A DNA stretch of 64,000 bases from Amphiscolops sp. MND2022. Its lineage: Eukaryota. The position numbers were made by a program, and so were the translations under genes. Shown here in pieces: positions 1 to 64,000 of the stretch. Numbering within the stretch: the stretch's first letter is position 1; each line of letters starts with the position of its first letter. The notes beneath the pieces are model-generated. The model made no database searches. It was not told where the DNA came from and saw nothing but the letters and a program-made list of their open reading frames with translations. Location of the stretch: contig OZ076409.1 in NCBI GenBank assembly GCA_964187785.1, positions 29,452,001 through 29,516,000 on the forward strand, written 5' to 3'.

Positions 1-1500
1 CAAACAGGCGTGCTGCACCGTTCGTTCTTTGATTTTCGAAAGTTTGGGATTCTCTAATTTATAAAAATTTTCGACGTTTAGTAGTTTTTGACATTTTTTG
101 TGTCAAATTGAAAAATTTTTTGTCAAGAACTTAAGTTGTCTCCTGCCAAAACCATACTGGACGACGAAATATCCCCTTCTTGGACAGTTTCAACATTCCG
201 GTCCATGAAGTCAAAAGATAATTTGACAAAAATTGAACAAAAAGGATTGAATAAAAAAGGAATAAAAATTGTGATTAATTGGAATTTTTTTTCGGTGTCA
301 ATTCGAGAGATTTTTAATTGAAAAACTGCATTTTCTCTCCACGAGGCCTACTGGACAAACAATTCTTTCCTTGTTGACCTGTTTAACATTTTAAACTTCA
401 AAGTCTGCCAAAAACGTGACAAAACTGCATGAAAACTATGAGAACTAGAAAAATTTAGAGTTTTTTTCTGTTTCGATGCAATTTGATATATTTTTCACCA
501 AGAAAACTGCAATTATTTCAACCTAAAGGTCTACTGAAAAACGAGTTCTTGCCTTGTTGAACGTTTCCATTGTTCTAATTCATGAAGTCTTTCAAAAATT
601 TGACAAAAGTTGCATAAAAGTTTAAAAAATCAGAGTTTTTTGATGTTTTCAGTCGGCGCCTTTTCCATCAAGGAAAAAAGCCCGACTATTACAGAGAGTA
701 GTTTTTTTCAGTTGACAATCTCACTCTGAGTGGTCCACTTTTCTTACATTTTGTTCATTTGTTCAACTTCGACAAATTTTCTTCCACCAAGCCGGAGAGT
801 GTGGGTTCGATTCTCGCACTAAACCATAATTTTTTTATGCTTCCAAAAGTACAGCTGAGACCAAAGGGTGCCCCGTTTGGGTTTTTTTCGACACTATGCG
901 ACTTTTTTTGAAAATTTTCGAATTTTATCAAAGGGTACCCTCTTGCATTTTTTGAAGTTTTCAGTTTGTAAAAAACGTTTAATGGTTCTAAATGACCTCT
1001 TTTTGGGTTTTTCGGCATTGTGCGACATTTTTTACCATATACTTTTTTTGAAGAAAAAAATTTCTCCAAATGGTTCCAATAGTTGTTCCTTGAATATTTT
1101 TGAGCCCTAGATATGGTACCGACTTGGGACGTTCCGGTCTTGTTGATTTCGGTCGCAATGTGAGGCATTTTCCGAATGAAAATTTTTATTTTTTTACTCC
1201 AAAGAAGCCTCCTGAACAACACTTTTTTTCCAGTCTGGACGTTTCAAACTTTCTAACCTACGAAGATTTTCGAAAATATAACAAAAACGGCATGAAAACA
1301 TTAAAAATTGGGAAATTTTGGAATTTTGTCGTTTTTGGGGTTCTTTTGGTCTCAAGAAAAAAGTCCAAAAATCCCTCTAAATACATATCGCACGAAGCGA
1401 AGCTAAATTTATGTGAGTTGAACTCTGTCGGTGACACCCTTGAATTTGATTATAACTTGGGAATATGGCCAATTTTGTGAAATGGACGCTAATGAGTTAA
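1..1500. repeat. Right part of a probable non-autonomous DNA transposon with ~185-bp internal repeats, ending in AATGAG|TTAA
   Basis: TACTG.A...CTT.TTG...GTTT...ATT units near 155, 350 and 532; TTAA-flanked end at 1497-1500 resembles piggyBac-type termini; other end not in window. Confidence 0.4.
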
Positions 1501-2012
1501 ATATTTTCCTTTCCCACATGGAATATGGACGGAAAATAAAAAAACGAGTCACTGTAAGAGTCGAAAGTTTTTTGTTTCACAGAAAGCACCGGCACAAAAA
1601 GAACTAACCATAATTACAACCAGCGAAACTTCCTAGTTTTTAATTTCCGCAAAATTTTCGTGGAACTTTGAGAGCAGGTTGAAAGAGCCAAATAGATTGT
1701 GAAAATTCAAGCCATTTTCACGAGGGTTTTGAGAGTTTCAAGAACATTTGGGTTTTTCAACGAGGGTTTGAAGATGAAACTAAGGCTCTGAAGGAAATTA
1801 GATGGTCAGGAAAAAGTTTTCAGGTACCTCGGAAGGTCTTTTAAACAATGGGACATTTGTTAAAGGTCTAGTAAAAACATCTTTTGAAACTGTCCTTTAC
1901 ATGTAAATTTATGGTCAATTCAGTTTCAAAAGCATGAACGTTTTTTTTCAAAGTAAAAAACATAATTTATAAAGAAACCTTTATATCAAAAGTTCCCCTC
2001 AGTTTCTCTAAC

Positions 2013-2307
2013 CAGGTATGATTTGTGGCGATTTGAAGGTCCACAGGAGTATAAGAATCACAAAGATTATCAGGACCATCTTCTCTTCAGCGGAAACTGG
2101 TCCAAGTTGCTGATATCGATCACTGATTCTAGACTCGATTCGATTACTGGTTGGGTTTTTTACAGTTGCTTCTGCTTTGTTTTTCCTTCGTTTTAACGAA
2201 GGCAACGGAAGGTGAATGGCACATAACACCGCCCATGTGAATGTCAAACAGATGATTGACTCCGGTAAAGCGTAAAATAAAAACGTCGCGAAATTGAAGC
2301 CAGTTTT
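2013..2307 (-). CDS. SLC13 exon 5; the gene should continue to the left, probably beyond the window
   Basis: KTGFNFATFLFYALPESIICLTFTWAVL...YQQLGPVSAEEKMVLIIFVILILLWTFKSPQIIPG; acceptor TTTCAG, donor GTTAGA (phase 0/1). Confidence 0.9.
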
Positions 2308-2646
2308 CTGAAATTAGATAGAATATGAAAGAAAGTATTCCATTGCAGTTATGTCGGCATTCGACAAAAACCTTCTTTACTGCATGAAGTTATCTACTCA
2401 TCGTGATGACAGAAAATACCGTGACAACGCACAATTTCATTTTTTTATTCACTAAAACTTTTAGCTGGACCAATTTATTCCAGTGGATCATAATCGGGGA
2501 TGTTTCAAATATTATTCGTCGCAAACTGATGAAACTGGGGTAAAAACTTTATAGGATGCAGTGTATACTAGTGCCTCTATTAATCAAAACATTTTTTCAT
2601 GACTCAAGCGCATTAGTCTTCAAGTTTCTTTTCAGATAAAACACAA

Positions 2647-3660
2647 TCAAGATAAAAATGGTAAATTAAAAAAAATAGGGTTAAAATTAATGTTGAGACT
2701 AGTGTTTTTTCTGGTCCCGTTTAAAGCATCAGCATCGCTGATCGATACGTCTGAAAATCCTCCCTGAGTGTCGATCCTAGAATTGGAGCAACCTCGTTCC
2801 AGCGAGGAGTTTGACAGGTTGTCGACCTTGGAAGACAAGTTTTTTATTAGACAGTGGATTTCTCTATGGCTATGTTTGGTATCTCTTAGTCTCTTAATCA
2901 TCCTGTTTTCCAAGTTTTTTGTGAAGTCCTCAAAATCGCATTCAGACAAGCAGGGTTTTTCTTCAGCTATTGAACTAGTAGTTTCGACCATTTCATGGTC
3001 ACTAGGTGGGTTCTTTCCCAGTTTTTTCTTCTGTGTTTTCTCCGGCATCTCTCAAAGGGGAAAATTCCAGAGGCAGATCACGATTTTAATTAAAGTATGG
3101 GTCCTCGAATCTGCACGAGATCCAGTCAGTCTGCTAAATATCAATTTTGGGAACAATGGTACTAATGAAATTCGAAATTCAGTCAATTATTAGACGTAAC
3201 AGTAAGTTGAAATAAGAGTAACAAAGTCAAAATCGTTGAACAAATTCAAGTTACAATGATATTGCAAGTTACTGCTTCTGAACACGATGGAAAATCTCTA
3301 TCACCTCTTTAATCCCGCGTCAGGTATTTATTCTTTGGGCTAGACACGCGGGAGAGATCCCGCGCGTGAACTTCACACCTTGTTCAACTTGGCGTCTTTC
3401 CGAGGCAAGGGGAAATCCAAATAATGTAGGCTTGCTCGGGATTCCGCGTTCATCTTCATCTCACTTTTAATGAAAAGTGGGAATCAACTTCCTGTCGAAG
3501 TCCCATTTTGCGTCCCTCTCTTCTTAATTCTCCGCCAATTCAGGACGCCGAATCAAAGATGGCATTTGTTAGTTTTGTCTTCCGGTGACAGTGATTTTGT
3601 CTGTATTCTTTCAAATCGTGGTTTACTCTAGCCCGCAAGAGTGAGCGTAGGCCTCCTTTT
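2647..3660 (-). other. Possible 5' fragment of a LINE (GC-richer leader plus start of a coiled-coil ORF1)
   Basis: ORF 2647-3048 has a basic N-terminus and heptad-like LIKNLSSKVDNL; upstream GCCATCTTTG (YY1-like) near 3555. No diagnostic domain seen. Confidence 0.3.
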
Positions 3661-4229
3661 GCATTAAAAATTCCAGTGTCATGTAAAAATTGCATAAAAA
3701 TTGATACTTGAAACATTTTCCAGAAACAAAGTCTTCTCAGAATTCGAAGGACGTTTGATTGTTTTTTTTAAGGAGGCGATCCCATTTTTTCAACGAATTA
3801 TGAGCATTTTTCCACAAAGTTGCCACAAACAATGGTGTTTTTTGCGATCATCTGATTGTAGCAGTTTTCAACATTTAAATATGTGTCAACATTGATTGCA
3901 GAGCTGTTTTTGCTTTCTCATAGCAAAACTGAGATAGGAATCACTGGTAAATACCACTTGGTGGCCCATAAAAACGATACATAGTGCTTTTCGCTCAAAT
4001 CAAGAACAGAGTATGAGTAGATAAAGCTTGAAAAAGCGTCTCAAAACGAAATCTGAGTGTGTCTGCTCTGAGCTGGCATCCAAAAGTGTGTTTAGGACTA
4101 TGGTTAGGTAAAGTAGTCAGAGATCAAATTTGATTGAACAAAAGTCGAACAATAATTTTTAGAGACTGACACTTCAGTAGTGTGCACAATATTTTTGTTC
4201 AATTTCAGGTCACGTAGTTCGCTTTCACT

Positions 4230-5720
4230 TATAAACATAGGCGTGACGACATGTCGCGCTTGGCCTCTCAGATCAAGAAAATTTGATGAAAGAACCAAAA
4301 GATGAATGAAAAAAAGTTTTTGAAGAATGAAAGTAAATTTTTAATTACGGAAACGTTGATAGTACAAAAACTAGCCTACATCCTTGTCTTACTCGGTGAG
4401 GGAGAATGGTTTTCGTATCTATTTTCAGTTCTGAGAAAAATCAGTTACAAATTAGGAAAAAAAATTGGAAAGTTTCAAACTTTTTCTTCATCCCTTTTTT
4501 TCGCCCAAAAAAACCAGAACGAAAAAAGTTCGACGACACGTAGGTTTGAACGTAGCCAACAGAGCCCTCGTAGAAATTACGAAACCATGGACTCCGTATT
4601 TGTTCCCGGTTCAGAGATATAGGGGATCAAAGATGAAAAACACTCAAAAGTTGCGTTTTTTCAAAAGTTGCAAAACACCATGAAGCCGAAACTTTTTGAT
4701 TTTTTCAGCGAAAATGTAGCCTAGGATCTTGCGCAATTTTTAGTTAGCGAAAACATGGAATCCATATCTACTATCGGTTTTGAGAAATTTGCGTCACAAA
4801 TTTGAAAAGTTGGCATATTTCACGAAATCTGCGAAAAAAACAGGCACGACGGCATTTCGCGCTTGGCTTCGAGCAGAAACGTTCAATGGTCCGAAGAAGG
4901 TGCTACAAAATGAATATATACCAGGACACAAAACCTAGTGAACACATCTAGTTTCAGATCAGGATATTTTGATGAAAGGACTAAAAAAATGAATGAAATT
5001 TCTTTTTAGAAAATTGAAGAAATGTATTTTTGACAGAAACCCGAAGGCGTCATACTTCATGACAGAAACTCTGAAAGTACAAAAAATAGCCTACATCCTT
5101 GCCTCACTTTGTGAGGGAAAATGGTTTTCGTATTTATTTTCAGTTCTAAGAAAAATCAGCTACAATTTGGAAAAAAAATGAAAAAATTTCTGAAAAATTT
5201 TTCTATTACTTTATTTGTTCAAAAAAACCAGAGCCAAAAAAATTCCGACGTCATTTTTCACCTAAAACGTAGAATACATAAGCCTCGTAAAATTAACGAA
5301 ACCATGAACCCCTTATTTGGTCTCGGTCATGAGATATAGGTGCTCAAGTGAAAAAGAACCATTTTTTTTAATTTGAAGTATTTTTTGCAAAAAAACGAAG
5401 GCGTCACGCTTGATGACGGAAACTTTGGTGGTCCAAGAAGTAACCTACATCCATGCTGATTTTCTCGAAAGAGAATGCTTTCTGTATCTTTCATATCAGT
5501 TTTGAGAAAAATGAGCTACGAATGTGAAAAAAAATTCGACATTTTTTCCACCTTTTTTGCCCAAAAAACTCATGAAGCCGAATTTTTTCGAATTTTGTTG
5601 CGGCATAGGATCCTGCGCAACTTTTAGCGAAAACATGGTGTCCATATCTATTCTGGGTTTTGAGAAATTTGCCTCACAAATTTGAAAAGTTGGCACATGT
5701 CACGAAATCTGCGTAAAAAA
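4230..5720. repeat. Degenerate complex repeat array (2-3 diverged copies of 150-250 bp modules)
   Basis: CCTACATCC...GGTTTTCGTAT..TTTTCAGTTCT.AGAAAAATCAG near 4375, 5090 and (diverged) 5445; ATGAAGCCGAA...GCGAAAACATGG...CACGAAATCTGCG near 4680 and 5571. Confidence 0.75.
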
Positions 5721-6192
5721 ACGTCACCATATGGGAATCTCGCAAAGCTCGAGCCCCAATAACTTTTTCGTGTAGAATGTGACACATCAAAAATTTAAAA
5801 TCGAAAATTGAACATAACAAATTCACAGAAACAGAACTGACCCTGTTTCTTCTCATGTTCTAAGTTTTTATTTTAAAAAAATAAAAACAAAAAAGCCTTG
5901 TGAATAATACTGTAACAAAATAGACGTTTGAGAAATACATCGAAATTCAAATTTAATATTTGAAAATGCCGGTATAATGGATGAAATACCGAGAAGGCAT
6001 GCTGATCAAAATGGGTTACGTTTATTCCAAATAGTTTTGATACGTATTGTTCAGGAAGCCGGAAATAAAGATTCGTCGCCTCTTTCGAAGCTAAACTTTT
6101 TGAAACACGTCTGAAGTACCTCACAATTTTTTTGAGTTTTTTTAGATGAATGAAAGGCGTTAACAAAAGTGATATCGAATTTGTATACTAAC

Positions 6193-6385
6193 TGTTCCAT
6201 ATCGTTCCCTCAAATTTCCCTCCAAAAGGACATTGGGTGCCGTTCCCGTTAGGGTGGCAGTTCCTCCGATGTTGCAAGAGTAAGCTATTGACAAAAACAA
6301 TGCTTTCTTGAGCTTCTGGTGCTTTTTAAACTCAACAGACGTCCCTGAAACTGAACTTGCAGAGCCAACTCCTGATTCGTCTAGA
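6193..6385 (-). CDS. SLC13 exon 4
   Basis: KALFLSIAYSCNIGGTATLTGTAPNVLL is a conserved SLC13 motif; acceptor TTTCAG, donor GTTAGT (phase 2/0). Confidence 0.92.
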
Positions 6386-6905
6386 CTGAAATTAAATTTG
6401 ACGTTTAGGTATTCAATCCGAATACTGCTTTTACTATGCTTCCGGATAGAATCTGCAGTAATTTCATTCAAAATGAAGCCTAATTAGCTAAATACTGGCA
6501 TGAAAATTTCCATGATTTCATATGATAATATTGATTTTCAATGTTAAAACTGTTGTAAAACGTCTCGAAACAAATCGAATGGTTGAAAATGCTCACAAAA
6601 GCCAAAAGCAAACCCAACTGAGAGTAAAACGGATGCTATCATGTCTTGAGGGGAGTCTGTCGACGCTGTAGTTCTTTACGAAGTACAGTTGTTCTTGAAT
6701 TTTGTGGCAAAGCGAACACCACTTCAAATACGCACTTCAGAAAACGTGATTTTTAAACTCGATACCAGAAACATGAATCAAAACCTTGATTTATAGCAGA
6801 TCAAGATTCAAAAGACAGATTAGAGGTCAAGAAAGTATCGATTTTGAGTATTACTTGTATGTACTTTTGGTTGATGACAAAGAAAACAATGAAAGTCATG
6901 CTTCT

Positions 6906-7353
6906 GATCAGAGGTGTGATAGCGATAGCGGTAGTGTTAGCGACAATTTAGCATGAATTAGCGATAGCGATAATTAGCGACAAATTAAATCGTTAGCGAA
7001 CATTTTTATTCCCTAAAAGAATTCAAAATCAACTTATGTAATAATTTAATGCGAATAACTTGACACATCATATTGGCTGTGGCTTGGCTTTTATTTTCTT
7101 TCGAACGGTTATTCAGTGTGCCCGGCAATGTGCAGAAGCCAAGGCGAACTAGATTTTGCCCAAAAAATTTTCAAAAATTTGTTACTTTCAGAATACAATT
7201 CTGAATTTTTTAAATGAATATCTTGAAAATCAGATTTTCTAATTAGCGATAGCATTAGCGATTAGCGAACCCATTTTGTTGTAGCGAAAAGCGATGAAAT
7301 CAAGCCATTAGCGATGTTCGCGATTAGCGATAAAAGTGTCAGAAGTTCTGATC
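6906..7353. repeat. Small MITE-like element with TTAGCGA subterminal repeats
   Basis: GATCAGA...TCTGATC ends; clusters of TAGCGA near both ends. Confidence 0.5.
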
Positions 7354-7863
7354 CTATTGTCACGTTCCCATACAAAACAAGCTGACCGAATATTGGTCAT
7401 TCATGTTTATGATAGCCCCTTGACCATTGACTGCAGGCATAAAGGGTTCAGTCTACAGTTTGTTTGGTTCGACATAAAGCAGACACTGATCACAATTTTG
7501 GTTAACCCTCGGTTAATGCGACAATTTTGAGCTCAAAGTCTAAACCAATATCACAGACGCCAATTGCTGGTCTCACTGCTTTATATTTATCTCTAATGAA
7601 GCATAGTATCTCTAAAATGTGTCCATTCTACCTCCAACTCAAAAGACTTTGTTTGAATTTCTTGTCACTTCTTGGGTGTTTCATAAAAACTCTGAACTAG
7701 AGTATGATACCAGGCTGACCATTTAATGGTCTATATAATTCATTGCAACATGATTCTGGTAAAATCATTGATGAAAATTTGTGGATTTGCATGGTGCTAT
7801 ATTATTATGAAAAAATGTCCGGTCGGGCAACCCAGATCTACTGAATACTGGAAAATCTCTAAC

Positions 7864-8149
7864 GGAAGAAATTTAGTATCATCTGCCATCATCGAAGTGG
7901 TTGTCGACTTCTGACTTGATGCATTGAGCTCTGAGCATCCAGTTACTACAAGAAGAGCCAAATTTTCTTTTGAGATACTGAAAACGTGTTCATTCTGTTT
8001 TGAATCGAACTCTTCTGCTACTGCGATGGCAATTGGCATCAGCATTGCTGCAGTGGCGGCATTGCTCAGCCACATAGACAAAAACCAGCCAATCAGCATG
8101 AAGCCCAAGATAATCATCTTCGGATTGCTTCCAAACAGGGTCAACGTTC
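7864..8149 (-). CDS. SLC13 exon 3 (first SNT-type hairpin motif)
   Basis: GTLTLFGSNPKMIILGFMLIGWFLSMWLSNAATAAMLMPIA continues RIAL of exon 2 in frame; acceptor CCCCAG at 8150. The donor (CC|GTTAGA) is inferred from the phase-2 requirement of the next exon, so the 3' boundary is less certain. Confidence 0.85.
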
Positions 8150-8454
8150 CTGGGGATATCAAACGTGAAGTTACTGTTCATGATAGCTTATGATTTTTAA
8201 GCAGTTTGCCTAAACATTCATTTTAGAACGTTGTTCAAAACTCAGAAGATTGCGTTTTTTACCTTTACACCCAGGTTGGCCCTTACAGCGTTATCACACT
8301 CATCGTAATAACATCGTAGAACGATCGTGACAATCATAGACCTCATGCTACGAATCGTACTACGAAAGGCATGTTCTCTGAAATTCCTGTGCAATAAAAA
8401 AATGAAGAGCAACAAATTGTTGAATTTTTGAATTCCCCGTACTGACAAAAATTT

Positions 8455-8760
8455 GAATTCCAGGACTGCCAAGGATTCCCATGGACTGGAAAAGACTTCT
8501 CAAGTTCTGGACCAGTCCTTACATGTGTCACTTTTAGCCTTACAAGTCCTGGACCAGTCCTTACCAGTCCTGGGCAATCCTGGAGATACGCTGCCAAGGA
8601 CTGGAACATGGAAAAATCCAACACCGATTGGAATCTTTGAGTTATTCTGTCGAAGACTTGGAATCCATGAGTTGTCCTGGCAAGGACCTAAGTCCAGTTC
8701 ACTGGAGTGTCAATACGGGCAACTCGGATTACATGATTGCGACGACTTCTCCAGCAGTCG
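8455..8760. repeat. Short-motif repeat cluster (CCTGG/CCAGG, GGACCAGTCC), MITE-like
   Basis: CTGGACCAGTCCTTAC twice, CTGCCAAGGA twice, multiple short palindromes. Confidence 0.55.
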
Positions 8761-9145
8761 CGTCTAGCAATAAAACCTGAAAACATGTGGGGCTAGGGGT
8801 TCTGAAGTTAATTCAATGTTTTTTGGTTTAATTGTTCAAGATTTCAGTTCAAAAAGTAATTAAATATTTTGATGATTTTTGTTCCCCTTCCTAAGAATAG
8901 GGTTCAAAGGGAATAAGATCTAAAATTTTAGATCTTATTCCCCTTTTCAAAGTTGATTTTAGATCTTATTCCAATTTTCGAAATTCAGGAATCTCATTCT
9001 TTAGACCCTATTTCTCCCTCCACTGGAATAAGATCTGAAGAGACTCACTATTTTAGATCTAATTCCCCTTCTCCGCGAAAAGCTCATTTTCTATCATTAT
9101 ATCCGGTACTATTGCGCCCAGACAAAGTCTCGACTATGGGAATAG

Positions 9146-9857
9146 TGTAAAGTCAAGCAAGTAACGCACATACCAGAACTGGGACAATACTTAGGTTGCC
9201 TAGACAGGAGACCATAGTCCTATAACAAGCCTAAATACCAGTTTTTCGTCCCTAAAGGTCTCCTAGGGACTTTTCCAAAACACCGTGGAGACTCCTCTTA
9301 TCAGAGCTCCGTGGCGACGTGCCGGCACACTCAAAATCCGGACACGTCCCACAAGCATGTAAAAACGTTCCTAAAGACTTCCTGCGGTCCTTCATACTCC
9401 CGAGGTCCGAAAACAGGGTTCTAGCTGAAATGCATTCTATTTCAGAAAATAACGTCTAAATACTCCATTACAAGGATCTGGCAGATCCGACATCATCATA
9501 AATCTGTAAATCAATACTAATGACATCAGAATTATTCAAGATTGGCACTTCTGGCATGTTTCCATTGAATTCGCGATTCTCTTCATCTTCTTTGCTGTGG
9601 GATATCTGGATCTCAGAACGTTTTTGTATTAAAAACGCACTTTTCTGGGGAGATGACACAAATCCGAGCATTTTTCTTGTTCTTCCACATCGTGTCAGTG
9701 TCTTCTCTTCTTTTCTGGGTCGGGGTGGGGGGTCTCTTTTTTTGTGCTTCCTTTTTGATTTCAACGACCTGCCAGGTCGGCCATTTTGATTCGCACACTT
9801 TCTGGTCCTTGATCGAATTTTTCATCGAAAATTTGGTGCTGACTGGTGGACGTTACA
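9146..9857 (-). repeat. 3' LTR of element 1 (712 bp)
   Basis: TGTAAAGTC...GACGTTACA; differs from 27366-28077 by 7 substitutions and no indels on manual comparison. Confidence 0.96.
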
Positions 9858-9869
9858 TCCTCCCCGGGC
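9858..9869 (-). other. Polypurine tract of element 1
   Basis: Minus strand GCCCGGGGAGGA directly abuts TGTAACG of the 3' LTR; nearly the same motif abuts the LTR of element 2. Confidence 0.75.
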
Positions 9870-10374
9870 CACTGTTTGTCGTCCTCGGCAAACGGAGAAG
9901 GATGCATCACTACTTACAAATGGTTTTAGCAACGTGATTTTCAGTTTTTCTCTTAGATCTTACTACTTCAAAGTTTCGATTTAGCACTTTTCATTTTAGC
10001 ACTTTTTGATCATTCTGGGACAATAAAAATCAGTTTCTTTAAAAACTCTTACCATTCATTCCAAGCTAGTTTAAAAGTTCTTTTAAGGGTGGTTGCACTT
10101 TTGCGACACTTACCCAGAGAAGCGGAGAGGTTTTTACTAAAACTTTAATTGCACTTGTTTTGGCAGTTAGGCAGGCACCAAGCTGGGACCTACCCACCGG
10201 GTAGTTACACTAGCAAAATAATGTTAATACTTTGTTAACTAAAATAGCACTTATTGTTTTGATAACTGCTGAGGCGTAATACGTTTTTGGTTAGTTTGGT
10301 TTGATTAGCCAAGTTCAGTACTCGTTTCATTCATGGCCAGTGTCATCCATAGTAGTATCGTCATCTTGCAGCAC

Positions 10375-13300
10375 TTACTTTAATGATACGGCCAATACTT
10401 CCGATGACGTCAGGTCTTGCTGACTCAAGCTAGGTAGTTCGTTCAATTTTAATTCGATATCGGCTGCTAGTGTTCTCGTCAACGACGTGGGCGTGACTTC
10501 CAAAGCTTCTAGCGGCACTGTCTGATCATTGGAAGTAGCATTGGTGGTGTTGACTGTGGTTGGGTTAGCTGTTTCAGGGTCATGGATGGATACATCGGTG
10601 TTGGTTGGTGCTGCAGCTATTGCAATGCTGATTCGACTTGAGGTTGACACCACGGAAGTTGATGTATTTTCAGCAGTAGAAACCTCCTTGTGCCCTGCTG
10701 CCTGTCTCATTGAGGTCGAGCCCGCTGGGCTTAGTTCTGGCAGCTGGTCTGCGAGGTCTTGGCGTCCATATCGGAAAAATATTTCCTTGAAAGTCCCTAT
10801 TGCATTTGAATAAGTGTCATATACGGTATTTCCTTCGTCTCTCTGCTTGGTTATCAGACTCATGAAGATTTCCATGGCCATTCTTGGATTGATCGGCATC
10901 TCTTCATTCAGGAGCAAGGTCCTTCTATTGGGTTCTCTTGCGATTTTCGGAACTGTCGCCTTCAGAATTTGAAATCCTTGGTAGATCATTCTGTCCACCA
11001 TCGGCGGGTCTGCCCAATGCGTAGTGTCAGACAGGATTTTGGCTGTATCGGCTTGCGGTGTCACTCGAGTGTTGTACATTCGGGATACATCTTGTATTAC
11101 TCGATGCTGGAGTCTTTCTGGTGTGGAGCCTTTTCTTCGTCCACCCAGGCGTCGTTCCGCATTGGTTAGTACTCGGCGAATACCTGGCTCATCCCAGCTG
11201 GCAAAGCCTTGCAATGCTCCAGTGCTGGGTTCTACAGGAGCGTGCAACCATTCTACTGGATGAAGTTCTAGCGACATAGGAACAACGCACCGCGCTCTGG
11301 CTCGGATCAGGACACTGAAATTGTATTCGATCTGTTTCTTGTCTTTAATAATCGTGTATGCCATTGGTGGTCGGAAGTTGGCAACGTTGCGCACTAGCAT
11401 TTGAAAATCCGGTTGTCTGGCGTCGTCTTCAGGGTCCACGAAATGCAGAATAGATAATGTAGGTGCTTTTGCGGCAACTCTAAGCGGCTGTGTAGGGTAT
11501 CTCAGGGCCATCATTGAACCGAATATAGGCCAGACTATGGGTGCGATCATGGGGACTAGATCTTCAGTTTCTACCAACATGAGGCTGGCTATCTGCGACG
11601 GGAATAGGAAACCTGCAGGTTATTGCTATTGGGTTTTTGACTCAGCGAGTCGTCTAAAGTGCTCATCACACCAGAGACATTGACCCAGGCTGAGTAAACC
11701 CAAGCCAATAGTGTTTCGATAATCTCGGCGAGCTGGGCGCGCAACTTCAAAGCGCCTGCAGGGTCCAAGATGTTTAGAATGGCGGTAATCCAATTCCGCT
11801 GGTTCTTGGTGAATATGAGAAAACTGAGTAGACAGGAGTTGGCTTTAGCTAGGACCAATCTCTGCACCAGGTGCACTGGGCCCTTGTAGACGTCCCCTAG
11901 ACCAACGGCCATCAGGTAGGCCAGGATCTCAGCAATTGTGGCCCTCTGCATTGCTTCTACATACAGTCTAACTTGCTGCTCATCTAAGCTGCCTTCACGC
12001 TGCACCATCGTTGGTACCCAAAATGGCGAGATATTATACAAGAATATGGGGAAGGGAATTCCATGGCTTTCTGCTGTTTCATTCAAGGTCACGTGCAGCG
12101 TCTCATGCCAAGATTGGTAAGAATGCTCTGGGTTCATTCGGTTTTCTTGCGCTGTCTTCTGAGCTAATACTGTTAACAATACCAGGGTGGGGGAAACCAT
12201 GTTGGGCTTTGCGTCGATCGCTTGTCTCGCCACTGGAAAAACGGTCGCGTCGGTCCGAGTTTGTTTTATTCCTTCTGTCTTCTTGAAGAGAGCTAGCAGC
12301 TCTTTGTGGAATTTAGCGTTGTGCGTCCTCTCATCTAGCGTTGACTCATCTCCCCTTTCAAACCATCCGTTGTCAATCATGTTTGCCCGTTCCTTTTCAT
12401 TAGGCTCCTTGACTCGGCGTACCCCATTCTCATCAAAGGAGCGGTGCGCCATTTGCATGCCAAAGTCAAAGGCAGTAGCATCATCGGCCAACAACTGAAC
12501 GTTGCCCTCGTATCCGGTACAAGCCTGCAAGGCTTTCGAGATTTCCGCCAAAAATGCAGAATAAGAGTTCTCGCCCGGACGCCAGGTTGTGGCACTCACT
12601 CTCAGGTTCGGTGCTATTATGTAGAATGACAAATTCTGTGAGTAGGATGCTTCTGATACTAGATACAACAGTTGCTGGAGTGGTTTAGGCAAGTATACGT
12701 ATCCCGGGGGCGACACAAAGACTACCCCTACGACGGGCTTCATTCGCTGCACCCGCCTGATCACATTCCTCATTGCTTCGACGTACACAACTACCTCTCC
12801 TGTCATCACTTCTTCCGTCAGTCTACGGTTGCCTCCTTCGAAGTGTTTCAGCGTTCCTCGAAGAGCCAAGTGGTCAATCATATTGCTATATATCAGGATC
12901 GGAGGGAATGGAATTGTCTCTGCGTGGTTGACGGTGGGACCGAAGACCTTGCAGGTCACCTCGGCCATTTCCTCTAGCGATGTGCAGGGCAAGTTCATCA
13001 CGCGAACATCCATCAGGGTGTTGTTCATGTTCGCCGTTGCTTTCATCGTAGAGTCCATGAACAAAGCAATCCTTGTCTTTTGCAACACCTCTTTGCCCAT
13101 GGGGAGCAAGGTTGTTACGTCCCTCATGAAATCACGGCTTCTCGTCAGTTGGTCATCGTATCTTGCCGGTCGTTGTACGGCCAATTTTACTTTGGAGGGG
13201 AGTGGTCTCACCAATGATGACTTGTCTCTATGAAGATTCTCCCTTACTCTCTCGAACCAGGGAGGAATGCGGTCCAGGAGGAGTGTTGGCTTCTTTATGG

Positions 13301-14605
13301 GCCTCAAGTAATGCATTCCGATCGTTGCTCTTTCGAGGTTCTCCACATCCTCTGGGTCTCCTTTACTGGTAGCTGTTTCGAATTTCTGCACATCCAATCC
13401 TGAGTCTGGATTCTCTGATTTCGCTTCTCGCTGCAGACGCACCGCGTCTCTGGCAGCAATGTCAAGCTGTCGTGCCTCTATCTGCGATAGGCTCGCCTAG
13501 GCTCCGGCTGTTGCACTGGGGAAGGATTCGGGCTGGAGTTCGTTGCATCCGAATTGGCTAAGTCTCTGGCCCTTTTCTTTTGGACTAGCTGTTCGATTTT
13601 GCTTTGTTCCTTTCAATTCAATACGTCGCGGAGATCGATAGGGGCCTTGGCTGCTTGCCTTTCTGCTAGTTCTTACTTTTTCTGTTGTTCTTGGCGTTCT
13701 GGGTTGGCCTGAAAACCTATTAGGTGATGTGGGTCCTGCGACGTTGAAGGTAGCAAGGCATCGTAAGAGTCTTGAAATCCGATCATATCTGTCATGATGG
13801 GCACGTCGAGCGGGTTCCGCATCATTATGGTTCTCGGTCTTTGGCTTGTATCTTGGGTGGCATCTTCAGCGTTCTGCGCGCTCGTGTGCGCTTCTTCTAC
13901 CCCTTCCCCCCTGAAAGAAGAAGGGAGCATGAGTTTGTTGTTCCCTTCCAGGCGCCTGACACTGATTAGGGCGGATGATGGTGGGAGCGTCAATATCGGC
14001 GGAGGCATTGTTGGCAAAAGGCATGTGAATTGCTGTGTAGGCGGTGGTTGCGTTGATTGACAGTCGCGGGCGCTCTCGGGGGCAGTTATCGACGATATTG
14101 CAGGTGTTTGCGTCAGGTTCGTTTGAAGACGTCGCTGCTGCTCCATGGGAGGCCTATTAGGCTCGCCATATCTCAGGTGCGATCTGTGGTCATCAAAATG
14201 GTGGGTGGGATCGTGACCTTGCCACGCGCCATTGTGGAATTCCGTAGTTCTGCGGTAAGATCCAACTCCAATTGATATGGAGAGGGTAAAGTCCGGATGT
14301 ACTTCGAGAGATTGCATTTGAGCAATTAGTATGGCTATCCCGGTCACCAGTGATGGAGAAGGGGCCTCTTGTAGGGTCGATTGGACCAGACCAAGCTAGT
14401 CAATTCTGGTTTGAGATTCTTCGACAGGCAGCGAGGACACGGGAGTTTCTTGCGTGGCAATCGTCGGCGGTTGTGATTGGTCCATTCTGCTGGTGCTCGG
14501 TTGCGAGCTTGTTGTTGATGGAGCTGGCATGCGGGTTCTAGCCGATTGATCCATTAAAGAGATAGGTAGCACCTTGGATAAATGACTATGGTGGATATAC
14601 TGCAA
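10375..14605 (-). pseudogene. ORF3 of element 1 (SGNH-like domain protein in env position), broken into four pieces
   Basis: ORFs 14396-14605, 13673-14347, 11589-13442 and 10375-11580 are collinear with the 1257-aa ORF of element 2 (e.g. FMDST/AVDST, VSPPG/TSPPG, APNLRV/APNLRV, RYPTQPL/RYPTKPL). Confidence 0.85.
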
Positions 14606-14659
14606 ATATGATGATATACGACTGGCTGCGTCAAGTGCATGGGAATTGACAGGACTGAA

Positions 14660-14690
14660 CTAGAAAAAGGAAAACAACAGACGTCAATTT
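14660..14690 (-). promoter_or_regulatory. Candidate splice acceptor upstream of element 1 ORF3
   Basis: Minus strand TTGACGTCTGTTGTTTTCCTTTTTCTAG in the pol-ORF3 spacer (branch-like TTGAC, pyrimidine tract, AG). Confidence 0.5.
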
Positions 14691-14869
14691 GAGCTAAAAT
14701 ATTATTGCTGATGAATGCAATTGATTTGATAAACATTAAAAGACAATAAGATAAAACAGATTCGACAATTCACGTTAAAACCTAGTTCAGGGATTGACTC
14801 AAACAACACATATGCTAACAACAGGACGCGTGGCCTCCCTTATTGCCATTTTTTTTGTGCCACAGTGAT

Positions 14870-17800
14870 TCAATCAAATTTGGATTTTACATGGTTAAGG
14901 TGTGTCCTCACTAACGCAATTGATACATACACCCAATCATGGAGGACTATGTCGATATTGGAATCAATGAAATGATCTTTCAACATTGAAAACCAAGCTG
15001 GTAGCATGTTGATTGATCTTTCAGGGTCATAGATGGGAAGATGGATACGGGTGATTTGTCCTCGTGTGAGCTTCTGCACCAGGTCTATCAGGCACAGATG
15101 TTGCACATCATGTAAAATGGGGTGTTTACTAGAGGCTCTGGTGATTAGCAGGAACATTTCGTTATTCCACGGCGTTGCGGGTGATCTGGTGAGGTGAATA
15201 GCCTTTCCTACGGCTGGGCGTAGTCGGAAAATTTCTTCCTGGCCATATTCCCTGATGACGTAGCGCGCCATTGCTGAATGTGACAGAAGATCTGCCGGAC
15301 AGCATATTACTACGGTACCCCTGGCTTGCAAAATGTCAGTTTCTTCGTAATAAATCCATGATAGATAGTTCGGTTTGATCTTCGGATGCGTTGTCAATAG
15401 TTTTCCCGTGACTCTGCTTCGATTGTCTTGACTTGGTGTGAGATGATCCAGAATGGCCTTACGGTCTTGCCACACTGTTCTGCGTAAAAGTCTGTCTCCC
15501 AAGTTCGTGCAAGACCAATCGTGAACTACGGAGTGTGCTTCCAGCACGGTAACTGGGTTCTCGAATGTATACGTGTGTTTGTCTAACAGGCGTATTTTGG
15601 CTTGGCGACAAAAGGTGATAGCTAGTAGCTGTAACCAATGTTGACTAAGGAATTTCCCACGATAAATATCTGCTAGATGGAAGCATAAGGTGTCCTCAAA
15701 GTCTACAAGCGTACGCAAATTTTCCAAGCAAATCAGTAAAGTTCCTGGAGTCACTAGTGATGTTTCGTCCAAAGAGGTGACCAATAGCCACCAACCAGCC
15801 GTTGGGTGATACACATCTCCAGGAGGGGAGGTTACACCATAATGCTGCCATAGTCTTCGCGCGGTGATACAGCGGACCATTGCTATTCGGGTGTCACTTG
15901 GTTCTATTCTTCCAAACATCATCGATGGTGGGAGTGGGGGTATGATTGCGGTCAACGTGAATTCTAATCCACTCTTTTCGTGCCATGTCCATTCCTTAAA
16001 TCGGTAGGTTGGGCAGTCTGATGGAGATGTTTCTTGCATGGCTTTTAGTGTGGTTTCCAGGGGTGGGACCACGGCTGGTCCAATGCTCGAATAGGTCTTT
16101 TCCACGGTAATCACAACATGATGTACTTGTGAAACCTCTTGGTCTTTAGCTTGTATGTTTCGGATGTGTTGCATGTGGTCTTCCGTTGTTTCAGTAACAG
16201 CTGTGTCTGGGGCAGGAGCGTCTACTCCCCGGGCCAATCGCTTGTCCGGTGGTTTTCCACTAATTAGGTTGACGCAACTACAGTTACGGGAACCACATGT
16301 TCCGCAACGATATCTGGGAGTTCTATTGCGTCGCAGCAAATAGGGTGGTGCTCGTGAGGTTGTTGTTTGTTCCGCTTCTGGTTGCTCTGATGATAAACTT
16401 TCTGCAATGTTGGGTAGTGTCATTGCACGTTCCAAGGTTTGAGATTGTGCTCTGGTTCGCAATCTGCCTCTCGATCTGATGTACGGTCGGTGCGTGCTTG
16501 CTTGCAAGTGCTCTGCTTGATGAGTTGGCACTTCCCCTTCTACGATTTGGAGGTCTGCCTCTTGGCCTGCCTCTTCTACTCGCGGTTCTCCCCGATGATG
16601 GCGATGTTTCCATGCTGTGTCCGGGTTCTGGAATTTCTCTGTCAGTTCTTTCTTGGGGTTCGGGTTCCTCGATAGTTTGTAGTCCTGCCGAGCTACCAGC
16701 TCGAGAACTGAATAGAGGAAAATTGCTCAATGTGTCGGTTAAAGCTGGGTTCGAGAGCAATGGTGCTGATGTTCCTGATGGCGAGGGTATCAGACTTGGT
16801 GTTGGTTCTGGCCTGACTTCCTCTTGATCTGAATACAGTGGTTCCAAATCATCGATATCAGGGTAGATCATTGGTTGTTGTGGCTCTTCAATGGGTTGAC
16901 CCATTTGTTCTTGGTCGGATTCCGACTCAGAAGGGTATCCAAAATGACTGAATCGTCTTCGAGGGATTCCCCGTTCCAAAGCAGACTGAGTACGTGTTTG
17001 AATCGTGCTCGGGGGAACGGGCGCGGTCGGTTCCATCTCGAATGATGCCTCTGGCAGTTGTTCTGGACGAAATGAGTCACGTGATATGTCTGACGTTATT
17101 TCCTCGTTACTTTCCTCCACGTATGGGTCTGCGATGATGGCAACATTCTGGTCTAACCCAAAGGGTTGATATGCCGCCCAATCCCACGGCGCAGGCACAT
17201 GCTTCTTCAGGCGTTCGAAGTGAACCTTTTGTCCTGTATCCAAAACGTATAATCTTCCATCTTGTAACACATCTGTGACCTTGTGAGGTCCACGCCAGGC
17301 ACGAAGAAGTTTGCGGGTGCCACCTTTAGGAATTATGTGGCAGAAAACCCAAACAGCATCACCCACCGCGTGAGCTTTTGCTTTCAAATGCTTGTCGCAC
17401 TTCTGTTTTTGTCGTATTTGCGCCTGGTGTGTGTTTCGGCGAACAAGTTCGTGGATTTCTTGTTGTCGAGCAAGTAGGTGCTCCACAAATTCTTCTTTGG
17501 ACTCAAACTCTCGCGCTGCGAATTCTGGGTATATAAACGAGAGTGGAATGGATTTTCCTGCGCCATGTTGGAGCATATACGGGGAAAATCCGGTCGTTGC
17601 ATGTCTGGTTGAATTATAGGCACCCAAGACTCCGTCTATGTGTTCATCCCAGTCAAGCATTCTTCGAGATGTATAGACTCGGAGCAAGCTTAGTAATGTT
17701 CGGTTTTGACGTTCCACTAAACCATTGCCTCTCGGATGAGCTGGAGTAGACGTTATTTTGGTTACTTGCGAAGCTTTCATCAGTTCTTGAGCAATCTCAG

Positions 17801-20800
17801 CAGTAAAGTTGGTGGCATTGCATCCTGACAGGAGTACCGTGTCTTGCAAACCATTTGTTCAGGATAATCTTTGCAGTCGTCTGGGCGTCATATTCGTCGT
17901 GTGCACATGGGATTGCCTCTGCAAATTTAGTGAAATGGTCGATAATGACTAGCAATCCATTATTTCCTGACGTTGTTTTGCACAACTTCAAATGGTCGAA
18001 CTGCACCAGGTCATTAAAATTGCTGCTGTTGATACTTTGTAACGGATAACAGGGATTCCCAGCGGGATGTTTCGTCTGTTGGCATGTTAAGCAGTGCTTA
18101 ATATGATTGACAACATCACGCTTGATGCCTGGACAAGTGTGGCGCTCCTGGATTCTTGCCAACACTTTACCAACGCCTTGGTGTCCTGACTCGTCATGCG
18201 CTCTGTACAAGATTTCGTGTTGGTATAGCTGGGGCATGACGATCATACACGGTCGTATGTGCTTCGCGCGTTGATGCGGAATGTAGTTGACACACAAGAT
18301 ATCATTCTGGTTCAGGAACAGTAAGTCTTTCTTCTGGTGAAAGTACCGTTTGGCAAAGTCCTGCACATCTTCGGGGAACAACGTATCCTCTAATGGCTCG
18401 TTCTTCATGAGTTTCTTCAGCGCTAGCAGATGTACATCTCTGTTTTGAGCTAGATGAAGATCTTTCAACCCGCGCATTGTTGACTGATGCTCGTGAAGCT
18501 CAGTCCCGACTAGCCTGAGGACGTCAGCTTGTTCCTGACACTGCGTAGGCAATCTACGCAGTGCTGGGTCACGTTGGGTGGTAACCAGACGTGCCGCCGG
18601 AACTTTGGTTGTTACGCAAAGGATAAAATTCGGTCTGTCGTCTTCGGTCGAAGTCGGAGTTGTTTCCCATTGCACCTGTGGGTACCATGGTATGGAACTC
18701 AGGGACGGGTCTGAGGTTAGATCTTCTTTTGGTGGCTTTTTCAAAATGTACAGCACTGGAAGTTGTGCTCGAACTTCCTTTGGAAGCTCTGGATGGTTTG
18801 GGATAAATTTTCCATGTTTGTCGATATAGGGCACAGTGGGGAGTTCTTCGTAGTCTTTCTGGGGCATGAAGCTGAATCCCTTGCTCACTTCTTGTAGAGT
18901 TTCCACAATCTTCTCCCGATGTACGTAGTACAATCTTCTCCCGAATGATATTGGTCGAGGCGGGCAATCCAGCGTCCAATCATGGCTTGATCCATTGAAT
19001 ATGCCTTCAGCCACGAGAGAGCCTGGTTGTCCACGCGCAGCGTGAATTCCCGACCTGCAAGGTAGAAAAGAAATTTCTCGATGAAATAGAATACTGCATA
19101 CATTTCCAGCTTCGGGGCGCCATAATTCATTTGTGTTTTAGTCAGTGACTTGCTGCCATAAACAATAAGACGAAGAATGGTTTTCCCATTGTATTGTTGC
19201 TCTTGGTGCAGTATGCCGGCTATAGCAACTGCACTGGCACCCGTGTCGAGAACGAAACGTCCTTCTTCGTTAGGCGCTGCCAAAGCTGTGGCATCGACCA
19301 ATGCCTGCTTTACTGCATCGAACGCTTCTTGGTGTCTTTCTTTCCAGTAGAAGTGTTGGTTCTTCCTTAACAACTCCTGCATAGGTTGCACCTTAGCAGC
19401 ATGAAAAGGAATGAAATCTCGGTAGTAGTTCGCAAATCCAAGGAAGCTCTGTAATTCTTCTCTGTTTCTGGGGGGCATCCATTCCTGGATTTTGCTAACC
19501 GCAGCTGGGTCAGGCTTTATGCCTTCGGCCGAGACTACTCTTCCGAGGTACTTGGTTTCAGTGCGCATGAAGTCACATTTCTCTGCTCGCATCTTGAAAC
19601 CTGCCTCTCTGAGACACTCGAACACTTCTCTGATTCTTTCCAAGTGGTCTTCAATGGTTTCTGTCGCAATCACTTTGTCATCTATGTATGCCATGACAAC
19701 GCTTCCATGTCGTTGTTGGATCTTCTGTAGAGCTCTCGTGATCGATCGCTGAAAGGTGGCCGATGCGTTGCATAGTCCGAAGGGCAAGCGCCGCCATTCA
19801 AACAGGCCAAGTTCACACGCGAACGCAGTTTTTCTGCGATCACGCTTCTTCACTGGAATTTGCCAAAAGGCCCACGCCAAATCGATGCTCGTGAAGATCT
19901 TTGCATTCCCAATCCTCGAGAGGCTTTCATCGATTCTGGGTAGTGGAAATGCGTCCTTCACTGTTACATCATTTAGCGGGCGGAAGTCACAGCAAAAGCG
20001 AAGCTCGCCTGATTTCTTTTCCACCATGACTATGCCACTGGCCCACGGAGAGTAGGAGGGTTGTATCAGACCAAGGGCCAGCAAATTTTGCACTTCCTGA
20101 TTGGCTTTCGCCGCCTTATCAGGGGACATTCGCCTAGCTCCTTCTCGGTGTGGTATAGCCTCCGGCTCTAGCTCTATCTTGTGCTTTGCAATCTTACACC
20201 TACCTATGTCAGACTTATTTTTCATGAATAGGTCTTCATACTCATTTAAAATAGTTTCTAACTTGTTTCTTGCCTCTTCCCCCCATGAAGAAAGGACGGA
20301 AGAGAGGTCAGGGCCTGGGATTGCTTTTAGCAGCTGTGGATCTGTCCTTTTGCGCTTTTCATTATCTGATAAACCTGCCTCAGAGGTTCGGTCGAAGATA
20401 AAAAATTTTGGGCAAAGGAACTGAATTCTGAACTGGTGTCCATATCAAAGTTTCTATGTACTTGATTTACATATTCGGCAGAAAGCTTCGAAGCTTCACC
20501 TTCAGTTTGCATAAGAACAGAGTTCAATACAAAAGTGGTAAGCGCCGCTTTGCCAATAACAGTTTGTGCTTTGATTTTCACCCGTTCTTTATCAGTTTGG
20601 TTTCGGATGGCTAAAAATACTATACCTCCTTCTCCCACAGAAGTCAGTGTATCTTCTGAAACAAAGACTGAACTGGACTTTATGCTACATGACTGGACCG
20701 TTACATTACGAAACAGGAAAATGTCAGGTTGTTGCGTGATGATTTTCGCGCGCACAATCTTCCTTTCGAATGGACCTAGTATTACGTCTTCAGTAGAAAC

Positions 20801-21780
20801 TACAAACGATGGTTCGTGGTCGCTTGCCTCATGAGTGGCTTTAAAGATTCGAGGTGTTTTGGGATTGCGGATAGTCACTTTCATTGCTGTCAGGTCCACC
20901 AACACGTTGTATGTGCGCAAGAATATGCGACCCAGGAGGAAATCCTCTGACCCAATATGATCGGCTATGACTACAAAGTTGGTCTTCAGTGTGTATCCGC
21001 CGAGCTGAAAGCTTACATCTTCGGCTATACCCACGGTGGTGATGCTTTTACCATTGGCAGCGAAGAGTTCAACGTCATATGGTGATAGGCTCAGCGTATG
21101 CTGGGAAGCAATCTTCTTGTACGCACTCAATGAAAGGATGGAAACTCCTGAACCGGTGTCAATCATGCCGAAAGGTGGTATCGGCTTTTGCAGAGGAGTT
21201 CCGAATGCTACTACTAGCGAGGCTCGCTCATCAATCTGGGCCTCCTCTCCTTGTGCATCTTGCACTCCAATGCTATAAAAACGCAGTTCTTGCCTGCCCA
21301 GATATAGGCCTTGCGGAAAGTGTCCTTCCAGGACAACAATCGCATCAAACCTCATGTCCACACCATCAACCGTGATCGCTACGTGGACTGGCGCGATTGT
21401 CTTCACTCTCTGTATCTGGGCCAGCTTGGTCTCATCATTCCTGGTAAAGTGGGGTAGTGGTCGCGAAGCTATCGTCAAACTGGTATTGCGTCACAGTTCT
21501 TCTTTCAATTGTGCTAATGTGAGATTTGGACGCGCCTTTTGTTCCGCGGATAACAACAGATGGATGGATATTAGTGTTTCAGTACAGTCAGGAGCTGGTG
21601 CCTCAAGTGTCGTCAAGATTTGTTTCTCACCACAAGTTACAACCGCAGGGCGTGATGGGCCTCCGTCTTCTGAAGTCGAGATCACCCTTATTTGATCCTC
21701 TGAATCGCAAAAGTCTGTTGAGTTTGCGACCGGGGCGTACCACGCCGCTTTTACTTGTTCTTCCGTTGCAACATTGTGAG
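14870..21780 (-). pseudogene. pol: pol of element 1: pseudo-protease, protease, RT, RNase H, integrase, AT-hook/Cys motif, tandem macro-like domains (several frameshifts/stops)
   Basis: MIDTGSGVSIL (PR); RFCCDFRPLN, PFGLCNASATFQ, YIDD (RT); FTLRVDNQAL (RH); H-x4-H...CLTC and HPRGNGLVER (IN); ORF pieces 20327-21478, 18885-20225, 17797-19014, 16323-17849, 14870-16531. Confidence 0.93.
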
Positions 21781-24280
21781 GCGTCATACAATCAGATGCC
21801 ACGTGGCCTACATGACCACAATTAACACAAAATGCTGATGTTCCTTGTTCTGGTAGGGTTGCGGGCATTCTGGTCTCCAGCTGTATTCGTGCGACACGAA
21901 TTAACTATTTGCTGTACTGGTTTCCGTGCTCGGTCTTTCAAAGGACAATCAGCTGCAAAGTGTGAAGGATCTCCACAGTTGAAACATGTTCGCTGCGGTT
22001 GTTGTCGGAAAGCTGGAGGCTGTTGTGGGAGTTGCTGGGCGTTGGGCACTTGAGGGGCTTGTGCCTGTGCTTGGTTTTGCGGGTTCGCTGCGACAGGCGG
22101 CTGTTGTTGTTGTTGTGGTGCAGGATAATTTTACGAACGTGTCGAACCACGCATACGCAGGTATTGTTGTACCGTGAATCGTAAGGCCTCCACAGTTGGG
22201 GGTGTGTCTACATACTGTTCCTGTGCATACATGAGTGCAAGGTTTCGTTTCAACTCATAGCTTCGTACCCCTTCGATGAACTTCTGCATAATTTCATGGC
22301 GCCTCACCGCAACTTCCTCGTTGGGAAAACCTTGGCTGCGCAAACCTTCCAATGCATCAAGGTATTGCATGTAGTCTTCATCCGGGGACTGATTACGTGT
22401 ACGGAACTGTTGTTGTATTTGGATCTTATTAGATCCTGTTCCAAATCTTCGTGCTAGCAGCGCGAAGACTTTTTCATCAGTATCGCGTTCCTCATCAGCA
22501 TTAGCCAGCCATCCACTATTCCATCGCGTGTGCCACGATACTTGGTAGGTTTGTTCTTGAATTCTTTGGCTGCTAATAATGGCTCCAGACCTTTGGACAT
22601 CGCGGTGGTTATTGCTTCCGCCAACGCTTGGCTGTGTATAGCGTTCGGAGCATTGTCCTTGTCCTTGACAGCTCCTTCCGTTCCAGTGTTCAGGTTCCTT
22701 CTCGAGATTGTCTTCTTTTGCGTGCTAGAGGCCAATGGCCGTAATTGGTCGTTACTATGGGGCAACATTGAGCGTTTTGTGCCAAGCATTGACGAAACAG
22801 CAATTTGATATTCGGTACTTCCTGATGCTGTTTTCATGTTACTATGCATTTGGTCGCTGGCCGCTGAGTGATAATCTCCAGTCGTTGAGGCACCTCTAGC
22901 ATATGGGTCGAATGAAGGAGGGCCTGATATGTCACAGCGCTGTACTTCAGTTTGACTGGTTGTTGACAATTGGGTTTTCATCGGCACCTGCTTGTACGTT
23001 GCGGGTGGTTGTAACTTTGGCTGTTTTGTCTGATCCGGTTTCGTCACACATTGGCGTTTGGCAACTTCTCGATAGGAGGGGTGCTGAATAGGAAACGCAC
23101 TCGTAGATGGTACGTCTGCAGGGTGTAGTGCCACCGGCACGGGTGAGGGACGGTTTGGTATCGTCGCCACTACGGTCTTCACCCCTAGGGTTAAATCCTG
23201 GACCGTAGTCATGAGGTCCACCATGCGTTTGTCGACATCTAAATCTCTGTGGTGCATCAATTCGGACATGTGTTTTAGGCGCTCATCCGCTTGCTGATCT
23301 CTTTGCACCATTATTGCCGTCATCTCCGATATACGTTTTTCCATCAGGTCCTTGACTGATGCCACGGACGTTTCTATCTTGCCCTGGTTGACTCGTCTTT
23401 CCATCTTGATCTCACTCACCTCCTTTCGTAACTCTTCTACTTCCATCACCAGAACTTCTGCCCGACGGACATGGTCAGTGTTTTCCTGGGCCAACTTTAC
23501 TTGGACTCGTTTCAATTGTTCCATACTACGTCCAAAATCTTCTCGTATGGCTTCAGTTTCTTTGATACCTCTGGCGATCGTCGAATTTGGGGATGCTGCA
23601 CTACCGGCATTGGAGTGTTGGGGCGTTGCCGTGCGTTCCAGTCGAAAGGTGCTGGGACCCAGCAATGGTGGTGTAGTGGAGGCATAGTTCTGGAGAGTCA
23701 CTCCTTTTCTGGTCTTCCGCTTTCCCGGCTGACTTTCCGAAGGAGCTATCGCAGTGTCACCCATTGTATTTCTACTACTATCAAACACTGGTACTCCGGA
23801 ACCCAGCGGGTCCGCACTCGTACCCAAGTGTGAGGTGATTTCTCCCAATGTCATGCCCACATTCATATTCTCAACCCACTTACTGATATCCGAGCTAGTA
23901 GCTACTTCTCTATTCGAGTTCGGACAGTCCCCGGTAACAATCACGGAAGTGTTCAGAGGAGGCCATACGTTGGTATGGTTCATGGGAGTCTCATTAGCAA
24001 GTTCGGTGCTATCAAAGGACATCTTTGAGGAATTTGCTTGGCCTGTATGCACAATTTGCGAATTTTGCTCAATGTTAGACACGTTATCTGACATTACGTC
24101 GTCTAAAAACAGGTCGGCGATCATATCCAGCGGTGCTATTTCAGCTTGTGTACTCAGGGTATGCAACTCTTCTATGTTGTTCGCGAACGGGTTGGTAGCA
24201 TGAAATTCAATAGATTCCAATGATGTCTCATTCACGAATAACAAATATTCCCACTCACTCAAACTCATTTTTACTTGCAC
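21780..24280 (-). pseudogene. gag: gag region of element 1 (disrupted)
   Basis: Coiled-coil region, KPTKYRGTRDGIVDGWL capsid-like block, MQYLDALEGLRSQGFP shared with element 2, zinc knuckles CFNCGDPSHFAADC and CVNCGHVGHVASDC; deletion near 22490, in-frame stop at 22131-22133. Confidence 0.88.
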
Positions 24281-27200
24281 TGTTTTTGCAGCTCAACTAA
24301 ATTAGATTTTCTTTCGTCTTTCACTCACTCCTTCTCTTCAACAAATTGAATTAAAGGCAACTCAAAATGGAAGTTTTAATATCCCTTTCTCAGATATTCT
24401 AACTAAACTGTCGTACTATTAAGTTCTGGAGTTTGTAGCTCGTGATCGCCCTCTTGATTCTATTTCGAGATCAACTGACTGTCATAAACTTCACACTCCA
24501 AATTACATGCACTAACTCAAGATTACATGCACTGGTGCTGACACCACTAATCAGAACAGAAAGGTTTGTTTCCCCACTAACTGGAGATTCAAAGTTAAGC
24601 TTTTTAAGTTTTTTTTTATTATTTACAGTTACTCACACTAAACTACGCTTTATCCAGCCACAGGCTATGTAGTCGGGATAACTAAAGGTTTTGGCGCGCT
24701 ATCAGAACTTTGCAGAGATTTATTCAAGAAATCACCGCGCTTTTCTTCTGGGAGCGTACACTATGTCACTCGTACTGACTTTTAATAGGAGAGCACCTGT
24801 GGTATTGCTACAACAAGGGGTGTTGGGAACTAGACCTTGGGGGTGAGTAGGTGTTAGGACACTTTCAAACAAGAGAGTTATCGTAATCTGATCGTAGCAC
24901 GATCAATGGAAACACAGTTCTTTACAATTTCAAATGCTACTATACTCAATTTTCTGTCTCGAGACGCACCGCGTCCACTATCCACGTCTCCTAGAGAACT
25001 CCTTATTGCGTTCTAGCTCTCTCGCGTCATTTCTCAGTCGAGGCAAACGTGAATGCACCTATCAGTTCGCACTTAGGTGACCCTGGTGGCCGTTGGGAGA
25101 GAAAATACAATTTTTGTGTTTTGCACTCCTATGTCTCGTAGACAGCTTTTTGACAAACCCAAGATTTTAGGGTTGAGCTAGCTCCATTCTGATTACTTCA
25201 ATGGGACGTGCTATGGATGCCTGGTGTAGAACTAGGGTCGTTTAAACCTTCACTCGCAACTACACCTACGAAAAGTGTATAATTTTTCGCAAAATTTCTC
25301 AAAATCGGCAATTCTTTCGCCAAAGTGCACGCCTGGGGAAGGTGAATATCACTTCTAGAGCTACTAGCGACCCGAAAAATTAACACGGTATACTACTGTG
25401 ACCAAATCGTGGGAAAATCACCGCCGATTGCGCCAAAATTGATTATACGTGACTTGGGGTTGCTTCAGAATGTTGTTTGAAGAATCGACTATGTTGTGAA
25501 ATTTACAAAAGTCTGTCAAACTCGCCTTCTAGGCTTCCTAGCTACCTGAAATTTTGTATGCGAGCGTGAATTATGTCCACGTAACAGAAAAACAAAATAG
25601 CGGGATGCCCAAGTCAATATTCCGCAATCCGAGTTGACAAAACTATGATGTACCCTATTAGTCACTTCCTGGGGCCTAAATTCACAAAAATGTCAATTTC
25701 TCCAAATTGGACAGTAGCAAGCTGCTCAAAATGCACAAATCGTCGGGATCTAGTGCTGTGTGTACGAAAATGCAAGAATTTTAGTGCTGGGATACTCCGA
25801 AGGTATTACACTATGCTCAACTAAAATTCGATTTTTTTTGACAGTTTCGTACAATTTTTGAGCAAAACTGCGGCTAAGATTTCTCGATCACTAGTAATGG
25901 TAGCGCTACAAAAAATACACCACTAACGTAACTTTTTGCGGTCTACACGATGGTGCAAACTGTTTTGGGCTACTCCTGCTAGGAGAGATTTCGACCTGTC
26001 TCAGGAACACTACTTCAGTGTACCGATATTATCACTGAAATAACACGTTTTTGGTTATTTCTCGGCAACCACTGGTTGGAATCACACACGGTTTTCTGCG
26101 TTTGCAACGTTATACTCTATACTAACAGAAAATAGGCAAGCGAAACCTGGCAGGTTCCAAATAAGGTCTCTCAAATTAAAGTTCAAGTTACCCCTTTCAC
26201 ACTCTGGGAACAATGTGAAAAATACGTATTTTCCCTAGGAACTTTTTATTTCTCGGTTCCCAGATGTTCGGGATGGTTCTAACAGTACAGTAGGAAGGTG
26301 TGACAACTCTATTTAGGGGAGTGGGGTTATTTCAATTATTACTTTTGATGTTATTACTCTCAGGTCTATGGGGTCCTCTACTCAGGTCTATGTGTATCAA
26401 AGAAAATCAGAAGTTAAAGTGTCAATTTATATTGGGGAATGCTAAAAATCGTCTTGGCAGTAGTGTTTCGTATTACCAAGCTCGGGAACAACGTTTTTGG
26501 GCTGATCTTAAAGCTTGGGAACAAGTGCCCAAGGCTTCGCCCTCACCAATTTTGATCTTTTTAGGCCAAAATTGATGTTTTCTCTATAAAAATCGCTAAT
26601 TTTCTCAATGTTTCAACAATTTAGCCCAGCAAATTTTTCTGTTCCTGACCTAGCATGTCTGATGGAACGTTTTTTTGTATTCCCACTGGATACTTTTCCA
26701 CTAGATTTGAACTTTCAACACCTCAAAAATCGATATTTGAGCTATATATGGTGTTGTTTTCAAGGTTTTCGGGCTCAAATTTTTAATCAACTGGTCCAAA
26801 CACCCACAGGGTATTTTCCCCAGTTAATTTTAGTGGGAACAGGCCTGGGAATATGCTTTTTGGGCCGAATATTAGCAAGAATTAGCAATATAACACGATT
26901 AACGTGGGTATACGGCAACTACAGGGGTACTGGAGGTGTGATGTCGGAGGTGCTCACTCGTCAGCTATGTCGTCAGCTCAATGTCGTCAGCTAATTGGGG
27001 CCTTCAGCACTCGTCCTTCCTGTCCCCATACATTGCTAATTTACTGAAACGGAGCTACAAAACCCTTTAAAACCAGTTCCGGATAGGCCGGATTAACATT
27101 TTCAACAGGTGTTATCAAAATACAAGGGGTACACTGTCTGAAATCGTCGATTTTCGGTTTCAGACCTCGGAAATACACAGGACACGCAGGAAAAACACTA

Positions 27201-27331
27201 GTACAAAGCCCACAGGGCTAGAATAAGGCAATAAAAACAATCTAGGACTCTCCAACAAGTTTTCCTAGGTCCAGACCTAGCAGGGCCGGAAAGCAGGAAA
27301 AACTCCAATTATGGCGAAAAGATGGAAAAAT

Positions 27332-27349
27332 GTCCCTTGTGGGGCGCCG
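27332..27349 (-). other. Candidate primer-binding site (tRNA-Lys-like), displaced 16 nt from the 5' LTR
   Basis: Minus strand CGGCGCCCCACAAGGGAC matches the retroviral tRNA-Lys3 PBS TGGCGCCCGAACAGGGAC at 14/18 positions; atypical spacing. Confidence 0.35.
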
Positions 27350-27365
27350 TAAAAACTACTCTAGA

Positions 27366-28077
27366 TGTAACGTCAAGCAAGTAACGCACATACCAGAACT
27401 GGGACAATACTTAGGTTGCCTAGACAGGAGACCATAGTCCTATAACAAGCCTAAATACCAGTTTTTCGTCCCTAAAGGTCTCCTAGGGCCTTTTCCAAAA
27501 CACCGTGGAGACTCCTCTTATTAGAGCTCCGTGGCGACGTGCCGGCACACTCAAAATCCGGACACGTCCCACAAGCATGTAAAAACGTTCCTAAAGACTT
27601 CCTGCGGTCCTTCATACTCCCGAGGTCCGAAAACAGGGTTCTAGCTGAAATGCATTCTATTTCAGAAAATAACGTCTAAATACTCCATTACAAGGATCTG
27701 GCAGATCCGACATCATCATAAATCTGTAAATCAATACTAATGACATCAGAACTATTCAAGATTGGCACTTCTGGCATGTTTCAATTGAATTCGCGATTCT
27801 CTTCATCTTCTTTGCTGTGGGATATCTGGATCTCAGAACGTTTTTGTATTAAAAACGCACTTTTCTGGGGAGATGACACAAATCCGAGCATTTTTCTTGT
27901 TCTTCCACATCGTGTCAGTGTCTTTTCTTCTTTTCTGGGTCGGGGTGGGGGGTCTCTTTTTTTGTGCTTCCTTTTTGATTTCAACGACCTGCCAGGTCGG
28001 CCATTTTGATTCGCACACTTTCTGGTCCTTGATCGAATTTTTCATCGAAAATTTGGTGCTGACTGGTGGACGTTATA
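27366..28077 (-). repeat. 5' LTR of element 1 (712 bp)
   Basis: TGTAACGTC...GACGTTATA; direct repeat of 9146-9857. Confidence 0.96.
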
Positions 28078-28691
28078 TAGTACTGGAACATTTATTCTGA
28101 CCAATTAATGGAAATTGAATATATTTCTTCGAAAAAGCACTTTATGAAGACTTGGAGCATGAAAAGCATAATTTGTTCAGAAAGGCAGCATAGTTTTAAG
28201 GGTCTGGCGGCATAAATTCGGGGTACCTGTGTGTTATCACCGCTTCTCAATTAATTTTTGCAGCTTATTACACGACTGAAGTTATTTTGCATTGAAATGG
28301 CGGTAAAACTGATAGCAACGCAAAGTAAAAACTATATATCAGTAAAACTTGCTAAACTTGAACGACACTAAAACTTTGATGGATCTCTCAAACAGCTTGA
28401 TAAAAGTGTCGAATATAACAAAAAAAGTCGAAATGTTTTTGCATGAAAGATTCCGTAAGTTTCAGAAAACGAGGGATTGCAATGATTTTTTAGAGCTCTT
28501 AGAACGACTTTATTAGAATGTCAACCCGAGAAAGCACAACTTTACAATTTTGGTACGAGAAAAGACAAAAGTATCAGACAAACTCCTCAAAACAACTTTT
28601 ACAGATTGAAACAGATCAGTATAACGCATTAAACTAACAATGAATCAGATTAAGCAAACATGTTCAAGCTATGATCAGTAAAATACGTATA

Positions 28692-29540
28692 CCCGGGTTT
28701 ACCGTCCAGGCCGATCATAAACTGACCATATTATGGCACACTACAAATCATACAAACTTCTTCACTATGATCTTGCCATGATCGACCTGGAATCATATAT
28801 GGTCCAGAGTATGATCAGCCTGAAACTATAAACTTGCCCCAAACGCGGGTTGACGTGACATGCAACCCAAACAAAAAGTTTCAAATACTGAGAACAGCCA
28901 GCTTTATAGGCTGAGGGCACAGAGCCATATTCGACCTTTTGTATCTGCGAAGGATACATTGCAGGTAAGAACTCCGTTAAACTCTAAGCGGAGTTAAAGA
29001 CAAACTATAGTCACGCAATTTGTTCTCAGCCACTTCTTAGTTAACAACTAACTCTTCTGTTACAACAATACCCACTTTGCAGTGTGATTTTCGATTATTT
29101 CGAGAAAAATTCACCAATAATTCAGCAAAAGCTGCCGAAAATTGTTGATTGCTACCTAGTTTTCAATTTGGTGATTGTATTGAACCTTTGGTTGAGGAAC
29201 ATCTTGTAATTTCACAGTGTATGCGTTAATTGACTGCATTATCCTATTTTTTATGGCTCCAGGCTGACCATACTCTGGGCGATTAAGGTTTATTGTTCCA
29301 GGCTGGTCATAGACTGAACCATATATGGCCCAGTATATGGTCAGGCGGGAACCATAAATTTTGCTTTTTTATGGAACATGGCGTATCATAGACTGGACCA
29401 TATATGTCCAGAGTATGTTTCAGCCTGGAAGCATAAAGCTTTTTGGTCCAGAGTATGAGAGTATGATCAGCCTGGAATCATACTATGAGTATGATAACAG
29501 AGTATGATTGACCTGTTTTTGTATCGGAGGGAAACCCGGG
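28692..29540. mobile_element. Non-autonomous TIR DNA transposon (MITE) with TA target duplication
   Basis: TA|CCCGGGTTTACCGTCC ... GGAGGGAAACCCGGG|TA; subterminal GACCATA/TATGGTC and CAGCCTG/CCAGGCTG repeats. Confidence 0.8.
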
Positions 29541-29629
29541 TATCATCGCTAATCAGTGGTGCACTGAAATCAACAATGATTTTTCATGACTCGAAAACAA
29601 TACAAAATGTGTAATCGGATATAGTAAAT

Positions 29630-30187
29630 AAAGCAGTAACATGTGTGAGTGAATAACATATATAATTATAAAAGTCAATATTCATGTTAAAATTTCATAA
29701 CTAGTAAGTTTTTGTATATTGAGTTCAGACTTTTAAAACTAAAATGTTTGTTATCAACAAGAAAAATTATTAAACTTTCAGTTTTATCTTTTCGAAAATA
29801 CTATTTTGTTCCGAAGAGTTTGGTCTCCTTCATCCAAGACCAATTCATTTATTACCAGGGATAGGATTTTTATGTTTTTATTTTGGTAGTTTTATGACCA
29901 TAAAAGTACATATGATTTTATTTTCATCAAAATATGTTAGATAACATATTTTGATGAAAATACAAACATTTTTATGAACATACCACTACCAAAATAAAAC
30001 ATAAAACTCCGATCCCTGGTAAAAGATGATCTATATAAAGGAGACCAAAATCTTCGAAACAGAATAAAATTTTTGGCAACGATAAAACTGAAAGTTTAAC
30101 AATTTTCCATGTTGATAACAAACATTTTAGTTTTGAAAGTTGAGTTTTATACACATTTTGTTATTCACTCACTCGTGTTACTGCTTT
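29630..30187. repeat. Long imperfect inverted repeat (foldback element)
   Basis: AAAGCAGTAAC..GTGAGTGAATAAC pairs with GTTATTCACTCAC..GTTACTGCTTT; inner arms pair; perfect 21-bp hairpin at 29919-29962. Confidence 0.85.
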
Positions 30188-30829
30188 GAGAACACTTCTT
30201 TCTCAAAGAATTTCAAATAACACATTTTATATATAATATATTATTTGAAATTCTTTGAAAAAATACATTTCTGATTCGAACAAAGCGTCTTTCTAATCAA
30301 AGGAAAGTCACATCACCGATAAACATCACTAACACTCTTCAGATATGTTTACGAATATTGCTTTGATGCAGAAACTGATGCGATATAAAATAGATGCCTT
30401 TGTCAATCAATTTACACCAATGTCAACGAAATGGCCTGAACGTTGAACATTTACTCCAACTGACAATCGCTACTTCAGCCATTTGCATGAATGAAATCGG
30501 TTGCAACGAATACAGCATTGTAGAAACCTTTGTAAACAATCTGATTCATTCAAGTGGTACTATGCTTGCCTGTCAAATTTATGACTCGAGTTCGAATCCC
30601 TTGTTTGGCATTTTAATACGAGTTCGGGCCAACTAATTTATACGGTTTCCCTAAGAACCCTCGTAGAACATTATCAAGTCGCCCCAATTCCAGGGTCAAA
30701 TTATCAGCTCTCAAATCCTCACATTTCGGGAGAAAACCAAACTTTTTCATAAATTTGATATTTTAGTCAACTGAGTCATACTAATTTAAAACTACGATAC
30801 ACAAAACAAATTAAAAGTCTCTAGTCTGT

Positions 30830-32186
30830 TATATTCTCCCTGCAAATGAGCCATACTTCACAAGAACCGTATCAGGCTCTCCTTTTTTCCATCGTAGGAG
30901 TTCTTCAGAGTCTGGACGCGATTGTTAATTTGTCTGTACTTCCCCCTCGGCTCTTTCCGCTCGCTTTGTAACTGCCTGTATTGAATTAAACCTGTCCAGC
31001 GCAGCTCTTACATGAAACGTTGTATAAAGTTCCAAACGTTGGGATGGCTTCCTATGAACAGTGATTGAATGCCAAAATGCCATGCCTCTACAGCATAATT
31101 TGTTCTGGCGAGCCCTTCTGCTGCGGCTTTGCCTTGATTCAAAAATAAAGGATCAAACAGTGGCGATTTTGTTGTTCCACGAATGTGAGTTTTCTCGAGA
31201 TAACAACCGAAAAGCTCTACTTTGTCGGAGATGTCAACCCTGGCTTGAATTTTTAAATGGACTTCGCCAAGTTTTTCCATAACTGACAAAGGCCTCGCTT
31301 CACTTGATCTATTTGGAAAAAAGCCACTGCAGACACCATTTTCAGCGTCAATGCCAGTTCTTGGTTTGCTTCATACGCTTTCTTCAGGCCAACTTCATTC
31401 ATTTTCCGCTGGGCCGAATATCTCAAATGGAAGTAACAACCGAAATTTGGATGGATTGGTAGAAGTACCCGAATGCGTTCTCAAAGTCCACCATCATAAT
31501 TCGCTGAGGTTTTCCATAAGGAACTAGTTCCAACAAGGTTTGGCAGAAGCTTCAAGCGTACAAAAAAGGCGGATGGTAACCACCGATAGCAATATGAATG
31601 GTATAAAGTTGATAAATTATTTCTGGGCATCGCTTGAAAATGCTATCAACAAGCCACATGTTGCTTTGGCATTCCATCAGCATTTCAGGAAGAGCAAAAA
31701 TTAAAAACCAATCGGGGTCATTGATACCCTCGTCATAGGCAATAAAATCAAGAAGTTCAACGGGAATTTGGCAATCAGTGGTATGAGGAATGCTTGGTAC
31801 TTTCCACTTTGCTTTTGCAGCATTTCAAAGTGTTCAACAGCGTTTCCTGCTTGGGAAGATTTTTTTGCGTCATTACATTATCCTGGACGGAATGAAGACA
31901 TGACGAAATGGCGCTATAATTAGTCATGCTGAGCGCTTTTCTTTCATAGCATTCTTCAGTTCTGTTGCTTCTGCCGCCCCTGGTTTAAAATTGCAAATGT
32001 GATCGTAAGGATTGTTTGTTAGAGCATTCCCCGAGGTAAAAACAATTGTCGAGCATTTGATTGTGCAATAATTTCGACATATCCAATGGGTGGTGTTGTT
32101 GGTTTCTTTCTTGTTCACATAATATTCATTTCCCTCAAAAGTAAAAGTCGGTCGTCCTCGAATGGAATTTCAAATCTGAGGCTCAT
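30830..32186 (-). pseudogene. Mutator-like (MULE) transposase relic with N-terminal FLYWCH-type zinc finger
   Basis: RGRPTFTFEGNEY...WICRNY...KC...H; WLVDSIFKRCP; YQLYTIH; MVDFENA; CYFHL; RTNYAVEAWH; many frameshifts. Confidence 0.85.
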
Positions 32187-32394
32187 TCTGAATTCGTTGT
32201 AAATTGTTGATAGATTACGAAGTTTAAATTGATCGAATGACGTCTGATTATTGTATGCCTTATTTTTTAAGCATCTTGATAAGTATTCTATTTTAGCCCG
32301 TCTTTTGTATTCCGCATGAAAAAGGTGTCACTCAACGGTTCAATTAGTTTTTCTCTATAGCACCCTACTCGACCGTCTTGCACTAAAGTTATGA

Positions 32395-32485
32395 TAAGTA
32401 GCAAATTATCTAGTTGCATTTATCCGCTAGTAGCAAATTGCCTAGTAGCAATTTACCTAGTAGCAAATTGCTTTGTAGCAGCTAG
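32395..32485. repeat. Tandem ~15-bp repeat (TAGTAGCAAATTGCC-like)
   Basis: About 6 degenerate units next to the MULE relic. Confidence 0.7.
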
Positions 32486-32883
32486 TGTCCTGACACCACG
32501 ATTTACACACTTAGGGAAGTTGCGGCGTGAACAGAATGTGCGCTGCCGCGGCGTAACGCGCACTGTATAAACAGTACTAGATGCTCTAGCATCCTATTGT
32601 GCAGCTTAATCCGCCAATTGTGCAAAGGATTTACCTAAATTAATTGTCTTATAATTTCAACCAAATATGTCTAAACATTTGGTTTCATGTTATTTCCAAG
32701 TTTCCTTCATTTCATGTTGAAACATATGTTTTTATGTTAAAACTGAATAATCCGATCCCTGTTTATTACAGTACTGTATTTTGTCACTATCGCACAAGTA
32801 ACTGTAGTGTACTAATGCATTATTAGTGTTCTAATTGAGCTTGAAAAAAGTGACTCTCGATATAACTTTGGAAGTCCACTAAC

Positions 32884-33135
32884 CCAAAGCAATGCGTTTA
32901 TGGACATTCCACTCTTCGATAGCGAGAGCGATGATGAGTCCCCCAAAAACCAATACAACAGTATCCTTGAAATACTGGCTGCTGACTTCGGCTCCGTCAG
33001 CTATGTCGAACATCGGAAACAAAACTAAGGGCAAGAGGGCGGTCACCGCGAGAGGCAGCACCTCCGTTATCCAGTAGAACGCCATCAGACAAATTATGAA
33101 GCCGCATTTCAGCTGAGGGCTCTCAAAAACATACC
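32884..33135 (-). CDS. SLC13 family (Na+/dicarboxylate-citrate/sulfate cotransporter, Indy-like) exon 2
   Basis: [26 protein letters not shown]...[30 protein letters not shown] is the hallmark SLC13 N-terminal block; acceptor TTCACAG, donor GTTAGT, phase 1/1. Confidence 0.93.
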
Positions 33136-33629
33136 CTGTGAACACGATGACTGATTAAAAACGATCTCTAATTGATTGGATCAGAAATCAGCGAAGTCTT
33201 CTAGAACTCAAAACTTCCGCCCTTGATATAAAAACTACTTTTTCTCACCTTCTGATGGCCAGCCTTCATATCTTCAACTTTCAATTAATACGCATTTCTT
33301 TACTTCCATCAATAACTGCAAAATTGTTTTCTCTACTGCAAAATCCCGATTGCATTGTCAGGCGAATACGCCTCAAGGAAAGGCAAAGTGGCTGACAATT
33401 TTTTCATATTTCATCATTCCAGTGAATGCATTGATACAAATTGACCGAATGATGAAAGTTGGGCCCATGGAAACCGTTCGATGGTAAAAAGTCAACTCTT
33501 CCATTTATGCGGATTCGGTATGAAATCTCATATGAACTTTTTCATGGTTCTAGGGCATCACTATCAGTTTAGACTGTGAACTTTGGCTTCATCTGCTTCA
33601 TATATGCAGAGTAAAGTCAAAAAGCAAAC

Positions 33630-33723
33630 CTGAAAGTAGAAGTGGGCTCAATGTAACAGGGACAACAGCCAAAATAATGTGCCTTTGATGCTGTTTCATA
33701 TACTTCGTCAACGATTTGACCAT
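33630..33723 (-). CDS. SLC13 family transporter, probable first coding exon (MVKSLTKYMKQHQRHIILAVVPVTLSPLLLS)
   Basis: ATG at 33723-33721; hydrophobic 'IILAVVPVTLSPLLL' resembles the SLC13 N-terminal TM segment; ends at phase 1 before donor GTTTGC and joins in frame to the next exon (G+GG TAT GTT). Confidence 0.7.
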
Positions 33724-34124
33724 GGCTTCTAATGTGTTTTCAAAGTTATATTCCGAAGACAAACGATTTGTTCAAGTTCACACTTCAGTTTTGTCTGATT
33801 GTTTACAGGGCATTCACTTGGGTCATCGATAAAGATCCTTGAGTATTTATTCAAGGTACTGCCCTTGATAAGTAATACAATTAATGATAACTCAATTTAT
33901 CAGAGACCAGTTATACAGAATGAATAGAAGTTTATATTAGTTGTACATATAGTCTAATTTAAGGCCAGTAGCGCACGTGCGCTTTTGTCTCCAGCGTTGG
34001 TTGAAAGCTTGAGCATATCATCGTACTAGTTGAAACCGCTTGAAACTTTTACATGATTTTATATGCTACCAAGCACTTTTAGCATGAATTTTGGAGTTTT
34101 ATAGAGAATCATTAATTCTAGATA

Positions 34125-34996
34125 CCCAGGTTTTCGATCTTTGCGAATCTGTGCAGATCTGCAGGATTTTTTTCTGCAGGGTTCTGCAAAGATCGTTGCA
34201 CTGAATCTTGAAGATCCATACAGATCAGCAAGATCTTTACCGAATTGTGCAGATTTTCTCTACAGATTTCTGCAGAAATATGTTTTTCTGCAGTGCAGCT
34301 TCTAAGGAAGCAATATATTGCATTTTTGGACTTCTTTAACTACTTCATCAACTATTTTAGCTTACCAAGGCTCAGTCAGTTGATACTCTCGATCATTCAA
34401 AATTCTCGAGAAAGAAAATTTGTCCCCATCACGGTAATTTTGGTGACTGGAGAATGCGCGTACTGCTTATACACCGTAATTTATCCATTTCACTTGAACT
34501 TTCCAGAAGTGGTTGTTGAACTTTGAGAAGCTCGTTTGCCATATTGACTTCGTTTTGACGGATGAAATTTGACATGTGGGAACCTTCTGCGTTGGTAGAT
34601 GTGTTGATAATGTGTTGTTGTAATATTTCGGGGAAATGATTTGTTAATTTTTAGTAATTTCTGGTAACTCCGAATACGTTATAGTAATTTATTGGTCATT
34701 GTTTGGATCTGTAAAGATCTGCGAAGATCTGCAAAACTCTACAGATCTGTACAGATTGCTGCAGAAAAATGTTTCATCATTTTGACATGGAAGAGATTTC
34801 CCTCGAAATTTAAACATTTTTATTATTCGTATGACATCGCTGTGGGGTTTTTATTGTGTTTCTAAGTAGGCCAGTTTTCTTCGAATCTGCACATATCTGC
34901 AAAGATCTGCAAAAATCCTGAAGATCTGCACATATCTCCAAAGATCTGCAAAAATCCTGCAGATCTGCACTGATTCGCAAAGATCGAAAACCTGAG
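34125..34996. mobile_element. Non-autonomous TIR DNA transposon (MITE), ~45-bp TIRs, TA target duplication
   Basis: TA|CCCAGGTTTTCGATCTTTGCGAATCTGTGCAGATCTGCAGGATTTT ... AAAATCCTGCAGATCTGCACTGATTCGCAAAGATCGAAAACCTGAG|TA; many AGATCTGC subterminal repeats. Confidence 0.85.
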
Positions 34997-35499
34997 TATT
35001 TCCCTGATGCAATGCTTTTTCTTCAATTATTTATTAGGATTTCTATACAATCTGGCGAGTTTTCAGAGCAAAATCAAGGAAATTCTAGAAAAAACTCCCG
35101 CAAACATTTGCAGGCTTTCGGGGGCAAAACCTCAATTTTTGTAAGTGCAGAGACTACAAAATGACATGTACAAGTACCCTGAGTGTGTCAGTGTGGCAAA
35201 AAATTCGTAACACAGAAATTTTTTTCGAAGGAAAAATTGTTTGGTCATGCAAACTTCATAATCATCACTTTGCACATTTGGAAAACCGAAAAAAATTCGA
35301 TTCCGAAGTTCTTTAAGGCTTTTTGAGGGACTACTATAGGAGCGGAATATTAAAATCAGCCGTCTTGATTGGATGAAATTTGAAGTTTCAAAAAATTTTC
35401 CAATACTCAAGATATTGAAAAAACATGTAAAACTGGAAAACAAGAATTACTATAGGTTTTTTGAACATTTTTGCTTGAATTCCTTAAAGTAAAGTAAAA

Positions 35500-36295
35500 C
35501 AAGAATCCATGTCGAGCTTTCCTTGAGAATCTGTACAGATCTGTTAGCCTTTTCCCCAGAGGATCTTTAAAGATCGTGCCACTCCTACGTAAGGACAACT
35601 GCAGATCTGCAAGGATCTTTACAGATGTTCAAAGATTTTCTGTACTGATTTTTCAGGAAATTTTTTTCCGGATCTTGTGAGAAACAATGCATTGTTTATT
35701 TTGGACTTCCGCGACAAGTATTTTTGCTGACCAAGGCGCTCAGTCAGTTGAAACACTCCTTCACTAAAAATTCTTGAGCTTGTCACCTTCACGGTAATTT
35801 TGGTGTCAGTGGAATATTTGGTATTGGTCATTCACTAATTTATCTATTTCACTCGAACTTTCCAGAAGCGGTTATTCAACTTTGAGAGGCTCGTCTGCCA
35901 ATTTGACTTCATTTTGGCAGATGTAATTAGGCAAGTGGTCACCGTCAGGGTTGGTAGAGGTGTTGATAAAGTGCTATTTTTATTGTCTTTCGGGAGCATG
36001 GTTTGCTGGAGAAGTTCTAAAAATTGGTGGAACTTGGAATACGTTATAGTAATTTAGGGGTCATTTCCGAATGGTTAAACTTCGACAACCCTGGAATATC
36101 TGTCCGGATATGTACAGATCTGAGCAGATTCACACAGAAATTTTTTAAAACCCAAATTAAGAGACATGCTTATCTTTTAGAGCACTTTTTAATCAACTAA
36201 TTTTGATTTCAAAACCTTGTTTTTGATTAGTTCATTTTCGACAAATCTTAAAATATCTGTCAGAATCTGTACAGATCTGTACAGATTCACAGGGA
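35500..36295. repeat. Diverged relative of the 34125-34996 element
   Basis: Shares internal blocks (CTCAGTCAGTTGA, CACGGTAATTTTGGTG, GAACTTTCCAGAAG, GAATACGTTATAGTAATTTA) and AGATCTG repeats; ends not clearly defined. Confidence 0.7.
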
Positions 36296-39200
36296 GTGCT
36301 CAACATGGGAAAAAGACCGTATTCCCTTTTTTACACTTCAGATCTAATTTCCCCTCTAATTTTTCTTTTGATACGAATTTTTCGTCTTACGTTTTTTGCA
36401 ATTTTTTCGTTAAAAGATCGTATTTTTGGGTGCTCGCGGGCTCCACGACTACAACAACAGACGATAGAGATCACATGACCATAGACTACAAGTAGTAGAA
36501 GTACGTGGCATTTTCGGGGGTTATGAGTGAGCAACCAAAAATGGTAACCACAAAATTTTCTGAATTTTTACATAATAATTGTGATACGAACATGACGTGT
36601 CCGAAAACGAAAATACTCACTGAAAACCGAACAAAATACCAATCCTTTTCTATTCAACTGGTTTTTTTAGGTTTTGTTAGGAATGAAAATGGAAGGCAGC
36701 TGGGATGAAAAATGGAATCACAAAAAAGTATTTTAGATCAGCAACTTTGAAATGAATGTGCACTTACATAATTTAACCTTTCTTCTGTAGAGTGATTGCT
36801 GTGGAACTAATTTCCCTGATATTGCCTTCATTCGCGTAAACAGTCATTAGTAATCCAAACAGTATCTACGAAAATTATCCGAGTTTCTTTTTACACCGAA
36901 TTTACACATTCTTTGAAATGAAAATTGACCCAAAAATTTCCAAAAAACATGAAAATTTCGAGACAAAATGTTAATTTTTCAGAGAAAAAGCAATTAATTC
37001 CTTTCAAATTAGTTTTAGAATTGCGATGGCGACTTTTTTTGTTAATTATAACTGAAATAAAAACAATCTCAAATAACAGAGTGTCCGTTTTTTATTCATC
37101 ACTTAGAAATTCAAGTTTGGTGGGTTCCAAATTTCGAAGGAAAAAAGGTGGACCCCGTAACGCTTTGAAAATAGGTTCAGAAGAGCGCCGAGTCTTTGAT
37201 CGAGACCTTATGAAAAATCAAATTGGTGATTTATCTGTGTTTCCAATTGATTAGATATGGAGATGGTGTCTAGATTAAAATCTTTGATAATTCCCAGATC
37301 AATGTGAAACTGGAAAAAACCCAAGGAGGCGATTGGAAGCTTGAAAAAAAGGTTGAGCCTGGCGAGCTCAAAAAAAATCATTCCTTGCTCAAAAATCGCA
37401 AATTATAGTTTTTTTCGAATTGTAATCTTGACAAAAACTTCGACAACTCGTTGGCCTTAAGCATGCTCAGCTGGGAAGAGCTGGATCTAATCGACCAATT
37501 CGACTGCGGTCTCGTCAACCAGAGGTCCAGGTCGGGACACCTCCAACACAATGATAATGATGCTCGCGAAAAATGTAGGTTGTTCAATCTTTGTTTGAGT
37601 GGAGCCCGTGCTCGATCTTTTCGCGTTCTGGGCGATCAGAAAGTATGACCGAGGGCTCCTGCTTGCATGTCTGGAGGCCTGGAGGAAAGGTACCCTTGAT
37701 GCGGGTATCCTCCAGGCCCTCCAGAAACCTGTAAATAACCCGTATAAACATTTTCTTACTAAAAAAATCTTTAATATAACAAATTGCATGCTTTTTGTTT
37801 TTGTCTGTGCTTGCACGTTTTGTTCTATAACTAAAACTATTTTTCTCTGACTCTGAGATAACCCTCATCTGTTTTCAGGTTTTTGTTTTATGGAGAAATA
37901 GCACGCGATTGTTATTGGAAATTCAAATCATTCTAGAATCATTGAGGATTCATCTCATTATAAACACGCCAAAGTCTCGCAGAAAAAGGAGGTCGACATG
38001 AATACTCTTTTAAACAATTCTCAAAACCCACACTTGACTTCTTGTCGTTTTCAGCCCTCTCTCGACGGGCGAGTCAATCTGTCTTTATCTTTCACGCCAG
38101 TCTCTATATTTCGCTCACAATGCCACCAAGTTAGTTGTACTCTTTTGTTTTTTTTCTTTTTCGGGGCAACAAAATTGATTTTTTTCCCGACAAAAAAGAT
38201 AGTTTACTGGGAAAAACTTGTTTAAAGAAAAATACTCTCTCAACTTTATCACCTAAAGACATACGGAAAAACTAATGCTCTGGAACAAAGTTTGCAAAAC
38301 GAAAGGGGTCAAACTAGTGATTGGTCTGGCAAGACGTAATCAACTTCTTCCCAATTCGAACAAAACAAATAAATTTTTGCAGAAACAGCTCGAAAAGTCC
38401 AATTTTTTGAACATTCACAAAATGCGTACCAGTGGCGTCGACAAGACAGACCAGTTTCACTCCACTGAGCAGTTTTTGGAACAAACTTTCACCTTGTTCT
38501 TCAATTGACGTCTTCGAAAAGCAACTTATAGCTAAGTTAAAGTTTTCATTTAACACCACAGTTCTTCAAGACTCACTTTCTGAATTTGAATTTACTTTTG
38601 TATATTCAATTACTACTTTGTTTCACGTTATAACTGTAACGTCAACAGCCCTTTATCATGGACAAGAATGGAGAAAAATGAAAAATTCTGAAAAGAGAAT
38701 TCATTATCACATTCTGGTTGGATATTAAATTCATACATGATTGCATGGTCTTGCCTCACAGAAAACTTACTTTAGGCCGTTTTTTTTCATTTTTAAAACT
38801 CGAAGTTTCACTTGTGAAAGTCTATCTGGACCACCAATCGTCATACATCTCATTAGAAGGGCGAAAAAGACTGTTTTGAAAATTATATTCTAAGTGAGAG
38901 AACTCCTCCCATATGGCAAAATTTGCGAAAAACCCCAATTTTACAAAAACATCGTTCTGATGCAAAATTAAGGTTCAGGGCAAAAAATTCGACGAAATTG
39001 ATGTGCTAATGTTTAGGGTTTACTCAATATTCTGGTATGAATTTTGCAAACTTTTTATTTGCTTACACATTGACTTAATGTAGAACTGAGGAGGATAGCA
39101 GTTAGTATAGCTCATGTTCAGCCTGTTTTACCACCCGACAACTCTGCAAAATTCACAATGTCAACCTAATAAAACAAGTCTTTTTCCAAACTTCAAATAA

Positions 39201-39956
39201 AAAAGTTTGCCTCGGAATCTATTTTTATAAACATTTAATTCACAGAAAAACACGCTTCAGTAAAGCTCTATCTTCTGCTGGTCACTACTGAAGCTCCTTC
39301 AACACAAAACGATTGTTCTTTGCAGTAGTTTAAAATTTAATTTTTAGAATAAATTCGTTGCTGTTGGAAACAATGATTTACATATTCACACAGCGCAATG
39401 AAGTGGAACGTATACTTGCCAGAAAAACATATTTCGGAGCATCGGCAATCCTAAAAAAAAGAAGTGAAAAATTCTGCAAAAGAAACGACAAGTGGAAAAT
39501 TTAACAGTCCTTTCTGCTGCCGCTAAATTTATTGCACTTAATTAGTGCTCAAGTTACAGGTGATATAGCTCTTGGTACAACTGCCCCGTCAATACTCTTT
39601 TGATTTATTGTTGGAAACGTATGACTGGAAAGAAACGCAAGTTGTTTGAGACTGGAATTGAGAAGAGAATTCAATCATTTGGGAAAACAGCTAGTGCCCA
39701 AAACTGAGAATCAATTGGAACACAAGATGACGAAGAATCTTTACGATCCTATTGGAGTATCTGCAACACTACAGATAGCAATGCCGAAAATACAGCATCG
39801 GCGGATGTCGACGACGACAAAAAATGTTGTCAACCAAAAAAGAAAAAATTCAAATAGGTAAAGCTGATGATTGGGTCCAGCAGCAGCAGTGAAGATGAGT
39901 GAGTGAATGACTCTCATTCAATCAACATCTCTTTTCCAATCCAGTTCCCTAAAACA

Positions 39957-40825
39957 ATGACTTTCTTTTATATTGATTCATTGTCTAATGCAAGTTTAGA
40001 CGTTTATCTAAATAATAGTTTGGCATTTTTTCTTCAAGCTTTGTGCCAAATCCAATCGGCTTTGCAGAGGAAGTGAATGGGAAATTGCACTCACAGACAT
40101 TTCGTTCCCAAACCGAGTATACAGTGTCATCGACGGTTAACTCACAAATGGCTATTTTCCTACACCGACACTTCAACGATATCGTGATGTTGTAAACAAA
40201 CCAAATGCTGTCAACAACGCATTTTTAAATAGTTATCCAGACGTGCCCTTTTTGAATCAATCTCGTAATTTCAGTATTCCAAAAGGTTGTTAGACTGAAA
40301 TTCGTCAAAAATTGTTGACGCAATCAGTTCTCAAATTGCTACTTTTACAAACATGGGGAGAACAATCACGTTTGCCTACAACGAGGAAACTTTGAACCTT
40401 TCATTCACCTTTGAAGGAACGACAGAAAGACAGAGTCGCGTGTACTTCACATTTCAAAACGAAGACTTAGCTCAAATTTTGGGACTGGAAAGAGATGCTT
40501 TGTACTGTGAAGCCAACCAAATCATTGCTCCCTACTCTTATACGTTTTCACAGTTAAATTTTGTATACAGTGATTTTGTAGACTTTAGTAACCTGGGTAA
40601 TGTGAAGAATCAACTTTTCCGCGCCTTCATAATTCGTCAACGAACGAAAGAAGTGGATTTGGTTGTGATATACCTTACGACAACCGATCTTTTTCCAAAT
40701 TGCAGTATCGCATTGTTTGGTTGGATAATTTCAATTGTATACAGATTGAGTTTCGAGACATGAAAGGAAAGCTAATTCCATTTACCAGTTTGGGTCTTGG
40801 ATTTTTAAATTACCATTCTCGCAAA
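39957..40825 (+). pseudogene. Polinton/Maverick-like minor capsid (penton) relic
   Basis: MTFFYIDSLSNASLDVYLNNSL...PNPI...EWEIALTDISFP at the N-terminus and FVYSDFVDFSNLGNVKNQLFR...NFNCIQIEFRDMKGKLIPF at the C-terminus follow the Polinton penton pattern; frameshifted. Confidence 0.68.
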
Positions 40826-40879
40826 AACATGTGCCTGCAATTTTTGAATGAGAAAAAAAATTTCACAAACAAGTTTTTT

Positions 40880-41113
40880 CTAAAGAAGATTTGAAAACAT
40901 CTGATACAATTCAAAATCCGTCGTTACTTTAGGTGTGTTATGAAACAAATTCCATGCAAAATAAATACAGTAAAGACCAAACAAGGAATCACCCTGCTTT
41001 ATTGTAGTGTTCAAGGGTAGGACGATTGTTGTTTTCTGTTCTGGTGGTGGCAAGTACCGACATTTTAGTGCAAAAATTTTGGAAATAACTTGTAGCAAGG
41101 CTGCACTATCCAT
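40880..41113 (-). pseudogene. Possible Polinton adenain-like cysteine protease C-terminal relic
   Basis: DSA...KQGDSLFGLYCIYFA resembles the Q-x-S-x-CG-x-YC-x-x-F motif; tail-to-tail with the penton-like relic. Confidence 0.45.
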
Positions 41114-41493
41114 GTTTTAACACTTTTTCTGTATGATCAAAACACTTTTCGTGTATGAATGGTTGAATACGTTTTCAACCACAACAGTGTCTGATTGTCC
41201 CCCCTCAATGTAAATTCCCGAGGACACAAGTAGCTGAAGTTTTGACAATGTAGTGGTTGGCAGCCTACAGCTCAAGCTTGGCCGCACCGTACTTAGCTAG
41301 AGTGACAGGCAATTTTTTGCTGCCGCACACGATTGGTTTGAGGCGTCGCTCTCCTAGAGGACCTTGCCAATGGTGCAAAGAGTGTAGGCCTTTGATCTAA
41401 TTGCTTGGGTCTAATGGAATTAAATCTAACTGTTAGGTCTACCTTTCAGATCTAATTTTATCTAAAATGTTAGGTCTAACCCCTTTATGATGT

Positions 41494-41736
41494 TCTGAAA
41501 GCGAAAATATAATGTGGGGCATATGCGATGTATGCACGCTCGCCCACACCGTCGCAAAGACCAGCTCCCACAACGATCGCTTCGCGATATCTGTTCCCAC
41601 TAGGTCTTTGCTCCTGTTCGGCCTCGCTTAGCATGATGGGAAAATAGGCGGCCCTAAGGGGCCGCGGGGCACTAGAGGAAATGGGGACAAATCCGAGGCA
41701 CGTTTTATACTTTATATCACTTTTTAGTTTTAGATC
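41494..41736. repeat. ~250-bp GC-rich hairpin-forming dispersed repeat, copy 1
   Basis: Reverse complement of 46899-47144 and 42041-42217; partial copy at 44896-44947. Confidence 0.85.
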
Positions 41737-42040
41737 CCAAATGACCTTTTTTTTCTCAAATTCGATCAAATTAGAAGAGATTTTGGACCTGTTTATTTAT
41801 ATCAATATATTTAGATCTCAGTTTTGCCCCCTCTCTTAGATCTATTTCATTAGACCTGATTCCACGTAGCCTGGTGCAAAATACCAGAAAATTCCTATCG
41901 TCGAATTAGAAGCTTCGTCGTATTGTCGAAGTCCCATTGTCGAAAGACTTTTGTCGGAGTATTTGCGTCGATGCAAGTGGTAAATCACCAAAAATACATT
42001 TGCGTCGCATAAAACAATTTTTTGTCCCTCAGTTGGTTAT

Positions 42041-42217
42041 GCCCTCATTTCCTCTAGTGCCCCGCGCCACCTTGGGACAGCTTATGTTCCCATATTGCTA
42101 AGCGATGTCGAACAGGAGCAAAGACCTAGCGGTAACGCAGATCGCCTAGCGATCGTAGTGGGAGCTGGTCTTTGCAACAGCGAGACCGAGCGTGCATACA
42201 CGGGATATGCCCCACAT
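42041..42217. repeat. Hairpin-forming dispersed repeat, copy 2 (inverted relative to copy 1)
   Basis: GCAAAGACCTAGC...GATCGCCTAGCGATC...GCTGGTCTTTGC...ATATGCCCCACAT. Confidence 0.85.
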
Positions 42218-42419
42218 TTCAGTTTGTAGATCTTATTCCTTCAGATCTCAAGCGGTGGAGATCTCAGGATATTGCGTGAAGGATGTCCGTTTTGTAGAAT
42301 TTGATGATCCAGTTTGTAGACTTTTATTATCCAGTTTGTAGAAAATATCTACAAACTGAACCACTTTGGACCAGTGTGTAGAATTCTAAAAACTGGACTT
42401 CATTCGGAGGAGGCAGTAA

Positions 42420-42740
42420 TGTCTGTCAATGAGCAGTTGGCTTGCTGCAACTTGCGAAAATCTAATGCTTCTGGTGTTTAAGAGGTTGCCAGCCACGATG
42501 AGACTGATTTTGCGTCTGCAGGTCTAGCCCAACGACAAGCAAGACCTTCTGTTGAAGTACGTATCATGCAAGTTCCTGTCACCGACATCGAATGTTTTGG
42601 AACGTTTCTTTAGCTCAGCCGGAAGTGCGTACCATGAACTGCATCAAACTCTACTTCCAATGAAGCTTGAACAGCAGCGTTTCGTGAAGTTCAACAAGAA
42701 ACAATGAGATTTGTCCACTGTTGATGATTTGGTTAATCTG
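42420..42740 (+). pseudogene. hAT transposase C-terminal (dimerisation domain) relic
   Basis: YVSCKFLSPTSNVLERFFSSAG...LLPMKLEQQRFVKFN matches the hAT PTS-x-x-x-ERxFS motif. Confidence 0.7.
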
Positions 42741-43599
42741 AGTGAAAGATTTGATCTCGAATTAATGGCTTTTTTGAATTATTTTTTGCAACATTTTTAG
42801 TTTTTAGTATTTCTGCGAAAGCATGAATAATATTGAAATTTCAAGATGTCTACTTTTTTCAGTAAAATTTTTCGCACGATACTGAATAATGCAGTTATTT
42901 TGTTCAGCAGTGACTATAAGCGTGAGAATTAAATTTTAGTGCGGTGGAACGAGCGGGTGGTAATTATGCAATCGTACGCTGACGTCATTGAGATGAAATG
43001 AACAAATGTCAATGATTATGCTTTTGTACGCCGAGTCATTGAAATGAAGCGAATGAGTGTTAATTATTCGTTCGCGGAGAGCTTCGCCTGCATTCAAATG
43101 CGAATGCGAAACTTCGTCTACGCTTAGTATTTATTATTGCTTTAGTCCAAGTTTTAAAGGCGGTAGAAACTGGTACAGTGATTAATTGTGCGCTTAATAG
43201 TGATTAAAGAGGAGTGTATTGGTATTCCAGATATGATTCTCTTATTAATGAAAGATTAAAGCAGAAATATTAGTGTGCCCCGGGGCCTTATTTCCAATAT
43301 TTGCCAATTTTTCATTGGTTAAGAGACCAATGAACAATTATTTGGTTTATGAGATTTAAGAACCAATTATAATTGCCAAATTTTTATTGGATGCCCCTGC
43401 TTTCATTTGGAATATGTTTTTAAGTTCGTTTTTGGGACTCACTGTAACTGCAAGGAGACTCTGCTTTTGACACCGAAGAGAATTCCATCTGCTCGCCCTT
43501 TGTGTAACATGGGCACATAAAACATTATAGATAAGGATAGTAGACTGTTAGTTTGTGAATAAGTTCACGTAACAGGGTGTACCGCCTGAAGGCCGTCTA

Positions 43600-44760
43600 C
43601 GTAATCACACCGCATATTATAAAGGCTCATTCTACAAAGGATTGACCCCATAGTAAATTCAAAGCTCCCGAAAACACAAATCGGCTTTCGCTGAGGAAAA
43701 TCTACTGTAGACCAGGTTGGTCTCCTCACTGGCAGAATGGAAAAATCCTTTAACGTCAAGAAAAAACAGGACTGATTCTCGTGGACCTCACCGCTGCCTA
43801 TGATACCGTCTAGCGGAAAGGGTTGCACCTCAAGCTGCTAAATGTAATTCCAAACCCTGACCTCGTGGCGTTCATAATGGATACTTTGGCGCAAGTAGTT
43901 TCGTCTTTGGCGCAGTTTTGATCGTTTCGCCGTAACCACTACTGATGGAAAGCGCAGCAACAGAAAGTTCCTGATAAATGGTCTCCCACAAGGTTCCATA
44001 CTGTCCCCAATTGTGTTTAACATATACAACCACGATGTCCCTGAGTCAGAGCCCAATCAATATGGCTACGCTGATGATCTTGCGATGTCCTATGCCCACA
44101 AGAAATGGGAACGAATTGAAGAAGTAATGTCTGCAGATTCTGCAATCCTGTGCGACTACTTCGAAAAATGCCACCTGACCATTAGCTGGAAGAAGACAGT
44201 AGCCATATTGTTTCACCTTAACAATAGAGAAGCCAATGGCCAGATAAACATCACAGCTGTCCCCACCAGAGTCTCAAAATCAAACCCAATCCCACCTACC
44301 TTGGTGTTGTTCTTGACCGTTCCCTTATATCTGACCCACACTTAAAGCAACTGGTAGCAAAATGTAATTCCCGAGTTGCCCTTCCCCTGAAATTAGCGGG
44401 GACAACCTATGGCGCTACCGCTCACACATTTTGCCTATCCTCGCTGGCTTTAGTGTACAGCACTGCAGAATACTGCTCACCCAATTGAGATCAGAGCACA
44501 AACGTGAAGAAACTAGACACCAAGTTGATCTCTGCCATGAGAAATGTCACTGGTTGCGTAAAATCAACGCCCACAGAGTGCCTTTCAGTGCTAAGCGGTA
44601 TCATGCCTCCCTCCCTGCGACGTGAACTGGCGGCCAAAAACATAGCTAAGAGAGTCATGAACGATCCTATTCATATCATGCACGAAATGCTAGGTTACGA
44701 ACATCGGTTGAGATTGCCATCACGACATCCCATCTATCACAACCTGCAGAGCGCTACAGA
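43600..44760 (+). mobile_element. Degenerate non-LTR retrotransposon RT fragment, I-group (Ingi/Vingi-like)
   Basis: QIGFR*GKSTVDQV, VDLTAAYDTV, NGLPQGSILSPIVFNIY, YADDLA, LALVYSTAEYC; several stops/frameshifts. Clade assignment from motif style only. Confidence 0.8.
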
Positions 44761-44769
44761 TGGTAAAGG

Positions 44770-45070
44770 GTCACTTGGGGATTCCGGACGTTTCGGCAAA
44801 AGACGTTTCGGCAGAAACATTGAGGCGAACGTTTCGGCAAAAAAATATGCTGAAACGTCTCAGGCTAAAACAATTGCCGAAACGTTTCGTATGATATGTG
44901 GGGCATATCCGGTGTATGCGCGCTCGCCCTCACCGTCGCAAAGACCATAGGGGCGAGAATAACATCTAAGGAATAACGTCTAAAGGAATAACGTCTAAAT
45001 TTTACTCAATTTTAAGGAATAACGTCTAAAGATTTAGACGTTATTCCCTTTTTTTAGACGTTATTCCCAA
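44770..45070. repeat. Short tandem/inverted motif clusters (ACGTTTCGGC; GGAATAACGTCTAA) typical of non-autonomous DNA transposon ends
   Basis: ACGTTTCGGCA x3 plus inverse; GGAATAACGTCTAA x3 plus inverse; the latter recurs near 46795 and 47195-47335. Confidence 0.65.
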
Positions 45071-45229
45071 TTTTGAAGTATTGTTTCTTGTGCTGAAAAG
45101 TTCTTCTCTTGCTCTTGTTTCGAGGATTGAACTATGAAAGATTCGAAGGCCTCGGAATACGAGCAAAAGTCTATGTGTCTGATGGGTATTTGTACCTAAA
45201 TCGGAAAAAAACGTCCAAAATATCAAAAA

Positions 45230-46777
45230 AAGATGAAGAAGATAATCAATTAACCTTCGGGATGTGGCAGTATAAATGACTTTCTATCATTGATTCAAGA
45301 ACAAAGTAAATAGTATAAATAGAATTGACACAGAAGGAAGGCAGGTGAGGATTGCAGGGTTTTATAAGTTAATCGATGCTTGCACTAAAGCTAGCCAACG
45401 CATTTATCACATGCTTGTTTTCGCAAGTTAGCAAACCAACTAGCGTTTCGACAATGTTTTGATTTTGAAGCTCCTTAATGAAACACCTTCGGTGTTCTTG
45501 ATATGAGACACAGGAAAATAAGAAATGTGCACTATCATCGACAACTCTACAATAGGGACAAATATCGGTTTTGCTCTTTTTACTTCTAAATAATACCTCG
45601 CGTATTTCCAAATCATTCTTTAGAACACGTAGCGTTTTGACAGAAACTTTCCTAGGATATGGTGCAGGCATTTTCATGATGCTGTTTCTTACTTTAAGCC
45701 CTGAGTAATTTGAGTATAAAGACCTTGCTTTATTTCTCGTTGCCATAAGTGCCTGCAATACTCATCCACCTCCTTCTTAAAAGTACTGACTGAGGGTTGT
45801 CTAGCATATTGTATGTATATTGCCTTAATTTCGTCGGGGTCACGATTTACAATTGAAAGTTTGTGTACCAGAAATAATCTCACCATATTGAATTGTTGGG
45901 GTATGATTGCTAAATTACCTGGGTTTAGAATATCTGCACTTCTAGCAGTTGAATGTAGAAACATTAAAACTTGATTAGTGTAGAGTAGAGAAGGAGGCCA
46001 AATATTACTTAAAACACTGACTACGTGTTTCGATACCTGGTAGTTTCTTATGCCAAAGATAGATTTATGAACACTCCACCACATCTTGTCCAGATATGTC
46101 GTTTTTTGATGAAACCATATAGTCATACAGTACGTTACACGTGGTTTCACATATGAATCAAAGATACGTACAGCGTAAAATGGATTTAATCCTTGCGTTA
46201 TAAGTATACTAGTTTCTTTCCAGAAATTAACCACTGAGGCAGAGATAATGGCAGCATGTGTTTTGAAACTCAAATCTCGCTCAAACCATAGGCCCAGTAT
46301 TTTACTTCTCTCAACAAATTTATAGTCGGACTGAAAAACTTCCTTTGAGAAATTTATATGTTCAGTTTTGTCTTCATTCAGCACCTGTCTCCATTTGTAT
46401 GTATAGTTTTCCGCCTTTTCTAGAGTTGTGCACAAGTTTTCTTTGCTTGAAAGAGAAGTACTGTCATCTGCATACTTATATGTGAAGTCCGCATCTTGGA
46501 GGAAACCCTTCATATAAAATATAAACAAAAGTGGTGACAGTACAGCACCCTGAGGTAAACCATTAGGAGGGACAAATGACATGTCGATAAAATCATTGAC
46601 TTGAATACTGACTTTCCGATTCGATAAGAAAGATTTTATAGTAGCTAACATTGGACCATTTAAACCACTGTTTATTAGTTTGCTTAGCAATAAAGTTTGA
46701 TCTACGGAATCAAAAGCTTTCTCAAGATCATATACTGTTGCTATTGGTAAATTTTTGCTATCAAAAAAACTATGCAA
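45230..46777 (-). mobile_element. 5'-truncated non-LTR retrotransposon (LINE), copy A: RT and C-terminal zinc-binding motif
   Basis: YDLEKAFDSV, GLPQGAVLSPLLF, YADD; C-terminal CPYC-x7-H-x4-C; 1-nt frameshift near 45715. Confidence 0.9.
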
Positions 46778-46898
46778 TTACGTCCGAGAGAAGGAATAAC
46801 GTATAAAATCCAAAAAACGCCCAAAATTTTCGAAAGTCATGAAAATACGACTGAGAAACGGGAAAAACACATGAAATTGGAAAAAACAAAGTATTTTA

Positions 46899-47144
46899 GA
46901 TCTAAAATTAAAAAGTGATATAAATAATAAAACGTGCCTCGGATATGTCTTCAATCCTTCTAATGCCCTGCGGCCCCTTGGGGCTGCTTATTTTCCCATC
47001 TTGCTAAGCGAGGTCGAACAGGAGCAAAGACCTAGCGGAAACGGAGATCGCGAAGCGATCGTAGTGGGAGCTGGTCTTTGCGACGGTTAGGGCGAGTGTA
47101 CATACACCGCATATGCCCCACATGTTTATATTTTCGCTTTCAGA
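46899..47144. repeat. Hairpin-forming dispersed repeat, copy 4
   Basis: GCAAAGACCTAGC...GATCGCGAAGCGATC...GCTGGTCTTTGC...ATATGCCCCACAT. Confidence 0.85.
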
Positions 47145-47494
47145 GAGCCTTTTTCGAAATTTTGGACGCTAGTCTCAAAAAATGATTTCTTTGAGACGTT
47201 ATTCCCGTTTTGTATTTAGATGTTTTCCTCAGACGTTCTTCCCGCTGCCACGTATTTTGATGATTTTTTGACATTTTAGACGTATGTGCCAATTTTAGAC
47301 GTTAGTTATTCCCGTTGTTTTAGATGTTATTCCCAATTTTGAAGTATTGTTTCTTGTGCTGAAAAGTTCTTCTCTTGCTCTTGTTTTGAGGATTGAACTA
47401 TGAAATAATCGAAGGCCACGTAATACGAGCAAAAGTCTATGTGTCTGATGGGTATTGGTACCTAAATCGAAAAAAACGTCCAAAATATCAAAAG

Positions 47495-48902
47495 AAGAAG
47501 AAGAAGATAATCAATTAACCTTCGGGATGTGGCAGTACAAATGACTTTCTATCATTGATTCCAGAACAAAGTAAATAGTATAAATAGAATTGACACAGAA
47601 GGAAGGCAGGTGAGGATTGCAGGGTTTTATGAGTTAATCGATGCTTGCAATGAAGCCAGCCAACGCGTTTATCACATGCTCGTTTTCGCAATTTAGCAAA
47701 CCAACTAGCGTTTCGTCAATGTTTTGATTTTGAAGCTCCTTAATGAAACTCCTTCGGTGTTCTTGATATGAGACACAGGAAAATAAGAAATGTGCACTAT
47801 CATCGACAACTCTACAATAGGGACAAATATCGGTTTTGCTCTTTTTACTTCTAAATAATACCTCGCGTACTTCAAAATCATTCTTTAGAACACGTAGCGT
47901 TTTGACAGAAACTTTCCTAGGATATGGTGCAAGCATTTTCATGATGCTGTTTCTTACTTTAAGCCCTGAGTAATTTGAGTACATAAGACCTTGCTTTATT
48001 TCTCGTTGCCATAAGTGCCTGCAATACTCATCCACCTCCTTCTTAAAAGTACTGACTGAGGGTTGTCTAGCATATTGTATGTATATTGCCTTAATTTCAT
48101 CGGGGTCACGATTTACAATTGAAAGTTTGTGTACCAGAAATAATCTCACCATTTTAATTTTTTGGGGTATGATTGCTAAATTACCTGGGTTTAGAACATC
48201 TGCACTTCTAGCAGTTGAATGTAGAAACATTAATATTTGATTAGTGTAGAGTAGAGAAGGAGGCCAAATATTACTTAAAACACTGACTACGTGTTTCGAT
48301 GCCTGGTAGTTTCTTATCCCAAAGATAGATTTATGAACACTCCACCACATCTTGTCCAGAGATGTCATATTTTGATGAAACCATATAGTCATACAGTACG
48401 TTACACGTGGTTTCACATATGAATCAAAGATACGTACAGCGTATAATGGATTTAATCCTTGCGTTATAAGTATACTAGTTTCTTTCCAGAAATTAACCAC
48501 TGAGGCAGAGATAATGGCAGCATGTGTTTTGAATCTCAAATCTCGCTCAAACCATAGGCCCAGTATTTCACTTCTCTCAACAAATTTATAGTCGGACTGA
48601 AATACTTCTTTTGAGAAATTTATATGTTCAGTTTTGTCTTTATTCAGCACCTGTCTCCATCTGTATGTACAGTTTTCCGCCTTTTCTAGAGTTGTGCACA
48701 AGTTTTCTTTGCTTGAAAGAGAAGTACTGTCATCTGCATACTTATATGTGAAGTCCGCATCTTGGAGGAAACCCTTCATATAAAATATAAACAAAAGTGG
48801 TGACAGTACAGCACCCTGAGGTAAACCATTAGGAGGGACAAATGACATGTCGATAAAATCATTGACTTGGATACTGATTTTCCGATTCGATAAGAAAGAT
48901 TT
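47495..48902 (-). mobile_element. LINE fragment, copy B (same family as copy A), interrupted by Gypsy element 2
   Basis: Collinear with copy A at an offset of ~2,266 bp; frame open from 48902 to stop at 47634. Confidence 0.9.
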
Positions 48903-49617
48903 TGTAACGATAAGCGCTGGCGCTTGAACCGCAACGTAGAGTGGAGGAACTAGAACAGCGAATATAATCCGGGACTTAGATCTCCGCGGCCCTAGCTCAT
49001 TCTCCCTCCGAAGGAGCCAGTCCCAAGGTGGGGGAACCGTCTTGTTGGAAACTCTCTGGCCTGGTCCTAGTCTGTAACTGCTAAAAGTAACGGGCATCTT
49101 GCATGTCTCAAGACCACTGCTCAATTAGCCTTTAAAAAGGGGGCTGAGAACAGGAGAATGTTGAGCCATAGTATTGGAGAATCTGATAAAATCGACATCA
49201 AAAAGGGTAACTACAGATGTTAAATGGGCAGCGCTCGAGCATATCAATCTACTACAACAAGGAAAGCACAATAAGCATAACAATATCAGAAGTTCGAGTT
49301 ATCTAACAGGAACGAATCGACCATGGCTTCCCAGCGCTAGCGCTCGTCACCGCACAGGACACCGCAGGATCTTCAGGCGAGCATCTGGAACACCGGTTTC
49401 TGTTACCTATGTAGTGTAAATGCCAAAGATGGGCACATCACCGTGTTCTAGGGACTGATTTCTACGTCTTCTCTTCTCGTCGTCTCTCGCGGGGGGCGAT
49501 TTCTGATTTCTGATATGCTTTTTTGACAGGTCTTTCGTCTGGAGCATGTTTGAGTGCCACGTCAGATTTGAACGAATTTTTGCTTCGAAAATTTTGACAT
49601 GGGCAGTTGCCGTTACA
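48903..49617 (-). repeat. 3' LTR of element 2 (715 bp, partner not in window)
   Basis: Perfect 7-bp inverted termini TGTAACG/CGTTACA; length close to the element 1 LTR; adjacent PPT. Confidence 0.85.
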
Positions 49618-49630
49618 TCACTCCCCGGGC
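49618..49630 (-). other. Polypurine tract of element 2
   Basis: Minus strand GCCCGGGGAGTGA directly before TGTAACG. Confidence 0.72.
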
Positions 49631-50390
49631 TTCTGGCTTGTCGTCCCTGGCAAGCGGCATCTGGCCTCGTCTGGAAACGGCATCGCAGTGACTGCTGGGA
49701 ACCATCATCCACACCACAGGGGACAAGGACGAGTCCTTGTTTTTCAGCAACTATTTTTGTCAAATTTCGCGGTTTTTTTCAAGGAAAATTTTACTGCCTG
49801 GGTATTTGTACAAAAATGCAAACGAGGTTTTAGCACCAGCTCGAGGGCTCAGGTTTTCAGTCGGTTAAAACTCGTCTAAGTAAACAGTTTTCGCTAAAAA
49901 CTCTTTTGCGACCTGGGTCAGCTAAAATCTCTTTTTTTATGCAGTTTGCCATTTACAGTTTTCAGTCAATTTCGGGCAATGTAAAACTTCTTTTGGGAGA
50001 GCGCAGACTTGCCTACTCCTCAGACAGTCGATAGAAGATGTTTGAACGAAAAATTTAGAAAAAACAGCTAAAACTGTAACTGAAAAGCTAGAACTTTTTC
50101 TCGACTATGGCAACTCAAAAACACCGCGAACGGTGCGCAACAAAAATAGCAGTTTTTCTTTGGTAATGGTTTCTTTTTCAATTTTGTAGGCCAAGCAGCT
50201 GGGGCAGGCGCACTCTATTGGCCGTACACCCAGCGCAATACTAACAACATACTAACTAAGTAACAAATAACTTCTAACAAAAATTGCACCTTGTATGAGG
50301 TAGCACCAGTTAAGGCTATAAGTTTGAGGCAATGAATTGGCAGAGTTTGGAGTTCAATAGGAGCGCGAACGCTCCAATTGACGGCAAGGT

Positions 50391-53300
50391 CTACTGGGCA
50401 GAGCTGTGTCGAGCTCGATTCTTGGAGGCATCCTCCGAAACCCCGGTTTCCTCCGACGCTATTGACGCTCTTCGCTGTGGAGATGTCACGGTAATCACTG
50501 TCTCTGAATCAGAAACGTCTTCAGGGAGTGATAATTCAGCGGTCGACTGTACCAGTACGGCGTCGGGGGTTAGCTCAGCCGCATGCTCACCGGACTGTGG
50601 TTGCGACGACTGGGGACTGGTTTGTGTCGATGGTGGACTCACAGGCTCTGGCTGTAGAACATGGGTAGGCAAATCCAGAGTCATGGGCCGGTCGATGGGA
50701 TGACTCAATGACATGGCCATTGTGGGTGCCAGCATGGCAGGCGCGAACGCCTGTTGTCTCTCGAGTTCAGCTCTACTCTCCACGGCCAAGGATATTCGTT
50801 TGGAGACCCAGCCAGGCTGACTCCAGAGCTCGCAAGCTCGCTTCCATTTTGGGAAGCTGGCAATCTCCAGCTCCAAGCAATATCCTTCCTACTCTGCGCG
50901 GGCTTCGGGGCCTAGCACGGAATTGATCTCATCGTGCTGGACGATGGACATATCTCCTGACATCGTCATCTTGGCCTGCGGTCTCCAGGCAGCTCTTCTA
51001 GGGAACGGAGTCACGCGTCTTTGCAGGTTCCTCTGACGAGTCTGAGCTGCTCCTTCAATCCAATTCGGAATCTGAGCCAATTCCATATACTGGATTTGTC
51101 GATTGAAGGCTTCAGGGGCGCGACCAACGGGCTTTGCTCTGGGCCATCCCAGTGGCTCCTTCCAGTAGTGATTTGGGAAGGTGATGCACTTGAAGGCGTA
51201 CAGGGGATCTATTGGTGGACCAGCACTAGTGCTGGCACGGATCACTTTGCGTATAAACTCCTGCGACCAAGGGAATCTAAAGGGGACTCCATTCAGGCTG
51301 AGAGGCGCGGAGTACCAGTTGACTGGGCCGTATTCTCGTGGCAAAGGGCACGCCTTTCGTGTGCGAGCACGCAACAGACCCATCAAGTTCTCTTCCAGTT
51401 GTTTCTCCGACTTCAAGGTGGTATAACCATGCGGCATCTCGCCACTCAATACGGCCTGTACGATGCGCTGATAGGTCAGTGGGTGGCGTCCTTGGAGATA
51501 GGTGCAGAAGGAGACCATGTGCAGCTGCACTGCTCTCGCCAGTGGTTTGGTGGGATACCGGCACACACCGACCGCACCGAAGATTGGGGCCAGGACGGAA
51601 GCCATAACGGCCACGAAGTCCTCCACTTCGGCCAGAGTCAAATCGGCGATTTGCTGGGGCATAGGAAATCCCGCCGTTTCCGCAGGGAGTTGACGCTCGG
51701 AATTGTGGAGGGGTTGCGACTGATCCACGCCTACGAACAAGCCAGAGGCGAACACTAGGGTGGAATACAACCAATGTTGGAGGGACGCACGCATGCGTTC
51801 CAGCTGGGTGACATAATCTTGTTGGTCCTTGGAATTTAGGAGGTGACCCCATCGAGTTAGGCTGCGTAGCTGTCCCTGCGCGAGGATCAGGTAGCTGTAA
51901 AAGGTGACTAGATCACTGGATACTACCAGCTCGACTAACATAGCCAGGGGACCTGCCACAAACTTTGTCGGGCCCATGGTTAGCGCGAGCGCTAACATCT
52001 CTCCTACAGTAGTTTCGCCGATGGTTTCCAACAATTTGTCAGTCTGCACATTGGTGAGCAAGAACTCAGAGGCTATTACATCGATGTTCCAGCCTAGTCC
52101 GAGACTGGTGCAAAAGGCTTCCAAGGGACAGTTAAGCTCTTGAGCTACCTCGGCCAAGGTTCTGTCCACGAATCTGGACTGATACCATTCGGCATACGTT
52201 AATCCGGCGGCATCTACTTCAGTCTTCAAGTTGGTCGCCTCCACAGCCACGACGTGCCTCATGCCCACGGGCAACTTGACAGGCTCTATTCCCGCGGCAA
52301 ACCGAATTTGGGGAATGGTCCTTTCGACCGTGCGTGTGGCAGGCCATGTTTCAATTTCCTTCACGAGCTCTGCCAGCTCTGTTCGTACGGGAATCTCTTT
52401 GTCTTTCCGCACCAGCCAGTTATAACGTCGAACGGCCTCTCGCTCACTCATGTTAGATGCTCGCATGACGCGATTCCCGTCCAAGTCGAAGGCCATTCGC
52501 CCCATACACATTCCATGGTCGAACAGTATGGCATCGTCGATAGTCAGTTGTGCATTTCCCGATCGCTCCACAGTGATTAGCACTCTTGATACAGCAGCAA
52601 AGAAGGCAGGGTATGACAATGCATCGGGGCGTAGGTCTCCGCGATCAACCCGAAGATTTGGCGCACATATAGCAAACTCGATTCGGCGCGCCTTGCATAC
52701 CTCAGACAAGATGTACACAAACTGCTGCAAGCTTCGTTGCCAATACATGAATCCCGGCGGGGATGTGAAGAGCGCGAGCGCTCCCAGACGACCTCGAAGG
52801 ATCCCTGCTGCACGCTCCATTGCATCTGCAACCACGTTTACTAAGGGCGCCACATTCCCAGATCTACGGGTATCTGCCATGAGGGCATCCAGGTTGTGTA
52901 GCAGTCCTTCACAAGCCATGTGGTCGATCAAGTTGGTGAAGACTACACGTCGCGGGGGTGGCTCTCTTAGGGACCCTCTCATGTTTGGGTCGTACATAAC
53001 CGCGACCATCTCTGCGACTTCGGCGAAGCGGGAGAGTGGCATTGTTAACACCAGCACATCGGGCAGAAGGTTATCGATAGGCAGATCACTCTTGCATGTC
53101 GAATCTACCGCTACACAATAGCGCGCACGCTGCAGAGCTGCTTTCAAGAGGGGCTTCATTGACCTGATATTGCGAGCGTAGCGGGCGTTTGCTTCCCAGG
53201 TTTCTCCTTCGCGCAATATGTACCTGGCGGGAAATTGCTCGGTGAGGTCGTGCTGCAGGCGAGCCATGTAGTTGTTGGGTGTGGCGGGCAGTTGCTCTCG

Positions 53301-54662
53301 AGCACGCTGTTCCCAGGCTTGCTCACTTAGGTCCGCATCACTGGCACGTAGCGATCGAGTTATTTGAGCCGCAATGGTGATTCTGCTCACCTCTCTTTGC
53401 TCGGCGTCCGACGGCGGTGCTCTCCTTCTAATCGCACATGTGTTCGGGTGCAAACACTCTGCTGCCATCCAAATGCGTTTACTATCGCTAGTTACCACGG
53501 AGCCGGATACATCATCTGACGGGGGAAGAAAGGCGGGAGGACTGGTCTCTTCGACTGTCTCGGGCACCTCCAGGGACATGTTGGCAGAGCCTGTGCCCAA
53601 GGGCACAGGATTCGTTTCAGTATTCGCATCCACACTGCCGTAGCGGTTAATGGCCTCTTCCATGGACATTTGAGGCGCGCCTACGCCCAGGTGGCCGACG
53701 CGATATGGAGGCCTCACGACCACTACACTCTTCATTTGCGATTGCTGGGGTACATCTGCTCGCTTGTCCGGAGGGGGACGACTGGTCGGACTTTCGGTCA
53801 CGGAATTATTGCGTGTAGCGACGATATTTTCCTCAGTAAGTCGCTTCCGTCCAGTTTCCTCACGGGGATATGTTATAGCGCTGGTGCTTGGTCCAGCCGT
53901 GGTTTCTGCTTCCATAGACACAGCTTCGGCTAGGGTGGTGGGTGGGGTGACACAGCCCGAGGGCTGAGCTGCGGCTTGCAAATAGTGTGCCAATCCGGGA
54001 ATCCTTTGCTCAACTGCACGAACGAAGTCAGAGGAGTTGGGGTAGTTGGCGACCGCCTGCAGGGCCACAATCACCGCTTGCTCGCTGGCACTCCGTCCGG
54101 TAAGATTTAGATTAGGCACTGATGGCAGTTGGGACCCCGAGGGCTCCCGACTTGAGGCTGATTGATTGGTAGTGTTTTGCGTCATCGTTGCCTGGGTTCC
54201 ATATGGTGCCCCATAAGCAAGTGAGCTAGAATACGGCGTCATCTGCACTGGATTCGGTGCCGAGATAGAAGGCAGCGATGGGACGTTGACGGGCATCATA
54301 CGCAGTGATGCTTCTTGTTCGAATCTGGTGCCCTGGCTGGGGCCATGCACTGTGATTGATCTTTCGTCCAAGAACTGGTGAGTCAGGTCGTACCCATCCC
54401 AGGCATTGTTTGTGCACGTCAAGGTGCGACGATAGCCTGCCACCTCCGTAGTGATCGACAAGGATGCATTTGGCAGCATTTGCATCGATTCAAGCTGGGT
54501 CAGTAAGGCAGCCACCCCAGCTACGGCTACTGGCGAAAGACCATCCCGCAGCCTCTCTTCGACATATTGGGCCTGATTGACCCTCTGCGCTCGCGCAGAT
54601 TCCTGGGGCCTTGCACTACTAGACCCTGTTGCAGGCGCTGAACTGTTTGGGCAATGGGCCAT
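50391..54662 (-). CDS. ORF3 of element 2, ~1,420 codons with one in-frame TAG at 50889-50891; degenerate SGNH/GDSL-like domain
   Basis: 1257-aa ORF plus same-frame continuation 50391-50876; homologous over most of its length to element 1 ORF3. Confidence 0.88.
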
Positions 54663-54674
54663 TAATGCATAGGT

Positions 54675-54690
54675 CTAAAAAGGACCACTG
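54675..54690 (-). promoter_or_regulatory. Candidate splice acceptor just upstream of element 2 ORF3
   Basis: Minus strand GGTCCTTTTTAG|ACCTATGCATTAATGGCC, about 12 nt before the ORF3 ATG. Confidence 0.45.
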
Positions 54691-54957
54691 TTAGGCTTAC
54701 AGGGGCAAGTTCTTTCTGGAGCGAGCCGTGGGCCGGTTCGCCCCTCAATTGCAGCAATGCAACATCGGCTCCGTAAGGGGGCCACTACAAACTTAAAATT
54801 TAACTCTAACTAACTAACGAACTAGAACAAAACCTTTGAGTAAACAGCATGACAAATTAACATTTCGAGAGCATTTCAAGACTCTTCCATGGTTGTTACA
54901 AGAATTGTTACAAAGACTGAGGGCAGAGGGAAAATGGGGACAACTAAAATGATAAGG

Positions 54958-56640
54958 CTACTCCAGCCCTATAGTTAATATTGATACATATACGCGGCTA
55001 TGCAAAACCACGCGAATACCAGTACCCTCGAACATGTTCGTTAGAGTATGGTACAGATTGACCAACGAGAAAGCCGGTCTCTCGGGGTCCAGAATGGGTA
55101 AGTGGACCCGTGTGGATCCTTTGTCTATCAGGCGCTGTATCAAGTACGTCATGCAGCGCAAGTAGTCATCGGTCAGCAGCGGTGCGCGCTGGTTAGCACG
55201 GACTATTAACAGGTGAATACTTTGATTAGGGTTGGGGTTCACATCAGGCGGGATAGTGAGAATCTCGCCCACTTTAGGTCGTAAGGCAAATACATCTTCT
55301 ATGCCGCACTCCCGCAGCACATATCGCAAGGCGGCAGAGTTGGTCTTTAGGTCAGCAGGGCATGCTAACACTATGTCGCCCTCGGCCTGCAAAAAATCAG
55401 ATTCATCGTAAGAAACATGTTCGGCGGAATTCGGATACAGGGCTCCCGGGTAAACAATCTCTCGTCCGGGACCATTGTCGTAGGGCAGACACACGCGAGG
55501 CGTACGCCCTTGGACTGCAGCCAGGTCTTGCCACACTGAGCGGGGCATCGCTCGATTGTCGCTGCCGGCCTTTACCCACGCATCTAAAGTTCCCAGGGCG
55601 GCTTTGGGGAACAAGGGGATCTCGAAAGTGTGAGTCCACTCATCTAACAGTCGAATTCTGGGATAGGTGGCGAAACACGTGATAAATAATTCCAGCCACC
55701 ATGCAAACTTCACCTTGCCTCGGTACCAGTCTATGATGTGGAAGCAAAGTATTAAGTCCACAGTGGTGAGGGTCCTCAGACTCTCTAGACAGGATAACAG
55801 ATTCAACGGTTCCACCATCGCCTCCACTCGTGGAGCTGTTACCAGCAGCCACCAGTGAGGAGCCGGGCTGTATACCCCTCCTGGTTCCACCTGGACTCCA
55901 TACTTATCGCATAACAAGTCGGCAGTGATGCATCGGGCCATCTGCACCGGTTCCCTTTCAAAATTGAATGGTCCAAACGCAATATTGCTGGGCACAGGGG
56001 GCAACACCGTGGGCAGGGTAAACTCCAGGCCCTTTCCATCGCTAGTCCACTCCTTAAACCTAGGACAAGGGGCCTTCGCTACCCCGGGCAGTGACAACTT
56101 CTCCAGGATAGTGTCTACAGGGTGGTCTCCGGACCGCTCTACAGCTGAGTAGGTTTTCTCGGCCCGCACCGTGAGGCGGTACACCAAGTTTTCTCTCTCT
56201 TCCGGAGGAACTCCCCGGACTCCAATGGGAACCCTCCGGTTCTCATTCACAGCTAATAGGCAGACACAATCTCGCAGCCCGCAGGTTCCACACTTGTAGC
56301 GCGGCTGCCGTTTACTCCTTAGTTGATACATAAGAGCAGTTGCAGATGCCTCTGTTAGCGTCTCTGCAGTTCTGGGAGCTTCCGTTTCGGCCTGGATTGC
56401 AGTTTCGGTTTCGACATTTCTCGGTGTTTCTTTCTTCCTCGTCCTTGCTTTCGCTCGGATCAGCCGTTTCTTCTGTGCCTTGGGTGGTCTCCCCCTCCCC
56501 CTTTTGAAAGAAGGAGCGGTCCCCGCTCCTGGCGAAGTCTCGGGAACTTCAGGCAGATCGGGCTGAACGTTGCTGTCGCTGCTGGCAGATTTGAGAGGAA
56601 TCGGAGGGGCGGTCGGCCATATGGGATAGTTACTAAGGAA
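54958..56640 (-). CDS. Pol C-terminal extension of element 2: AT-hook, CxxC-x4-CxC, two TARG1-like macro domains
   Basis: The frame of ORF 54958-56331 is open upstream through KRGRGRPPK to a small deletion near 56640 (LLTNP..FLSNYPIW vs LLSNPALTDTLSNFPLF in element 1); C-terminal 150 aa follow the OARD1/TARG1 pattern. Confidence 0.8.
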   Translation of the reverse strand, partial: FLSNYPIWPTAPPIPLKSASSDSNVQPDLPEVPETSPGAGTAPSFKRGRGRPPKAQKKRLIRAKARTRKKETPRNVETETAIQAETEAPRTAETLTEASATALMYQLRSKRQPRYKCGTCGLRDCVCLLAVNENRRVPIGVRGVPPEERENLVYRLTVRAEKTYSAVERSGDHPVDTILEKLSLPGVAKAPCPRFKEWTSDGKGLEFTLPTVLPPVPSNIAFGPFNFEREPVQMARCITADLLCDKYGVQVEPGGVYSPAPHWWLLVTAPRVEAMVEPLNLLSCLESLRTLTTVDLILCFHIIDWYRGKVKFAWWLELFITCFATYPRIRLLDEWTHTFEIPLFPKAALGTLDAWVKAGSDNRAMPRSVWQDLAAVQGRTPRVCLPYDNGPGREIVYPGALYPNSAEHVSYDESDFLQAEGDIVLACPADLKTNSAALRYVLRECGIEDVFALRPKVGEILTIPPDVNPNPNQSIHLLIVRANQRAPLLTDDYLRCMTYLIQRLIDKGSTRVHLPILDPERPAFSLVNLYHTLTNMFEGTGIRVVLHSRVYVSILTIGLE

Positions 56641-57905
56641 ATTGGGTTCGTCAACAAGGATGCTGAGGTTCCTGGTAACGATGTTTCTTTTTCGGAGGAG
56701 GATATCTGTGGAGACGGTGAGCGCACGCGCTCATGGTCAGAGAACAGTTGAGGTAGTACACGGGCGGGGGATATCGACTGATCCAACGCAGCCGGAGGAG
56801 CCGCAGGCTCCACTAGATCCTCGTCAACTGGATTAGGAGGTATCGGCAACATGGCATCGGATAGTTCGTCATCTGTACCCGAAGTGGAATAGTCAAATTG
56901 CTGATAATGCGGGCGGGAGCCGCCTGCGCGAAGTTCCGTGCGTAGTCGAGTGTCCATCCAGTGACGTCGACGTGAGGGCAAAGATGCATCGGACGCTTCT
57001 GAAAGTAGTTGTTCAGGTTTATACGACGATAAAGACTTATCGTCATCAACTACGTCGACGGAACGTTCAGGTTCGGGGTCCATAAGTACCACCACCTCAC
57101 CACTGTCCGTGTGTGCAGTAGCAAGTTCAAGTGGGCCACTGTGGTGCGGTTTAAGACGCTCAAAATGAACCTTTTGACCTGTGTCTAGTACATAGACACG
57201 ACCGTCCTGAAAGACTTGTACAACCTTGTGCGGGCCTCGCCAAGCACGCATCAATTTCGGGGAACCCTTTTGCGGTACGTAGCGGCAAAAAACCCAGACG
57301 AGCTCGCCTACTTGGTAAGCTCGCGCTTGTATAGCACGGTCGTACTTTAACTTTTGACGCAATTGGGCTTGGTGCGTGTTACGCCGTACCAAGTCATGTA
57401 TTTCCTGCTGGCGAGCCAATACATGATCGACATACGCCTCATGCGACTCGAATGATTTGGCTGCAAATTCGGGATACAAAAATGTGAGAGGGATGGCCTT
57501 CTCTACACCACGGGTCAGCATGTAGGGTGAGAAGCCAGTGGTGGCGTGCCTCGTAGAGTTGTAGGCGCCCATGACCTCATCAAGACATTGGTCCCAGTCG
57601 CGCATACGGCGGGAGCAAAAAACTCGCAGTAGGGTTAATAATGTCCGGTTTTGACGCTCCACCAAGCCTTGGGTTCTCGGATGGCTAGCCGTAGAGGTTA
57701 CTTTGGTAACGTGGGCTGCTTTTAGGAATTCGTTGGATACCTCAGCAGTCAAATTTGGAGCATTGTCAGACTGCATTCGAGTGGGTGTGCCATGACGGGC
57801 GAACCACTTTTGCAGCAGCAACCGAGAGGTGGTCACAGCGTCGTAGTCGTGATGACTACAGGGAACTGCTTCCGCGAACTTGGAGAAATGGTCAATTATG
57901 ACCAA
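56460..57905 (-). CDS. pol: Integrase core and C-terminal region of element 2 (frameshifted from upstream pol near 57915)
   Basis: VIIDHFSKF, MQSDNA, HPRTQGLVERQN, WRGPHKV...VHFERLK. Confidence 0.93.
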   Translation of the reverse strand: MVIIDHFSKFAEAVPCSHHDYDAVTTSRLLLQKWFARHGTPTRMQSDNAPNLTAEVSNEFLKAAHVTKVTSTASHPRTQGLVERQNRTLLTLLRVFCSRRMRDWDQCLDEVMGAYNSTRHATTGFSPYMLTRGVEKAIPLTFLYPEFAAKSFESHEAYVDHVLARQQEIHDLVRRNTHQAQLRQKLKYDRAIQARAYQVGELVWVFCRYVPQKGSPKLMRAWRGPHKVVQVFQDGRVYVLDTGQKVHFERLKPHHSGPLELATAHTDSGEVVVLMDPEPERSVDVVDDDKSLSSYKPEQLLSEASDASLPSRRRHWMDTRLRTELRAGGSRPHYQQFDYSTSGTDDELSDAMLPIPPNPVDEDLVEPAAPPAALDQSISPARVLPQLFSDHERVRSPSPQISSSEKETSLPGTSASLLTNPISLVTIPYGRPPLRFLSNLPAATATFSPICLKFPRLRQERGPLLLSKGGGGDHPRHRRNG

Positions 57906-60900
57906 GATGCCAGTGTTATTACTGAAGGGCAGATCTTCAGGTGATCATATTGGACCAATTCGTTGAAGTACCCGCTCTGGATGTTCTTTAGGTGGAATCG
58001 GACGTCACCAGGCTTATCTCGAACCTGTTGACAGGTGAGGCATTGGCCAACGTAACGGCCCACGCTGCGTCGAATACCAGGCCATGTGTGACGTTCTTGA
58101 ATCCGAGCCACCACTTTGGAGATACCTTGATGTCCCATGGCGTCATGCGCGCGGAATAAAATCTCATGCTGGTACAGTTGAGGCATGACGATCATGCACG
58201 GGCGTTCGTGCAGGGGACGTTGATTGGGAGGGTATTGTACGCAAAGCACACCATTCTTGTTAATGAACAGGAGAGTTTTCTTCTGACGGTAGTAGTTGCG
58301 TGCGAACTCACGCACGTTCTCAGGAAACACGTCATGATCGATGGGTTCGTTTAGCACCAACTTTTTGAGTGCTAGCACATGAACATCACGGTTTTGGGCT
58401 AGGATCAAGTCTTTGATACCATGCACGGTGTGAGCATGTTCGTGAAGTTCAGTGTTGATGTCTTTAAGAGCCATAATTGAGTCGCGTACACCCGAGGGAG
58501 TACCTTGCAACGCAACAGGATTCGCCCCAGCAATAGCATAGACGGTACGTGAAGATACATTTACGGCATGCGTCGGTAATAGATAATCTTCGCGTGCTTC
58601 ATCAGTGACATCAATCCAGTCCTCAGGGTAGTCTGGATAGGCATCCTCGTGCGGTTGCAGAGCAAGGGAAGGCGGAGGCGGCAAGGGTGCTGCGAATGCT
58701 TTCGCTTGTCTGTCTCTCCTGCTCGCTCGTTTTGTGCGGCGAAGCACGCGTAGCAATTGGTTGGGAGCCTTAGGCTCCAAGTTCTGCAGGTGCGCAGGTA
58801 GTTCGGGATGATTCGGGATGACTCGACCCTGAAGGTCGAACCATGGGGCAACAGGCAGTTTATCAAATTCGTCAGCTGAAAGGAAATTCCAGCGTTCGCT
58901 CGCAGCTGGCTGCTGTGCAAGCTGTTTCTCTCGGCATCGGTACTCGTTGGTTCGTTTGCTCAAGCCATCGGCGTTTCGATGTTGAGTTCTTGGGCGGTGT
59001 TCCACGCGAAAGTGATACTTCTCCAGGGTCATAATCCATCGGCCGATTAGCGCTTGATCCGTGGAGTAGGTTTTCAACCAGGACAAGGCTTGGTTGTCCA
59101 CCCGCAGGGTGAATTTCCGGGGACATAAATAGCTGTGGTTTTTCACTATGAAATAGTAGGCGGCGAACATTTCAAGTTTGGGAGCTCCGTATTTAGCTTG
59201 TGTGGTAGTGAGCTTCTTGCTGCCGTAAACTATCGGCCTCAGGCGTCGTTCACCCGGAGGACCTTGCCACTGGTGCAGGATACCAGAAATGGCGACAGCA
59301 CTAGCGTCAGTGTCCAACACAAACTCTCCTTCGGAATCAGGCTGCGCGAGCGCAGTTGCCTCGATCAGGGCTTTTTTGATTTCATTGAATGCGGTTTGTT
59401 GCTCAGGACCACATGCGAAGGTGGCATTCAGTCCAGTGACGGCGTGCAGGGGTGCAACCAGCTTAGCGTGCCAAGGGATGAATTCGCGATAGTAATTGGC
59501 GAATCCAAGGAAGCTCTGCATCTCCGTCTTGTTACGGGGAATTTCCCAATCGCGCAACTTGACGACGGCTTTCGGGTCGGGCTTCACTCCTTCTGCGGAA
59601 ACCACTCGTCCCAAGTACTTGATCTCCGATTTCATGAAATCGCATTTGGCCACGCGCATTTTGAAACCGGCTTTACGGAGGCATTCAAAGACCTCACGTA
59701 GGCGTACCATATGGTCTTCCACAGTCTCTGTGGCAATCACGATATCATCAATGTAGGCCATGACCATGCTGCCCTCACGATTGACAATATTCCTTAGCGC
59801 ACGCGCTATTGATCGCTGAAACGTGGCAGATGCATTGCACATACCAAATGGCATTCGCCGCCACTCAAAAGGTCCTAGTTCACAAGCAAAAGCGGTTTTG
59901 TGGCGATCCGCCTTTCGCACAGGAATTTGCCAAAAGTCCCAAGCAAGGTCTATGCTGGTATAAATCTTCGCCTTGCCTAGCCGTGCCAGGCTTTCATCAA
60001 TACGGGGCAAGGGATAGGCATCCTTAATGGTTACCTCATTTAACGGGCGGAAGTCGCAGCAAAAGCGCAACTCCCCGTTTTTCTTTTTCACCATTACAAT
60101 GCCGCTCGCCCAAGGGGACAGCGAGGGCTGTATCATTCCCAGAGCTAAGAGGTTCCGCACCTCCTGATTGGCACGTTCGGCCTTCTCAGGGGACATCCGG
60201 CGAGCACCTTCGCGATGTGGTACAGCCCCTGGTTCCACCTCTACGGTGTGGTTAGCGATAGTGCACCGACCGATGTCAGCCTTGTGTTTCATGAATAGCT
60301 CATCGAATTCATCGAGGAGGTTACTGAGAGACTCGCAGGCGCTAGCGCCCCATAAATCCTTAACCGCCTGTAACTGAGATTCTGGCCCAGGAATCGGAGC
60401 CATTAGCTCTGGGTCCGTACGCTTGCGAATTTCGCGCTCCGATAGTCCTGCCTCGCTAGGGTCAGTTGAGGACAAAAACTCAAATTCTGAAGAAGAGGTT
60501 AACTCAGAAGCAGTGGACAGATTCACTTCACTATAAATTTTATGAACAAAATTTGCACGACTGTCGTCGGCGTCAGTTTTTGTGCGGGTTGTTGTGGGAG
60601 AGTCCAGACACTGAGGTACTGCTTGGTATACTACCGTTATGGGTACTACGGTGCCCAGTTGTACACCACACCGCATGCGTTGAGGGTTGCTGGTGAGATT
60701 TATCAGGCTCACAAAGAGTGTCCCTGTCTCACTGACAGTGGCCACGCTGTCCTCTAAAAAGACGACATTATGCAACGTAGTGTCAGACAAAGAGGCATTG
60801 AGCGCTACGCTTTGAAACATCAGCGGCTCTAGTGCATTGGTGACGAGCTTTGCTCTAGCCACCGCACGTTCGAAAGGTTGCAGAACCAAGTCACTATCCA

Positions 60901-62017
60901 AAACGACTGGGGTAGCTATCGAAGTGTCACCTACCTGTGCGTGAGCATGATGCCACACAGGCTTCACTGGTGCTCGCACCACAATCTTCATAGATGTTAG
61001 ATCCACTAACACCTGGTAGGAGCGGAGAAAGTTCCGACCAAGTAGGAAGTCTTCCACACCCATTGCGTCATCTACCACCACAAAGTTCGTTTCAAGTTCA
61101 TATCCTCCCAGCTGGAAATGGATATGTTCTGCGAGGCCGTAGGTCTTTATTGTCTTCCCGTTGGCTGCGTACAGGTCAACTTGGTAGGGTTTAAGGACCG
61201 TTCCAGTTCGAGCTGCCACTCTGTTAAAGGCGGAAAACGTCAGTATGGAGACGCCCGAGCCAGTGTCCACCAGTCCTCGCAGCGGGATAGGTGTTGCATG
61301 AGGCACCACGAAAGAGACCACGAGCGACGCACGCTCATCTATACGCGCTTCACCGGTGGGCTCCTGATGATTGATGTTATAGCATTTGAGCTCCTGAGGA
61401 CCCAGACAAATGCCAGGGGGAAATACATCCACCACCACACAGGCTTCGAACTTCACATCCACTCCATCCATTGAAGCACAGACTGGCACTGGGGAATATG
61501 TTGTCAGAGTCGTAGACTCTCCCGGAGCGTACCATTCTTTCGGTCGAGGCAACTCGTTTCGTTTGTAGAGGATAGACAGTTCGACCCATAGCTTCGCCAG
61601 GGTTACCGTCGGCCTACGCGTTTGCTCAGCTGCCAGCAACAGGTGAATCGAAATCAGCGTCCGTCCTTGCGGGTCGAACGTCGTGGGTTCCAAGCAGGTC
61701 TGAACTTGCTTAGCACCACAAGTGAATGTCATCGGAGTGTGGAACGCAGGCGGTTCCGCCGGATGTAGCATCAACACACGGTCATCTTCCAAAGGTACGG
61801 TGTGCGCGGCGATGCCAGCTGATTCGACCTCAGCCCATCGATTGTAGGCTAACTCGTCACTGGGCTTCGGCGCATGGGAGTGCTCACCACATTGCACTTC
61901 CGCCTGATCGAAAAGTCCACAGCTCGTGCATTGATAGATCCCCGGATGACCTTCAAGGATGCCATCGGTCGCGTCTTCCGTGGTGACCTTTACGCCCTCT
62001 GGTTCGGAGGCAGTCAT
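57896..62017 (-). CDS. pol: pol of element 2: pseudo-protease, protease, RT, RNase H, integrase N-terminal zinc domain
   Basis: 1373-aa ORF with LVDTGSGVSIL, DFLLGRNFL, YIDD, LDTDAS, NADGLSK, HDAMGH...CLTC. Confidence 0.96.
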   Translation of the reverse strand: MTASEPEGVKVTTEDATDGILEGHPGIYQCTSCGLFDQAEVQCGEHSHAPKPSDELAYNRWAEVESAGIAAHTVPLEDDRVLMLHPAEPPAFHTPMTFTCGAKQVQTCLEPTTFDPQGRTLISIHLLLAAEQTRRPTVTLAKLWVELSILYKRNELPRPKEWYAPGESTTLTTYSPVPVCASMDGVDVKFEACVVVDVFPPGICLGPQELKCYNINHQEPTGEARIDERASLVVSFVVPHATPIPLRGLVDTGSGVSILTFSAFNRVAARTGTVLKPYQVDLYAANGKTIKTYGLAEHIHFQLGGYELETNFVVVDDAMGVEDFLLGRNFLRSYQVLVDLTSMKIVVRAPVKPVWHHAHAQVGDTSIATPVVLDSDLVLQPFERAVARAKLVTNALEPLMFQSVALNASLSDTTLHNVVFLEDSVATVSETGTLFVSLINLTSNPQRMRCGVQLGTVVPITVVYQAVPQCLDSPTTTRTKTDADDSRANFVHKIYSEVNLSTASELTSSSEFEFLSSTDPSEAGLSEREIRKRTDPELMAPIPGPESQLQAVKDLWGASACESLSNLLDEFDELFMKHKADIGRCTIANHTVEVEPGAVPHREGARRMSPEKAERANQEVRNLLALGMIQPSLSPWASGIVMVKKKNGELRFCCDFRPLNEVTIKDAYPLPRIDESLARLGKAKIYTSIDLAWDFWQIPVRKADRHKTAFACELGPFEWRRMPFGMCNASATFQRSIARALRNIVNREGSMVMAYIDDIVIATETVEDHMVRLREVFECLRKAGFKMRVAKCDFMKSEIKYLGRVVSAEGVKPDPKAVVKLRDWEIPRNKTEMQSFLGFANYYREFIPWHAKLVAPLHAVTGLNATFACGPEQQTAFNEIKKALIEATALAQPDSEGEFVLDTDASAVAISGILHQWQGPPGERRLRPIVYGSKKLTTTQAKYGAPKLEMFAAYYFIVKNHSYLCPRKFTLRVDNQALSWLKTYSTDQALIGRWIMTLEKYHFRVEHRPRTQHRNADGLSKRTNEYRCREKQLAQQPAASERWNFLSADEFDKLPVAPWFDLQGRVIPNHPELPAHLQNLEPKAPNQLLRVLRRTKRASRRDRQAKAFAAPLPPPPSLALQPHEDAYPDYPEDWIDVTDEAREDYLLPTHAVNVSSRTVYAIAGANPVALQGTPSGVRDSIMALKDINTELHEHAHTVHGIKDLILAQNRDVHVLALKKLVLNEPIDHDVFPENVREFARNYYRQKKTLLFINKNGVLCVQYPPNQRPLHERPCMIVMPQLYQHEILFRAHDAMGHQGISKVVARIQERHTWPGIRRSVGRYVGQCLTCQQVRDKPGDVRFHLKNIQSGYFNELVQYDHLKICPSVITLASWS

Positions 62018-62033
62018 TGGTTTTCGGGCTTGG

Positions 62034-63908
62034 TCACGATTGGGGCACTCGCGAGCAAAATGTCCGTTTTGCCCACAGTGAAAACAAGCACCTACCGGCG
62101 CTCGGGCGGGAGCTAGGACAGCGAGAGCTGGGACATTTGGGGGGGGGCGCCGGAGGTGGCAAGACGCCCTGCGGCATGACCATCTTGTTCGGCGGCAGTG
62201 GTGCGAAAGGATGAGGTCTAGACCTCATGGCTAATCTGGGATCATAGGGTTGTTGAGGTTGGGTGGGTCTGGGACGATTTCGTTGCAGCTGACGCGTGGT
62301 AAATCGCAAGGACTCTACGGTAGGGGGTTCGGTAAGAAAAGTCTCCGAGGCGTATACTATGGCAAGTTCACGCCTCAACACTGGATCTCGCACACCTTCC
62401 ATGAAGCGCTGCAAGATTTCATAGCGTTTGGTAATGATACTTTCTTGCGGGAATCCTTGGCTCCTGAGACCCTCTAAAGCGTCTAAGTACTGCATCCAGT
62501 CCTCTTTTTCTTGTTGGACACGGCTTTGGAAGGTCTGCCGCACCTGCATACGATTTCCTCCCGCGCCAAATCGGCTAGATAGCAACTCGAACACCTTCTC
62601 GGGGGTGTCACGTTCAGACTCAGCCTTGTTGATGATGTAGTTGCGAGCCTCACCCTCGAGATGACCAATAATGCTCCAGGCCCGATCTTCGGCCGAGACT
62701 TTGGTTTGGACTCTTTTCAAGTATCGCTGCATCACTAAGATCCAGCCATCAATAGACCCGTCCTTAGAGCCTCGATACACGCTGGGTTTGGTTTGAGCCA
62801 GGTCACGTCCCGCAAGCAACGGTGCTAGTTCTTTGGACATCGCTTTGGAAATGGCGGCAGTGAACCTCAGTTGCTCGGGAGAGATGACCTCAGCCTCTCC
62901 TTCCTTGGGTGCCACTTCATCAGTACCGTCGTCACTGCCATGCGTGGCTCGTACTGAGAGGTTCGCTATGTCTTCTTTCTTGCGAGTGCTACTCGCACAA
63001 GGAGCGCCCGAGGGCATTCCGTCCTCGGCTGTCCAGTCGGCGGTCAGATACAGGGAGTCCGTTCCAGAAGCCATGGTAGGGGCCGTCGCATACGCAGCTC
63101 CATCAGTCTGGGACCCTAGTGTGGCCTTGGTACAGGATAAATCAACTTCGGTAGAAGTATCTAGATAGATAGGTGACATTGGGTCCACACCTTGGTCTCG
63201 GGTGGCACTTCGAACTACGGAGGAGGTTATTTGACTCATCGACGAGGAGTCGTGGGGCCCTCTCACCTGCACCCGTGCAGGTTTACGCTCCACATCAGCC
63301 ATGATGAGTACGGAATCCTTGGTTCGGGTTTCAGGCGTCGTCGACTTGGAGGTGCTAGGCTTCAATGCACTCGCCAGCTCGGGTTTCGTTGCCCGACCCA
63401 GGTGCGATGATTCCGGAATCTTAATTGAATCCGCGACTGGCACACCTTCAGTGGCACCAGATTGTCGTGGGAGGGACCTCTCGCGCCTCATGATGTTGAT
63501 AGCATTGAGCACAGTGTGCATTTGGTTACTCAAATCATTGATCTGGGTTTCCACACGAAGTTCACGGGCCATCAAAAGGTCATTCATCTCACCCATTCTG
63601 TGGCCTAGTGCATCTACGCGAGCACTCTGCGTATTCTGCGCGGTTCGCAGTTGATCACTGACCTGCAATCCTTCTCGCATCGTTGTCTGCAACGTTCTCA
63701 TATTTTCTGCGATGGCACGATGTTGGTCATTGCACCCAGCACGAGTTCTAGCCAGTTCAGCTAAGGCACGTTGGGTCTCAGCTTGGGCTTCCAATATTGC
63801 GGCTTTATACACCGAAGATCGTTGGGATGATGCCACTGAACCTGCCACGCTCCTCGTACGAGGCACCTCAAACTGACGTTCACCTACATTTATCATGGGT
63901 GGTCGCAC
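62034..63908 (-). CDS. gag: gag of element 2 (N-terminus may extend beyond the window; 1-nt shift in a C homopolymer near 62140)
   Basis: KPSVYRGSKDGSIDGWILVM...LEGEARNY...MQYLDALEGLRSQGFP; the knuckle CFHCGQNGHFAREC is read in the +1 frame after the C run and continues into the pol ORF. Confidence 0.88.
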   Translation of the reverse strand: MRPPMINVGERQFEVPRTRSVAGSVASSQRSSVYKAAILEAQAETQRALAELARTRAGCNDQHRAIAENMRTLQTTMREGLQVSDQLRTAQNTQSARVDALGHRMGEMNDLLMARELRVETQINDLSNQMHTVLNAINIMRRERSLPRQSGATEGVPVADSIKIPESSHLGRATKPELASALKPSTSKSTTPETRTKDSVLIMADVERKPARVQVRGPHDSSSMSQITSSVVRSATRDQGVDPMSPIYLDTSTEVDLSCTKATLGSQTDGAAYATAPTMASGTDSLYLTADWTAEDGMPSGAPCASSTRKKEDIANLSVRATHGSDDGTDEVAPKEGEAEVISPEQLRFTAAISKAMSKELAPLLAGRDLAQTKPSVYRGSKDGSIDGWILVMQRYLKRVQTKVSAEDRAWSIIGHLEGEARNYIINKAESERDTPEKVFELLSSRFGAGGNRMQVRQTFQSRVQQEKEDWMQYLDALEGLRSQGFPQESIITKRYEILQRFMEGVRDPVLRRELAIVYASETFLTEPPTVESLRFTTRQLQRNRPRPTQPQQPYDPRLAMRSRPHPFAPLPPNKMVMPQGVLPPPAPPPKCPSSRCPSSRPSAGRCLFSLWAKRTFCSRVPQS

Positions 63909-64000
63909 TCTCTTGTGTTTGCCATAGGCACAAACTCTAGTGTTACCTCGAGCGACTCCAGACCCCTGCGGTCTCGCACAACTCGTGTTCCCTGTGTAGG

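Follow-up and report, generated by a model that had tools for sequence, protein, structure and literature searches.

The question raised by this locus is whether two very large LTR retrotransposons belong to an ordinary Ty3/Gypsy lineage or instead to one with an anatomy of its own. The window, i.e., the whole 64,000-nucleotide stretch analysed (Amphiscolops sp. MND2022, contig OZ076409.1), contains two minus-strand, Ty3/Gypsy-type LTR elements of 18.9 kb each, here called A and B. Element A spans 9146-28077 and element B runs from 48903 to 3.8 kb beyond the window end, with all of their parts as given below lying on that same strand. The interval between them (28078-48902) consists of unrelated repeats. 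We consider it likely that both elements are young and belong to a distinct Ty3/Gypsy (Metaviridae-type) clade with the anatomy described here. That clade probably is undescribed, as judged against papers rather than against the repeat databases Repbase, Dfam, and GyDB.

The 712-bp LTRs of element A (3′, 9146..9857; 5′, 27366..28077) are identical at 705/712 positions, and the 715-bp 3′ LTR of element B (48903..49617) matches its 5′ counterpart, found outside of the window at window-equivalent 67071-67785, at 711/715. Ends are TGTAACG..CGTTACA in both elements, with one terminal substitution in each A LTR. Just inside both 3′ LTRs is found GCCCGGGGAG (at 9860 and 49621, with a third occurrence at 16225), and the putative plus-strand primer tracts, with that function assigned by position, are GGCCCGGGGAGGA in element A (9858..9870, adjoining the 3′ LTR) and GAAGCCCGGGGAGTGA in element B (49618..49633). 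An earlier note on this DNA had claimed the two elements, their LTR lengths, ends of this type, and a common primer tract, and all four are borne out. Its further claim, that the LTRs lack similarity beyond their ends, is too strong, as the interiors are not wholly unrelated (A versus B global alignment score of -259, with 30 shuffles giving -446 ± 26).

The coding core is that of a Ty3/Gypsy element. In element A this consists of gag (22131..24292; two frame pieces, with a weak PNMA match and 58% identity to the B capsid region) and of pol (16323..21490; several frame pieces), in which Pfam recognizes an active protease (DTGS), RT, RNase H, and integrase. In element B, gag (62034..64000, continuing past the window edge) includes a capsid-like region and, in the next frame, a CX2CX4HX4C knuckle (62039-62089). 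There then are a Pfam-supported active-type retropepsin (DTGSG; 60974..61336), a Pfam-supported RT (YIDD) plus RNase H (58970..60334), and an integrase (57100..58183; frame break near 57900) with H2C2, core, and WRGPH, the latter which we take to be a GPY/F-type motif. RT and RNase H are of the Ty3 type without retroviral tether, with Ty3 RT being the best solved match (E 1e-68, residues 20-449), above caulimovirus and retrovirus RTs. The order PR-RT-RH-IN is seen with Pfam on the window frames as well as in the motif order of four single frames. YIDD and WRGPH are present in all four of those frames, and the knuckle in three of them, with none found in the fourth. TG..CA ends, tRNA priming, and a polypurine tract also are as in Ty3/Gypsy elements.

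The reading frames of both window copies are broken. Young copies, by contrast, possess a single gag-pol frame of ~3,000-3,300 aa along with a separate ORF3. As read from sequence, that one frame encodes capsid, knuckle, dead protease lobe, protease, RT, RNase H, integrase, and two macro domains. Domain order is the same in A and B while the proteins have diverged, just as the earlier note had stated, with identities of 69% for RT-RH, 52% for integrase, 42% for the protease region, 35% for the post-integrase region (over 551 aa), and 28% for the ORF3 core. Replication would proceed via the usual cycle of particle, reverse transcription, and integration, with clade-specific changes. What distinguishes these elements from Ty3/Gypsy elements generally are their 3-bp rather than 4-6-bp target-site duplications (the latter norm as stated in the available part of PMC12440569), a primer site found 15-17 nt from the LTR, lengths of 15-19 kb, a dead protease lobe, and a macro pair.

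The duplications are 3 bp in 39/44 insertions, representing four families of this genome, 4 bp in one, and 5-7 bp in none; random re-pairing over 10,000 rounds yields a mean of 2.2 and a maximum of 11. Element A is flanked by TAG (9143..9145 on the left, 28078-28080 on the right) and element B by TTT (48900..48902, with the second copy beyond the window). Departure from the 4-6 bp typical of Gypsy elements is not a classifying trait. It would imply that the two strands of target DNA are cut by the integrase 3 bp apart. Neither these 3-bp duplications nor the offset primer site were features of the earlier note.

In the available part of PMC12440569, Troyka is the only LTR group named as having 3-bp duplications, with other LTR retrotransposons at 4-6 bp. 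The elements might then be relatives of Troyka/Kuafuorterviruses, or Gypsy-Troyka chimeras, possessing this duplication by descent, and both do have in common a 3-bp duplication and mostly one gag-pol frame. As described in the available parts of PMC12440569 and PMC11673190, however, Troyka LTRs end in CG..CG and are 100-400 bp long (here TGT..ACA and 712-744 bp), the Troyka RT motif is IADD, VADD, or LADD (here YIDD, in 4/4 frames), the knuckle is CX2CX8-10HX4C (here CX2CX4HX4C), the integrase is without GPY/F (here WRGPH, in 4/4 frames), and the internal part is 1.6-7.7 kb. Membership in Troyka thus agrees in duplication length and fails on four counts, i.e., ends, RT motif, knuckle, and GPY/F, and we view such descent as highly improbable. 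Duplication length mirrors how the integration complex is arranged in space, and a length of 3 bp lately has been taken to characterize Troyka only. Were a Gypsy-type clade with TG..CA ends to make such duplications too, they would have originated twice independently, and the two groups could naturally be compared for determinants of the stagger.

Primer sites of Ty3/Gypsy elements usually are found 0-3 nt from the LTR. In this genome the 18-nt tRNA primer site instead sits 15-17 nt inside of the LTR end. That of element A (27332..27349) lies internally, 16 nt from the end of the 5′ LTR, and matches tRNA-Lys(TTT) at 17/18 positions, while in copy L075 the match is 18/18; matches to host tRNA 3′ ends, either tRNA-Lys or tRNA-Arg, reach 18/18. 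The primer tRNAs occur in the genome as arrays (256 and 667 pattern matches). An offset primer site predicts unusual processing of cDNA ends. Particularly, the U5 end of the cDNA would extend 15-17 bp beyond the terminal CA, and this extra stretch would be removed during integration.

Upstream of the active protease of element B is a retropepsin-like lobe without DTG (61370..61744), that is, a pseudo-protease. Against 66 outgroup proteases the lobe is matched with an hhalign probability of 96 (E 2e-9; score 54.6 versus a shuffle maximum of 16.1), and the D[TS]G catalytic motif is missing from all 12 of the aligned upstream lobes. A comparison between the lobe and the active protease using sequences from this genome alone is not significant (15.8 versus a shuffle maximum of 16.5). 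The double protease that had been proposed for these elements stands as to homology, based on the outgroup comparison, but the upstream lobe looks to be catalytically dead. Such a lobe most likely would tune protease activation.

The earlier note had also proposed tandem macro domains fused to integrase. Macro 2 of element B (54988..55428) is clearly TARG1/OARD1-like in fold (Foldseek E 3e-10; structure alignment Z 16.4, rmsd 2.3, 137 aligned). The glycine-rich GCGLD loop of TARG1/OARD1-type macro domains is catalytic, and to it aligns, in macro 2, DPERP. Macro 1 of element B (55636..55995) is the weaker of the two assignments: Its secondary elements are ordered as in macro 2, hhalign to macro 2 scores 32.7 (shuffle maximum 19.8), and structure alignment gives Z 6.6 on residues 119-233, but a match to the macro profile of relatives is not significant (12.7 versus a shuffle maximum of 18.8). 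The corresponding region of element A (14870..16726) contains both macro-like domains (approximately 15570-15930 and 14900-15340). Pfam searches of the post-integrase region and of ORF3 yielded no match, the ESM Atlas supplied for the post-integrase region only a macro-cluster lead at 0.87 (<0.9), and a profile search of solved structures gave, for the macro region, TARG1 at E 0.06 only. In one family (C) the macro region is within an open frame of at least 3,200 aa in 61/96 scored copies. The pair looks catalytically dead. It occupies the position of the chromodomain in chromoviruses, and most likely would tether integrase to chromatin or to a host partner. Fish epsilon-like endogenous retroviruses also represent LTR elements that have captured a macro domain (PMC4977317, in the part available, citing Basta 2009). 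Those are retroviruses, though, in which macro is an extra ORF, versus here two TARG1-like domains in frame with a Gypsy integrase.

The third module is ORF3, which in element B (50391..54662) consists of ~1420 codons with one in-frame stop near 50890. In element A (10375..14395) it is in three frame pieces, is 28-38% identical to that of B, and has an SGNH-like part at ~12460-13110. An A-related copy is open over 1432 aa, and ORF3 frames are open over 1430-1530 aa in three families. Splice-acceptor-like tracts precede ORF3 in both elements. Within element B's ORF3 the SGNH/GDSL-fold domain is at 52557..53132, with Ser and Asn positions kept and Arg at the position of the catalytic His. Among the motif rows listed, with blocks assigned by eye, DS is seen in 16/16, N..DH in 22/22, and Arg at the His position in 25/25. 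VIA-align gives a best Z of 9.7 (rmsd 4.2, 179 aligned), and among the 50 matches listed almost all are SGNH-fold esterases, lipases, or acetyltransferases, in agreement with the SGNH-like ORF3 of the earlier note. The call is based, however, on a predicted model with a mean pLDDT of only 50, for which Foldseek finds no match at E<=0.001; nor was there an SGNH match in the ESM Atlas or anything useful from the profile search of solved structures. The domain thus looks to be an SGNH fold, as modelled, that apparently is catalytically dead.

Bdelloid Vesta elements provide a precedent, as in the available part of PMC5408684 they too are of Gypsy type with an SGNH/GDSL domain in ORF3, and this in some families only. 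There the GDSL ORF is ~1.3 kb with catalytic residues intact and LTRs are 159-551 bp, versus here an ORF3 of 1,430-1,530 aa in which Arg occupies the His position; neither a macro pair nor a dead protease was found in that part of the account. In an A-related young family, with LTRs 99.4-100% identical, 4/5 sampled copies are without ORF3 and are 14.8-15.4 kb long. ORF3 therefore is not obligatory, and the notion of an obligatory three-part kit is left without support. ORF3, presumably expressed from a spliced message, would supply an env-like membrane or transmission step, one dispensable for spread within one genome. All three extra modules may be viewed as pseudo-enzymes acting by binding, and the roles suggested for them, i.e., protease tuning, integrase tethering, and an env-like step, each are offered tentatively. 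Given that one genome holds two young sister families, one possessing ORF3 and the other lacking it, the role of GDSL-type ORF3s becomes directly testable.

From a different perspective, the macro pair and ORF3 could be counter-defence factors, that is, decoys or erasers acting against host ADP-ribosylation or silencing, rather than targeting and membrane modules. Macro folds of the TARG1 type are widespread among animal viruses, two relatives (P0305 and P0308) still have GCAWD in the loop and are matched by Pfam Macro, and loss of ORF3 by a thriving lineage fits with a shared, trans-acting factor. DPERP in place of the glycine-rich loop in this genome argues, though, against ADP-ribose hydrolysis, and that the pair is fused to the end of integrase points to its acting together with the integration complex. 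Counter-defence thus is possible, if somewhat doubtful.

That the extra modules instead are neutral, captured baggage might be supposed given the same loss of ORF3 and the erosion of catalytic motifs. Between A and B, however, synonymous sites are saturated (pS 0.77-0.93) while accessory modules still are 25-45% identical in amino acids, and for that reason we view those modules as under selection. Furthermore, ORF3 remains open in three families, and distant relatives from other sources keep both the dead protease and the C-terminal macro domain. The baggage reading thus already is largely refuted, with very little probability left to it, and selection on the modules, as earlier claimed, is upheld.

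Those relatives are unnamed metagenome proteins which, in an RT-RH tree (FastTree; 138 sequences), form together with the elements considered here a clade of 20 with support of 1.0 and a stem of 0.44. As the tree is without named Gypsy references, this clade may be identical to one that already has a name. With one outside relative, L092, no LTR pair and no PBS-like match was found, and comparison of its ORF3 with those here is marginal over the helical part (23.5 versus a shuffle maximum of 22.4) and not significant over the SGNH part. The clade might already be catalogued, whether as a Repbase or Dfam family or as an RT-defined MolGy/PolGy clade, in which case what is new would be confined to the 3-bp duplication and the annotation of modules. 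The families are abundant and young in this genome, and sixteen MolGy clades have been defined by phylogeny, in an account whose available part does not mention target-site duplications, primer sites, or macro domains. Countering this are Troyka's being the only group named for 3-bp duplications in the available part of PMC12440569, that the 10 closest relatives looked up are annotated solely as ‘hypothetical protein’, and that no paper with the full combination was found in a literature search, one within which primer-site offset and tandem proteases did not fall. Each module has its own precedent, and it is the combination that was not found in papers. Prior cataloguing we thus view as rather unlikely.

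Other giant Gypsy elements in which additional coding regions are found include Ogre of plants and Burro of planarians, with much of their size due to long LTRs or spacers; we know of no report in either of the dead protease, macro pair, or SGNH ORF3 modules. A more far-reaching reading than that of a distinct Ty3/Gypsy clade is of a separate, widespread LTR-retroelement branch on the level of Troyka or Odin. Such a branch would have independently evolved its 3-bp stagger, would trim a 15-17-nt extension from one cDNA end, and would control its protease and its targeting by means of pseudo-enzyme modules, with an optional env substitute in addition. This we hold to be conceivable but on the doubtful side. 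Standard LTR finders would miss the branch, under that same reading, because it breaks their defaults for duplication length and primer offset. Defaults of LTR-finder and annotation pipelines are tuned to 4-6-bp duplications, and pipelines so tuned would under-call these abundant elements.

Element A (9146-28077, minus strand, 18,932 bp) is bounded by 712-bp LTRs identical at 705/712 positions, and element B (minus strand, 18,883 bp), which runs from 48903 to 3,785 bases beyond the window, by 715-bp LTRs identical at 711/715, bearing out the two LTR elements of the earlier note. That these LTRs are alike only at their ends holds for the ends, which are shared, but not for the interior, which is slightly above chance in similarity (score -259 vs. 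-446 +/- 26, 30 shuffles). The reverse transcriptase (RT) is closest to that of Ty3 (E 1e-68), and the replication cycle would be that of Ty3/Gypsy elements. Giant size is seen as well with Ogre and Burro.

In the 1.07-Gb host genome the LTRs of A and B each have at least 40 scored matches (96-100% and 99-100% identity, respectively), often paired, among the matches listed, about 18 kb apart; A, B and related families have been recently active. Reading frames are broken in both window copies. Judged from other copies, gag, pol and the post-integrase region form a single frame: B copies show stop-free stretches of 2,733, 2,382 and 1,981 aa, four copies from related families have frames of 2,999-3,258 aa, and in family C 61 of 96 scored copies hold the macro region inside an open frame of at least 3,200 aa. 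ORF3 is a frame of its own (1,427-1,533 aa). Protein identity between A and B is 69% for RT-RNase H (RH), 52% for integrase, 42% for the protease region, 35% for the post-integrase region and 28% for the ORF3 core.

Absent from the earlier note is a 3-bp target-site duplication. Both outer flanks were compared for 44 insertions, drawn from family A (20), B (14), C (5) and the A-related family D (5); left out were 15 of 26 single LTRs plus loci L002 and L005, one flank being internal element sequence. A 3-bp duplication is found in 39, 4 bp in 1 (L008, a family-A solo LTR), 5-7 bp in 0 and none in 4; against those 39, 10,000 random re-pairings of flanks give 2.2 on average and 11 at most. The duplicated bases are 77% A+T, without fixed sequence. 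The integrase would cut its target with a 3-bp stagger. According to excerpts of PMC12440569, LTR retrotransposons except Troyka have 4-6 bp duplications, and 3-bp duplications are known from Troyka. Troyka elements, however, have LTRs of 100-400 bp with CG..CG ends, lack a GPY/F motif and carry a CX2CX8-10HX4C knuckle (same excerpts), along with an I/V/LADD RT motif (an excerpt of PMC11673190). As the present elements differ in ends, LTR length, knuckle, GPY/F and RT motif, that is, at every point, they are not Troyka.

To identify primers, tRNA ends predicted from the sequence downstream of the 5' LTR were sought in the genome, where tRNA-Arg(TCG) has 256 pattern matches and tRNA-Lys(TTT) has 667, vs. 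0 for reversed control patterns; the primer site matches the tRNA end at 18/18 bases. The distance from the terminal CA of the LTR to the start of that site is 15 nt in B, 16 nt in A and D and 17 nt in C, an unusual offset. Under the standard model of reverse transcription, a spacer before the primer site results in cDNA extension at the U5 end. As integrated copies end precisely at CA, this long extension of 15-17 nt would have to be trimmed off. Both primer tRNAs are found in large tandem arrays (genome G000, C9 from 57.54 Mb and C7 from 5.22 Mb), the Arg array including TCA-anticodon variants.

With this genome's sequences alone, the lobe upstream of the active protease does not match that protease significantly. 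When 4 lobes from families of this genome are combined with 8 from outside relatives (6 independent), the resulting 12-lobe profile nevertheless matches one made from 66 outgroup proteases (score 54.6 vs. a shuffle maximum of 16.1, probability 96, E 2e-9), with equivalent upstream windows of outgroup proteins matching the protease profile at E<0.01 in 1 of 46 cases. None of the 12 lobes possesses a D[TS]G motif. The supposed double protease therefore retains its retropepsin relationship but not its second enzyme: so far as sequence can tell, the lobe is a clade-wide pseudo-protease, one that would control the protease by binding, without catalysis. Between protease and RT is a conserved beta-rich region (60500-60950, minus strand) which by eye resembles the dUTPase-like remnant present in some Gypsy elements; dUTPase is not among the solved structures listed by a profile search.

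For the post-integrase region, a structure model from 50 sequences (mean pLDDT 75) places a second macro domain at residues 306-450, matching TARG1/OARD1 (Foldseek E 3e-10; Z 16.4, rmsd 2.3, 137 residues). Because DPERP stands opposite the GCGLD loop, hydrolysis by this domain seems doubtful. Macro 1 (residues 117-236) has the strand-helix order of domain 2, scores 32.7 against it vs. a shuffle maximum of 19.8, and aligns with the macro-like end of a leucine aminopeptidase at Z 6.6; the relatives' macro profile does not match it. Of the integrase-fused tandem, the TARG1-like domain 2 and the frame shared with pol are upheld, while domain 1, and with it the tandem arrangement, is likely only. 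The pair, at the position of the chromodomain in chromoviruses, may tether integrase through binding. The stretch ahead of macro 1 (56000-56340, minus strand) holds a conserved cysteine cluster, CGTCG..C.C, along with a small beta-alpha domain. The RNase H-integrase linker (58200-58970, minus strand) is about 255 aa; 7 clade proteins range over 160-284 aa, vs. 97 as the median for 93 outgroup proteins.

The ORF3 model is poor overall (pLDDT 50) and Foldseek returns no match to it at E<=0.001. SGNH/GDSL-fold enzymes nevertheless fill nearly all of the 50 rows listed by VIA-align for residues 107-298 (best match Z 9.7, rmsd 4.2, 179 aligned), which supports the SGNH-like character claimed earlier. 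Ser and Asn positions are retained, and the His position is Arg in 25/25 printed rows (blocks assigned by eye). Next come a helical domain and one hydrophobic stretch, and a pyrimidine-rich AG tract lies upstream of ORF3 in A and B; ORF3 may be expressed from a spliced message. Bdelloid Vesta elements likewise carry GDSL ORF3s, but with catalytic residues intact (excerpt of PMC5408684), and fish endogenous retroviruses are known to carry macro ORFs. For all three modules we favor binding over catalysis, with a putative env-like role for ORF3. The main rival has the macro pair and ORF3 acting in counter-defence.

ORF3 turns out to be an optional part of the kit, contrary to what had been proposed. 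Four of five sampled family-D copies are 14.8-15.4 kb, have LTRs 99.4-100% identical, and leave only about 1.4 kb from pol to 3' LTR, without any ORF3 remnant in the one copy compared. ORF3 thus is not needed, or is supplied in trans, for recent spread. In the two D copies whose pol was read, the dead lobe is kept along with macro 1 and macro 2, and RT-RH is 95% identical to A. Synonymous sites have reached saturation between A and B (pS 0.77-0.93), while protein identities, from local alignments that bias toward identity, are 45% (macro 1), 43% (macro 2), 34% (SGNH) and 25% (helical part), which fits purifying selection on the accessory modules.

In an RT-RH tree (FastTree) of A, B and those 136 of 170 candidate proteins that have at least 380 aligned residues, one clade (support 1.0, stem 0.44) unites A and B with a close protein and with 17 unnamed ENA, JGI and Logan proteins, the latter from 13 independent clusters. 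Pfam Macro matches are C-terminal in 3 of 16 proteins scanned. A profile made from the macro domains of six relatives matches, among the 170, 11 proteins of clade clusters, partly by construction, and 1 outside protein, and finds two copies in P0296. Relative proteins P0296, P0305 and P0308 have RT and RNase H, a long spacer and then a C-terminal macro domain; with no integrase by Pfam or blastp, they perhaps are integrase-less dependent elements. For 10 of 80 metagenome loci, the best RT match lies inside the clade. One, L092 (21.6 kb; frames of 1,667, 2,197 and 1,808 aa), combines the dead lobe (E 6e-11) with a macro-like tail (28.3 vs. a shuffle maximum of 18.3) and, by eye, GDSF and GGHND motifs in an ORF3 of marginal similarity to those of A and B. 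As it shows no LTR pair, the evidence for the 3-bp trait comes from this genome only. Neither this combination of features nor a TG..CA Gypsy element with 3-bp duplications was found in the papers searched, two clade surveys among them by passage; the elements probably are an undescribed Gypsy clade.

Elsewhere in the window, a non-LTR retrotransposon fragment (RT, zf-RVT; 45040-48903) is duplicated in tandem (1.6 kb, 97% identity), with B inserted at the edge of its second copy. A 217-bp relic (41162-41377) shares 73% identity with the RNase H region of B, and inverted-repeat pairs and short tandem arrays of MITE-like type are seen at 29729-30140, 34122-34999 and 41494-47144.

Follow-up and report, generated by a model that had tools for sequence, protein, structure and literature searches.

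ORF3 of element B, a Gypsy-type LTR element of Amphiscolops sp. MND2022, lacks the hallmarks of an envelope despite its env-like slot after pol, and is predicted by structure modelling to contain an SGNH/GDSL esterase fold that is likely to be catalytically dead. SGNH domains in the ORF3 of LTR elements are known from rotifers, where they are short and intact; what is new here is a long version with the catalytic set replaced. The window is the whole stretch analyzed, 64,000 nucleotides of contig OZ076409.1 (positions 29,452,001 to 29,516,000), and the features located in it are collected in Table 1.

Table 1. Features of elements A and B, with positions counted from the first nucleotide of the window and residues numbered in ORF3 of element B.
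Feature	Position	Strand	Remarks
ORF3 of element B	50391..54662	-	1,423 codons in a single frame; ATG at 54662; in-frame stop in this copy
Candidate splice acceptor	54675..54694	-	CTAAC resembling a branch point, pyrimidines, AG; ORF3 ATG 12 nt downstream
N-terminal domain, ~residues 25-130	54273..54590	-	Conserved; no known match
Linker, residues 131-400	53463..54272	-	Low-complexity, S/T/P/Q-rich; poorly conserved between families
SGNH/GDSL-fold domain (predicted), ~residues 512-701	52560..53129	-	Predicted pseudo-esterase
Block I Asp520-Ser521	53100..53105	-	Kept; nucleophile position
Block II oxyanion-Gly position, Leu543	53034..53036	-	Replaced
Block III equivalent N577-x-I579-D580-H581	52920..52934	-	Oxyanion Asn replaced; family-specific His next
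Block V Arg678-Pro679	52626..52631	-	At the catalytic His position; precedes the model's terminal helix
Helical region (predicted), residues 702-1150	51213..52559	-	Conserved; no known match
Internal hydrophobic stretch, residues 1016-1034	51561..51617	-	Within the most conserved block
Premature stop of this ORF3 copy	50889..50891	-	In-frame TAG; sister copies open here
3' LTR of element B	48903..49618	-	716 bp; TG...CA
pol of element B	54958..62224	-	PR-RT-RH-IN by Pfam; frameshifted in this copy
gag of element B	62034..64000	-	Runs past the window end
Element A	9146..28078	-	Complete relative; 18.9 kb
LTRs of element A	9146-9858, 27366-28078	-	713 bp each; 99.0% identical
ORF3 of element A (distant family)	10375..14700	-	Several frames; SGNH region ~13070-12530

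Element B is a young element of 18.9 kb with ORF3 located 3' of pol; its LTRs are 99.4% identical, the 5' one lying 3.1-3.8 kb past the window end. The elements present the Ty3/Gypsy (Metaviridae) features of PR-RT-RH-IN order, a CX2CX4HX4C knuckle, a GPY/F-type motif and TG...CA LTRs. Specifically, pol bears a GPY/F-like WRGPH motif followed by a degenerate macro-like region, and gag gave a PNMA-like match (E-value = 8e-4) and a CCHC knuckle with Pfam. The target-site duplication of 4-6 bp that characterizes Ty3/Gypsy was not the rule: among the 16 insertions with both ends seen, 15 have 3 bp with TG...CA ends and one has 5 bp. A 3-bp duplication is shared with the Troyka LTR retrotransposons (Kojima, 2025; PMC12440569). 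Membership of Troyka was nevertheless rejected, as Troyka has CG...CG ends, a CX2CX8-10HX4C knuckle, no GPY/F motif and an internal part of at most 7.7 kb, whereas the elements here have TG...CA, CX2CX4HX4C, WRGPH and an internal length of ~17.4 kb. A 3-bp duplication combined with ordinary ends makes duplication length a weaker marker of Troyka. The giant Gypsy element Burro of planarians is, by the available account of it, also oversized, Gypsy-like and equipped with accessory domains, but it exceeds 30 kb and carries an in-frame env-like region and apoptosis and ubiquitin domains; that account mentions no SGNH domain (PMC6431247).

The initial annotation described an ORF3 of about 1,400 aa. 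This holds for the family, as at least 1,420 codons are open in 63 of the 131 sister copies scored (1,427-1,430 codons from stop to stop in the open ones), but not for the copy in element B, which reads 1,257 codons, a TAG and then 165 further codons in the same frame. The ORF3 of element A is homologous to that of element B, with 28% identity over 585 aa (E-value = 4e-59), and 37% over 151 aa in the next piece. Pyrimidine-AG sites comparable to the candidate splice acceptor, read by eye, also precede ORF3 in other families.

Modelled with AlphaFold, residues 444-744 (pLDDT 88.9, pTM 0.90) match the SGNH/GDSL fold, which is a flavodoxin-like alpha/beta sandwich with a parallel sheet and the SGNH block order. 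VIA-align of this model gave the highest score with PAF-AH (Z = 11.1, rmsd 3.7, 181 residues aligned), and 26 chains reached a Z of at least 8. All 50 VIA-align matches listed fall among esterases, lipases, acyltransferases and proteins related to them; GDSL or SGNH is named in 11 of the titles, and most of the others are presumed to belong. A second, independent model built from 10 sequences had the same SGNH outcome, and SGNH matches appeared in three structure libraries, the top rows of the viral library included. Additionally, the profile-profile score against the genome's own intact esterases was 23.9, while 30 column shuffles did not exceed 17.5. Taken alone, the sequence evidence for SGNH in ORF3 is weak: Pfam had no SGNH match for 48 ORF3 family members and nothing relevant for ORF3 and its relatives, PDB sequence searches with the ORF3 protein and five profiles returned no SGNH match, and HH-suite gave a probability of 2.6-6% against the esterases, its alignment spanning only blocks I-II and strand 4 and not block V. 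Foldseek E-values for the SGNH matches never reached 0.001, and the best ESM Atlas value for the SGNH region was 0.77. PDB sequence matches of ORF3 to designer PPR repeats and to a phage stalk segment were judged to be chance. The confident model, the three libraries, the profile score relative to its shuffles and a dN/dS far below 1 together argue that the SGNH resemblance is not itself due to chance. The SGNH/GDSL-like fold and the block assignments of the initial annotation are thereby supported, and the motifs it named were found in place in both element B (CVAVDST at 53117, VLTMPLSR at 53051, VVFTNLIDH at 52946, FTSPPG at 52769, DLRP at 52637) and element A (IALFMDST at 13070, VMNLPCTS at 13001, LIYSNMIDH at 12896, FVSPPG at 12719, TWRP at 12587).

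The residue register was set by spacing and predicted secondary structure and not by residue-level superposition; block II was taken from the HH-suite alignment, block III from the conserved Asp that follows strand 3, and block V from spacing together with the point where the model's terminal helix begins. Block I aligns with the G-D-S of the genome's intact esterases and is kept (D in 30/31, S in 27/31, with T in two relatives). The block II Gly is present in none of the 38 rows of alignment A4; among 11 full-length proteins it occurs solely in the most distant relative, P0198, as Pro-Gly. Concerning block III, position 579 is I, L, F or M in 37/39 and Asn in one, while D580 and H581 are each found in 36/39, P0198 having Asp at 581. 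At the block V His position Arg stands in 32/35 and His in 1/35, and the acid position three residues before (675) is D or E in 4/35 and hence not conserved. In contrast, S, G, N, D and H are all kept in the eight aligned intact esterases of the same genome (8/8). The catalytic His had been annotated as lost and Asp-Ser as kept, and these counts bear out both; in this register the loss goes further than annotated, extending to the Gly of block II, the Asn of block III and the acid of block V. Judged by their high conservation, Ser521, Asp580, His581 and Arg678 could build a different active site. The domain is not strongly basic, with a net charge of -1 to +6 and a pI of 6.5-9.5 in 11 proteins.

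Outside the SGNH domain, the N-terminal domain has 14 invariant columns in six sequences and 21-40% identity across families, and it matched no PDB sequence. The linker is 15-31% identical across families, and S, T, P and Q make up 34-48% of it. The helical region is under a dN/dS of 0.036-0.077 where computable; its model is of low confidence, with pLDDT below 50 after about residue 960, and no Pfam, PDB-sequence or ESM Atlas match was found (in the Atlas, nothing usable for residues 790-1150). The strongest invariance of ORF3 is located in a block at residues 998-1116 with no assigned fold. It contains a stretch absent from the initial annotation, residues 1016-1034, which scores highest of all 19-residue Kyte-Doolittle windows (1.73-2.28) in each of the five families scanned; it may be a membrane-dipping or a buried helix, and the prolines inside it are compatible with simple burial.

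The ORF3 core is under strong purifying selection (dN/dS ~0.04-0.08). The SGNH domain gave 0.053-0.078 in all four subfamily pairs, and RT gave 0.031 and 0.076 for two of those pairs. Between families that share no more than 28-30% identity, the fold persists under strong selection. ORF3 co-diverges with RT, identity in the one rising with identity in the other (rho = 0.81, 21 non-independent pairs). Purifying selection and co-divergence together indicate that ORF3 is still functional. Weak pattern scans of prokaryote genomes and metagenome contigs gave no confirmed relative. The Bacteroidota label of one partial relative, on an 816-bp contig, is probably due to mis-binning.

SGNH-bearing ORF3s have already been described in the Vesta LTR retrotransposons of bdelloid rotifers (Rodriguez et al., 2017; PMC5408684). 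Compared by description, Vesta is alike in having SGNH in the ORF3/env slot, no transmembrane anchor and a proposed auxiliary or membrane role; its ORFs, however, are ~1.3 kb with intact catalytic residues, whereas ORF3 here is 4.3 kb, has the G, N, D and H positions replaced and bears two large conserved flanking regions without known match. Catalytically dead GDSL ORFs have been noted in Athena-L Penelope-like elements (PMC5408684). By the available account, Ngaro elements also carry a separate downstream SGNH (hydrolase) ORF of unproven function, but they are tyrosine-recombinase elements with split direct repeats (PMC9210276). The ORF1p esterase of ZfL2-1 (CR1/L2/RTEX LINEs; PDB 4C1B; Schneider et al., 2013) is an active enzyme with a pI of 10.8, which binds anionic phospholipids and liposomes even when its active site is mutated, the liposome binding being ascribed to basic surface charge (PMC3905857). 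Like ORF3, it is an SGNH domain on a retroelement, preceded by a flexible linker and with equal Ser-to-Gly spacing (S143/G165); it differs in being the ORF1 of a non-LTR element and is not among the 50 structural matches listed.

The reading we tentatively prefer is that ORF3 is a cytoplasmic scaffold, in which the dead SGNH pocket binds lipid or something similar and tethers the particle or RNP to membranes. ORF3 would descend from a retroelement-type esterase and would be expressed from a spliced mRNA; with hydrolysis lost, the former active-site pocket would hold a lipid or similar ligand, and the protein would link the particle or RNP of the element to cell membranes. It would stand in for an env by acting in trafficking, with the germline or an adjacent cell as examples of a destination. 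The origin is suggested by the Ser-to-block II distance, 22 residues in ORF3 and 17-23 in the genome's eight intact esterases, and matched in ZfL2-1, by the Pro-Gly of P0198 and by a LINE-linked esterase, as one intact esterase of the genome is an ORF1 before a LINE endonuclease-like ORF (read by eye). The membrane role draws on the liposome binding of ZfL2-1, active-site mutants included, and on the conserved internal hydrophobic stretch. Binding of lipid or of RNA by ORF3 is proposed purely by analogy, and the near-neutral to mildly basic charge of its SGNH domain, set against the pI of ZfL2-1, speaks against the membrane scaffold. The main function may also reside in the roughly two thirds of the conserved protein that have no assigned fold.

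Less probable, and in our view unlikely, is that ORF3 is a counter-defence factor or host-protein adaptor (anti-silencing or an immune decoy), with SGNH as a structural part and the helical region as the active one. The very high copy success, the near-identical LTRs and the peak of invariance in the 998-1116 block would fit, as would the macro-like region of pol, since the lineage may retain enzyme folds as binders; against it, domain-level dN/dS indicates core-wide purifying selection and gives no hint of the rapid evolution that host-contacting surfaces frequently show, and similarity to known suppressors was not found. We also doubt that the dead domain binds RNA as Oskar OSK does and, with the low-complexity linker, recruits the element RNA to granules or the germline. 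By the available account, OSK has the SGNH fold and binds RNA but is not an enzyme (PMC10792757), and VIA-align listed it as a match (PDB 5A4A; Z = 7.5, rmsd 3.8, 156 residues aligned); the invariant Arg that takes the place of the catalytic His could hold phosphate, and ORF3 has a long low-complexity linker and tail. OSK nevertheless ranks 42 of the 50 matches listed, under ordinary esterases and no closer than they are; it is described as having Asp where ORF3 retains Ser, and in ORF3 the His is replaced by Arg; a LOTUS domain was not detected in ORF3, the Pfam OSK profile matched none of 48 ORF3 family members and its search of the genome gave other loci. Furthermore, the domain is not strongly basic, the isolated ZfL2-1 esterase forms no stable complex with oligo-A RNA, and CCHC knuckles are already present in Gag.

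A more elaborate reading, quite as doubtful, sees in the elements a Gypsy lineage not described before (3-bp duplications, TG...CA ends, degenerate macro-like pol domains) and in ORF3 an envelope substitute of a new class, cytoplasmic and matrix-like, in which the pseudo-esterase would grip lipid via its His-to-Arg pocket and a new helical fold of ~450 residues would bend or cross membranes, so that particles would move between cells without a glycoprotein. More improbable still is a non-canonical hydrolase or acyltransferase built from Ser521 with His581/Asp580 and Arg678: these residues are conserved at the frequencies given above and some SGNH enzymes are described as missing the side-chain acid (PMC10792757), but both oxyanion positions are replaced, Thr replaces Ser in two relatives and Asp replaces His581 in P0198, and the Asp before Ser is described as structural in the SGNH fold, so its conservation is expected even in a dead domain.

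Simple hydropathy and motif scans agree with the earlier statement that ORF3 is not an envelope. No signal peptide was found in six of six proteins, the best 9-residue hydropathy in the first 40 residues being -0.06 to 0.24 (a spliced-on leader exon is possible); no C-terminal anchor was seen, the best 19-residue value in the last 150 residues being 0.07-1.02; and the furin-type R-x-K/R-R is absent from five of six, the sixth having one 8 residues from its end. Each protein has 7-20 Cys, none of them among the 68 invariant residues, and Pfam and structure searches gave no fusion-protein match, the residues after ~960 being modelled at pLDDT below 50. A strongly diverged envelope or fusion glycoprotein that carries an SGNH module, on the pattern of viral haemagglutinin-esterases, is a very improbable identity for ORF3, even though it has the env position and one internal hydrophobic stretch and virion proteins can carry SGNH domains.

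SGNH domains occur on LINEs, Penelope-like elements, Ngaro and rotifer LTR elements, and their conserved catalytic residues have been taken to mean that hydrolysis is required. The lineage described here, a very successful one, keeps the fold while losing the canonical catalytic set, which would make binding separable from catalysis, and with ORF3 the idea of membrane targeting can be tested directly. Apart from supplying two conserved domains without known relatives, it indicates that occupying the env slot does not by itself make a gene an env.

Two related LTR elements, A and B, lie on the minus strand of the window. In element B, the pol stop is followed, after 296 bases, by the long ORF3, and an acceptor-like site lies 12 nt upstream of its ATG. 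The ORF3 proteins of elements A and B share 28% identity over 585 residues, and all the motifs quoted for them in the initial annotation were found at the positions reported there. Searching the genome with a 300-residue query yielded 3,257 first-look candidates, the best 131 of which were scored; in 63 of these 131 copies the frame stays open over 1,420 codons or more, without a stop in the match, and full-length open ORF3s are present in further families too. ORF3 is a real feature.

Features of elements A and B and their insertion site (window positions)
Feature	Position	Strand	Remarks
Element A, complete LTR element	LTRs 9146-9858 and 27366-28078	minus	LTRs 99.0% identical
Element B	3' LTR 48903-49618; 5' LTR 3.1-3.8 kb past window end	minus	18.9 kb in total; LTRs 99.4% identical
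ORF3 of B, this copy	ATG 54662; TAG 50889-50891	minus	1,257 codons, in-frame stop, then 165 codons
Two-codon upstream ORF (ATG-CAT-TAA)	54662-54670	minus	overlaps ORF3 start, just past candidate splice acceptor
pol C-terminus, ~330 conserved residues past integrase	54958-56000; 14870-15900	minus	resembles two tandem degenerate macro domains
gag	22454-24292; 62034-64000	minus	unusually long N-terminal extension, coiled-coil-like segment before capsid region
Primer-binding-site-like sequence	27330-27365; also L071, past window end	minus	
LINE RT ORF	45033-49124	minus	insertion site of element B

Searches of Pfam, PDB sequences and Atlas with the ORF3 sequence found nothing. A profile search of a 50%-identity library led to 766 relatives at E ≤ 0.001, the best 150 of them mostly unnamed fragments. 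A 48-row alignment was assembled from the window sequence, four copies from the genome and 43 database proteins, namely P0038 and 42 of the 45 domain-overlapping matches listed, and the AlphaFold model built from it for residues 444-744 (element B numbering) presents a pLDDT of 88.9 and a pTM of 0.90. Compared with 48,161 solved chains, this model reached Z ≥ 8 for 26, and the best 50 structural matches listed are esterases, lipases, acyltransferases and their relatives (PAF-acetylhydrolase: Z 11.1, rmsd 3.7, 181 aligned). Foldseek placed the same SGNH-type family on top with a probability near 1, every E-value being at least 0.001, and a previous model of residues 375-1257, built from 10 rows (mean pLDDT 45), has the same fold over the SGNH part. 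The SGNH/GDSL-like nature initially proposed from motifs is thus borne out by structure prediction, and the domain almost certainly adopts the SGNH fold.

Intact SGNH esterases also occur in this genome (39 Pfam matches); eight of them, each picked to represent a separate family, all retain S, G, N, D and H, and one intact esterase sits ahead of a LINE endonuclease-like ORF, as read by eye. Profile-profile comparison of ORF3 with the genome esterases is weak (probability 2.6-6%) and aligns blocks I and II, with a score of 23.9 vs at most 17.5 across 30 column shuffles. The register is supported by the agreement of block spacings between ORF3 and these esterases (Ser-to-Gly 22 vs 17-23, Gly-to-Asn 36 vs 27-31, Asn-to-His 99 vs 86-97), blocks III and V being placed via spacing and predicted secondary structure, and it is anchored by P0198, the most distant full-length relative, which keeps Pro-Gly at block II. 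In the alignment of relatives Asp520 is kept in 30/31 and Ser521 in 27/31, and the oxyanion position of block II (543) is Gly in 0/38. With the register inferred, the block III Asn position (579) is hydrophobic in 37/39, the acid position (675) is D/E in 4/35 and the catalytic His position (678) is Arg in 32/35, in agreement with the earlier claim that Asp-Ser is kept and the His lost. Rare residues weigh little here, because many alignment rows are decayed fragments. ORF3 is very probably dead as an esterase by the canonical mechanism.

Our preferred but tentative reading, by analogy, is that ORF3 may be a cytoplasmic scaffold, likely made from an mRNA spliced via the acceptor-like site, whose dead esterase pocket would hold lipid and tie particles to membranes. 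The precedent for lipid binding is the ORF1p esterase of the LINE ZfL2-1, reported to bind anionic lipids and liposomes, active-site mutants included (PMC3905857); the proposal is weakened because that binding was ascribed to a basic surface (PMC3905857), whereas the net charge of the ORF3 domain is -1 to +6 (11 proteins). An unlikely alternative role would be that of a host-protein adaptor or a counter-defence factor. Slightly less probable still, the domain could bind RNA as the Oskar domain OSK does; OSK is described as a non-enzyme (PMC10792757) and matches the model with Z 7.5, at rank 42 among the matches listed. A non-canonical enzyme appears improbable, with some room left for such an active site by His581, which is found in 36/39 and is Asp in P0198.

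A diverged env is very improbable. The N-terminus is hydrophilic in 6/6 ORF3 proteins of five families, no C-terminal anchor was found in the last 150 residues of these proteins, and their only R-x-K/R-R site lies 8 residues before the end of one of them. An internal hydrophobic window (1016-1034) ranks top in each scanned protein, and no Cys was found among the 68 residues invariant across eight divergent proteins. As initially suggested, ORF3 is almost certainly not a conventional env.

Concerning the insertions, 15/16 from five families show a 3-bp TSD with TG...CA ends (window 48903 and 9146/28078 flanks; L075-L104 and L151-L158 elsewhere). These comprise 10/10 family-B LTR pairs, one further B copy, element A and three other families, one with an adjoining empty-site copy; the sole exception is an A-type copy with 5 bp. 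Kojima called the 3-bp TSD peculiar to Troyka (PMC12440569), an LTR retrotransposon group, also treated in PMC11673190, that our elements do not otherwise resemble, and Troyka identity was rejected. In all families seen, a primer-binding-site-like TGGCG... follows a T run ~14-16 nt 3' of the 5' LTR, not adjoining it. The 5' untranslated sequence ahead of gag in elements A and B spans about 2-3 kb. The LINE RT ORF around element B has two 1.6-kb copies, 96.5% identical. The macro-like domains at the pol end, which we take to be OARD1/TARG1-like, are weakly similar, at profile level, to those of other retroelements in this genome (E 2e-4 to 3e-3, 20-locus set). Better-conserved macro domains are located in long ORFs of several other multi-copy retroelement families (L162-L178), either downstream of integrase or between it and RNase H. 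SGNH esterase ORFs that are catalytically intact and multi-copy are also numerous in the genome (L105-L144); they belong to several families, at least one is a LINE ORF1, and some score above the Pfam OSK cut-off.

SGNH domains have been described in LINE ORF1 (PMC3905857) and Ngaro elements (PMC9210276), dead GDSL ORFs have been reported for Athena-L (PMC5408684), and giant retroelements are treated in PMC6431247. Rotifer LTR elements carry SGNH ORF3s of ~1.3 kb that are catalytically intact (PMC5408684), whereas in the 4.3-kb ORF3 here the catalytic Gly, Asn, acid and His positions are predicted to be replaced. Among the publications searched, no description of a ~1,400-aa pseudo-esterase ORF3 was found, although such families may already be present in Repbase or in paper supplements.

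Between natural subfamily copies, dN/dS was 0.053-0.078 for the SGNH domain (4/4 pairs), 0.036-0.061 for residues 702-1000 and low (0.10-0.13) even for the linker, values that are rough since dS exceeds 1 throughout and 6/32 cells are saturated; the RT values of two of these pairs are 0.031 and 0.076. ORF3 cores are 28-30% identical where RT is 72% identical, and ORF3 identity tracks RT identity (rho 0.81, 21 non-independent pairs). We therefore infer that ORF3 was gained before the families diverged and has been retained ever since.

What the first reader, a model, noticed from the sequence alone, without database searches (positions are those of the whole stretch)
54958..55950. Tandem TARG1/OARD1-like macro domains at the end of Pol (element 2)
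Seen: HVSYDESDFLQA-GDIVLACPADLK...VGEILTI...IHLLIVRAN...YLRCMTYLIQRLIDKGSTRVHLPIL...NLYHTLTNMFEGTGIRVVLH (about 55420-54990) lines up block by block with TARG1 as I recall it (ITYVKGDLF, LAHCISED, GEVAVL, IYYLITKK, LQKSLEAM..GVTDLSMPRI, VSAMIEEVFEATDIKITV). A more eroded copy precedes it (MARCITAD..WWLLVT..LLSCLESL..CFHIID..WWLELFITCF..RIRLL, about 55945-55645). Known: TARG1/DarG-class macro domains bind and remove ADP-ribose from proteins and DNA, and viral macro domains oppose PARP defence. The catalytic Lys of the ITK motif is Arg here (IVR) and the GCGLD loop is replaced by LDPERP. Inference: a reader or pseudo-enzyme at the position where chromoviruses carry a chromodomain, possibly tethering integration to chromatin or countering ADP-ribosylation-based defence.
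Basis: partly seen in the sequence, partly recalled or inferred. Interest (0 to 1): 0.88.

Follow-up and report, generated by a model that had tools for sequence, protein, structure and literature searches.

The report
Disarmed twin macrodomains on retrotransposon integrase
A very active family of jumping genes carries, on the tail of its integrase, two copies of a host-type ADP-ribose-removing domain whose binding pocket looks blocked but which selection still keeps, and the same family leaves unusually short 3-base scars when it inserts.

Summary
Both domains fold like TARG1/OARD1: domain B Z 13.4, Foldseek E 6e-7; domain A Z 12.3, E 2e-5. They are homologous to each other. They end the single Gag-Pol ORF of a young, abundant 18.9-kb Ty3/Gypsy family; this copy is frameshifted.

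The mechanism needs revising. B has K84R, D125P, G121D, G43A and G123E; G123E is the mutation shown to abolish ADP-ribose binding by TARG1. A has lost loop 1 entirely. So neither eraser nor ADP-ribose reader is likely. A is shortened, not decaying: dN/dS is mostly 0.02-0.12 for both domains. Both domains have also lost the basic charge of intact macros.

Best reading: a duplicated pseudo-macro protein-interaction module on an integrase tail that also carries an AT-hook and a Cys4 motif. No insertion-site preference was detected.

Two findings beyond the brief:
(1) Other Gypsy lineages in this genome carry single, intact TARG1-type macros at three positions in Pol.
(2) Every resolved insertion of the tandem-macro clade has a 3-bp target duplication with TG..CA ends, against 5 bp in the single-macro elements.

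New variant of a known kind.

The parts
54994..55428 (-). Pseudo-macro domain B (TARG1 fold), last domain of Gag-Pol. K84-equivalent Arg at about 55200; G121-equivalent Asp, G123-equivalent Glu (about 55083) and D125-equivalent Pro in loop 2; G43/I44-equivalents Ala/Ala
55639..55998 (-). Pseudo-macro domain A (TARG1 fold without loop 1 and its helix). K84-equivalent Ala; loop 2 has the same D-x-x-R motif as B
55429..55638 (-). Conserved inter-domain linker with a helix packed after domain A; dN/dS 0.05-0.13 in most unsaturated pairs
56002..56184 (-). Conserved beta-strand/helix extension N-terminal to domain A, folded confidently with it; no separate fold match tested
56260..56292 (-). Cys4 motif (CxxCxxxxCxC), probable zinc site; present in 7 of 7 long ORFs examined
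56479..56505 (-). AT-hook-like motif (RGRP core; motif name recalled); 1-3 copies in 7 of 7 long ORFs examined
56463..57944 (-). Integrase core, GPY/F module and low-complexity spacer
54958..63998 (-). gag-pol of element 2 (capsid/PNMA-like, CCHC knuckle, PR, RT, RNase H, IN, tail), in four frame pieces in this copy with breaks near 62100, 57920 and 56640; its start lies beyond the window
50889..54674 (-). Downstream ORF3 (1261 aa here), no Pfam or PDB match, absent from the 14.8-kb subfamilies
48903..49617 (-). 3' LTR of element 2 (715 bp, TG..CA, purine-rich tract upstream). The 5' LTR lies about 3 kb beyond the window; LTRs 99.4% identical; 3-bp target duplication
14927..15931 (-). Same tandem A+B in element 1 of the window (39% identity); LTRs 9143-9855 and 27362-28075, 3-bp target duplication

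Best explanation
An ancestral Gypsy element carried a TARG1-type ADP-ribose hydrolase domain, as several other Gypsy lineages in this genome still do. In this clade the domain lost its catalytic pair and its phosphate-binding glycines, was duplicated, and was kept as a ligand-free two-domain module at the end of the integrase tail (GPY/F, spacer, AT-hook, Cys4, extension, A, B). It most likely works by protein-protein contact, docking the integration complex on a host chromatin or nuclear protein or organising integrase multimers, while the AT-hook grips DNA. Shown: fold, in-frame fusion, pocket substitutions, shared origin of A and B, purifying selection, retention without ORF3. Inferred: loss of ADP-ribose binding (by analogy with TARG1 mutants), that the tail stays on mature integrase, and that the partner is a protein.
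For: Fold. Fusion: 21 of 116 scored near-identical copies lie in an open frame of 3000 aa or more (19 with no stop in the match), and PR-RT-RH-IN plus A+B sit in one ORF in L096, L097, L098, L101. Pocket of B: K84R 53/58, G121D 48/53, G123E 41/53, D125P 38/50, G43A 48/54 (register). TARG1 G43E, I44E and G123E lose ADP-ribose binding and activity (PMC5928194, passages). A and B form one side of the tree against 13 single macros, support 100/100, and share D-x-x-R in loop 2. dN/dS between subfamilies: A 0.02-0.12, B 0.03-0.12, against 0.2-0.7 for the adjacent low-complexity spacer and 0.03-0.04 for RT in three pairs. pI of A and B is 5.3-6.8 in most rows, against 8.6-10.3 in 10 of the 13 single Gypsy macros, which argues for a protein rather than a nucleic-acid ligand. 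Three elements of 14.8-15 kb have no long ORF3 but keep A+B.
Against: No partner was identified. No target preference was seen. SCO6735, an ALC1-class hydrolase, is active without either catalytic residue (PMC7050489, passages), so residue loss alone is not proof. The closest element-1 pairs give higher dN/dS (0.2-0.3), and many distant pairs are saturated. Some rows keep a basic pI (three A rows about 8.0-8.2; P0288 B 9.3), and P0288 keeps Gly at the G123 position. Long branches may inflate the A+B clade. Whether the element's protease cuts the tail off integrase is unknown.
Confidence: 0.5

Rival explanations
1. Nucleic-acid-binding tandem, like coronavirus SUD: pocket-dead macros that bind structured RNA or DNA (genomic RNA packaging, cDNA or target DNA).
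For: SUD-N/M are tandem macros that lack the glycine loop, do not bind ADP-ribose and bind G-quadruplexes (PMC2674928, passages). TARG1-G123E still binds RNA (PMC5928194). An AT-hook and a Cys4 motif are next door.
Against: Both precedents use basic surfaces, whereas window A and B have net charge -3 and -4 (pI 5.3 and 5.7) while most single Gypsy macros are +4 to +12.
Confidence: 0.2
2. ADP-ribose/PAR reader or atypical hydrolase that steers integration to PARylated chromatin or reverses defensive ADP-ribosylation.
For: TARG1 ancestry. Arg conserved at the K84 position in 53 of 58. An ALC1-class hydrolase without the catalytic pair exists. ADP-ribosylation takes part in L1 silencing through SIRT6-KAP1 (PMC4695847, passages).
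Against: G123E, G121D and G43A/I44A in B; loop 1 deleted in A; the equivalent TARG1 mutants are binding-dead; basic surface lost.
Confidence: 0.12
3. Counter-defence by mimicry: the pseudo-macros occupy the protein partners of host macro-domain or PARP proteins, or a silencing factor, and act apart from integration.
For: Macro domains recur in Gypsy Pol at PR-RT, RH-IN and post-IN positions, so the ancestral role did not depend on the integrase tail. No target bias.
Against: Low dN/dS with no sign of fast change in the domains. Fixed position behind AT-hook and Cys4 in 7 of 7 long ORFs.
Confidence: 0.13
4. Neutral relic of a once-active domain.
For: Catalytic residues are gone; this copy of the element is frameshifted.
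Against: dN/dS mostly 0.02-0.12; confident fold; kept in families only 30-40% identical and in ORF3-less subfamilies.
Confidence: 0.03

Closest known systems
Human TARG1/OARD1/C6orf130 (ALC1-like macrodomain class; DarG, Poa1p, BT1257 next)
   Same: Same minimal macro fold; best structural match for both domains; ungapped 79-residue profile alignment over the C-terminal half.
   Different: K84, D125, G121, G123, G43 and I44 are not kept; A lacks loop 1; tandem, fused to Pol, mostly acidic.
Single TARG1-type macros in other Gypsy lineages of G000 (L052, L089, L099 after IN; L091 between RH and IN; L093 between PR and RT; L092 after PR)
   Same: Same domain class in a Gypsy Pol, often at the same terminal position; L050 matches TARG1 at E 1.2e-27; the domain-B profile detects them.
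   Different: Single copy, catalytic Lys and glycine loops mostly intact, basic; distant RT lineages; 5-bp target duplications.
Macro-domain ORFs of fish epsilon-like endogenous retroviruses (Basta et al. 2009, known here only from a passage in PMC4977317)
   Same: An LTR retroelement carrying a macro domain.
   Different: Retroviridae, described there as additional ORFs; macro class and activity not seen by me.
Coronavirus SARS-unique domain (SUD-N + SUD-M)
   Same: Tandem, duplicated macros that lost the glycine loop, in a viral polyprotein. Analogy only.
   Different: Different macro class and virus; SUD uses lysine patches to bind G-quadruplexes; SUD ranks below TARG1 in the fold searches (Z 7.3-7.7 for A).
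Chromoviruses (Gypsy with a C-terminal chromodomain)
   Same: Accessory domain after GPY/F at the end of integrase.
   Different: Macro fold, not chromo; no targeting detected.
Troyka LTR retrotransposons (PMC12440569, parts 1-3 of 5 read)
   Same: 3-bp target-site duplication; single Gag-Pol.
   Different: Troyka has CG..CG ends, no GPY/F, a CX2CX8-10HX4C knuckle, LTRs of 100-400 bp and an internal part under 7.7 kb. This family has TG..CA, GPY/F, CX2CX4HX4C, 715-bp LTRs and 18.9 kb.

Membership tests
TARG1/ALC1-like macrodomain (fold class) | Minimal macro alpha/beta/alpha fold, best match to TARG1/DarG/Poa1p | tested here: met
   B: Z 13.4, E 6.2e-7. A: Z 12.3, E 2.1e-5. Predicted models.
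TARG1/ALC1-like macrodomain (fold class) | Detectable sequence homology to TARG1 | tested here: met
   B profile E 0.0045, top hit. A only through B (probability 92%). Single sequences give nothing.
Active TARG1/DarG hydrolase | Catalytic Lys84 | tested here: not met
   Arg in 53 of 58 B rows (Lys in 1); Ala/Ser in 61 of 66 A rows
Active TARG1 hydrolase | Acidic residue 125 (Asp in the PDB chain; the review read calls it Glu125) | tested here: not met
   Pro in 38 of 50 B rows; Gly in 58 of 64 A rows
ADP-ribose-binding macrodomain | Glycine-rich diphosphate loops (G43/I44; G121-x-G123) | tested here: not met
   B: Ala/Ala and D-P-E. A: loop 1 absent, D-W-Y
ADP-ribose-binding macrodomain | Measured ADP-ribose/PAR binding or hydrolysis | not testable with these tools
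   Needs recombinant protein
Ty3/Gypsy (Metaviridae) | Gag-PR-RT-RH-IN order, CX2CX4HX4C knuckle, GPY/F module | tested here: met
Ty3/Gypsy (Metaviridae) | LTRs with TG..CA ends | tested here: met
Ty3/Gypsy (Metaviridae) | 4-6-bp target-site duplication (typical trait, per PMC12440569) | tested here: not met
   3 bp in 11 of 11 element-2-family insertions, in element 1 and in 5 of 7 further elements, 2 unresolved
Ty3/Gypsy (Metaviridae) | RT placement among named reference clades | not tested
Troyka | 3-bp target-site duplication | tested here: met
Troyka | CG..CG termini, no GPY/F, CX2CX8-10HX4C knuckle, short LTRs | tested here: not met
   against PMC12440569
Chromovirus | Chromodomain at the integrase C-terminus | tested here: not met
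   The C-terminal domains have the macro fold; no Chromo Pfam hit
Chromovirus | Targeted insertion into a chromatin type | tested here: inconclusive
   No megabase-scale clustering and no shared flank; no chromatin data

The most novel reading that the evidence does not exclude
This clade is an undescribed Gypsy lineage whose integrase makes a 3-bp staggered cut with ordinary TG..CA ends. Its AT-hook / Cys4 / twin pseudo-macro tail is a new kind of integrase accessory module, either a chromatin-protein tether or part of the target-capture complex that sets the short stagger. It arose from an ADP-ribose eraser that LTR retrotransposons captured repeatedly to fight host ADP-ribosylation.
Probability: 0.2. 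Interest if true: 0.85.

Novelty: new variant of a known kind. Interest (0 to 1): 0.62.

Why it matters
Accessory domains on integrase tails decide where retroelements land; chromodomains are the textbook case. A selected, duplicated, pocket-dead TARG1 fold would be a new solution, and it has a ready control set: intact, partly dead and fully dead macros sit in different Gypsy lineages of one genome, so the path from enzyme to pseudo-enzyme can be tested directly. The intact copies point to ADP-ribosylation as a pressure on LTR retrotransposons, which my paper searches did not find described for Gypsy. The 3-bp duplication with TG..CA ends is an exception to the published rule that only Troyka does this. 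It bears on integrase geometry and on annotation tools that expect 4-6 bp.

Tried and rejected
Pfam and phmmer-vs-PDB on single sequences: no macro hit. ESM Atlas gave only sub-threshold leads to Macro/ThsA-Macro clusters (0.89 for B, 0.79 for A), not used as evidence. (A2 vs A3) was uninformative because both alignments held full-length rows; it was redone on cut columns. The two-domain model had a low-confidence linker (pTM 0.46), so the A-B orientation is unknown. Troyka membership: rejected. Decay of domain A: rejected by dN/dS. Insertion preference: none at contig scale (nine large contigs with known length; 68 and 83 places taken, small contigs and C3, C5, C6, C8 left out, near-duplicate places merged) or in 31 flanks (GC 0.37). 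This is weak, since chromatin state is not visible. Sequencing runs: none was listed. Complex of integrase with the tail: no verdict, the job was not folded. The search for macro-bearing polyproteins in other organisms returned only 2 proteins among 123 candidates, so the taxonomic range is open. P0172 and P0288 have best scored matches of only 34-35% in G000 and may come from other genomes. ORF3: no Pfam or PDB match. Earlier scan findings: none. Paper searches for macro domains in Gypsy elements and for 3-bp duplications found no description of this clade; Repbase, CDD and subscription journals were not searchable, and Basta 2009 was not held. The careful RT tree did not finish; the quick tree was used.

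Full report
Setting. The finding lies at the 3' end of gag-pol of a minus-strand Ty3/Gypsy element. Pfam finds a CCHC knuckle, protease, RT, RNase H and integrase in the upstream frames. The 3' LTR is at 48903-49617 and the 5' LTR lies about 3 kb beyond the window; they are 99.4% identical and the element spans 18.9 kb. In this copy gag-pol is in four frame pieces, with breaks near 62100, 57920 and 56640. The 350-aa query has 116 scored matches at 97-100% identity among 4328 candidates in the 1.07-Gb genome. Of these 116, 21 lie in open frames of 3000 aa or more. Element 1 of the window belongs to a sister family with the same tail (39% identity; 113 scored matches). In four such copies RT and both domains are in one ORF. 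So the domains are a true in-frame part of Pol.

The fold. Single sequences hit nothing in Pfam or PDB. With family alignments, TARG1 was the only PDB hit of a 32-row profile (E 0.48) and the top hit of a 58-row profile (E 0.0045). The AlphaFold2 model of both domains (mean pLDDT 66, linker unreliable) matched TARG1 over residues 195-339 (Z 13.4, rmsd 2.8 A), then DarG, BT1257 and Poa1p; Foldseek E was 6.2e-7. Domain A folded with its upstream extension gave pLDDT 88 and again matched TARG1 first (Z 12.3; E 2.1e-5). A and B are homologous (probability 92%; 30 shuffled controls at most 1.8%). In a 24-row tree (7 near-duplicate rows dropped) they form one side against 13 single macros with support 100/100, though long branches could contribute.

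The pocket. TARG1 numbering was taken from the PDB chain printed with an offset of six, which reproduces the published G43, I44, K84 and G123. In B the family has Arg for K84 (53 of 58 rows), Asp for G121 (48/53), Glu for G123 (41/53), Arg for L124 (48/51), Pro for D125 (38/50) and Ala for G43 (48/54). These states are fixed in 29-30 of 30 close copies and 15 of 15 element-1-family copies for the K84 and loop-2 positions. In A, loop 1 and its helix are deleted, K84 is Ala or Ser, and loop 2 reads D-x-Y-R-G. TARG1 G43E, I44E and G123E do not bind ADP-ribose and are inactive, while G123E still binds RNA through basic surface patches (PMC5928194, passages). Against a simple reading, SCO6735 hydrolyses without the catalytic pair (PMC7050489, passages), and one distant relative, P0288, keeps Gly123. 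Window A and B have pI 5.3 and 5.7, whereas 10 of the 13 single Gypsy macros have pI 8.6-10.3. I infer that neither domain erases or reads ADP-ribose and that RNA or PAR binding by a basic face is also less likely.

Selection. Pairwise Nei-Gojobori estimates against other subfamilies give dN/dS 0.02-0.12 for A and 0.03-0.12 for B where dS is not saturated. The linker and the Cys4/extension segment are mostly 0.04-0.17, the low-complexity spacer 0.2-0.7, and RT 0.03-0.04 in three pairs. The closest element-1 pairs are higher (0.2-0.3; RT 0.16), as expected when post-insertion mutations dominate, and many distant pairs are saturated. A is thus reduced in structure but not decaying. An RGRP motif and a Cys4 motif precede A in 7 of 7 long ORFs, and three 14.8-15-kb elements with no long ORF3 keep the whole tail.

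Origin. A Pfam Macro search of the genome found three weak hits in long ORFs. One is a TARG1-like domain after integrase with K84, D125 and both glycine loops intact (E 1.2e-27 to TARG1). It retrieves 150 of 150 scored candidates; 23 of the 30 fetched loci keep the T-K motif. Single macros occur after IN (L052, L089, L099), between RNase H and IN (L091), between protease and RT (L093), and in a Gag-PR-macro element without RT (L092). The L087/L094 lineage has independently changed G123 to Glu and lost the Lys. On a quick RT tree the tandem clade is far from the post-IN single-macro clade and nearest to L091, on a long, unsure branch. The domain therefore moves among Gypsy lineages and positions and has been disarmed more than once. 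From memory, not from a call: CDD annotates Macro_Poa1p-like domains in some animal Gypsy polyproteins, so single macros in Gypsy are probably not new.

Integration signature. In 11 of 11 element-2-family insertions with both flanks, the longest duplication is exactly 3 bp. Element 1 shows the same, as do 5 of 7 further tandem-clade elements; 2 were unresolved. Five of six single-macro elements have 5-bp duplications and one was unresolved. PMC12440569 (parts 1-3 of 5 read) states that Troyka makes 3-bp duplications with CG..CG ends while other LTR elements make 4-6 bp. This clade has TG..CA ends, GPY/F and a standard knuckle, so it is not Troyka. The link between the tail and the 3-bp stagger is a single-clade coincidence so far; the integrase core also differs, for example by a two-residue insertion. 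No target preference was detected: 68 and 83 copies fit uniform spread (KS p 0.61 and 0.26), and 31 flanks average GC 0.37 with no shared sequence.

Mechanism and odds. Most likely (0.5) the tandem is a ligand-free protein-interaction module on the integrase tail, working with the AT-hook in docking or assembling the integration complex. Rivals: SUD-like nucleic-acid binding (0.2; PMC2674928, passages), mimicry-based counter-defence (0.13), ADP-ribose reader or atypical eraser (0.12), relic (0.03). The partner, the processing of the tail and its ligand are all untested.

Literature seen: PMC5928194, PMC7050489, PMC2674928, PMC4977317, PMC4695847, PMC6431247 and bioRxiv 2021.11.30.470311 as passages; PMC12440569 parts 1-3 of 5; PMC11673190 part 1 of 3; PMC10886601 term search without relevant hits; Basta 2009 not seen. 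No supplements were read; the Troyka data files could bear on the 3-bp claim. Searches found no account of macro domains in Gypsy Pol or of TG..CA elements with 3-bp duplications. Repbase and subscription journals were outside reach.

Verdict. Real, well supported, and a new variant of a known theme (retroelements capturing macro domains; integrase tails with accessory domains). Interest 0.62.

Noticed in passing
window 48900-48902 and LTR flanks in L135-L164, L165-L182: 3-bp target-site duplications with TG..CA LTR ends throughout the tandem-macro clade, against 5 bp in single-macro Gypsy elements.
   Followed up: yes
L052:8586-9056, L089, L099, L091/L102, L092, L093: Single TARG1-type macros, mostly with catalytic Lys and glycine loops intact, at three positions in Pol of other Gypsy lineages; at least 150 matches in G000.
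   Followed up: partly
L087, L094 (macro near the end of Pol): Independent G123-to-Glu change and loss of the catalytic Lys in a single-macro lineage: convergent disarming.
   Followed up: partly
window 50889-54674 (and 10375-14395 in element 1): Large ORF3 after pol (1261-1501 aa), 28-81% identical across families over its core, no Pfam or PDB match, no clear membrane anchor pattern, absent from 14.8-kb subfamilies. Its middle looks by eye like an SGNH-type alpha/beta domain (recalled, untested).
   Followed up: partly
L092:4993-7494 (L103, L104): Element with 1.95-kb LTRs encoding only Gag-protease-macro (834 aa) and no RT; many copies with the same ORF length, so a non-autonomous family that keeps an intact macro.
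   Followed up: partly
L053:1718-4066 (+) and L052:9912 to L053:1057 (-): The L052 family has a 783-aa envelope-like ORF (basic cleavage-like site, hydrophobic peptide, C-terminal hydrophobic stretch; judged by eye) and an antisense 382-aa ORF with a His-x-Glu motif that recalls JmjC/cupin folds; neither has a Pfam match.
   Followed up: partly
window about 58250-58950: About 270 aa without Pfam match between RNase H and the integrase zinc finger, where the L091 family carries a macro; my macro profiles did not match it.
   Followed up: partly
window 45040-48903: Element 2 sits in a duplicated 1.6-kb stretch (97% identical) that encodes LINE-like RT fragments.
   Followed up: no
P0300: A 1716-aa protein from a Logan record has an intact TARG1-like macro near its N-terminus and no RT or Pfam match; context unknown.
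   Followed up: no
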